Below are positions 1 to 29,939 of a stretch of DNA of 29,939 nucleotides, piece after piece. Within the stretch, counting starts at the first letter, position 1; every line of letters begins with the position of its first letter. The stretch is from a virus. Taxonomy: Duplodnaviria; Caudoviricetes. The translations under genes were made by a program, and so were the position numbers. Under the pieces are notes generated by a model. That model saw only the letters and a list, made by a program, of their open reading frames with translations, was not told the origin of the DNA and did no database searches. The stretch is from the IMG/VR virus record IMGVR_UViG_3300020045_000828, positions 1 to 29,939 of that record; one strand, given 5' to 3'.

Positions 1-121
1 AAATTCTTTCTTTGCCGTGTCCCCGCTTATCGCTTCAGTATTTCCTAAAGCAACAATTCCGGTTGCTGTTGAAGCGTCTTTGACATAGGCTGAACCAGAC
101 CAATGATAAAAGCCATTCAAA
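1..121. repeat. Direct terminal repeat, left copy (circular assembly overlap)
   Basis: Bases 1-121 are identical to 29819-29939, and a minus-strand ORF reads in frame across the join. Confidence 0.97.
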
Positions 122-510
122 GCCGTGTTTGCATCATTTGAAACCTTGTAAGAAACAAGCAATGTGCCAACAGCCGGAAGCGTTGCAAAGGTTGAATAAA
201 CTTTGACGCCTGAATATTGATTGACTTCAAGGTTTTCAACTTTAGCTTTCAACTGTTCAACATCATATTCAGAAGCACCCGACCAAACAACCGCCAATAT
301 TGCCGCAATTGTCAAGGCTTGCGTTCCATAATTCACACCGTCAACAAGGAATTGACTGAAGTTTGTTGAATTTACAAGCTGTCTTTTTGTGTCATATATT
401 GAATATATTCCTATTCCGTTTAATCCTTGCTTTAATGGCTGATAAATCCTTGCAAATCTTATTCCGTCAAGGTCAAAATACTTTGCTGAAACTGTGTTGA
501 TTGTAATCAT
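1..510 (-). CDS. N-terminal part of tail spike/fibre with SGNH hydrolase (continues across the junction into 29818..27860; about 822 aa in total)
   Basis: ATG at 510, immediately after the holin stop at 512. Reads MITINTVSAKYFDLDGIRFARIYQ... with no stop and is in frame with the TTG at 120 (=29938): 390 nt apart. Confidence 0.9.
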   Translation of the reverse strand, partial: MITINTVSAKYFDLDGIRFARIYQPLKQGLNGIGIYSIYDTKRQLVNSTNFSQFLVDGVNYGTQALTIAAILAVVWSGASEYDVEQLKAKVENLEVNQYSGVKVYSTFATLPAVGTLLVSYKVSNDANTALNGFYHWSGSAYVKDASTATGIVALGNTEAISGDTAKKEF

Positions 511-511
511 T

Positions 512-1000
512 TCAATTTTCGTTTTTGGTTACTGTTAATGATTCAGTTTTTGCCTGTTCAATGGTTGACAAAAGCTTCTGAATTATGGACATTAAAGAAC
601 GCCTGATTGTGTTCAAAAGCATTGTTATATAGTCCGTATTTTCAAGCGGCTTCTTTGTCTTTATACTGATTATATTGGTAATACATGAAATTGCTTCAGA
701 TACAACAATAATGTCCATTACAGCAACAACAAAGTATTTGAAATCAAAAGACACAGCTTTTCCAATCAAGGCAACAATCAAAGGAATGATCAAAATTGAA
801 AGCTTTCCAACCATGCCCCAAAGCAATATTTTAAAGCTGAATTTTTGATCAAGGCGCAAGGCTTTGGCAATTCCAAGACCTGAATCAAGCGTCATCATAA
901 TAAATAAAATCATTACTATTTCAGCACTAATTCCAAGATAAACAAAGACGGCATAAAGCACGGTCTTTGTGAAGTCAATTTCAATTGAATTCATAATCAA
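512..1000 (-). CDS. Phage holin (holin family 4-like)
   Basis: 162 aa with three to four hydrophobic segments and the motifs 'MMTLDSGLGIAKA', 'GMVGKL' and 'EAISCITNI'; lies next to a spanin-like gene. Confidence 0.8.
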   Translation of the reverse strand: MIMNSIEIDFTKTVLYAVFVYLGISAEIVMILFIMMTLDSGLGIAKALRLDQKFSFKILLWGMVGKLSILIIPLIVALIGKAVSFDFKYFVVAVMDIIVVSEAISCITNIISIKTKKPLENTDYITMLLNTIRRSLMSIIQKLLSTIEQAKTESLTVTKNEN

Positions 1001-1629
1001 AAAAGTTTTATTGCAATTCCTAAATGAACCCGCTTTTCATTGTCACAACCAACAGATAAAAGCCTTTTTCCGGTCTTGTTCATCATGTAAAGATTTAGAC
1101 CCACAACAGGAACTTCAGCTTGCTTTGTTGGAATACAAGTGAAAGCACCCGCGAAGAATGAAGGCTTTGCTTTATTGGTTTGAAATTGAACTGTCTTTGC
1201 TTTGGTTAAATAGTCAATTGATTGTTTCTTCATTGTTCCTGTCACTTCAGTCTTGACGGTTATTGTCTGAACTGAATCTTCAAGCGTTTCAATGTACAAT
1301 CTTTCAGTCACGGCTTCCTTGTAAAGCGTCAAGGCTTTCAAGCTGTCATTGTCCTGAATTGCCTGTTCATATTTCTGAAGCAATTCTTTGTTGATAGGAT
1401 TTTCAACCGGAACAATTTTTTCAATGATCTTTTTGCCTTTGGCTTCGGTATAAAAAGTGTCAATCCTGATTTCAGGAATTGGATTGTCAATGACTGCTTC
1501 ATTGCTTTGCGCCGGAATGACAACTTCTGTGACTTCATTCTTATTTCTTCCAATGGTGAAGACATAAATCAGCAATATTAAAATGATTGCAAAAGGAATG
1601 TTTTTTTTGTTTAAAATTAAACTTTTCAT
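997..1629 (-). CDS. Membrane-anchored lysis accessory protein (spanin-like)
   Basis: N-terminal TM helix (FAIILILLIYVFTIG), helical middle, C-terminal amphipathic beta strands ending in Phe; overlaps the holin start. Confidence 0.45.
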   Translation of the reverse strand: MKSLILNKKNIPFAIILILLIYVFTIGRNKNEVTEVVIPAQSNEAVIDNPIPEIRIDTFYTEAKGKKIIEKIVPVENPINKELLQKYEQAIQDNDSLKALTLYKEAVTERLYIETLEDSVQTITVKTEVTGTMKKQSIDYLTKAKTVQFQTNKAKPSFFAGAFTCIPTKQAEVPVVGLNLYMMNKTGKRLLSVGCDNEKRVHLGIAIKLF

Positions 1630-1666
1630 GATTTTTGATTTTTGGTTTTAAATGATTTATTTGTTT

Positions 1667-2104
1667 TTATTCTTTGGCGTCCTGATATGGAAAAACGTCA
1701 ACAATGTTTGAAGCTGAAACTGAAGTGACAGCATAAGGAACAAGCAAATAGTCAAGGCTTGAATTCATCCTGTTCAAAGCTTCCTGAACATTGTCAGCCA
1801 TGACAAGGAAGTTTTCCTTGATCTTCTTTTCTTTCTTTGCGCCTTCATCAAGTGTCACCATTGAAACGCCAACCTTGAACCAGAATTCACCGTCTTCAAA
1901 GGCAAACAATTCAACAATTTTTGAAGTCTTTATTGAATCAATCCTGAAGTCACCCCTGACAGATTCTTCCATTGCTTTGAAAGTCTTTGCTTCAGCGTCC
2001 GTCCAATTTACAGCGTCAAAAAGATAGGCTTCAGAAACCTTCTTTTCTTTCCCGTCTTCACCTGTCTTTCTATATTTGACTTTTACTTCAAAATACTTTT
2101 TCAT
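1667..2104 (-). CDS. DUF4494 family protein
   Basis: 'YFEVKVKY..TGEDGKEKKVSEAYLFDAVNWTDAEAK' plus a second similar half ending 'IVDVFPY' match the Bacteroidota DUF4494 pattern. Confidence 0.8.
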   Translation of the reverse strand: MKKYFEVKVKYRKTGEDGKEKKVSEAYLFDAVNWTDAEAKTFKAMEESVRGDFRIDSIKTSKIVELFAFEDGEFWFKVGVSMVTLDEGAKKEKKIKENFLVMADNVQEALNRMNSSLDYLLVPYAVTSVSASNIVDVFPYQDAKE

Positions 2105-2610
2105 AGTCTTGAAATTCTTAATGATGAAAATGAAGTTCCTGTCTTCTTATTCTTGCAATATCTTGCAAAAGCAACAGGATTTGAAACAATATACTTGTCA
2201 ATGAATTCAAACTTGATACCCGCGTCAATTTGCGCTTGTTTTGACAAGTCTTTGATTGTGTTCCGGTCTGTTCCTTCAGAATCTTGTGAAAGCTTTGAAA
2301 CCGCACCAAAAGGCGTTAAATTCACGTTTATTGTTTGAATGTATCTTGCAAATGTAAAATCAGCAAGCAAGCGTTTAATTCCGGCGTGTTTGTAGTCAAG
2401 ACCGGCAACAGTAAATTCAGAACCGTCAAGCAAATCTTTGAAAGATTCTTCAGTTGCATTCTTCAGAACATCAAAATAGAAGTCACCCAATATTTTCAGA
2501 AGGTCTGATTGTTGTGCAAGTGAAATTGCTTCTTCAATCTTTGCCGTGTCAAGCTTCGCGGAAATATTCCTGAAGCTTGCAAACTCTAAAGCTGTAATTA
2601 ATAGATTCAT
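2101..2610 (-). CDS. Putative head-tail adaptor / head completion protein
   Basis: 169-aa mostly helical protein directly after the portal; call rests on position and size. Confidence 0.5.
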   Translation of the reverse strand: MNLLITALEFASFRNISAKLDTAKIEEAISLAQQSDLLKILGDFYFDVLKNATEESFKDLLDGSEFTVAGLDYKHAGIKRLLADFTFARYIQTINVNLTPFGAVSKLSQDSEGTDRNTIKDLSKQAQIDAGIKFEFIDKYIVSNPVAFARYCKNKKTGTSFSSLRISRL

Positions 2611-2621
2611 TCTGTTTAATT

Positions 2622-3779
2622 TTATACTGTTTTGACTTCGTAAGGATTCACAACAGAAAGACCCGCGTCAATAGGCTTTGCAAACTTCTTCATGATCAGG
2701 CTGAATTGTTCTTCAAACTGATTCCTGTCTTCTTCGCGGCTTTCCCACAATTGACGCTTTGCTTCCTTTAGAAATTCGCCTGAATTACCAAACAAGGAAT
2801 TGTCAGAAGGATTAATCAGCATAAGCGGAACTTCAAAGGCTTTGCAAATATTCTTTTCAGCTTGCTTGTCTGAATATTCAAACAACTTGTCATTGTATTC
2901 ACCTGATAAGTCAGAAAGGTTGATTTGTTTTGAAAGGTCATCAGACTGTTGACCCGCTTCCAGAAGAACAACTTCACTTGAATTTTCCGCGCCCCTGACA
3001 AGGTTTAAATCTTTCTTGAAGTCTTTCCTGTCTTCATCTGTTGCGAATGGTTGAACAACAAGAAGCTTTGTGTTCAAGAATCCTTTTTGCGCGCCCTTGC
3101 TTCTGAAGGTTTGTGAATTGGATTCAAGAAGCATTTCAGAAAGAACCGGTTCAGCATCAGTCAAGGAATAAACAAAAGCTGAATCTTTCTTTATATGAAG
3201 GATTTGCCCGTTGTAATTTGAAATAATATCTTCAATCTTTGCGTCCTTTGCGTCCTTTCCGGCTTGCTTCCTGATTTGACCTTCAATGACTTTTGGGTCT
3301 GGATTGAACCTGTCACAAACAAGGAAGTCAGAAGGCTTGATTGACTTCTTTTTCTTCTTGTCCCAGTTGTCATATATCAGAAACTTTCCTGAATATCCTT
3401 TGTCATCAGCTTTCCCGACCCTACCTTCAACAACAGGAACAACAACAATTGAACGAATTTCAAAGGCTGAATTGTACCCTATATGTAAGTAACAATTATT
3501 ATGAATTGCATATTGACGCGCGGCAATTCGCAACACTTCATTCAGGCTTTGTCCTTTGCTGTTGACAATAACCTTTCCGGCTTCACCGAAAGATTTGCCA
3601 TAAATAGCTTTAGCAACCTTTCCGGCGCAAGCCTTTGCAGTCACAGACATTCCGATCAAAGCTTCAACCATTGAAGGGAAAGCATTGTCAGAACCAAAAT
3701 TGAAGCATTCAGTCCGCTTGTCAATCTTGACGTCAAGGATTGAAGCGGAAACTTGATTGAAGTGTAATTTCATTGTCAT
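2622..3779 (-). CDS. Portal protein
   Basis: 385 aa; N-terminal 'FGSDNAFP', 'GAENSSEVVLLE' and C-terminal 'NICKAFEVPLMLI' are typical portal motifs. Confidence 0.8.
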   Translation of the reverse strand: MTMKLHFNQVSASILDVKIDKRTECFNFGSDNAFPSMVEALIGMSVTAKACAGKVAKAIYGKSFGEAGKVIVNSKGQSLNEVLRIAARQYAIHNNCYLHIGYNSAFEIRSIVVVPVVEGRVGKADDKGYSGKFLIYDNWDKKKKKSIKPSDFLVCDRFNPDPKVIEGQIRKQAGKDAKDAKIEDIISNYNGQILHIKKDSAFVYSLTDAEPVLSEMLLESNSQTFRSKGAQKGFLNTKLLVVQPFATDEDRKDFKKDLNLVRGAENSSEVVLLEAGQQSDDLSKQINLSDLSGEYNDKLFEYSDKQAEKNICKAFEVPLMLINPSDNSLFGNSGEFLKEAKRQLWESREEDRNQFEEQFSLIMKKFAKPIDAGLSVVNPYEVKTV

Positions 3780-3798
3780 TGTCAGTTTTTTTTTATGA

Positions 3799-3840
3799 AA
3801 AAGGCTTCACCGTACTTCTGAAAGCAAAGCAAAGCCTTTT
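3799..3840 (-). terminator. Possible stem-loop/terminator upstream of the portal gene
   Basis: AAAAGGCTT (3799-3807) and AAGCCTTTT (3832-3840) form an inverted repeat with a long loop and a T-run on the minus strand. Confidence 0.3.
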
Positions 3841-3864
3841 AGTTTCTTGTGGCTTCCGTACTTT

Positions 3865-4623
3865 TTAAGCTTTTATCTTGTCAATGAAATCTTTTATTGA
3901 CGTTGCTTTGATTTCTGGATATTTGGCGCGCAATTCCTTCAATGATAGTGTTGAAAGGTCTTGAACGTCTTCAGAAGTTCCGGTTGCGTTTGCGGCGGCT
4001 AATTCACCAGCAATTTCAGCTTCTTCTTCAGCGGTTAAAGTTCCGGCTTCAGTTCCGGCTTCTTCTTTTCCTTCTTCAGTTTCATCAATGTTGCCTTCAG
4101 TTTGCGTTCCGGCTTCAGTCAAAGTCTTTTCAGAAGTTCCGGCGGCGGCTTCAGGTGAAGTTATTCCGGCTAATTTTTCAGATTTGTCAGCGGCGGCTTG
4201 AAGTTCAGCTTCAATTGCAAGGCGGTTCATTTTTTCCTTTGGTGTTTCTTTGTCAACGCCGTCAATCAGGATTGTTTCCCAGTTGGAAGGATAGACGGCA
4301 AACAAACTGATTCTTGCTGGATTTGTCCGCAAAAATTCAATTGCTTTTTCATCTGTCAAGTTTCCGTTTGAAATGGTTGTTCTGTCACCTTTGGCGTTTT
4401 TATATTGCGCGGCGTGACGTTTAAATTTAAACTGTGTCATTCTGTAAATGTTTTTAAGTGAAAGAATCATATAGTTAATATCTGAAGGACAAGAACGGCA
4501 AACGCGCCGCCCTGTCTTTTCAAGATAATCAGAAGCAAGCAATTCAATGTTCTTCAGAATATCCTGTTTAGTTCCTTCAAGTATTTCAATGATTGACAAT
4601 GATTGTTTTTTTTCAACAAACAT
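3865..4623 (-). CDS. Hypothetical virion-associated protein with CxxC, acidic EAGT-rich linker and short C-terminal helical domain
   Basis: 252-aa ORF in the late operon with 'VCRSCP', a low-complexity acidic linker and C-terminal 'DLSTLSLKELRAKY' (HeH/Rho-N-like). Confidence 0.6.
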   Translation of the reverse strand: MFVEKKQSLSIIEILEGTKQDILKNIELLASDYLEKTGRRVCRSCPSDINYMILSLKNIYRMTQFKFKRHAAQYKNAKGDRTTISNGNLTDEKAIEFLRTNPARISLFAVYPSNWETILIDGVDKETPKEKMNRLAIEAELQAAADKSEKLAGITSPEAAAGTSEKTLTEAGTQTEGNIDETEEGKEEAGTEAGTLTAEEEAEIAGELAAANATGTSEDVQDLSTLSLKELRAKYPEIKATSIKDFIDKIKA

Positions 4624-4635
4624 AATAAAGAGAAT

Positions 4636-4671
4636 TTAAAAAGGCTGAACAATTTTTGTCATTCAGCCTTT
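4636..4671 (-). terminator. Rho-independent terminator after the capsid and tail tube genes
   Basis: AAAGGCTGAA (4640-4649) / TTCAGCCTTT (4662-4671) stem with a T-run on the minus strand, just past the stop at 4675. Confidence 0.65.
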
Positions 4672-4674
4672 AAA

Positions 4675-5253
4675 TTATACGACAGCAAACAAAGCGTCAA
4701 AGGTTGCTTTTGAAACAACATAAGAAGTTTCAAGAAATACGTTGTAAGGATATTGTTCAACGTCACCTTCTTCAGTTGCAAGCGTGAACAGAATTGAACC
4801 TGAATTTTCAAGCGTGTTTTCTGTCATTTCAGAAAGCTTCATTCCGCAATCCCAGCCGCGAACCTTAAAGGCTTCAACGTTCAAAAGACCTTTGTATTTG
4901 CTTTCATAAACCACAACAAAACGCCCGTTCTTTAATTCATTTGCGGTTTCAGCGTGTTCAGCGGTTGTTGTTCCTATTCTTGCAAGGAAGCTGTGAAGGA
5001 AGCCGTCAACGTTTTCTGTTGAAGGCGCAAATGAACTGTTTGAACTTGCAAGGTCTTTATACCATTCAACCGCAATTCCGGTTGTTCCGGCTTTCAATGC
5101 AAGTTCAGTAATTTTTGAACCAGCCTTTGTTGAACCCGCAAAATCAATGTCATCCCAGTTGATCAAAACAGCTTTTCCGCCGTCAATACCTTTCTTTGGC
5201 GCGTCCGCGCAATCGAAAAGAATGTCATTTGTTACTTTTTTATTACAAGCCAT
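4675..5253 (-). CDS. Major tail (tube) protein
   Basis: 192-aa beta-rich protein ('MAC...ILFDC...GIDGG.AVLIN', 'RFVVVYE', 'GWDCGM') following the capsid gene and preceding a terminator, as expected for an abundant structural protein. Confidence 0.6.
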   Translation of the reverse strand: MACNKKVTNDILFDCADAPKKGIDGGKAVLINWDDIDFAGSTKAGSKITELALKAGTTGIAVEWYKDLASSNSSFAPSTENVDGFLHSFLARIGTTTAEHAETANELKNGRFVVVYESKYKGLLNVEAFKVRGWDCGMKLSEMTENTLENSGSILFTLATEEGDVEQYPYNVFLETSYVVSKATFDALFAVV

Positions 5254-5339
5254 GTTGTATAGATTTTTTTATGAAGTTAGATTTCTTGAAAGGAAGTCTG
5301 AATTTCTTCAAGCTTCCAGTTCAATCACCTAAATCCAAA

Positions 5340-6254
5340 TTACACACTCAAAGTGAATTCAACAAGTTCATCAATATTCACAGGCGTCACACCTGATTTT
5401 GCTTTTGTTCTGAAATAGGTCTTGTCATCATCTTCAGAATACCAAATTTTCATAAGTGTTTCTTCGTCTTCAACGTCCATTCCGACAACAAAGGAAGAAC
5501 CGCGTCCGGCAAACATTCTGTCAGTTCCATTCAACCCGCGAACCTTGCGCAAGATTTTACCTGAACCACCAATTTTATAAGTTTCACCGTCATTTTCAGC
5601 ACTAAAGAAATAATTGTTCGCGGCTTTCACGGCGGCAATGTAAAGGTCAAAAGTGTCGTTCCCTACAAAGACGGCAAAGTCTTCAGCGTCTTTCACGTCA
5701 ACATCAGCGGCAACAATCATGTCATCAACCAAACCAACAACATTTGCTTTTGTGATTTCTGTTGCATTTGATGTGTTTCCGTCAACGGCGTCACCGTCCG
5801 CGTCAATCTTCTTAATGAAGCCGTCAAATAAAGGATAAGTTCCGGTTGTGTCACCTTGCCAGTATGTCAATTCAAGTTGTTTTTGAATTGACGAAACTTT
5901 CACGTCAACAACTTTTTCTTGCCACATTTGCGGCGTGTCAGCATTTGAAGAGCCGGGCGCAAGTACTGTGTTTGGAAACTTTTTCTGAAGGTCATCCTGA
6001 CAGAATCCTTCATAATATTCCCATTGCTGAACTTCAATAAAAGCTTCAGTCACGGTTGTTGTTCCTGAAGGCGTTTTGCAAGTTCCTTTCTGAATTGTTG
6101 CGTCACCTTCAATTTTTGGGATTGAAGTTTTCCCTTTCACGTTTGTCATGAAACGTGCAAATTTTCCTGTGTCCCCGCCGGAAAATAGCGTTGCAGTCAA
6201 AAAGGCGTTTTCCCTTGCTACATAGTCAGTAAAGCCTGTTACATCGTAAGCCAT
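5340..6254 (-). CDS. Major capsid protein (HK97-fold)
   Basis: 304 aa directly after the protease-scaffold; 'ELTYWQGDT', 'FDGFIKKI' and terminal 'FRTKAKSGV' fit capsid proteins. Confidence 0.85.
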   Translation of the reverse strand: MAYDVTGFTDYVARENAFLTATLFSGGDTGKFARFMTNVKGKTSIPKIEGDATIQKGTCKTPSGTTTVTEAFIEVQQWEYYEGFCQDDLQKKFPNTVLAPGSSNADTPQMWQEKVVDVKVSSIQKQLELTYWQGDTTGTYPLFDGFIKKIDADGDAVDGNTSNATEITKANVVGLVDDMIVAADVDVKDAEDFAVFVGNDTFDLYIAAVKAANNYFFSAENDGETYKIGGSGKILRKVRGLNGTDRMFAGRGSSFVVGMDVEDEETLMKIWYSEDDDKTYFRTKAKSGVTPVNIDELVEFTLSV

Positions 6255-6278
6255 TGTTGATAAATTTTAAGTTAATAA

Positions 6279-7595
6279 TTATTGTTTTTTTGTTCTTGTC
6301 AATAGAACTGAAGCTTGTGAAGGCTTCACTTCAGGCGCGCTTTCCTGTTCACGTTCTTCAGCGTTGAATTCTTTGCTTCCAAACTTCTTTTTCAAAGCTT
6401 TGATTTCATTGTCCTTCAGAACAAGACTTGCTTCAAATTCAGCTTTCAATTCTTCCTTTGCTTTTTTTGTTACCTTTTCAAGCAACTTATCAAAGGTCAA
6501 TTCAGCGGAAATCTGAACTTCTTCTTCCTTTGCGGCGGCGGCTTCTTTAATCAGGACAATGACGCCTGTTGCATCAGTCACAACGCGTCTTCCGTCTGAC
6601 AACTGAAATTCACCTGAACCGATTGTCACTTCATTCCCGTCCCAGTCTTTATATTTGACAACGTCACCAACAGCAAAAGTTGTGTTTACAACTTCCATTG
6701 TCCAAACTGAAATTTGTTGAACTTCTTCAGCAATAACTTCAGCCGGAACTTCAACTTCCGTTTCTTTTGGAAGCACTTCAGAAACTTTGCCGCTAACAAA
6801 GACAAGCGTTGATTCTTCAACGGACGGCATAATATAAGAACCGTCTGGAATTGGCGCGCCGTCAATGGTTGCCGCGTCCCCTACTTTTGGAACGTCACCC
6901 GCCGCAAGATCAGGAAAGACAATGTCAGTTCCGTTTGAATCCTGAAGCGTCATTTCAGCGTTTATTTCAACGCTGTCATCTTCTTTCAAATATGCTGAAA
7001 TATCAGCAAGCAATTTTTTGAAGAAGTTTTTGTCTTTCTTCTTTTCCGTCATCTCATAATTTTTAGATTCATGAATATTTAATTCAGCAACAGCTTCAGC
7101 CGTCACTTTTATTTTTGTGGCAAATCCAAAGTCAACAGCTTCAGAACCGGAAATGAAGGTTTCATTGTCAAGAAGGTTTCTGACTGTTGCTTCATCAATT
7201 GCAAGGAATTCAGAATAAAATGAAGCAAAGTCATTTTCCATTGTCCGCAAAGCTTCAGCAACCATTTCAAGACGTTCAGCATTTCCTTCAACTTTCGCCC
7301 AAGCAAAATGTATCATTAAAGCCTTGTCAATGTCTTCAACAATTCTTTCACGTCCGGCGGCAAATATTTTTGCGGCAATTGAATAAGCTTTGTCTGTGAT
7401 TGTGGTGACCGGAATTTCAGCGTCAATTCCTTTCAAATAAGTATAAATTGATTCACCTTGTTCAACGTTTCCGCCTTGTGAATGAATAACCGCGTCAAGT
7501 GAATCAGGACTGTCAAAAGACTTGAATTGTCTGATAACATCAACAAGCGTTGTGTCCGTTCCTATCTTTCCAGTAATATAAACTATTGCCTTCAT
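6279..7595 (-). CDS. ClpP-type prohead protease fused to a scaffold region
   Basis: ClpP motifs 'IHSQGGNV', 'AYSIAA' (Ser), 'LMIHFAW' (His), 'ETFISGSEAVDFGFA'; acidic coiled-coil C-terminus. Start set at ATG 7595. Confidence 0.85.
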   Translation of the reverse strand: MKAIVYITGKIGTDTTLVDVIRQFKSFDSPDSLDAVIHSQGGNVEQGESIYTYLKGIDAEIPVTTITDKAYSIAAKIFAAGRERIVEDIDKALMIHFAWAKVEGNAERLEMVAEALRTMENDFASFYSEFLAIDEATVRNLLDNETFISGSEAVDFGFATKIKVTAEAVAELNIHESKNYEMTEKKKDKNFFKKLLADISAYLKEDDSVEINAEMTLQDSNGTDIVFPDLAAGDVPKVGDAATIDGAPIPDGSYIMPSVEESTLVFVSGKVSEVLPKETEVEVPAEVIAEEVQQISVWTMEVVNTTFAVGDVVKYKDWDGNEVTIGSGEFQLSDGRRVVTDATGVIVLIKEAAAAKEEEVQISAELTFDKLLEKVTKKAKEELKAEFEASLVLKDNEIKALKKKFGSKEFNAEEREQESAPEVKPSQASVLLTRTKKQ

Positions 7596-7863
7596 GCCCT
7601 GTTTTAAGTACTTCAACGGCATCAAATATATATTTATATTGCTGTCATTTCATATTAGAAAAATAGTTTTCAAAATTAGTTTACTTATATTCTTGCTTTT
7701 TAAATTAATTAAGTTTTACTTTGTTTTACTTTGTTTTACCTGTATTTTTATAACAAGTTAATTGTCAATTGATTATATTTTTAAACAATGTTTTTAAACA
7801 AAAAGGAAGGTTTTTGAAGAATTTATCAGTTCAAAAATCAAAACCTTTGCAAAAATTAGCACA
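7596..7863. promoter_or_regulatory. Divergent AT-rich control region between the late and early arms
   Basis: Minus-strand TAnnTTTG boxes at 7623-7630 and 7671-7678; GTTTTAC repeated at 10-bp period at 7713-7742; TTTTTAAACAA at 7778-7788 and 7791-7801. Confidence 0.7.
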
Positions 7864-8085
7864 ATGAACACAAATCAGCCTTTTGACTACACCGTGACAA
7901 GAAAGTCTTTCACGTTCACCACTTGTCCAAAGTGTGACGGTTCAGGCGTCCGGCGTCATACTTTCCGAAAAATGGCATTCATTGAAGATTGCCCGCATTG
8001 TGAAGGAACAGGATTGAAAACTTTTGTCATAAATGAAGAAGTTTCACTTATAACCGTATTGAAAGAACTGTTAATTCTTAAATAA
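7864..8085 (+). CDS. DnaJ-type zinc-finger protein (paralog 1)
   Basis: Two CxxCxGxG motifs (CPKCDGSG, CPHCEGTG). Confidence 0.75.
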   Translation: MNTNQPFDYTVTRKSFTFTTCPKCDGSGVRRHTFRKMAFIEDCPHCEGTGLKTFVINEEVSLITVLKELLILK

Positions 8086-8096
8086 ATTACACACAC

Positions 8097-8543
8097 ATGA
8101 AACAAATCAACAAAGCGGCTTCATTAAAGTTGCAAGAACCTATCATGAAAGAATCAGAAGTTGACCGTCTGGAAGAAACTGAACTTCCTTTGAACGCCAA
8201 AGTCAAGACACTTCTGTTGACACTTCAAAGCAAACCTTTTCAAGTTATGCTTTCCGGTGAAAAGACCGTTGAATTCAGAAAGCCGTCTGACTGGATCAAA
8301 AGCCGCCTGTTTAATAAGGACGGAAGCCGGAAGGAATATGACGTCATTAAGTTTGTAAACGGTTACGGTGAAGACAAGCCTTTCTTTGTGGCAATCTTTG
8401 ACGGCTTTGACAACTTCACACGCGGAAAGTACAATGAATGTGCAAATCAACTTATTTATTCAAACGGTCTTGAAGTTATCCTTGAAGAAGGTGACTTTCA
8501 AATTTATCTGGGTAACATTCTAAAGAAAGGAAACCTGAAATGA
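8097..8543 (+). CDS. ASCH (PUA-like) domain protein
   Basis: 'LTLQSKPFQVMLSGEKTVEFR' matches the ASCH GxKxxExR signature, followed by 'YDVIKFVNGY'. Confidence 0.8.
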   Translation: MKQINKAASLKLQEPIMKESEVDRLEETELPLNAKVKTLLLTLQSKPFQVMLSGEKTVEFRKPSDWIKSRLFNKDGSRKEYDVIKFVNGYGEDKPFFVAIFDGFDNFTRGKYNECANQLIYSNGLEVILEEGDFQIYLGNILKKGNLK

Positions 8544-8845
8544 CAAAAGAACATTTTTTTTCAATTGTTAAATGGCAAAGTGAAACATTTCCAACCGCTT
8601 CAACCTTTTCCAAAATCAAACACCTTCAGCAAGAAGTTGAAGAATTGCTTTTTGAAATTACCACCAAAGGCAAAGGAATCAATCATGAATTTGCTGACTG
8701 TTTTATGCTTCTTTTTGGCGCGGCGGCTTCTGAAGGTCTGTCTTATGATGACATTTGCAAATCTATTGATGAAAAAATGCAAATAAATAAGGCGCGCAAA
8801 TGGGGAAAGCCTGACAAAAACGGCGTTCAAAATCATATAAAATAA
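8540..8845 (+). CDS. DUF550 / MazG-fold dNTP pyrophosphohydrolase
   Basis: 'WQSETF', 'HLQQEVEEL', 'EFADCFMLL' and 'KMQINKARKW' are DUF550-type motifs. Confidence 0.8.
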   Translation: MTKEHFFSIVKWQSETFPTASTFSKIKHLQQEVEELLFEITTKGKGINHEFADCFMLLFGAAASEGLSYDDICKSIDEKMQINKARKWGKPDKNGVQNHIK

Positions 8846-8849
8846 AGCT

Positions 8850-9065
8850 ATGTCAAACAAAGTTGAATATAATGTCAAGAAGAAGACAACCGCTTTTGTT
8901 CAATGTTCTGACTGTTCTGGAACTGGTAAAAAATCAAGAACTTTTCAGGGTGCAAAGTTTGTTGACAATTGCTTCAGGTGCAAAGGAACAGGACGCGAAG
9001 CAATAACACATGAAACGGACGTCACGCTTCTTCAAGCTTTGAAGGAATTGAACCTGATTAAATAA
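8850..9065 (+). CDS. DnaJ-type zinc-finger protein (paralog 2)
   Basis: CSDCSGTG and CFRCKGTG; aligns end to end with 7864..8085. Confidence 0.75.
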   Translation: MSNKVEYNVKKKTTAFVQCSDCSGTGKKSRTFQGAKFVDNCFRCKGTGREAITHETDVTLLQALKELNLIK

Positions 9066-9069
9066 ACCT

Positions 9070-9237
9070 ATGAGATATTTAATAATAGCAACCGGATTTG
9101 AACCAGCCTTCACAGAATGGTTTGAAAGTGAAAATCATTTCAACGCTGAACTTGATATGATTGTCATTGACCTTGCAAAAGGTTTATATACTAAAGACGG
9201 CGAAAGCTGGAAAGAAATTGAACATGATCATTTATAA
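9070..9237 (+). CDS. Hypothetical protein (55 aa)
   Basis: Not in the ORF track; reads MRYLIIATGFEPAFTEWF...EIEHDHL and fills the operon gap exactly. Confidence 0.7.
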   Translation: MRYLIIATGFEPAFTEWFESENHFNAELDMIVIDLAKGLYTKDGESWKEIEHDHL

Positions 9238-9245
9238 TTTAAACC

Positions 9246-9428
9246 ATGCCAAAAGATAAAATCCAAAACTTTAAACTTGAAGAAGACGTCAAGGCGGACT
9301 TTGAAAAGCTTTGCGCGGAAAACTTCACAACGCCGTCACATGAATTGCGGTTGCTTGTTCACAAATGGATTAAAGCACACAATTCAAAACCTATTTCAAT
9401 AAACGATTTAAAACAAAAGAATTCATGA
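9246..9428 (+). CDS. Ribbon-helix-helix (CopG/Arc-like) DNA-binding protein
   Basis: 'IQNFKLEEDVKADFEKLCAENFTTPSHELRLLVHKWI' has the strand-helix-turn-helix RHH pattern. Confidence 0.7.
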   Translation: MPKDKIQNFKLEEDVKADFEKLCAENFTTPSHELRLLVHKWIKAHNSKPISINDLKQKNS

Positions 9429-9871
9429 AGGTAAAAGAAACAAAGGTTTGCGCGGGTGAAGATTGCAACGAAGAATTCAGACCTTTTAAATCAACTGACA
9501 AGTTTTGTTCCGCTGGTTGTGCTTATAAGTCCCAGAAGCCAAAAACAGCAAAGAAGCAAACACCAATCAAAAGGACGCCAATCAAGCAAGCTTCAGACAA
9601 GCGGCGGAAAGAATCCTATATTTATGCAAAGGAAAGGAAGTTGTTTCTTGCACTTCCTGAAAACAAAGTTTGCACCGTTGCAAAAGCCGTGTTCAATGAA
9701 ACCCTTCCGGCTTGCGAAATCCACCACAAAGCCGGAAGGCGCGGAAAGTTCCTTGTTTATGTTCCTTTTTGGCTTGCGGTTTCAAGGAAAGGTCACAACT
9801 GGATTCATGCAAACCCAGAAGAAGCCTATTCACGCGGCTTCCTTATTCATTCATCAACCGTCAAAATCTAA
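9425..9871 (+). CDS. Zinc-finger plus HNH-like nuclease (NinG-like architecture)
   Basis: N-terminal C-x4-C...FCSxxC finger; C-terminal 'EIHHKAGR...WLAVSRKGHNWIH'. Confidence 0.65.
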   Translation: MKVKETKVCAGEDCNEEFRPFKSTDKFCSAGCAYKSQKPKTAKKQTPIKRTPIKQASDKRRKESYIYAKERKLFLALPENKVCTVAKAVFNETLPACEIHHKAGRRGKFLVYVPFWLAVSRKGHNWIHANPEEAYSRGFLIHSSTVKI

Positions 9872-9875
9872 TTCA

Positions 9876-10061
9876 ATGACCGATTTTCAACGCCTGAAGG
9901 ACACGCTTCAACAAATCAATTGTCAATTCACTTCAACACCTACATTGATAGGAACAACGCTTTCAGTCTTTTCTGAAACAAAGAAAGGAAACCTTGAAAT
10001 GATGTTTGAATTTGACTGTGAAGGCAACTTTTTAAGAACAATTCACACTTCTTCCTTATAA
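9876..10061 (+). CDS. Hypothetical protein (61 aa)
   Basis: ATG at 9876 follows the HNH stop; this is the credible 3' part of the 9456..10061 ORF. Confidence 0.6.
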   Translation: MTDFQRLKDTLQQINCQFTSTPTLIGTTLSVFSETKKGNLEMMFEFDCEGNFLRTIHTSSL

Positions 10062-10107
10062 CATTTTTTTGACATATCTGACAGCCTTGACCCGTTGTAA
10101 TTTTTTT

Positions 10108-10165
10108 AGTTTAATTTTTTACTGTTTTCGTTTGCTTTATTTATTTATTAGTTTAGTTTTGTACC
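10108..10165 (+). promoter_or_regulatory. Early promoter P1 (Bacteroidota -33/-7) with paired operator-like repeats
   Basis: TTTG (10131) + 19 nt + TAGTTTTG (10154-10161), with AGTTTAATTTTTTACTGT upstream. Confidence 0.85.
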
Positions 10166-10196
10166 GTATCAATTAACCTTTATATTTTTTAATTAT

Positions 10197-11141
10197 GGAC
10201 AGTTTAATAGAGAATGGATTATTGAAAATGCACTTGAAGAAGTTCAGGAATATGAAAAAGGTATTCTGACTATTCGCGGTCTTCATTACAGGCTTGTTTC
10301 ACGCGGAATGACAAACACAATTCAACATTACAAGCGCGTTGTTGCGGCAATGGGACAAGCGCGCTGGGAAAAACTCATTCCTTTTGACACATTTTCAGAC
10401 AATGACCGCGAAACAATTGGTGAAACGAAGATCACAGAAACAAACGTTGAAGATTCAGTTGAATCAACCAAATACACAATCAAGTACTGGTTGAAGAATT
10501 ACTTCAAAAACCGCTGGGAAAATCAAAAGTATTACCCTGAAGTTTTTATTGAAAAGAAAGCTTTGCAAGGCGTTTTCGGAAAGCCTTGTAAAAACATGGA
10601 AGTTGCGCTTTCACCCTGTAAAGGTTACCCTTCATTGACCTTCCTGAATGACGCTTCAAAAAGATTCATCAACGCCAAAAGAGAAGGCAAAATTCCGGTC
10701 ATTTTATACTTTGGGGACTATGACCCCAGCGGTGAAGACATTCCGCGAAGTATTCAGGAAAACCTTATTGATTTAGGCGTCAAAGTTGAAGTCAGAAGAA
10801 TCAGTCTTATGGAACATCAGGTTGTTGAATGGAATCTTCCACCAGCACCCGCAAAGACAACTGATTCAAGGACGGCAAACTGGGACGGTTTAGGACAAGT
10901 TGAACTTGACGCCGTTGACCCTAAAAAACTGCAAGGACTTTGTTTTGATGCAATCAACACGCTTTTCAATAAGGAAGCTTATTCTGAACTTTTGGACACT
11001 CAAAGAATTGAAAAAGCTGAATATCAATTTCAATTGAAAAACTTCATGAATGAACAACTAAATGAAGAAGATCAAGACGAAGATGAAGACGAAGACGAAG
11101 ACTTTGACGGATATGAAGATTTTGACGAAGATGACGAATAA
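10197..11141 (+). CDS. Spo11/TopoVI-A-like (winged helix + TOPRIM) protein with acidic tail; start codon problematic
   Basis: The open frame upstream of ATG 10308 carries 'LTIRGLHYRLVSRG'. TOPRIM motifs 'EVFIEKKAL', 'KGYPS', 'ILYFGDYDPSG', 'VELDA'. D/E-rich C-terminus. Confidence 0.7.
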   Translation, partial: GQFNREWIIENALEEVQEYEKGILTIRGLHYRLVSRGMTNTIQHYKRVVAAMGQARWEKLIPFDTFSDNDRETIGETKITETNVEDSVESTKYTIKYWLKNYFKNRWENQKYYPEVFIEKKALQGVFGKPCKNMEVALSPCKGYPSLTFLNDASKRFINAKREGKIPVILYFGDYDPSGEDIPRSIQENLIDLGVKVEVRRISLMEHQVVEWNLPPAPAKTTDSRTANWDGLGQVELDAVDPKKLQGLCFDAINTLFNKEAYSELLDTQRIEKAEYQFQLKNFMNEQLNEEDQDEDEDEDEDFDGYEDFDEDDE

Positions 11142-11147
11142 ATAAAT

Positions 11148-11205
11148 AGTTTAATTTTTTACTGTTTTTGTTTGGTAATTAAATTTATTGGTTTAAATTT
11201 GTACC
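11148..11205 (+). promoter_or_regulatory. Early promoter P2 with paired operator-like repeats
   Basis: TTTG (11171) + 19 nt + TAAATTTG (11194-11201); same upstream 18-mer as P1. Confidence 0.85.
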
Positions 11206-11229
11206 ATACAAAACAGTAAAGAATTAAAT

Positions 11230-11400
11230 ATGAAAAAGCTTTCAGCCTATACCATTGCAAAGAATTGTTCTGACAAATCAGACATTGAAGCCGGAATCAA
11301 AGAACTTCAAGAATACTTTGACAAGACCCCAATGAATAAAAGAACAAATTCTTCTTATATCAGATTTTACAAACTTCACGAAAAATTAAAGACACTTTAA
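11230..11400 (+). CDS. Hypothetical protein (56 aa)
   Basis: First ATG after P2; reads MKKLSAYTIAKNCSDKSDIEAG...KLKTL; not in the ORF track. Confidence 0.7.
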   Translation: MKKLSAYTIAKNCSDKSDIEAGIKELQEYFDKTPMNKRTNSSYIRFYKLHEKLKTL

Positions 11401-11411
11401 ATCAATTTATC

Positions 11412-11645
11412 ATGAACAACACACGAAGAAAAGCAATTCAAGTTCTTATTGATAAGCTTGAAGAAATCAAAGGCGAAATTGAAGCCATGCAACAAGAAGA
11501 ACAAGACTACATTGACAACGTTCCTGAAAACCTTCAAGGCGGTGAACGTTATTCACAGGCTGAAGAAGCTGTCAGCAATATTGAATATTCTGTTGACAAC
11601 GTACAAGAAGCAATTGACAACCTTCAAAACTCTATTAAATCATGA
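11412..11645 (+). CDS. Hypothetical acidic coiled-coil protein
   Basis: 77 aa with 'EEQDYIDNVPENLQGGERY', a pattern I recognise from small phage proteins of unknown function. Confidence 0.75.
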   Translation: MNNTRRKAIQVLIDKLEEIKGEIEAMQQEEQDYIDNVPENLQGGERYSQAEEAVSNIEYSVDNVQEAIDNLQNSIKS

Positions 11646-11995
11646 AAAAGACCGTTGAAATCACAGGAAACCGCGTTGCATTGATTGAAGCTTCACTTCA
11701 GTTCAACCGGACAAACATTGACCTTATAGCAAAGGAAATTGACCTTAAAATGAAAGCTTTTCCAAAGGCTGAACAAGAAGGTGAATTTCCTTCTTTGTAT
11801 GATGAATGTCTTCTGAATGAAATGCAAGATTGTACAAAGACCCGCGTTGATTCAGTTACCATTCTTTCAAATAAATACAAGAAGGAATCAACCGTTCTGA
11901 ACGAAAGTGACCTTGTGAAAATTCAGGAAACAATTCAGGAATTGTTCATTGAATTAAGACAAGAACCTTATTCACTTTCTGAATATTATTCATAA
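11642..11995 (+). CDS. Hypothetical protein
   Basis: 117 aa; 4-nt overlap with the upstream gene and genome-typical codons. Confidence 0.7.
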   Translation: MKKTVEITGNRVALIEASLQFNRTNIDLIAKEIDLKMKAFPKAEQEGEFPSLYDECLLNEMQDCTKTRVDSVTILSNKYKKESTVLNESDLVKIQETIQELFIELRQEPYSLSEYYS

Positions 11996-11996
11996 T

Positions 11997-12146
11997 ATGA
12001 AAATGATTAAAACCTTCCTGAAATATCTTTCAAGATTACTTGAAGACGGGAAACCGGACAAGACAGAATTTTCCGCGCGCGTCCGTTATGCAATGACAGA
12101 AAAATTAATGAAAGAAATCCAAATCAATAAAAATTCAAGCAAATGA
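11997..12146 (+). CDS. Hypothetical protein (49 aa)
   Basis: MKMIKTFLKYLSRLLEDG...; its stop overlaps the ATG of the next gene (ATGA). Confidence 0.55.
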   Translation: MKMIKTFLKYLSRLLEDGKPDKTEFSARVRYAMTEKLMKEIQINKNSSK

Positions 12147-12835
12147 AAAAGAATTATTTCACGCCCAATGAACTGAAACTGTTCAATAGTCAAGACCCTA
12201 TCTTCAACGAAATTCAAATGAAGATTGTCAACAGAAGAACGCCGGAAAGTGAAGTTGAAGTCAAGACAGACAAGTCAGGCTTTGAATATAAAACAGTAAA
12301 GGCGGCTTATATCAAAGCTTTGGTTGCGCTGGTTTCCGGCGGCAATTATAGCTTTCAAATCAAAAGCCGTGAATTCATTTCTTCAACGCGTGAAGTCCTT
12401 GTTGAAGGAAGATTGACTTTGTTTGTCAATGGAAAGCAAATAATCCGTGAACAGTTTGGTCAACACTATCTGAACTTTAAAACAGAAACTGTTGAAGGTT
12501 CAGCAAAGACATATACAAAGGCGTCCGACATTGGCAACGGTTACAAAGCCGCCGCTTCAGATGCCTTCAAAAAGTGCGCTTCTGAATTTGGTTTTTGCTG
12601 GGACATTTACGGACAAGAACACGCTGAAAAGAAGAAAGAAGAAATTGTTGTTCCGCAACATGGTGACGTCAAGAAAATGGAACGCCTGAACTTCTTCCTT
12701 AAACAATGTACTTCAACTGAAGCAATCGAACACGTTTATGACAATTGGCTTTATAATTCAAAAGAAACTGAAGATTCAAAGAACCTTCTGAAAGAACACA
12801 TGACCCGCGTATTAAAATTAAAAATCAAGGAATAA
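12143..12835 (+). CDS. Sak/Rad52-like single-strand annealing protein
   Basis: 'IGNGYKAAASDAFKKCASEFGFCWDIY' is the Rad52/22-family signature; preceded by 'VLVEGRL' and 'REQFG'. Confidence 0.8.
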   Translation: MKKNYFTPNELKLFNSQDPIFNEIQMKIVNRRTPESEVEVKTDKSGFEYKTVKAAYIKALVALVSGGNYSFQIKSREFISSTREVLVEGRLTLFVNGKQIIREQFGQHYLNFKTETVEGSAKTYTKASDIGNGYKAAASDAFKKCASEFGFCWDIYGQEHAEKKKEEIVVPQHGDVKKMERLNFFLKQCTSTEAIEHVYDNWLYNSKETEDSKNLLKEHMTRVLKLKIKE

Positions 12836-12996
12836 TGAAAGATCAATTAAAATGCTCGAATTGTGGCAAACACTACACGCCAACAGGTGAAGAAAGAAAA
12901 CTTGCTGAATCCGGTGACCTTGCAATGACGTTTTGCAATGATTGTTGCACCGTTAAAGATGAATCTGTCAACTATACTGTTGACGCTGAAAAATAG
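12835..12996 (+). CDS. Small zinc-ribbon protein (53 aa)
   Basis: TAATG overlap with the upstream gene; CSNC...FCNDC; ends in a TAG stop, rare in this genome. Confidence 0.65.
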   Translation: MKDQLKCSNCGKHYTPTGEERKLAESGDLAMTFCNDCCTVKDESVNYTVDAEK

Positions 12997-13020
12997 ATTA
13001 AAACACAAATAAGCAAAGTC

Positions 13021-13078
13021 AGTTTAATTTTTTACTGTCTTTGCTTGTTTTTTAAATTAATAGGTTTAATTTTGTACC
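13021..13078 (+). promoter_or_regulatory. Early promoter P3 with paired operator-like repeats
   Basis: CTTG (13044) + 19 nt + TAATTTTG (13067-13074); same upstream 18-mer as P1 and P2. Confidence 0.85.
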
Positions 13079-13101
13079 ATTCATTTTATAAAGATAGACA
13101 C

Positions 13102-13440
13102 ATGAAGCTTAATGAATCAGAATTTAAAACCCTTGTTCAACACCTACCATTTATTGAAGTTTCCCTTGACTGGGACGGGACTGAAGGACGCGCAAAGATT
13201 GACGGACATGAAATGAAATCAGGAATTTATCTTGTCTTTGCTGACTTCACAGTTCTTGAAACTGGAAGTGTTGATTCAGGTGACGCCTTGACGCCTTCAG
13301 CCTTTATTTCAAACGGTCTTTTTTCTGAAATCAATGCTGTTGATTGCTTCACTGAAGACGTTGACAAGTCAATTGAATTCACGCCGGAACAAAAGAAGCT
13401 TTTATTCAAAGCAATTCAATCAAAAATTCAAACTGTTTAA
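13102..13440 (+). CDS. Hypothetical acidic protein (112 aa)
   Basis: ATG 13102 lies just downstream of P3; the ORF-track start at 13045 is inside the promoter. Confidence 0.7.
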   Translation: MKLNESEFKTLVQHLPFIEVSLDWDGTEGRAKIDGHEMKSGIYLVFADFTVLETGSVDSGDALTPSAFISNGLFSEINAVDCFTEDVDKSIEFTPEQKKLLFKAIQSKIQTV

Positions 13441-13441
13441 C

Positions 13442-13651
13442 ATGGAAAGACTTGAACAAATCAAAAAGCTTTCTGAAGTTCAACACAACATTCAAATTGT
13501 TGAAGGTTCAATCAATCATTTGAAGGCTTCTGAATATTACCGTATTTTCAGCAATGAAGAACAACGTCAACATGACATTCAAATTCAAATCAAGTGTCTT
13601 GAATACTGGAAAAGACGCTTCAATTTAATCATTCAATCAATTAATTATTAA
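13442..13651 (+). CDS. Hypothetical protein (69 aa)
   Basis: ATG immediately follows the previous stop; MERLEQIKKLSEVQ... Confidence 0.7.
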   Translation: MERLEQIKKLSEVQHNIQIVEGSINHLKASEYYRIFSNEEQRQHDIQIQIKCLEYWKRRFNLIIQSINY

Positions 13652-13671
13652 TCATTAAAATTTAATTTACC

Positions 13672-14658
13672 ATGAATCAAAATTTCAAAACACCGATTGA
13701 AAAAATTTTCTTCAGAAGTTCAAAAATTGGCTTGCTTGCGGGCGGTCTTGTCCGTCACGGTCTGACAGAAAAACAGCGTGAAGAAATGGACGGACTTCTT
13801 CTTGCAAAAATTACACCTATCGGATTGACGGAAAAGCAACTTCTTGAACTGGAAGGCTGGGACAAGAAGATTGAAGAAGGCGGAAACCTTACACCCGCGC
13901 AAATGGAAAAACGTGACGATTACAAAGCGAAACTTGTAACACCTAAAGGATTGACGGCAACACAGGAAGCGCGCCTTCAGGACTTACAAGACCGTAATTC
14001 AAGACCGCCGGAACTGTCAGAAGGTGCAAAAACTTATATCAAAGAAGTTTGGCTTGAAAATGAAAAAGGATTCAAGGAAGAAGTGACTGACAAAAAGCTT
14101 CGTAAAGGTTTGCAAGCTGAAGAAGATGCAATCAATCTGATTTCCTTTGTTGATAATGTCATGTATTTAAAGAATGAAAAGCGCGCCTTCCTGAATCACT
14201 TGACGGGTGAATGTGACGTTCTTCACCACAACAAGGACATTGACGCAAAGATTATTGATGACACAAAATGTTCATGGAATCCGCGGACATTCATGTCTTC
14301 AGGACTTACAACTTTGTATGAATGGCAAGGACGCGCTTATCTTCACCTTTATGACGCTGATATTTTCCGCTTGCGTCATTGCTTGGTTGATTGCCCGCCG
14401 GACGTCCTTCAGGAAGAATTCAAAAAGTTCTGTTTTGCAAATAACATCATTGATGACAGTCTTCCAAAATACAAGCCTTTGATTGATCAGTTCAACAGAA
14501 ACTTCCTTTATGAAGATTCAGGACTTTACACCAAAGAAGAACGCGTCAAGACCTTCATGTTTGCGCGTGACTATGAACTTGAATCAGTCATGTTGAAAGC
14601 AATTGAACTTGGTGTTGAATACTATCAGACAATCACATTGAACATGATTGAATTATGA
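13672..14658 (+). CDS. YqaJ / lambda-exonuclease family protein with a 21-aa repeat insertion
   Basis: 'RSSKIG', 'KGLQAEEDAI', 'LTGECD', 'DDTKCSW' and 'YEWQGRAYL' fit PD-(D/E)xK YqaJ-type motifs. Confidence 0.8.
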   Translation: MNQNFKTPIEKIFFRSSKIGLLAGGLVRHGLTEKQREEMDGLLLAKITPIGLTEKQLLELEGWDKKIEEGGNLTPAQMEKRDDYKAKLVTPKGLTATQEARLQDLQDRNSRPPELSEGAKTYIKEVWLENEKGFKEEVTDKKLRKGLQAEEDAINLISFVDNVMYLKNEKRAFLNHLTGECDVLHHNKDIDAKIIDDTKCSWNPRTFMSSGLTTLYEWQGRAYLHLYDADIFRLRHCLVDCPPDVLQEEFKKFCFANNIIDDSLPKYKPLIDQFNRNFLYEDSGLYTKEERVKTFMFARDYELESVMLKAIELGVEYYQTITLNMIEL

Positions 14659-14888
14659 GTGCTAAAAACAAGGAAGCCAAACTTGACCGCTGGGACATTT
14701 ACAACAATTTACCTTCCGGCGGTCAAGCTAAACTTTCAAGAATTTGCAACTGTTCACAAGTTCAAGTCAAGCTTGTTCTTGAAGGGAAACGCGGTGACAA
14801 TCAAGGAATAATCAAAGAAGCTGAATTGATGGCGGCTGTCTATATCTGGAAAGTAAGATTTTGCAAAGTTGCTGAATCAAAACTTTAA
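14655..14888 (+). CDS. Cro-like HTH protein
   Basis: 'GQAKLSRICNCSQVQVKLVLEGKR' fits an HTH pattern. Confidence 0.55.
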   Translation: MSAKNKEAKLDRWDIYNNLPSGGQAKLSRICNCSQVQVKLVLEGKRGDNQGIIKEAELMAAVYIWKVRFCKVAESKL

Positions 14889-14946
14889 TTTCACAATTCA
14901 AATATTTGTTTAATTTTATACCTTTTAAATTTTAATAAATTCAACT

Positions 14947-15186
14947 ATGAAGAACAAAAAGAACCCGTCAGTCAAGCAACTTGAAGCCACAAACAAGGCT
15001 TATAAATTGCGCCAACAATCACAAAATGATAATGAACTTGCTGAAAAACTTAATCTGTCAAAGGTCACGACCTACACCCGATTGAAACAAAGCAACTGGA
15101 CAAACCCTGAAATCTTATTCATTGAATATCTTTCAAACCCTGAATTGAAAAAGAAAGTTGATTCTTTGAATATTCTGGAAGTTTAA
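14947..15186 (+). CDS. HTH DNA-binding protein
   Basis: 'NDNELAEKLNLSKVTTYTRLK' fits an HTH pattern. Confidence 0.6.
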   Translation: MKNKKNPSVKQLEATNKAYKLRQQSQNDNELAEKLNLSKVTTYTRLKQSNWTNPEILFIEYLSNPELKKKVDSLNILEV

Positions 15187-15188
15187 TC

Positions 15189-15566
15189 ATGTTTTGTGTA
15201 AGTGATTCAAAGAAGAAACAAGGACATTTCTGTTGCGCTTATGCTTGTACAAATAAAGCAATACACAAGAAAGGCGGACTTTGTCACAAACATTATGCAA
15301 GAAAACGCCGTGAAGAAGACCCTGTTTATTCGCGTTATAATCAATTCAAGAACAATGCAAAGAAGCGGAACAAAGATTTCACAATAACAGTTCCGCAATT
15401 CCGCCAATTCTGCAAAGAAACAGGCTATTGCATTGACAAAGGAAAGCGCGGACAGAACGCCACTATTGACCGGATAAAAAATAAACACGGTTATCACATT
15501 TGGAATATCCAACTATTAACAAACAGACAGAACGCGTCAAAAGGAACTTCTGATTGTCCTTTTTAA
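15189..15566 (+). CDS. Zinc-finger plus HNH-like endonuclease
   Basis: 'C.AYAC...GLCHKHY' finger, then 'TIDRIKNKHGYHIWNIQLLT..QNASKG' (DR-type HNH variant). Confidence 0.7.
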   Translation: MFCVSDSKKKQGHFCCAYACTNKAIHKKGGLCHKHYARKRREEDPVYSRYNQFKNNAKKRNKDFTITVPQFRQFCKETGYCIDKGKRGQNATIDRIKNKHGYHIWNIQLLTNRQNASKGTSDCPF

Positions 15567-15575
15567 TTTAATCTT

Positions 15576-15773
15576 ATGGAAACTTTTATCAAAAACGTTG
15601 CTATCATGCGACAAATGCAAAACGCCTATTTCAAATCAAAAGAACAATGCTTTCTTATTGCTTCAAAATTGGCTGAAAAGAAAGTTGATGACTTCCTTCA
15701 TGAAAAAGGCTTCTTGACTGGACACGTTGCCAAAGTTGAAAAAAATGAAGACCAACAACCAACACTTTTTTAA
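15576..15773 (+). CDS. Hypothetical protein
   Basis: 65-aa operonic ORF ('VAIMRQMQNAYFK'). Confidence 0.7.
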   Translation: METFIKNVAIMRQMQNAYFKSKEQCFLIASKLAEKKVDDFLHEKGFLTGHVAKVEKNEDQQPTLF

Positions 15774-15775
15774 TT

Positions 15776-15889
15776 ATGAATCAAGAAATTAAAACGGACT
15801 TGAAGCTTAGAAGAAAAGTGTTCATTTCAATTATTTTTATTACTGTCTTTTTTTGGACTTTTATCTATTTTTTAATAACTAAAATCTGA
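15776..15889 (+). CDS. Small single-pass membrane peptide (37 aa)
   Basis: MNQEIKTDLKLRRKVFISIIFITVFFWTFIYFLITKI: basic N-terminus plus one TM helix; fills the gap exactly. Confidence 0.55.
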   Translation: MNQEIKTDLKLRRKVFISIIFITVFFWTFIYFLITKI

Positions 15890-15892
15890 ATC

Positions 15893-16183
15893 ATGAAAAA
15901 AATTCCACCACCTGAAAACCAACTTCAGGAAGTTCTTTTTGAACTTGTCAACAGGCTTTTTATTGACCGCCGGACAATGATGTTGTCTTGTGACGTCTTC
16001 AACCTTACAGCGCAAATTTCAGCATTAAGGAAAGAAGGCTTGAACATTGTTTCAAACCGGATTGAATATGTCAATAAGTTTAAGCGGAACTTCACCTTTG
16101 TTCAGTACCGCCTTGAAGATAAAAAGGAAGCCGTTCTTTTTTATTTGAAGATGCAAGAAAAACAAAAAAAGCTTCTTCTGTAA
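15893..16183 (+). CDS. Winged-helix DNA-binding protein
   Basis: 'VFNLTAQISALRKEGLNI...FVQYRL' fits a phage wHTH pattern. Confidence 0.65.
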   Translation: MKKIPPPENQLQEVLFELVNRLFIDRRTMMLSCDVFNLTAQISALRKEGLNIVSNRIEYVNKFKRNFTFVQYRLEDKKEAVLFYLKMQEKQKKLLL

Positions 16184-16299
16184 TGGCACATATCCAGAAA
16201 AGAAAATGTTCAAATTGTAAACTCTTTAACGCTTTCAAGTTTCAGATTTACTTTGAATTTATGGAAATCAATTCTTGTCCTGATTATAGGCGAAAATGA
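16183..16299 (+). CDS. Small Cys-containing peptide (38 aa)
   Basis: TAATG overlap with the upstream gene; MAHIQKRKCSNCK...CPDY. Confidence 0.45.
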   Translation: MAHIQKRKCSNCKLFNAFKFQIYFEFMEINSCPDYRRK

Positions 16300-16397
16300 T
16301 TTAATATTAAACTGTTTTAAAATCCTTTTTACTATTATGAAAAAGTCGTTTTAATATTTCGCGGGACATTGAAAAGGCTTTATTCAATACTGAAAGA

Positions 16398-16640
16398 TTG
16401 AAGATGAAGAAGAATAAAGATTTAATTCTTGAAGTAATACAAATGAGAAACGAAAAAAAAGACCCAGTCCAAAAAATTGCAACAAGAAACAAGGCTTCAC
16501 CGCTTGACAATTGGAACAATTTTGAACCATTCACAAACAATTCATTGACAGAAATATTCAGTTCAAACAGTTTTGACGGCGTGAAAATGAAATTCAGGTT
16601 TGTTGTTTTAACAATAAACGGACGCCACAGAACGGAATAA
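16398..16640 (+). CDS. Hypothetical protein, start uncertain
   Basis: Frame is open from 16341; codons are genome-typical; same strand as its neighbours. Confidence 0.4.
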   Translation: MKMKKNKDLILEVIQMRNEKKDPVQKIATRNKASPLDNWNNFEPFTNNSLTEIFSSNSFDGVKMKFRFVVLTINGRHRTE

Positions 16641-16692
16641 TTCAAAAAGTAAAGTTTATTTATAAAAAAAATCATTTAACAACCAAAAAATC

Positions 16693-17103
16693 ATGAGTTT
16701 AAACATCAAAAAACAAAGACAGTATTTGTACAAAATGACCTTCATGTTGTGGAACGTTGAACAACGCCTTTCAACCTTCCAAAAATCAGCAATTGAAGTT
16801 TCCCTTGCGGTTAATAAGTTTGGAACTGAAGCAAGTGACGCCAACTTCAACAAGCTTTGTGAAAACGTTTCAGACATTGAAACAATGATTGAAGTAATTG
16901 AATTGACCTTTGCGCCCTTGCGTGAAGAAGTTGAAAGAATCAAGAAGCAAAAGCTTGTTGTTCTTCAGCGGACAACAAGATTGAATCAAGAAGCAAACGG
17001 ACTTGAAGAAAAAGCCGGATTAATCAAGAAGGAAGCGTCTGAAGTATTTCAAAAATTGAATCAGAAGAAATCCTTTTTTCAGAAGTTGCTTTTCTGGAAA
17101 TAA
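16693..17103 (+). CDS. Degenerate MazG-like (all-alpha NTP-PPase fold) protein with coiled-coil tail
   Basis: 'LWNVEQR...QKSAIEVSLAVNK...KLCENVSDIETMIE...VERIKKQKL' tracks the MazG-like pattern with several acidic ligands replaced. Confidence 0.5.
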   Translation: MSLNIKKQRQYLYKMTFMLWNVEQRLSTFQKSAIEVSLAVNKFGTEASDANFNKLCENVSDIETMIEVIELTFAPLREEVERIKKQKLVVLQRTTRLNQEANGLEEKAGLIKKEASEVFQKLNQKKSFFQKLLFWK

Positions 17104-17125
17104 AGAATTCACCACATAGAAACAC

Positions 17126-17159
17126 AAACGCCGTTAAAATCAATTTAACGGCGTTTTTT
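17126..17159. terminator. Rho-independent, probably bidirectional terminator between the convergent arms
   Basis: Perfect 13-bp inverted repeat AAACGCCGTTAAA / TTTAACGGCGTTT with a 5-nt loop and a following T-run. Confidence 0.9.
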
Positions 17160-17236
17160 GCATTCACACTATACATTCACACCACAAAGACAGCTTTAAT
17201 TCATTCACTGTCTTCTTTTGTGCCTTCATTGCCTTT

Positions 17237-19711
17237 TTAAGCTGTTGCCAAACTTTCAACAACGCTGACATTGTTCCGCACTTGATCAATTTCCGCAACG
17301 CTGACAACAGGCGCGGGAAGGCTCGCGTTTGCTTGTGCTATTCTTGACGCTAACAAATCATAGTCAATCAAACCTGAAGCCGGAATTCCTGAACTTGTCC
17401 CCGCAATCCCACCTGAAGCAAACTTCTTTCCGCCGCCCGCAACGTTCAAGACTGAAAGCAAAGGCGCAAACATTGAAGTTGATTTTTTATTGATCAAAGC
17501 TTCACCGCCTTCAGCTTCAAAACCCAGACGCCCGCCAATTGAAAAAGGAATTCCGCCTTGACCGTGACTTCTTCCTTTCAGAATGTCACCTTTTGAAAAC
17601 TTTTCTGAAACGCTTGTTATTTTCTTCACCGCGCCCAAACCTGAAGCAAGTGTCACACCTGTTGCAATAACCTTTGAAGCCGTGTTGAATGGTTCAGGCA
17701 AAACAGCGGGTGCTTTCCATACTTCAGTAATACCCTGATAAGTGTTGATAGTAGCTTGCGCAATTCCGGCGGCTTTTCCGGCGGCTGTATTTTCACCAAG
17801 CAAAGTTGCAATTCCGCCGAACATATCAGCATAAGCTGAAAGCCTTTCTTGCGTGTTGACTTCATCAATCTTCTTTTGTTTTGCCGCGTATTTCTTATTT
17901 ATCAATTCAAGGCTTGCGCCTGTCTTTTCAGCGGCGGAAAGTTCCGCTTGTCGTTCCGCTTCAAGCTTCCTTGTTTGAATGTCAAGTTCATTGTTGCTTG
18001 TTTCTTCCAGAATAGCAAGTTGATTTTCCCTGTCAATCGCTTCTTGTTCAAGTTTGGCTTCTTTCCTTGCAAGTTCAATGTCATCCCTTGCGGCTTGATT
18101 TTCGTCATTTATTGCGGCAATGGCTTCATTGTACTGAACTTGATTGATTGTTCCTTCAGCAAGTTGTTTTGCGGCAAATTCGCGGCGTTTGGCGTCAATT
18201 GCGTCAATCCTTTTTTGTTCTTCAGCGGCGGCGGCGTCTGAAAGGAATTTATCATTGTCAAGTTTTGATTTGTTTGCCCTGATATATTGGTTCAATTCAT
18301 ATTGCGCCAATTCAACAGCCGCTTCAGCTGCCTTTTTTGCTTCTTCCGTTTTCTTCTTCAAGGCTTCTTCAGCTTCTTTTTCCTGTTGGTCTTTGATTTC
18401 CTTTGATTTGTCAGCCGCTTCTTTTTCAAGGGAAAGACGGTTTTGAAGTTGTTCAGAAGTTTGACCTGTGATTCTTTCTTGAATGTCAGCAATTTCAGTT
18501 TCAGCTTCAGCGCGCTTGTCTAAAGCGTCCGCCGTTTCACCTTCAAGTTTGATTCTTAAATTAGCAAGGTTCAAGGCTTTTTGAGCAAGCGCAAGTTCTT
18601 CTTGACTTTGCTTTGCAAGAAGCTTTCCAAGTTCTTCATTTGCCTTCATTCTTTCACCCATTGATAAGCGTTCATTGTCACGGATTTGACGCAACTTTTC
18701 AGCGTCCTTCTGATAATCAAGCTGAACTTTCCGCGCAATCCGTTGCGCCTTTGTCAATTCAAGTTCAGCGTCTGCAAGTTCTTTGCTTGCTTGAACTGAA
18801 TCCTTTATTCCTTGCGTGAAACCCGCCATGTTGTCAGCGGCTTTTTCAAGTCCCACAAATCGCAAACCCTTTTCAATTGCGTTCAATGTTTTATACATTC
18901 CTTTTTCAACGGCTTCAAAATAAACAACAAGACCATTGACAAGGAAGTCACCAAGCGGTTGAAGGAATTTCAAAAGACCCGTTGCAATTCCTGAAAAAGC
19001 TGAAAAGGCGCGCTTGATTGAATTGGTTGACTTTTCTGACATATTCATTGCGTTCTTCACCAAGTAGAAAGCAACAACAATTGCCGCAAGTATAGCACCA
19101 ACAGGCGTTGCAATAAAAGCAAGTGAAGACTTTGTCAACGTCTTCATTCCAGTTGCCGCCGCCGTCATTCCGCCCTTCACCATTGCGCCCGCGCCGCCCG
19201 CCGCCGTTGAAGCTGTGATCAAACCTTGAAGGCTTAAATCTGAAGCGTTGATTCCTTGCGTATATTCACCTATTTTGTCTTTTGAAGAATTGAATTCAGA
19301 ACCTTGATCACGCAAGGCTTTTGTCTGTTCATCAATTGCCGCGTTCAGCCTGTCACGCAAAGCAATTTCTTCTTCAGAAGTTCCTATTATATTTTTTGAA
19401 ATCTGATTCAACTGGCTTCTTGAATCCCTTAATTCTTGCGTTGACTTTCCTTCAACTTGCATTGATTTTGTCAAGTCCTGATTCACCGCTTCCAATGCTG
19501 AAGCAAACTGTTGATTGTCCCTGTAAGATTTATTTAGGTTTTTCAATTGCGCTTCATATCTCAGGAACGCCGCCGCGCCTTCTTCCGTTGACCTGTCAAG
19601 TTCCTTCTGTGTTCCCTTGATTCCGTCAATCTGTTTTTGAAGTCTTAAACTTTCCTTGATAACGTCATCAATGTCAATTGTCAAACTTGCAATGTTTACT
19701 TTTTCAGCCAT
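17237..19711 (-). CDS. Tape measure protein
   Basis: 824-aa Ala/Glu/Lys-rich coiled coil with a hydrophobic segment ('TPVGAILAAIVVAF') and C-terminal 'G.SHGQGG...EAEGGE.LIN'. Confidence 0.85.
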   Translation of the reverse strand: MAEKVNIASLTIDIDDVIKESLRLQKQIDGIKGTQKELDRSTEEGAAAFLRYEAQLKNLNKSYRDNQQFASALEAVNQDLTKSMQVEGKSTQELRDSRSQLNQISKNIIGTSEEEIALRDRLNAAIDEQTKALRDQGSEFNSSKDKIGEYTQGINASDLSLQGLITASTAAGGAGAMVKGGMTAAATGMKTLTKSSLAFIATPVGAILAAIVVAFYLVKNAMNMSEKSTNSIKRAFSAFSGIATGLLKFLQPLGDFLVNGLVVYFEAVEKGMYKTLNAIEKGLRFVGLEKAADNMAGFTQGIKDSVQASKELADAELELTKAQRIARKVQLDYQKDAEKLRQIRDNERLSMGERMKANEELGKLLAKQSQEELALAQKALNLANLRIKLEGETADALDKRAEAETEIADIQERITGQTSEQLQNRLSLEKEAADKSKEIKDQQEKEAEEALKKKTEEAKKAAEAAVELAQYELNQYIRANKSKLDNDKFLSDAAAAEEQKRIDAIDAKRREFAAKQLAEGTINQVQYNEAIAAINDENQAARDDIELARKEAKLEQEAIDRENQLAILEETSNNELDIQTRKLEAERQAELSAAEKTGASLELINKKYAAKQKKIDEVNTQERLSAYADMFGGIATLLGENTAAGKAAGIAQATINTYQGITEVWKAPAVLPEPFNTASKVIATGVTLASGLGAVKKITSVSEKFSKGDILKGRSHGQGGIPFSIGGRLGFEAEGGEALINKKSTSMFAPLLSVLNVAGGGKKFASGGIAGTSSGIPASGLIDYDLLASRIAQANASLPAPVVSVAEIDQVRNNVSVVESLATA

Positions 19712-19722
19712 GTCTTTATATT

Positions 19723-22700
19723 TTAAATGTGAATTCTTGAAACATTTACTTGAACGTCATCCGTGTCAGTCAATCCAAATTCATCAGTCACGGTCAAGCG
19801 TAAAGTGTAATTCCCTAAATTTTCCTCTATGTTTTCACCTTCAAGGCTTGCAAAAGGACTTGAAAAAGATTGTATCAAATCAACTATTGAACCCGCCGGA
19901 CTTGATATGATTGACCATACATAAGAAACAATTTCACCTGTATAGTCATAAGATGCTGAACCGTTAAGGCTGACAAAAATATCAAGATTATAAACTTCAG
20001 GCAATGGAAGAACAATGTTTTGATCTGTTCCGGCGTTTGCAACAGGCGGTTGATTCACAGTTTCAAGAACATTTGCGGTCAATGTTCCTGTCAATAATCC
20101 ATAAGAACCGCTTCCGGCGTCCGCAATGGCAAAGACCCAGCTTTTTGAATAAGCGTCAAGACCGCCCAAAACTTCAACAGCCGTCAAAGCCAATGCTGAA
20201 GCGTTGATTTCCGTTTCAGCGTTGATTGTTACACCGTTTTGTTTAAGCAAAATATCAGCATTGAAGCCGGAAATGATCTTGATTTTTAAAGGAATGTCAA
20301 GTTCTGGGTCTTCATATCCTGTTGAAAGGTTTGCAAGTGTGACCGTCCGTGAAGAACCGTGACCCATATTGAAAGAAAAGCTTCCAATTTGTGAAGGCGG
20401 TTGATTTGTTGGAAACTCTTTTATTTCAATTGCTTCAACTGAAGAAATCTTTCCGGCTGTATGCTGAACAGAATTCAAATAATAAAACCGCCCTGTTTGC
20501 TTCAGGAATTTAAGCCTGAAGAAGTCAAGGTTGAAAATGTCAATTGTTGAAAGGTTTACTTTTAAACTTACTTTCTTATAATTTTCAATCATGTTTTGAA
20601 AAGCTTTGTAAAAGTTTCCCAAAAAATATTGCATTGAAATAAAATCAAGGTTCAGATAAGGAACATTTGTTGAAGCTGTCACGCCTGTGACTTCATTATA
20701 AAAATAAGCCGTGACAGGTTTGTCAAGCCTATTGACGTGCATAATCTTCAAAGGCGTTTCTTCATTCACCGCTGTAATATATTCAGCCGTTTCATATTCG
20801 TACAATTTAGGAATTTGAGTGTCATAACCTGAGACCCTAATTGTTGTGCAATTCGTAGGAATATACAAGCCGCTTTTTTCATACTCATTTAATGAATTAT
20901 ATCCTTGAATATAATATGAAATGAATGTGTCATTTATATCATAAAAACAGACAAAAGCTGAACCTGTAAAATTGACGCTTCCTGTTGCTTTGTATGTTTT
21001 ATTTATTGGGTCAATATTGTTGAACGTGTAAACATTCCACAAAGAACCGTCATTTGTTCCTTCGTATAATCTTGCGTAAAAATTTGAACGCGTAACACCA
21101 ATAAAATTTGCATTTGCCGGAACTGTTATTGAATCGCTGTATTCGTCCGGCGTTGTTGGGAAAACGCCACCAACAGAAACAAGCGTTGTACAAGCACTAT
21201 CTTCATAAAACGCCCACTTTGCGATATAAGCATAAGAAGAATATATCTTTCCAACCAGCCGCCGCAAATTGCCCGCTTGTACCGGATAAACGTCAACATC
21301 AAAGCCGCCGTTTGCAACAAGCGCGCCGTTTGAATGAATGAAAAAATCAGCAATCAAATTTGAAGGCGTCAATTTATTCTTGTTCCCATTTGTCAACAAT
21401 AAACAATCTGAAACTTGTCCGTCATTGTTCAAGTCAGTTTCAACAACAATTGTTCCTTGATTTTCTTCACCCCAAACAGGTATAAGAAACATCTGTTCAC
21501 CGTTCACGCTTCCAGACTTCACCGGAATTTCAAAAGGACTTGAAAACATTGGCTTTTCTGTGTCCGCGTTTTCATTCTGAATGTTCATTTGTCCGTCATG
21601 TGTAGGAACAACAGTTGCTTCAGGATATGAATAATTTGCTTTGTTTGCCTTTGCATAACCTGAAACATATTTTTCACCGTCTATTTCAGACAATTTTGAA
21701 GTCCAATCTTCAGCCGTCAAGCGGTCATTCAATAAAGCTTCAAGCCTTTTGAATTTGAATTCACCTGTGTTCTGGACTGGGTGCAAAACAAGACCGTATC
21801 TGTTCACAACATCCTTGATGAATTCAAGCTGTGTCATGTCACCAATATAGTCAGAAGCCTTGACAACTTGACCGCCTTCTTGAAGATACAAGGAAGCGTC
21901 AATTGTTGCTGAATAATTCACCATAAACGTTTGATGTTCTGGGTTTTCATAGTCAAATGAAGAACCGCCTGAAATCTTAAATGAAACAACGTCACCAACT
22001 TCAGCGGCAAAAGTGATTTCTTTCAATTTTGAAAGACTGTTCCCTTCTTCCAGATATATATAAGATTTTGAAGAACCGTTCAATTGAAATAAAATACTTG
22101 CATAGGTTCTATAAAGACCGTAAGCAATTGACAAATCAAGCTTATAAGTTCCGGCAACTGTGAAAACAATGTTTCCGGCAACAACTGAAGCACCAATCAA
22201 AGCGGCGTTTGTCATTGTGAAACCTTTTTCAAAATTGATAAATTCATTTGATGTTTTATAGTCTGAAACTTGATTTGATTGCGCGCCGCCTTTCTGTGTA
22301 CTTTGAAGCGTCCCAAATTCAACCGAATAGCCGCGTGAAGGCGTCAACACTTCTGAAAGATATTTTTCATTTGTGGTGAAGAATTCACCCTGACAGGAAA
22401 GACCGTTGCTTTCAAAAATCCTTCTGAACAATGTATGTGTAAATATTGAAGGCGCGTGTTTTTCAATCTTCAAAGAAGAAGAAGACGCGCCGCGCCCATA
22501 GTTAGCAATTCCATAAATGAAACCTTCTGTGTTCTGAAAACTGTCAATGAAGGATTGTGATGTAATAATATGATTCAAGTCTTCAAGCGGCAAATCAATA
22601 AGCTTCTTGTCCTTCAATGTTTCTGACAAGCTTCTTATTCCGTCAATTATATTCAACTGATAAGAGTCTGAAGTTTCCCTTATTATTGCTGAACCGTTCA

Positions 22701-22950
22701 AAACTAAATATATATTGTCAACAACATAGTCCGCAACAATGGCTTCATAAGGCTTCCGGCTTGTGTTTCCGATTGTTCCCAGCATATCAAAAAGCTGAAT
22801 GTTCCTTGATGTTTTCGGAAGGCTTATTGTATATGAAAAGGAAGACTTTCTTTCAGCAACTTCAGACACTTCTGAAATTTGAATCTTCCTTGTGATAGGC
22901 TTATCATTCAAGTCAGCCTTAATTTTGTTTAAAAATAAACTTTCAGACAT
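19723..22950 (-). CDS. Tail hub / central tail protein with inserted beta modules and a C-terminal PKD/Ig-like domain
   Basis: N-terminal 'SFSYTISLPKTSRN', 'MTQLEFIKDVVNRYGL', 'YYLNSV'; C-terminal 'NQPPVANAG.DQ...LNGSASYD..GEIVSYVW...GNYTLRLTVTD..G'. Confidence 0.75.
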   Translation of the reverse strand: MSESLFLNKIKADLNDKPITRKIQISEVSEVAERKSSFSYTISLPKTSRNIQLFDMLGTIGNTSRKPYEAIVADYVVDNIYLVLNGSAIIRETSDSYQLNIIDGIRSLSETLKDKKLIDLPLEDLNHIITSQSFIDSFQNTEGFIYGIANYGRGASSSSLKIEKHAPSIFTHTLFRRIFESNGLSCQGEFFTTNEKYLSEVLTPSRGYSVEFGTLQSTQKGGAQSNQVSDYKTSNEFINFEKGFTMTNAALIGASVVAGNIVFTVAGTYKLDLSIAYGLYRTYASILFQLNGSSKSYIYLEEGNSLSKLKEITFAAEVGDVVSFKISGGSSFDYENPEHQTFMVNYSATIDASLYLQEGGQVVKASDYIGDMTQLEFIKDVVNRYGLVLHPVQNTGEFKFKRLEALLNDRLTAEDWTSKLSEIDGEKYVSGYAKANKANYSYPEATVVPTHDGQMNIQNENADTEKPMFSSPFEIPVKSGSVNGEQMFLIPVWGEENQGTIVVETDLNNDGQVSDCLLLTNGNKNKLTPSNLIADFFIHSNGALVANGGFDVDVYPVQAGNLRRLVGKIYSSYAYIAKWAFYEDSACTTLVSVGGVFPTTPDEYSDSITVPANANFIGVTRSNFYARLYEGTNDGSLWNVYTFNNIDPINKTYKATGSVNFTGSAFVCFYDINDTFISYYIQGYNSLNEYEKSGLYIPTNCTTIRVSGYDTQIPKLYEYETAEYITAVNEETPLKIMHVNRLDKPVTAYFYNEVTGVTASTNVPYLNLDFISMQYFLGNFYKAFQNMIENYKKVSLKVNLSTIDIFNLDFFRLKFLKQTGRFYYLNSVQHTAGKISSVEAIEIKEFPTNQPPSQIGSFSFNMGHGSSRTVTLANLSTGYEDPELDIPLKIKIISGFNADILLKQNGVTINAETEINASALALTAVEVLGGLDAYSKSWVFAIADAGSGSYGLLTGTLTANVLETVNQPPVANAGTDQNIVLPLPEVYNLDIFVSLNGSASYDYTGEIVSYVWSIISSPAGSIVDLIQSFSSPFASLEGENIEENLGNYTLRLTVTDEFGLTDTDDVQVNVSRIHI

Positions 22951-22953
22951 TGT

Positions 22954-24060
22954 TTAAAGTTTTGCGGTTATTTTTTCAGGCAATTCAACTATCAAGGAAA
23001 TGTCATTGCTTCCTTTTTTATTGTTGAAAGAAATTGTTCCGTCAACAGAAACATCAATGAAGCTTCCTTCAATATAAGCGTCCTTTGACGTGTACATTTG
23101 AATCAAGGGACTTGTGAAAATGTCCTTTAAATTTTCATAGTCTGTTGATTCATATTTTGATTTAAGAATCAAACTTGCTGAAGCTTGCTTTCCTGTGCTT
23201 TTGAACAGTCCTGTTGCGTTTCCAATATTGTACAATTCATCATTGTAAACTTTTCCCAGTTCATTGCTTTTAGTCTGTTCAATAAAGTATTCATTGAACA
23301 GGAAATGACTGAAGCCGCCGCTTCTGTTGAACCATTTCAGGAAGACGCCTGAACATTTCTTCTTTTTGGTCACAATTACGTTTGATTGAAAGACGCCGTC
23401 TTTGTACAATTCAAGCTTGTTCAATCCTTCAATCAATGGAAGGATATTGTCATCAGTCCAATTGTTCGCGCCGCCCCTGTCAATGGCAATCCTGAAAGAA
23501 TCAGAAGCCGTTGCTGTCATGTTTGGCGTTTCATTGGAAGTGTTCAGGCTTTTAAGCTTCAGGACTGAATTCAAAGCAACTTTCTGAACATCAAAATGAA
23601 AAGGAAAGCCTTCAAAATAGGTCAAGAAATGATTCACACCGTCCGGCGTGTAGGTCAATAACTGTGACGGGTTTGAATATATTGGTTCAGCAATTTGCTT
23701 GACAGCCTTGAAAAATTCATAATTCTTCACAAGTGTTTCATTTGTGGCGTCATTATATACTTTAATCTGAATTTGTTGCAACAAATAAAGACCTGTTATT
23801 GACTTCCAGAAGACCGCTGAATCAAAGTTTGAATCTTTGAAGCCGTTCTTGTTGAATATAAATTTGACAGCTTCCTTTAGGTTGAACAAATAATTCCCGT
23901 CTAAATCAGGATAAACAAGGAAGACGCGCGGAAAAGTCAAGACCGGATAAACAGTAATTTCCGCCCGATTGTGACCCGCCAAATCAGAAGTAAATTCAAG
24001 GAATGAATCATTGTAAGCCGGATAAATTCCAGACGGTTCTTTTGTCATGTTGATTGCCAT
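22954..24060 (-). CDS. Distal tail / baseplate-type structural protein
   Basis: 'VFLKWFNRSGGFSHFLF' and 'DIFTSPLIQMY' resemble Bacteroidota siphophage tail proteins; precedes the hub gene. Start set at ATG 24060. Confidence 0.55.
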   Translation of the reverse strand: MAINMTKEPSGIYPAYNDSFLEFTSDLAGHNRAEITVYPVLTFPRVFLVYPDLDGNYLFNLKEAVKFIFNKNGFKDSNFDSAVFWKSITGLYLLQQIQIKVYNDATNETLVKNYEFFKAVKQIAEPIYSNPSQLLTYTPDGVNHFLTYFEGFPFHFDVQKVALNSVLKLKSLNTSNETPNMTATASDSFRIAIDRGGANNWTDDNILPLIEGLNKLELYKDGVFQSNVIVTKKKKCSGVFLKWFNRSGGFSHFLFNEYFIEQTKSNELGKVYNDELYNIGNATGLFKSTGKQASASLILKSKYESTDYENLKDIFTSPLIQMYTSKDAYIEGSFIDVSVDGTISFNNKKGSNDISLIVELPEKITAKL

Positions 24061-24064
24061 ATCT

Positions 24065-24583
24065 TTAAACGTTTTTTGCAAGAACTTCAAGTTCAGCCCT
24101 TACTTGATTTATTAATTTATTTACATTCAATTCTGAAATCCTGTCAATAATTTGGTTGATTCTTGCGGGTGTTATTACTTGTTCATAAACCTTCAACCAT
24201 GCTGAAGGCTTTGTTCCTTCTTCATGAATCTTTTTTGTGATAGCGTAAGCAATACCCCTGATAAGGTTTTGCTTTCCTTTTGCCGTCAATTTTCCGGCTT
24301 TTGAAAGCGCGCTTTGTGCAATTCCTTTGTTCCAAATCCATTGTCTTATATTATCAATAAGATATTTTTCACCGCTTTTGTGTCCTTTCTTTGTCTTTCC
24401 GCGTCCGGCTAAATAAGTGTAACCCCTGACAGTTCCTTTGACCTTGAAAGCTGAAAATTCATAAACAGCTTCAAGACCTTCTTCAAATTGTCCTGACACT
24501 TTCCTTCCTGAAGATTCATAAAGGGAAACAATATCTTCCAGAATTGAACTGATTTCTTCTTTTATGACGTCTTCATTTGTCAT
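24065..24583 (-). CDS. Putative neck / tail completion protein
   Basis: Basic protein with 'IRQWIWNKGI...IAYAITKKIHEEGTKP' in the neck gene cluster. Confidence 0.5.
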   Translation of the reverse strand: MTNEDVIKEEISSILEDIVSLYESSGRKVSGQFEEGLEAVYEFSAFKVKGTVRGYTYLAGRGKTKKGHKSGEKYLIDNIRQWIWNKGIAQSALSKAGKLTAKGKQNLIRGIAYAITKKIHEEGTKPSAWLKVYEQVITPARINQIIDRISELNVNKLINQVRAELEVLAKNV

Positions 24584-24993
24584 TCTTCAATTGTTAGTTG
24601 ATATGTCACAATGATTCCGTCAAAATTATAGTCAAAAACGTTGATCACTTCAACAGTTTCCCACAAATCAAAGGTTGCTTCATAGGTACAACGGATTGAA
24701 TCTTTTATTGCTTTCAAATCAGCCTGAACAATTGGCTTGATATATTTTTGATAGCGGTCATCATAGCTTTTTTCATCAATATCAGAAGACCGCAAAATCA
24801 TGAAAGAACCTGAATGAACTTTCTTTTCCGTCACGCCTGATTCATTGTCAACGTCACGCGTCTTGACTGGGTCAAGGAACAAGTTTGACTTGTTTTTCAC
24901 TTCAACCGCTTCATGTAGGTTGTGAAAATCTGTTCTTCCATAATCAAAAACCCAGCCTTTTGAAGTTGCAATTGCTTTTAGAATTTCATACAT
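24580..24993 (-). CDS. Putative tail terminator protein
   Basis: 137-aa alpha/beta protein ending 'FDYNFDGIIVTYQLTI'; call rests on position and size. Confidence 0.4.
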   Translation of the reverse strand: MYEILKAIATSKGWVFDYGRTDFHNLHEAVEVKNKSNLFLDPVKTRDVDNESGVTEKKVHSGSFMILRSSDIDEKSYDDRYQKYIKPIVQADLKAIKDSIRCTYEATFDLWETVEVINVFDYNFDGIIVTYQLTIEE

Positions 24994-24995
24994 GA

Positions 24996-25535
24996 TTATT
25001 TTGTTTTAATTTTTCCCATTTCATGACTTAAATCAGACGCCGTCTTTCTCATTAATAGAATGGTGAAAACTTCAGAATAAGCCATGTTCATATAATGACT
25101 ATACTTTGTAGCGTCCCCACCTGAAAGCATTTCAAGCGTGTTGTAAATACCGAATTTTGCCATTCTTTCACCGCCGTTCACCGCTTCCCATTTCAAATTC
25201 GATTCTGAAGGCGTCAAAGCGTTTTCTTCAGCCGTAACAATAAGATTCAATTGTTCACGGATTGAATTCAGCAAACCGAAAAATTCAATGATAGGAAAGT
25301 CAAGAACTTCTTCTTCAGTACATTTTTGAACCTTTGAAATTATCTTTATCAAGTCACGGTCTTCACCTGAATCAATGGTTTGCTTGACAAGTTCAACGTG
25401 TTTCAATTTCATGTTGAAAAGGTCACGCTTTGTTTCCTTTGGCTTCACGTAACGCAAGGCAACAACATAGTTTTGAATCAAGTCTTGTTCCTGATTCAAT
25501 AAGTCAATCAATTTGAAGTTTTCAATTTCTATCAT
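24996..25535 (-). CDS. Hypothetical morphogenesis protein (possible tail assembly chaperone)
   Basis: 179-aa helical ORF translationally coupled to TerL. Confidence 0.5.
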   Translation of the reverse strand: MIEIENFKLIDLLNQEQDLIQNYVVALRYVKPKETKRDLFNMKLKHVELVKQTIDSGEDRDLIKIISKVQKCTEEEVLDFPIIEFFGLLNSIREQLNLIVTAEENALTPSESNLKWEAVNGGERMAKFGIYNTLEMLSGGDATKYSHYMNMAYSEVFTILLMRKTASDLSHEMGKIKTK

Positions 25536-26722
25536 TATTTTACAAACTTAAAACTATTTCCAACATTTGAAGACTTTGCCAACATTTCAGCAAAATAATA
25601 TCTGACAGGGTCAATCAAGTGATTCCAGTCATCAACCGGAACACCAAGCAATTCACCCGCTTTGTTCATCTTATAAGAATAATTTTCAAATTCTTCAACG
25701 GCGTTCTTTCCCACAACAACAAGTTCAAATTCTTGCATGACTGAAATCCCAAAGTCAATGTCTTTATTGTCCGCGCCTTTTATCTTTATTCCGTAGCTTT
25801 GCAACTCTTTTATTGACTTTGGTTCAGCACTATCAGCAATAATCAACCCGCTGAAAAGTTGCGTGTCTTGTTTAATCCTTGCGGCAATCTGTGAATTCAG
25901 AAGACCTTTTTCATAAAGATATTCCTGAATGTAGATTTTGCCGTCATGCCTGTATAGTTTTGCAATTCCTGTTGGGTCATTGCTGAAACCCCAGTCAAGG
26001 ACGCCCGCAAGATATTGCGCGCCCGCTGGAATTTGATTTGCTTCTTTCCAGTTTTCAAAAATGACGCCTTCAGTAATTCCAAGAAGACCAAGACCCAGAA
26101 CGCGCCACTTGTTTTTGAAATATTTGCTTCCTTCATCAGCCTTCTTTTTGAACCAAAGAATTGAATCCTTTTCTTTTGGCGGAATGAATTCATTGTGTGT
26201 GAAATTCAGAATGATAAAATCAACGTGCGGTTCACCTATCAATTCTTTATGTGCCCAAAATTTTCGGCGCGGGTTGAAGTCAAGAATTGTGAAGTCTGAA
26301 GTCCTTGAATAAAGTTCAATATAGGTTGAAAACTTTATTGAATCAGCTTCATTCAAATATAAGTGTGTCCGGCGTGAACCAAGCCTTGACCCTTCACCGT
26401 CAACGCTGAAGAATTCAATCAGGTTTGAACCATATTGATAAATATGACGCGTGTTATTTATTTCAAATCTGTCATAAAGACCCCAACTTTTCAGAATCCT
26501 TTCAAAGTCACGCAAAGCACCTGATAAAAGGTTAGGCATACTTTCCGCAACAACGGACAAGACAAGATTTTCACGCTTTGAAATTGCAAGCAATGTGAAC
26601 AACATCAAGATTGAAATTGTCTTTGATGAACCTTTTCCGCCCTGAACAATACGGACGTCTTTTGTAAGGTTGCAAATCTTTTCAAATGCTGTTGTTGTTT
26701 GAAATTGCCCTGTCAAACTCAT
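25535..26722 (-). CDS. terL: Terminase large subunit (PBSX/SPP1-like)
   Basis: Walker A 'VQGGKGSSKT', Walker B 'LYLNEA', 'LDFNP', nuclease motifs 'LDWGFSNDP', 'ADSAEP', 'NHLIDPVRY'. Confidence 0.95.
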   Translation of the reverse strand: MSLTGQFQTTTAFEKICNLTKDVRIVQGGKGSSKTISILMLFTLLAISKRENLVLSVVAESMPNLLSGALRDFERILKSWGLYDRFEINNTRHIYQYGSNLIEFFSVDGEGSRLGSRRTHLYLNEADSIKFSTYIELYSRTSDFTILDFNPRRKFWAHKELIGEPHVDFIILNFTHNEFIPPKEKDSILWFKKKADEGSKYFKNKWRVLGLGLLGITEGVIFENWKEANQIPAGAQYLAGVLDWGFSNDPTGIAKLYRHDGKIYIQEYLYEKGLLNSQIAARIKQDTQLFSGLIIADSAEPKSIKELQSYGIKIKGADNKDIDFGISVMQEFELVVVGKNAVEEFENYSYKMNKAGELLGVPVDDWNHLIDPVRYYFAEMLAKSSNVGNSFKFVK

Positions 26723-27294
26723 TTTGTGCCGGAAATTATGCCTTCAATTATTTTACTGTGTTTCTCATTGGAAGCAAAGATTGTGATTTCATTAACCTTC
26801 TGTTTGTTGTCTTCTTCATAGAATCCTATATGCTTGTTAATCATATCAATTGCCCGTTCTTTAGATACAAAATGAAGTTCAGTTGTTTCTTCAGTTCCGG
26901 TCAAGTTTCCGTCTTTGTCATAAAAGTTCCGTGAATACTTCTTGAATTTAGTAATCAGGCGGCGGACTTCAATCGGAAGTTCTTTGATTTGTTCCGCTGA
27001 CAAGTTGATTGTTTCTGTTATATCTGACTGAACCCAGTTTTGAAGTTCTTTCAAAATTCCTTCATGCGTTGATTCAATAACCTTTGCGGCGGCTTCATGC
27101 TTTTCATGAATATAAGCTTTCATTTCCGGCAATGATTGAAGACGGGAAAAGTTGACAGTTGCGGTTGTGTCCTTCTTAATGTTTGGGTAAAATTTCCGAT
27201 AAGCCGCCGCCCCGTTGAACTTATTGACAAACCATTCGTCAACAATCCTTTTATATTTTTCAACTGAAGTCTTTGACAGGTTGCGCTTTTTCAT
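26719..27294 (-). CDS. terS: Terminase small subunit
   Basis: N-terminal HTH 'FNGAAAYRKFY...TATVNFSRL' and C-terminal 'SKERAIDMINKHIG'; directly upstream of TerL. Confidence 0.85.
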   Translation of the reverse strand: MKKRNLSKTSVEKYKRIVDEWFVNKFNGAAAYRKFYPNIKKDTTATVNFSRLQSLPEMKAYIHEKHEAAAKVIESTHEGILKELQNWVQSDITETINLSAEQIKELPIEVRRLITKFKKYSRNFYDKDGNLTGTEETTELHFVSKERAIDMINKHIGFYEEDNKQKVNEITIFASNEKHSKIIEGIISGTK

Positions 27295-27863
27295 CAAACT
27301 AAAATTTTAAATTTTTCAAATTCTTCTTTCATTGCTTTGTCATAAGGAATCCGCCCGTATTTGACGGCTAATTCGCGAAATCCTGAACCGTTATAAATTG
27401 AAGCAACGGTTGACCAATCTTTTGAAATTAAAGCCGCCTGAAGCCTTGAATCCGTTTCAATGAATTTGCATATCTGCCAAACTTGACGGTCAAGGCTTTT
27501 CTTTGCGTCATCCCACATTAAACCAACTGAAGCAAAACCAAGCCGCCGGAAATGGAAACCCATAATTTGACCAAGTCCAATTGAACAAGAAAGCATTGCC
27601 GCCGTTGAATCCTTCCTGAAGGCGTCATTGAAAGCAATCCATTCTTTTGACTGAACATCAACCTTGTTCACAGACCACAAACCGGACGGCGCAAAAGCGG
27701 CTTTCTTTCTGAACCAGACAGGTTCAAACTGAATGATCAATTTGCCCGTCTTTTCATCAAAGCCTTTGCCGCCCGTTTCAACTGAAATGAAGGCGGCAAC
27801 GGCAACCCAATCAAGACCAAATTCAGCGGCAAAAACTTTGATTAAAGGAATTAACTTTTTCAT
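27294..27863 (-). CDS. Endolysin, N-acetylmuramidase (DUF3380 family)
   Basis: 'AFISVETGGKGF', 'IQFEPVWF', 'SIGLGQIMGFHF', 'ASIYNGSGF'. Confidence 0.9.
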   Translation of the reverse strand: MKKLIPLIKVFAAEFGLDWVAVAAFISVETGGKGFDEKTGKLIIQFEPVWFRKKAAFAPSGLWSVNKVDVQSKEWIAFNDAFRKDSTAAMLSCSIGLGQIMGFHFRRLGFASVGLMWDDAKKSLDRQVWQICKFIETDSRLQAALISKDWSTVASIYNGSGFRELAVKYGRIPYDKAMKEEFEKFKILV

Positions 27864-29939
27864 GATAAAACACTTTTCAATTCATTGTAATACACTTCAT
27901 TCAATCTTTCATTTGACTTGTTTGTCCTGTCTGAATATGGGTGAACAAAGTCAAGACAGTTCATTTGAAAATTTGTAATGTTTCCGCTTCCGTCTTGCAT
28001 TTGTTTTGTCCAAGCCGTTCCGTAAGTAGTGTTATATGCTGAAATGTAATTTGTTGAATTTGGCACGAAATAACCGCTGATTCCTGACTTTTCCCAAATC
28101 TTCATAATAGGGAAAGAATATTTTGAAGCAATCATTTGTTGAATTTGACAAAGATAACTTCCATTTGTGCCGCCGTAATCAACAGTATTTTGAAAATAAC
28201 CGCCTATTATGATTTTAATGTTTGGGTTTATCTTCATTATTTCATCAAGAATGTAATTGAAAGCACCAATAAACTTTGACCTGTCTTTTGAATTCATATC
28301 AATTCCGCCCGCGTCAATTTCAATTTTGATCTTGTCCCTGTCATTGAATCCATGATCAAAAATTAAAACGTCACAAGTGTCTTTCACCCCGTTAATAAAA
28401 GGAAGAATGACGTTGTCAAAACTTGCGGCTTTGTATGTGTTCAATGTTGCTTCAGTAATTGTTCCGGCTGTCACTAAAGGTCTGAAAGCGGTTTCTTTTT
28501 CAGCCACAGTTGCGGACAATGACAGTCCGGCGGGCGTTGCATTGTTCCAAATTACATTGCTTGAACCGATTGCCTGATTGTGAAGTTTGAAACCTAAATT
28601 TCCGCAAGCAACTGAAGGATATTGACAACCGTTAGGAATTGACGTACCAATCCAAAGGACTTTATGATTGTATTGCGGTCTGATTTTCGTTTCAATCCTG
28701 TCAGCGTTTGAATAGTATTCTTTTATGTAATTTGCAGTATATCCGGCGTCAACTGGCAAAGACATACAAGTCACAGCATAATAATAAACATCAGCGGTCA
28801 AAACAACGGAATTCAAGACACGGTTGTCACTTCCAAGAATTGTTTTTGCTGGTATTACTTTCCTGTTTTCGTCATAAAAAGTCAATGCTGGATAAGCTGA
28901 ATAAAGTTTTGAATACACTTCAATTTTTATAATTCCTTTAGCGTATCGCATAGGCGTTCTAAACATATTCGCGCCCTTTTCATCATAAAAATTGCTGTCA
29001 GTTTGCCACCAACCAGTTTGATTAAAAACAGTATAGTCAAATGTTTTGAAGAAAAATGAATCAAGTTTTTTGTACCCACCATAAAAAAGACCATGCGTGA
29101 CAGTCCCAGCATAAACAACATATTTGACAAATTTTGTTCCTTGTGGCAATGTCAACTTATAGAAAATATCAGCCGTAATTCCGCCGCCGTATATCGTTTT
29201 TATTGCTGTCTTTTTTTCGTCATAAAATTCAAGAAGCTTGTAACCGCTATTTATTGAATTGGCAAATTTAATGTATAGGTTTTTATTCAAGGAAGCCAAA
29301 ACATTTATATAGTCAGTTGTTTCATAACTTCCGTTAGCACTTGCAAAAATTCCTGAAGTCCTTCCGGCTGAATCAGTAATTTTCAAAAGGTCTGATTCAA
29401 GGTTGAAATCATTTCCTAAAGGATAGCAATGAAGACTGTTGTTTATATAGCCGCCAACCGGATTAAAAGCAACATACAAAGCCGGAACTTCATCAATTGA
29501 AATCATTGTATTTGCAACCGGAATAAATGTTTCAAAAAGCGTGAATCTTACATATACTGAAGAAGCCGTTCCTGTGATTTGCGCCGTTGCTGAAGTTACT
29601 GAAGAAAGGAACGCCTTGTTTGCATCATACAAGCATATATAAGTATTTGTCCCGTAGGTCATATTAGTCACAATCTTTCTTCCTTGAACAATCGGAATGA
29701 AATCAGACGTGAAGTAATTTGTTCCGGCTGAAACGTTTCCGCCTATTGTCAAATAACCGTTTGACAATTTACTTAAATCTAAAAGATTGATTCCAAAGTT
29801 TTCAGTCACCTTCTTGTTAAATTCTTTCTTTGCCGTGTCCCCGCTTATCGCTTCAGTATTTCCTAAAGCAACAATTCCGGTTGCTGTTGAAGCGTCTTTG
29901 ACATAGGCTGAACCAGACCAATGATAAAAGCCATTCAAA
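27860..29939 (-). CDS. Tail spike/fibre, C-terminal part: three beta modules plus an SGNH/GDSL hydrolase
   Basis: SGNH blocks 'WIGTSI' (Ser), 'NQAIGSS' (Gly), 'DHGFND' (Asn), 'DFVHP' (Asp/His); continues from ATG 510 across the junction. Confidence 0.8.
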   Translation of the reverse strand, partial: LNGFYHWSGSAYVKDASTATGIVALGNTEAISGDTAKKEFNKKVTENFGINLLDLSKLSNGYLTIGGNVSAGTNYFTSDFIPIVQGRKIVTNMTYGTNTYICLYDANKAFLSSVTSATAQITGTASSVYVRFTLFETFIPVANTMISIDEVPALYVAFNPVGGYINNSLHCYPLGNDFNLESDLLKITDSAGRTSGIFASANGSYETTDYINVLASLNKNLYIKFANSINSGYKLLEFYDEKKTAIKTIYGGGITADIFYKLTLPQGTKFVKYVVYAGTVTHGLFYGGYKKLDSFFFKTFDYTVFNQTGWWQTDSNFYDEKGANMFRTPMRYAKGIIKIEVYSKLYSAYPALTFYDENRKVIPAKTILGSDNRVLNSVVLTADVYYYAVTCMSLPVDAGYTANYIKEYYSNADRIETKIRPQYNHKVLWIGTSIPNGCQYPSVACGNLGFKLHNQAIGSSNVIWNNATPAGLSLSATVAEKETAFRPLVTAGTITEATLNTYKAASFDNVILPFINGVKDTCDVLIFDHGFNDRDKIKIEIDAGGIDMNSKDRSKFIGAFNYILDEIMKINPNIKIIIGGYFQNTVDYGGTNGSYLCQIQQMIASKYSFPIMKIWEKSGISGYFVPNSTNYISAYNTTYGTAWTKQMQDGSGNITNFQMNCLDFVHPYSDRTNKSNERLNEVYYNELKSVLS
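29819..29939. repeat. Direct terminal repeat, right copy (circular assembly overlap)
   Basis: Identical to 1-121. Confidence 0.97.

Follow-up and report, generated by a model that had tools for sequence, protein, structure and literature searches.

Among described systems that read very short DNA words the closest to the pattern reported here is BREX type 4 of Bacteroides salyersiae DSM18765, a single-strand phosphorothioate (PT) system marking N*CTC, for which the covered part of the source gives modification of 0.2% at ACTC, 4% at TCTC and 17% at CCTC, with a G*C mark not seen and GCTC unmarked (PMC12914056). The same part of that report contains no phage test of the system and no account of phage motif avoidance. 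BREX type 4 is rare: brxPCZL occurs in 0.6% of the genomes of a general set and has been found in 457 taxa, and the anti-phage activity of brxPCZL variants is left by the authors for later investigation. Three-base phosphorothioate motifs are also documented as C*CA and C*AG, and in SspABCD-SspE it is host PT that activates SspE, a need for the motif on phage DNA not having been demonstrated (PMC9646914, PMC13251355). Here we describe a phage genome from which the CTC core of the BREX type 4 motif has been almost completely removed.

A phage genome nearly free of GAG and CTC

The window, by which we mean the whole stretch of DNA analysed (IMGVR_UViG_3300020045_000828, positions 1..29939, 29,939 nt, GC 37.7%), is a complete tailed phage with the following features.

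1..29939, no strand: whole circularly permuted tailed-phage genome (record class direct terminal repeats, 100% complete)
29819..29939, no strand: 121-bp terminal overlap with bases 1-121, a circular assembly
25535..26722, minus strand: terminase large subunit (Pfam Terminase_3C/3), its start ATGAGT being a surviving GAG site
5340..6254, minus strand: probable major capsid protein (PHROG 1623, weak match)
7864..17103, plus strand: non-virion gene block with exonuclease, HNH-like, Toprim-like and dATP/dGTP pyrophosphohydrolase genes

Among the genes recognised there is neither a methyltransferase nor a polymerase or integrase. Homologues of the capsid protein at 53-57% sit within Flavobacteriaceae genomes, which makes Flavobacteriaceae probably the host family; no cultured phage matched this protein and a GTDB scan for host chromosomes returned one spurious Actinomycetota match. 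Relatives of the phage were gathered with the terminase large subunit as marker.

The plus strand of the window carries 29 GAG/CTC sites (12 GAG and 17 CTC) against 605 expected under a first-order Markov model and 662 from base composition, an observed/expected ratio (O/E) of 0.05 (z ~-23) that is the lowest among the 32 trimer pairs, and about 95% of the word is gone from both strands of this 30-kb phage. The sequence-only reading that preceded this work had counted about 30 copies where several hundred were expected, and the near-elimination that it described is borne out, as are its seven example positions, all right to within 1 base. With 0-7 sites per 3 kb the depletion is genome-wide. 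Both orientations are purged equally, so that the loss is strand-symmetric rather than confined to the coding strand, a pattern that had been raised as a possible objection. Against a null in which the window genes were shuffled among synonymous codons, off-frame GAG was seen 1 and 9 times (78 and 44 in the shuffle, respectively) and off-frame CTC 3 and 5 times (65 and 94), and in non-coding DNA 3 sites were seen with 29 expected. The depletion therefore survives both the Markov and the codon-shuffled nulls and extends, as had been claimed, to all frames and both strands. Glu is almost always encoded by GAA (713 codons, with 7 GAG) and CTC accounts for 1 of 772 Leu codons, again as first noticed.

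ATGAG accounts for 10 of the 29 survivors, 4 of them at called start codons, where the G of Met has no silent change:

9070..9074, plus strand: ATGAG survivor at a start codon
14655 and 16693: further start-codon ATGAG survivors
26722, minus strand: a further start-codon ATGAG survivor

The earlier observation that survivors sit at gene starts thus stood, and its companion, that others are intergenic, mostly did not, since 26 of the 29 lie within genes. Sorted by 5' flank the survivors number, seen/expected, 14/159 for ACTC, 10/200 for TCTC, 1/102 for CCTC and 4/140 for GCTC, the ACTC excess having p=0.0095. Enrichment of survivors in non-conserved DNA was considered and rejected (23 in 21.8 kb vs 6 in 8.1 kb, p=0.84).

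Other words are missing from the window that the sequence-only reading had not mentioned, namely TCG/CGA (107 vs 665 expected, O/E 0.16), GCAG/CTGC (9 vs 121 expected) and GGCC, CTAG, GGNCC and GGNNCC (all zero); several 6-mers are missing too. An apparent co-depletion of CAC/GTG was dropped because CAC/GTG is low in unpurged loci as well.

Selection on the word and its distribution among phages

In the middle-base test on the window Gly GGA is used before G in 0 of 149 cases as against 202 of 385 elsewhere, and Ala GCT before C in 1 of 44 as against 225 of 621 elsewhere. The word is gone in every frame, orientation and flank, whichever of its three bases had to change, which shows the DNA word itself to be under selection. 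A neutral cause, whether a C-to-T mutator acting in particular contexts, a bias in codons or Shine-Dalgarno sequences or a composition common to the whole lineage, could draw on the enrichment of TTC and CTT in the window and on the first C, which holds 16 of the 28 site differences between relatives L002 and G001. However, the loss of frame-1 sites via the middle base (Gly 0/149) cannot be produced by such a mutator, reverse-strand and non-coding sites are purged as well, and the word is retained in phi46:1 (O/E 1.10), in 11b (0.94) and in a non-core segment of the relative G005 (0.96, against 0.26 over its bases 1-21000), making a neutral origin exceedingly improbable. The mutator offered by the earlier reading is refuted by the middle-base test, and its view that codon bias or Shine-Dalgarno avoidance alone is insufficient is upheld on the shuffle, middle-base and codon-conditional tests, on which codon reassignment was rejected too. 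Nor is the depletion a lineage-wide compositional trait, judging from related and outgroup viral loci.

The purge is labile on the tree of relatives. Three are purged as strongly as the window and the others are relaxed, with O/E of 0.2-1.5; G001 (0.09) and L002 (0.47) are sisters, and L004 (1.52) falls in one group with G003 (0.09); L102 (1.4 kb, O/E 0.99) is too short to judge. Among 80 quasi-random viral loci the lowest O/E of any trimer was 0.37. A message-strand bias apparent in proviruses was gone under codon-conditional tests.

A second group of phages shows the same loss. GAG/CTC stands at O/E 0.01-0.13 in 6 of 8 tested genomes of PA73/KL1/RcTitan-like siphoviruses and is the lowest trimer in these unrelated phages, with GGAGT:GGAGG at 18:0 in PA73, 13:0 in KL1 and 17:0 in Shy. 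They share this purge with the window phage but differ in their proteobacterial hosts, a GC content of ~54%, the absence of a TCG purge and their gene content, with zero genes in common, and the two purges are convergent. It is likely that a DNA reader of three bases, whatever its chemistry, exerts the selection, and the earlier proposal of a host defence acting on a very short motif is supported, as a putative defence, by survival of the codon shuffle, by strand symmetry and by the restriction of the purge to part of the lineage.

Candidate readers of the word

The reading that we favour, tentatively and at somewhat less than even chances, is that the reader is a phosphorothioate system acting on single strands, akin to BREX type 4 and Ssp, and belongs to a putative host defence; phosphorothioate is the best lead because the purged word is the CTC core of N*CTC. 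The sequence-only reading listed defences among its candidates but missed this three-base consensus, the best-fitting known chemistry. The flank ranking CCTC > TCTC > ACTC fits the window (G000), PA73, Shy and Langgrundblatt2 but not G001-G003, in which CCTC is not the lowest context (O/E 0.11-0.14), nor does the excess of ACTC reach significance in G001, G002, RcTitan or Eidolon. Against the reading, GCTC is purged both in the window (4/140) and in PA73 (0/296), whereas the N*CTC marking of B. salyersiae spares it. In the covered rows of the published table ssp clusters are given for Flavobacterium, Aquimarina, Formosa, Mangrovimonas and Altibacter, and for Burkholderia, Pseudomonas and Loktanella as well. 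At least 10 flavobacterial rows there, which we take to be Flavobacteriaceae, are labelled ssp, which puts sspBCD in the probable host family. The covered rows hold no brx-labelled Flavobacteriaceae, and six aquatic genera, Tenacibaculum and Aequorivita among them, account for 20 rows in which neither ssp nor brx appears. Flavobacteriaceae names are absent from the best 120 of 3043 SspB homologues. A search for longer DUF4007 fusions gave 3 unnamed proteins.

Under the phosphorothioate reading the putative defence would tell self from non-self via the three-base CTC on single strands. The host would place sulfur on part of its own CTC sites and unmarked sites on incoming DNA would trigger the defence complex, as with BrxX in BREX type 1. 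The word being asymmetric and readable on both strands, every site would lower fitness and the phage would remove both orientations through synonymous change; lineages moving to hosts without the system would regain the word. The TCG/CGA loss may have been left by a second specificity that came later.

Less probable, and in our view unlikely, is an as yet undescribed defence that reads GAG/CTC and marks one host strand by base modification, whether BREX-like and guided by a methyltransferase, similar to type IIG or III, or nicking. It fits all of the selection evidence, requires no exception for GCTC and has parallels in BREX type 1, which is triggered by unmarked asymmetric sites on phage DNA (PMC11842806), and in a known CTCC m4C methyltransferase (PMC8919816); against it, the literature searched yielded no methylation motif of three bases reading GAG or CTC. 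The L002 lineage, which has an N6/N4 methyltransferase that G000-G010 lack, has regained the word, but GGCC, CCGG, GATC and TCG were regained there as well, so that the relaxation is general and a specific tie between this enzyme and the return of GAG was rejected.

Many ordinary 4-6 bp restriction-modification (RM) sites containing GAG/CTC could also add up to a trimer loss. The absence of GGCC, CTAG, GGNCC, GGNNCC and several 6-mers points to heavy RM pressure, GAG is known as a type I half-site, and contexts are uneven in the partly relaxed L002 and L086 (O/E 0.00-0.91, small counts). Yet all 16 NCTCN contexts stand at 0.00-0.15 pooled over G000-G003, for which reason the stacked RM/BREX sites with a GAG core proposed earlier fit poorly; the same trimer is lowest in unrelated phages whose hosts are of other phyla, and 71 outgroup loci short of many 4-mers hold CTC at 0.76-1.24. 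The loss is not confined to 4-8 bp sites, a type II RM pattern being seen only for the separate 4-6-mers, and we judge this explanation rather improbable.

Slightly more doubtful still is a toxin that damages DNA, either an ADP-ribosyltransferase of the DarT type or a lethal deaminase, and whose specificity for CTC would be new. DarT motifs may be three bases long and differ between species (PMC7003065), and such selection would pass the middle-base test, but both characterised motifs, TNTC and TTT/TCT, keep two thymidines where CTC has one, there is no strand bias, and the known motifs put forward in the sequence-only reading are not depleted (seen/expected: TATC 145/118, TGTC 317/229, TTTC 660/711, TCT 880/997). 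Very unlikely, finally, is a phage-encoded GAG/CTC-specific nuclease that degrades host DNA, with the word removed for self-protection. The window has nuclease-like genes and no methyltransferase, and the purge goes deeper where the lytic gene block is present than it does in proviruses; against this, the conserved non-virion genes are also carried by G004 (O/E 0.32) and G006 (0.26), a partial purge persists in proviruses that lack these genes, and the PA73 group shares none of them. No gene whose presence tracks the purge was found.

Wider meaning and comparison with known systems

Three-base targets occur so often that avoiding one altogether should cost much, and the 95-99% loss of the same word in two unrelated phage groups suggests a strong and common selective agent to which no system has been assigned. 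At close to an even chance, GAG/CTC is read in both Bacteroidota and Proteobacteria by a widespread anti-phage system under whose pressure unrelated phage families have recoded whole genomes, and which has exchangeable three-base specificities, TCG being the second recorded in the window phage. If so, phage trimer footprints would predict uncharacterised Ssp/BREX type 4 motifs, such as T*CG where isolates show only T*C, and a BREX type 4/Ssp reader would show that partial single-strand PT systems read their own motif on invading DNA. The selective agent can be searched for directly, since some purged phages are cultured on hosts that are easy to work with, Shy on E. coli K-12 and RcTitan on R. 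capsulatus. No report of a GAG/CTC purge in phages was found in the literature, the partial coverage of which makes this weak evidence of novelty.

Restriction-site avoidance (Rusinov et al. 2018, PMC6286503) resembles the purge in its genome-wide word loss on both strands through synonymous change and is present in the window in its classic form (GGCC, CTAG and GGNCC absent), but the word lost here is three bases long and asymmetric and its loss has reshaped the choice of codons for Glu, Leu, Gly and Ala; the terms 'trinucleotide', '3 bp' and 'CTC' are absent from that paper. DarTG2 (PMC7003065) likewise recognises motifs of 3-4 bases in single-stranded DNA, although these are not depleted in the window. 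SspABCD-SspE (PMC9646914, PMC13251355) offers a three-base single-strand consensus, anti-phage activity and occurrence in Flavobacteriaceae, but its motif CCA is only mildly low in the window (O/E 0.55; off-frame 0.45 and 0.52) and is not the purged word. As far as the covered part of its description goes (PMC12914056), BREX type 4 of B. salyersiae differs in leaving unmarked the GCTC that the window phage has purged and in being borne by a gut Bacteroides rather than a flavobacterium; it agrees in that ACTC, the context least used there, is the most tolerated in the window, and it shares with the putative reader the CTC core, a single-strand mark and the phylum.

Extent of the GAG/CTC loss and the unit of selection

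The window's plus strand has 12 GAG and 17 CTC, a total of 29 where dinucleotide frequencies predict 605 (observed/expected, O/E, 0.05; z ~ -23), in agreement with the sequence-only reading, which had put about 30 against several hundred predicted. The loss is even, with 0-7 occurrences per 3 kb, and the value is extreme because no trimer had an O/E below 0.37 (median CTC 0.88) in 80 background loci, these being the loci of at least 4 kb evaluated out of 120 viral loci drawn via a neutral 14-mer. That reading also held that all frames and both strands are affected and that codon bias is insufficient, and this stands: under a shuffle preserving proteins and codon usage (41 genes called in this analysis) off-frame GAG numbered 1 and 9 where 78 and 44 were expected, off-frame CTC 3 and 5 (expected 65 and 94), and non-coding DNA held 3 against 29 expected. 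The depletion of the window is real and striking. One background viral contig (L203, 1-7101) had CTC at 0.37 and CAG at 2.16 and is possibly another origin.

At frame-1 sites only a change of the middle base removes the word silently; in this setting Gly is GGA before G in 0/149 cases as against 202/385 elsewhere, and Ala is GCT before C in 1/44 as against 225/621. Such losses go beyond what a neutral C-to-T mutator, one of the explanations first proposed, can produce, and it is therefore ruled out. Avoidance on the message strand is equal for GAG and CTC, also within proviruses (relative rates 0.30 and 0.24), and this points to DNA rather than RNA or translation as what is under selection. 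All 16 NCTCN contexts, pooled over the window and three related records (G001-G003), stand at 0.00-0.15, making the trimer the unit of avoidance. As had been noticed by eye, survivors often read ATGAG (10/29), in which the Met codon's G cannot vary. A three-base reader of DNA probably exerts the selection. For the DarT-like ADP-ribosyltransferase toxin suggested earlier, the known motifs are rejected, since TNTC and TTT/TCT, the DarT2 motifs in the portions of PMC7003065 covered, are not depleted.

A second trimer, TCG/CGA, is also purged (O/E 0.16; eight flanks 0.02-0.24) in all frames; among relatives this loss is shared only by G001 (0.17), with G002 at 0.85 and the loss also missing in G003, and it is possibly a later specificity. 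Many 4-6-mers are absent from the window. The Ssp motif CCA/TGG shows a mild deficit in 8/8 flanks (0.35-0.67), GCAG/CTGC occurs 9 times against 121 expected, TA has an O/E of 0.42, and the spaced, type I/IIB-like words ACN5GT (56/148), ACN7CT (51/149) and AGN6TA (59/122) are depleted.

Gain and loss among relatives

The window is the whole genome of a tailed phage, with a terminal overlap of 121 bp. Among its genes are terminase, portal, Clp protease, tape measure, holin and muramidase, and none was identified for a methyltransferase, polymerase, integrase or tRNA. Among cultured phages, Cellulophaga phage phi46:1 has the best-matching terminase (44%), and capsid homologues at 53-57% are named Aequorivita, Tenacibaculum soleae, Pseudotamlana and Corallibacter, genera that we take to be Flavobacteriaceae and from which we infer a host in that family. 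Two further ORFs were noted:

window 8097-8845: ASCH-like ORF, adjoining a dATP/dGTP pyrophosphohydrolase (PF04447)
window 10308-11141: topoisomerase VI A/Toprim-like ORF with an acidic tail

The first pair lies between two DnaJ-type zinc-finger ORFs without a base-synthesis or polymerase gene. The second ORF was found in G002, G003 and G006 and not in G001 or G004.

Among related whole records GAG/CTC stood at 0.09 (G001), 0.07 (G002), 0.09 (G003), 0.26 (G006) and 0.32 (G004), with the low-GC records G005 and G007-G010 at 0.40-0.55; fragments gave 0.20 (L006, L008), 0.47 (L002) and 1.52 (L004). Outgroup loci (n=71, terminase 34-38%) ranged over 0.76-1.24; values for phi46:1 and Flavobacterium phage 11b were 1.10 and 0.94. 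In G005, bases 1-21000 are at 0.26 and the recombinase and cargo segment beyond at 0.96. G006 (L119:11731-13182) and G008 (L123:36-1271) share the capsid family but encode another terminase large subunit, which suggests that the terminase was exchanged.

Because terminase and capsid trees both nest L002 within the purged group beside G001, its lineage likely regained GAG/CTC; over five orthologous genes at 80% identity it has 27 sites vs 2 in G001. It carries an N6/N4 methyltransferase that the window and G001-G010 lack:

L002 9495-10115: DPPY methyltransferase, 207 aa, adjoining the tape measure gene

A link between this gene and the regain is not specific, because L002 also regained GGCC, CCGG, GATC and TCG, its lineage having relaxed all motif avoidance. 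No phage gene tracking the purge was found among the relatives compared. The close relative L004 (1-13448; terminase 69%) is enriched in GAG/CTC, with CCTC at 2.12 and CAG low (0.60); this fragment held no modification gene and a search for a further L004 contig gave none.

A convergent purge and its novelty

Eight capsid relatives in the PA73 group were chosen by hand from 295 records (PA73 whole, the other seven as their first 40 kb). Six were purged (PA73 0.03, KL1 0.04, RcTitan 0.01, Eidolon 0.04, Shy 0.09, Langgrundblatt2 0.13), and Loki was at 0.64 and Serbin at 0.94; all eight are interrelated and thus represent one further origin, not six. Except for a 31% muramidase match in Serbin, no proteins common to the eight and the window were found. 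Survivors in PA73 lie mostly directly upstream of ATG, resembling ribosome-binding sites, and favour GGAGT (18, with GGAGG 0 and GGAGA 2), KL1 and Shy being alike, which makes GAGT/ACTC the cheapest flank. GGAG sites in PA73 (L130), KL1, Shy and Loki read GGAGT, never GGAGG. The window has a GAGT/ACTC excess (14/29 survivors, p=0.0095), as weakly does G003 (p=0.032); none was seen in G001, G002, RcTitan or Eidolon.

Site avoidance is already known for 4-8 bp words. Term searches of PMC6286503 and PMC12707154 gave no match for trimers, the nearest methylated motif in the covered part of PMC8919816 is CTCC, and the covered part of PMC12904381 held nothing relevant to GAG/CTC avoidance; no report of a GAG/CTC purge was found in the literature searched, most subscription papers lying outside that scope. 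New here are an independent origin in Bacteroidota, another trimer that is purged, a tree on which the trait is both gained and lost, grounds to exclude a neutral mutator as well as known DarT motifs, and a specific motif as candidate.

A candidate reader compared with known systems

We tentatively propose a phosphorothioate (PT) reader of GAG/CTC, at somewhat below even chances. Excerpts of PMC12914056 give BREX type 4 PT in Bacteroides salyersiae at A*CTC (0.2% of sites), C*CTC (17%) and T*CTC (4%), the asterisk marking the PT, and T*C in three Parabacteroides isolates, with no longer consensus there; C*AG and C*CA are further motifs (PMC11931770, in part). BREX type 1 defence is triggered by unmarked asymmetric sites on phage DNA (PMC11842806, in part), and by extension unmarked CTC sites on phage DNA would trigger BREX type 4. 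Among the matches listed, ssp clusters occur in at least 10 flavobacterial genomes, and in Burkholderia, Pseudomonas and Loktanella; Sphingomonas, Rhodobacteraceae and Hymenobacter have plasmids with DUF4007 genes.

Several points stand against a PT reader. CCTC is not the lowest context in G001-G003. The brxPCZL genes of BREX type 4 are reported for 0.6% of the genomes in a general set and for 457 taxa (PMC12839542), both from partial text, and 0/20 rows for six aquatic genera, among the matches listed, contained ssp or brx. Host PT activates SspE, and in the covered parts of PMC9646914 and PMC13251355 a need for CCA on phage DNA is not demonstrated. Finally, BREX type 4 of B. salyersiae leaves GCTC unmarked, whereas the window phage has GCTC purged; the Dnd motif G*AGC/G*CTC could cover GCTC, although as an ad hoc addition.
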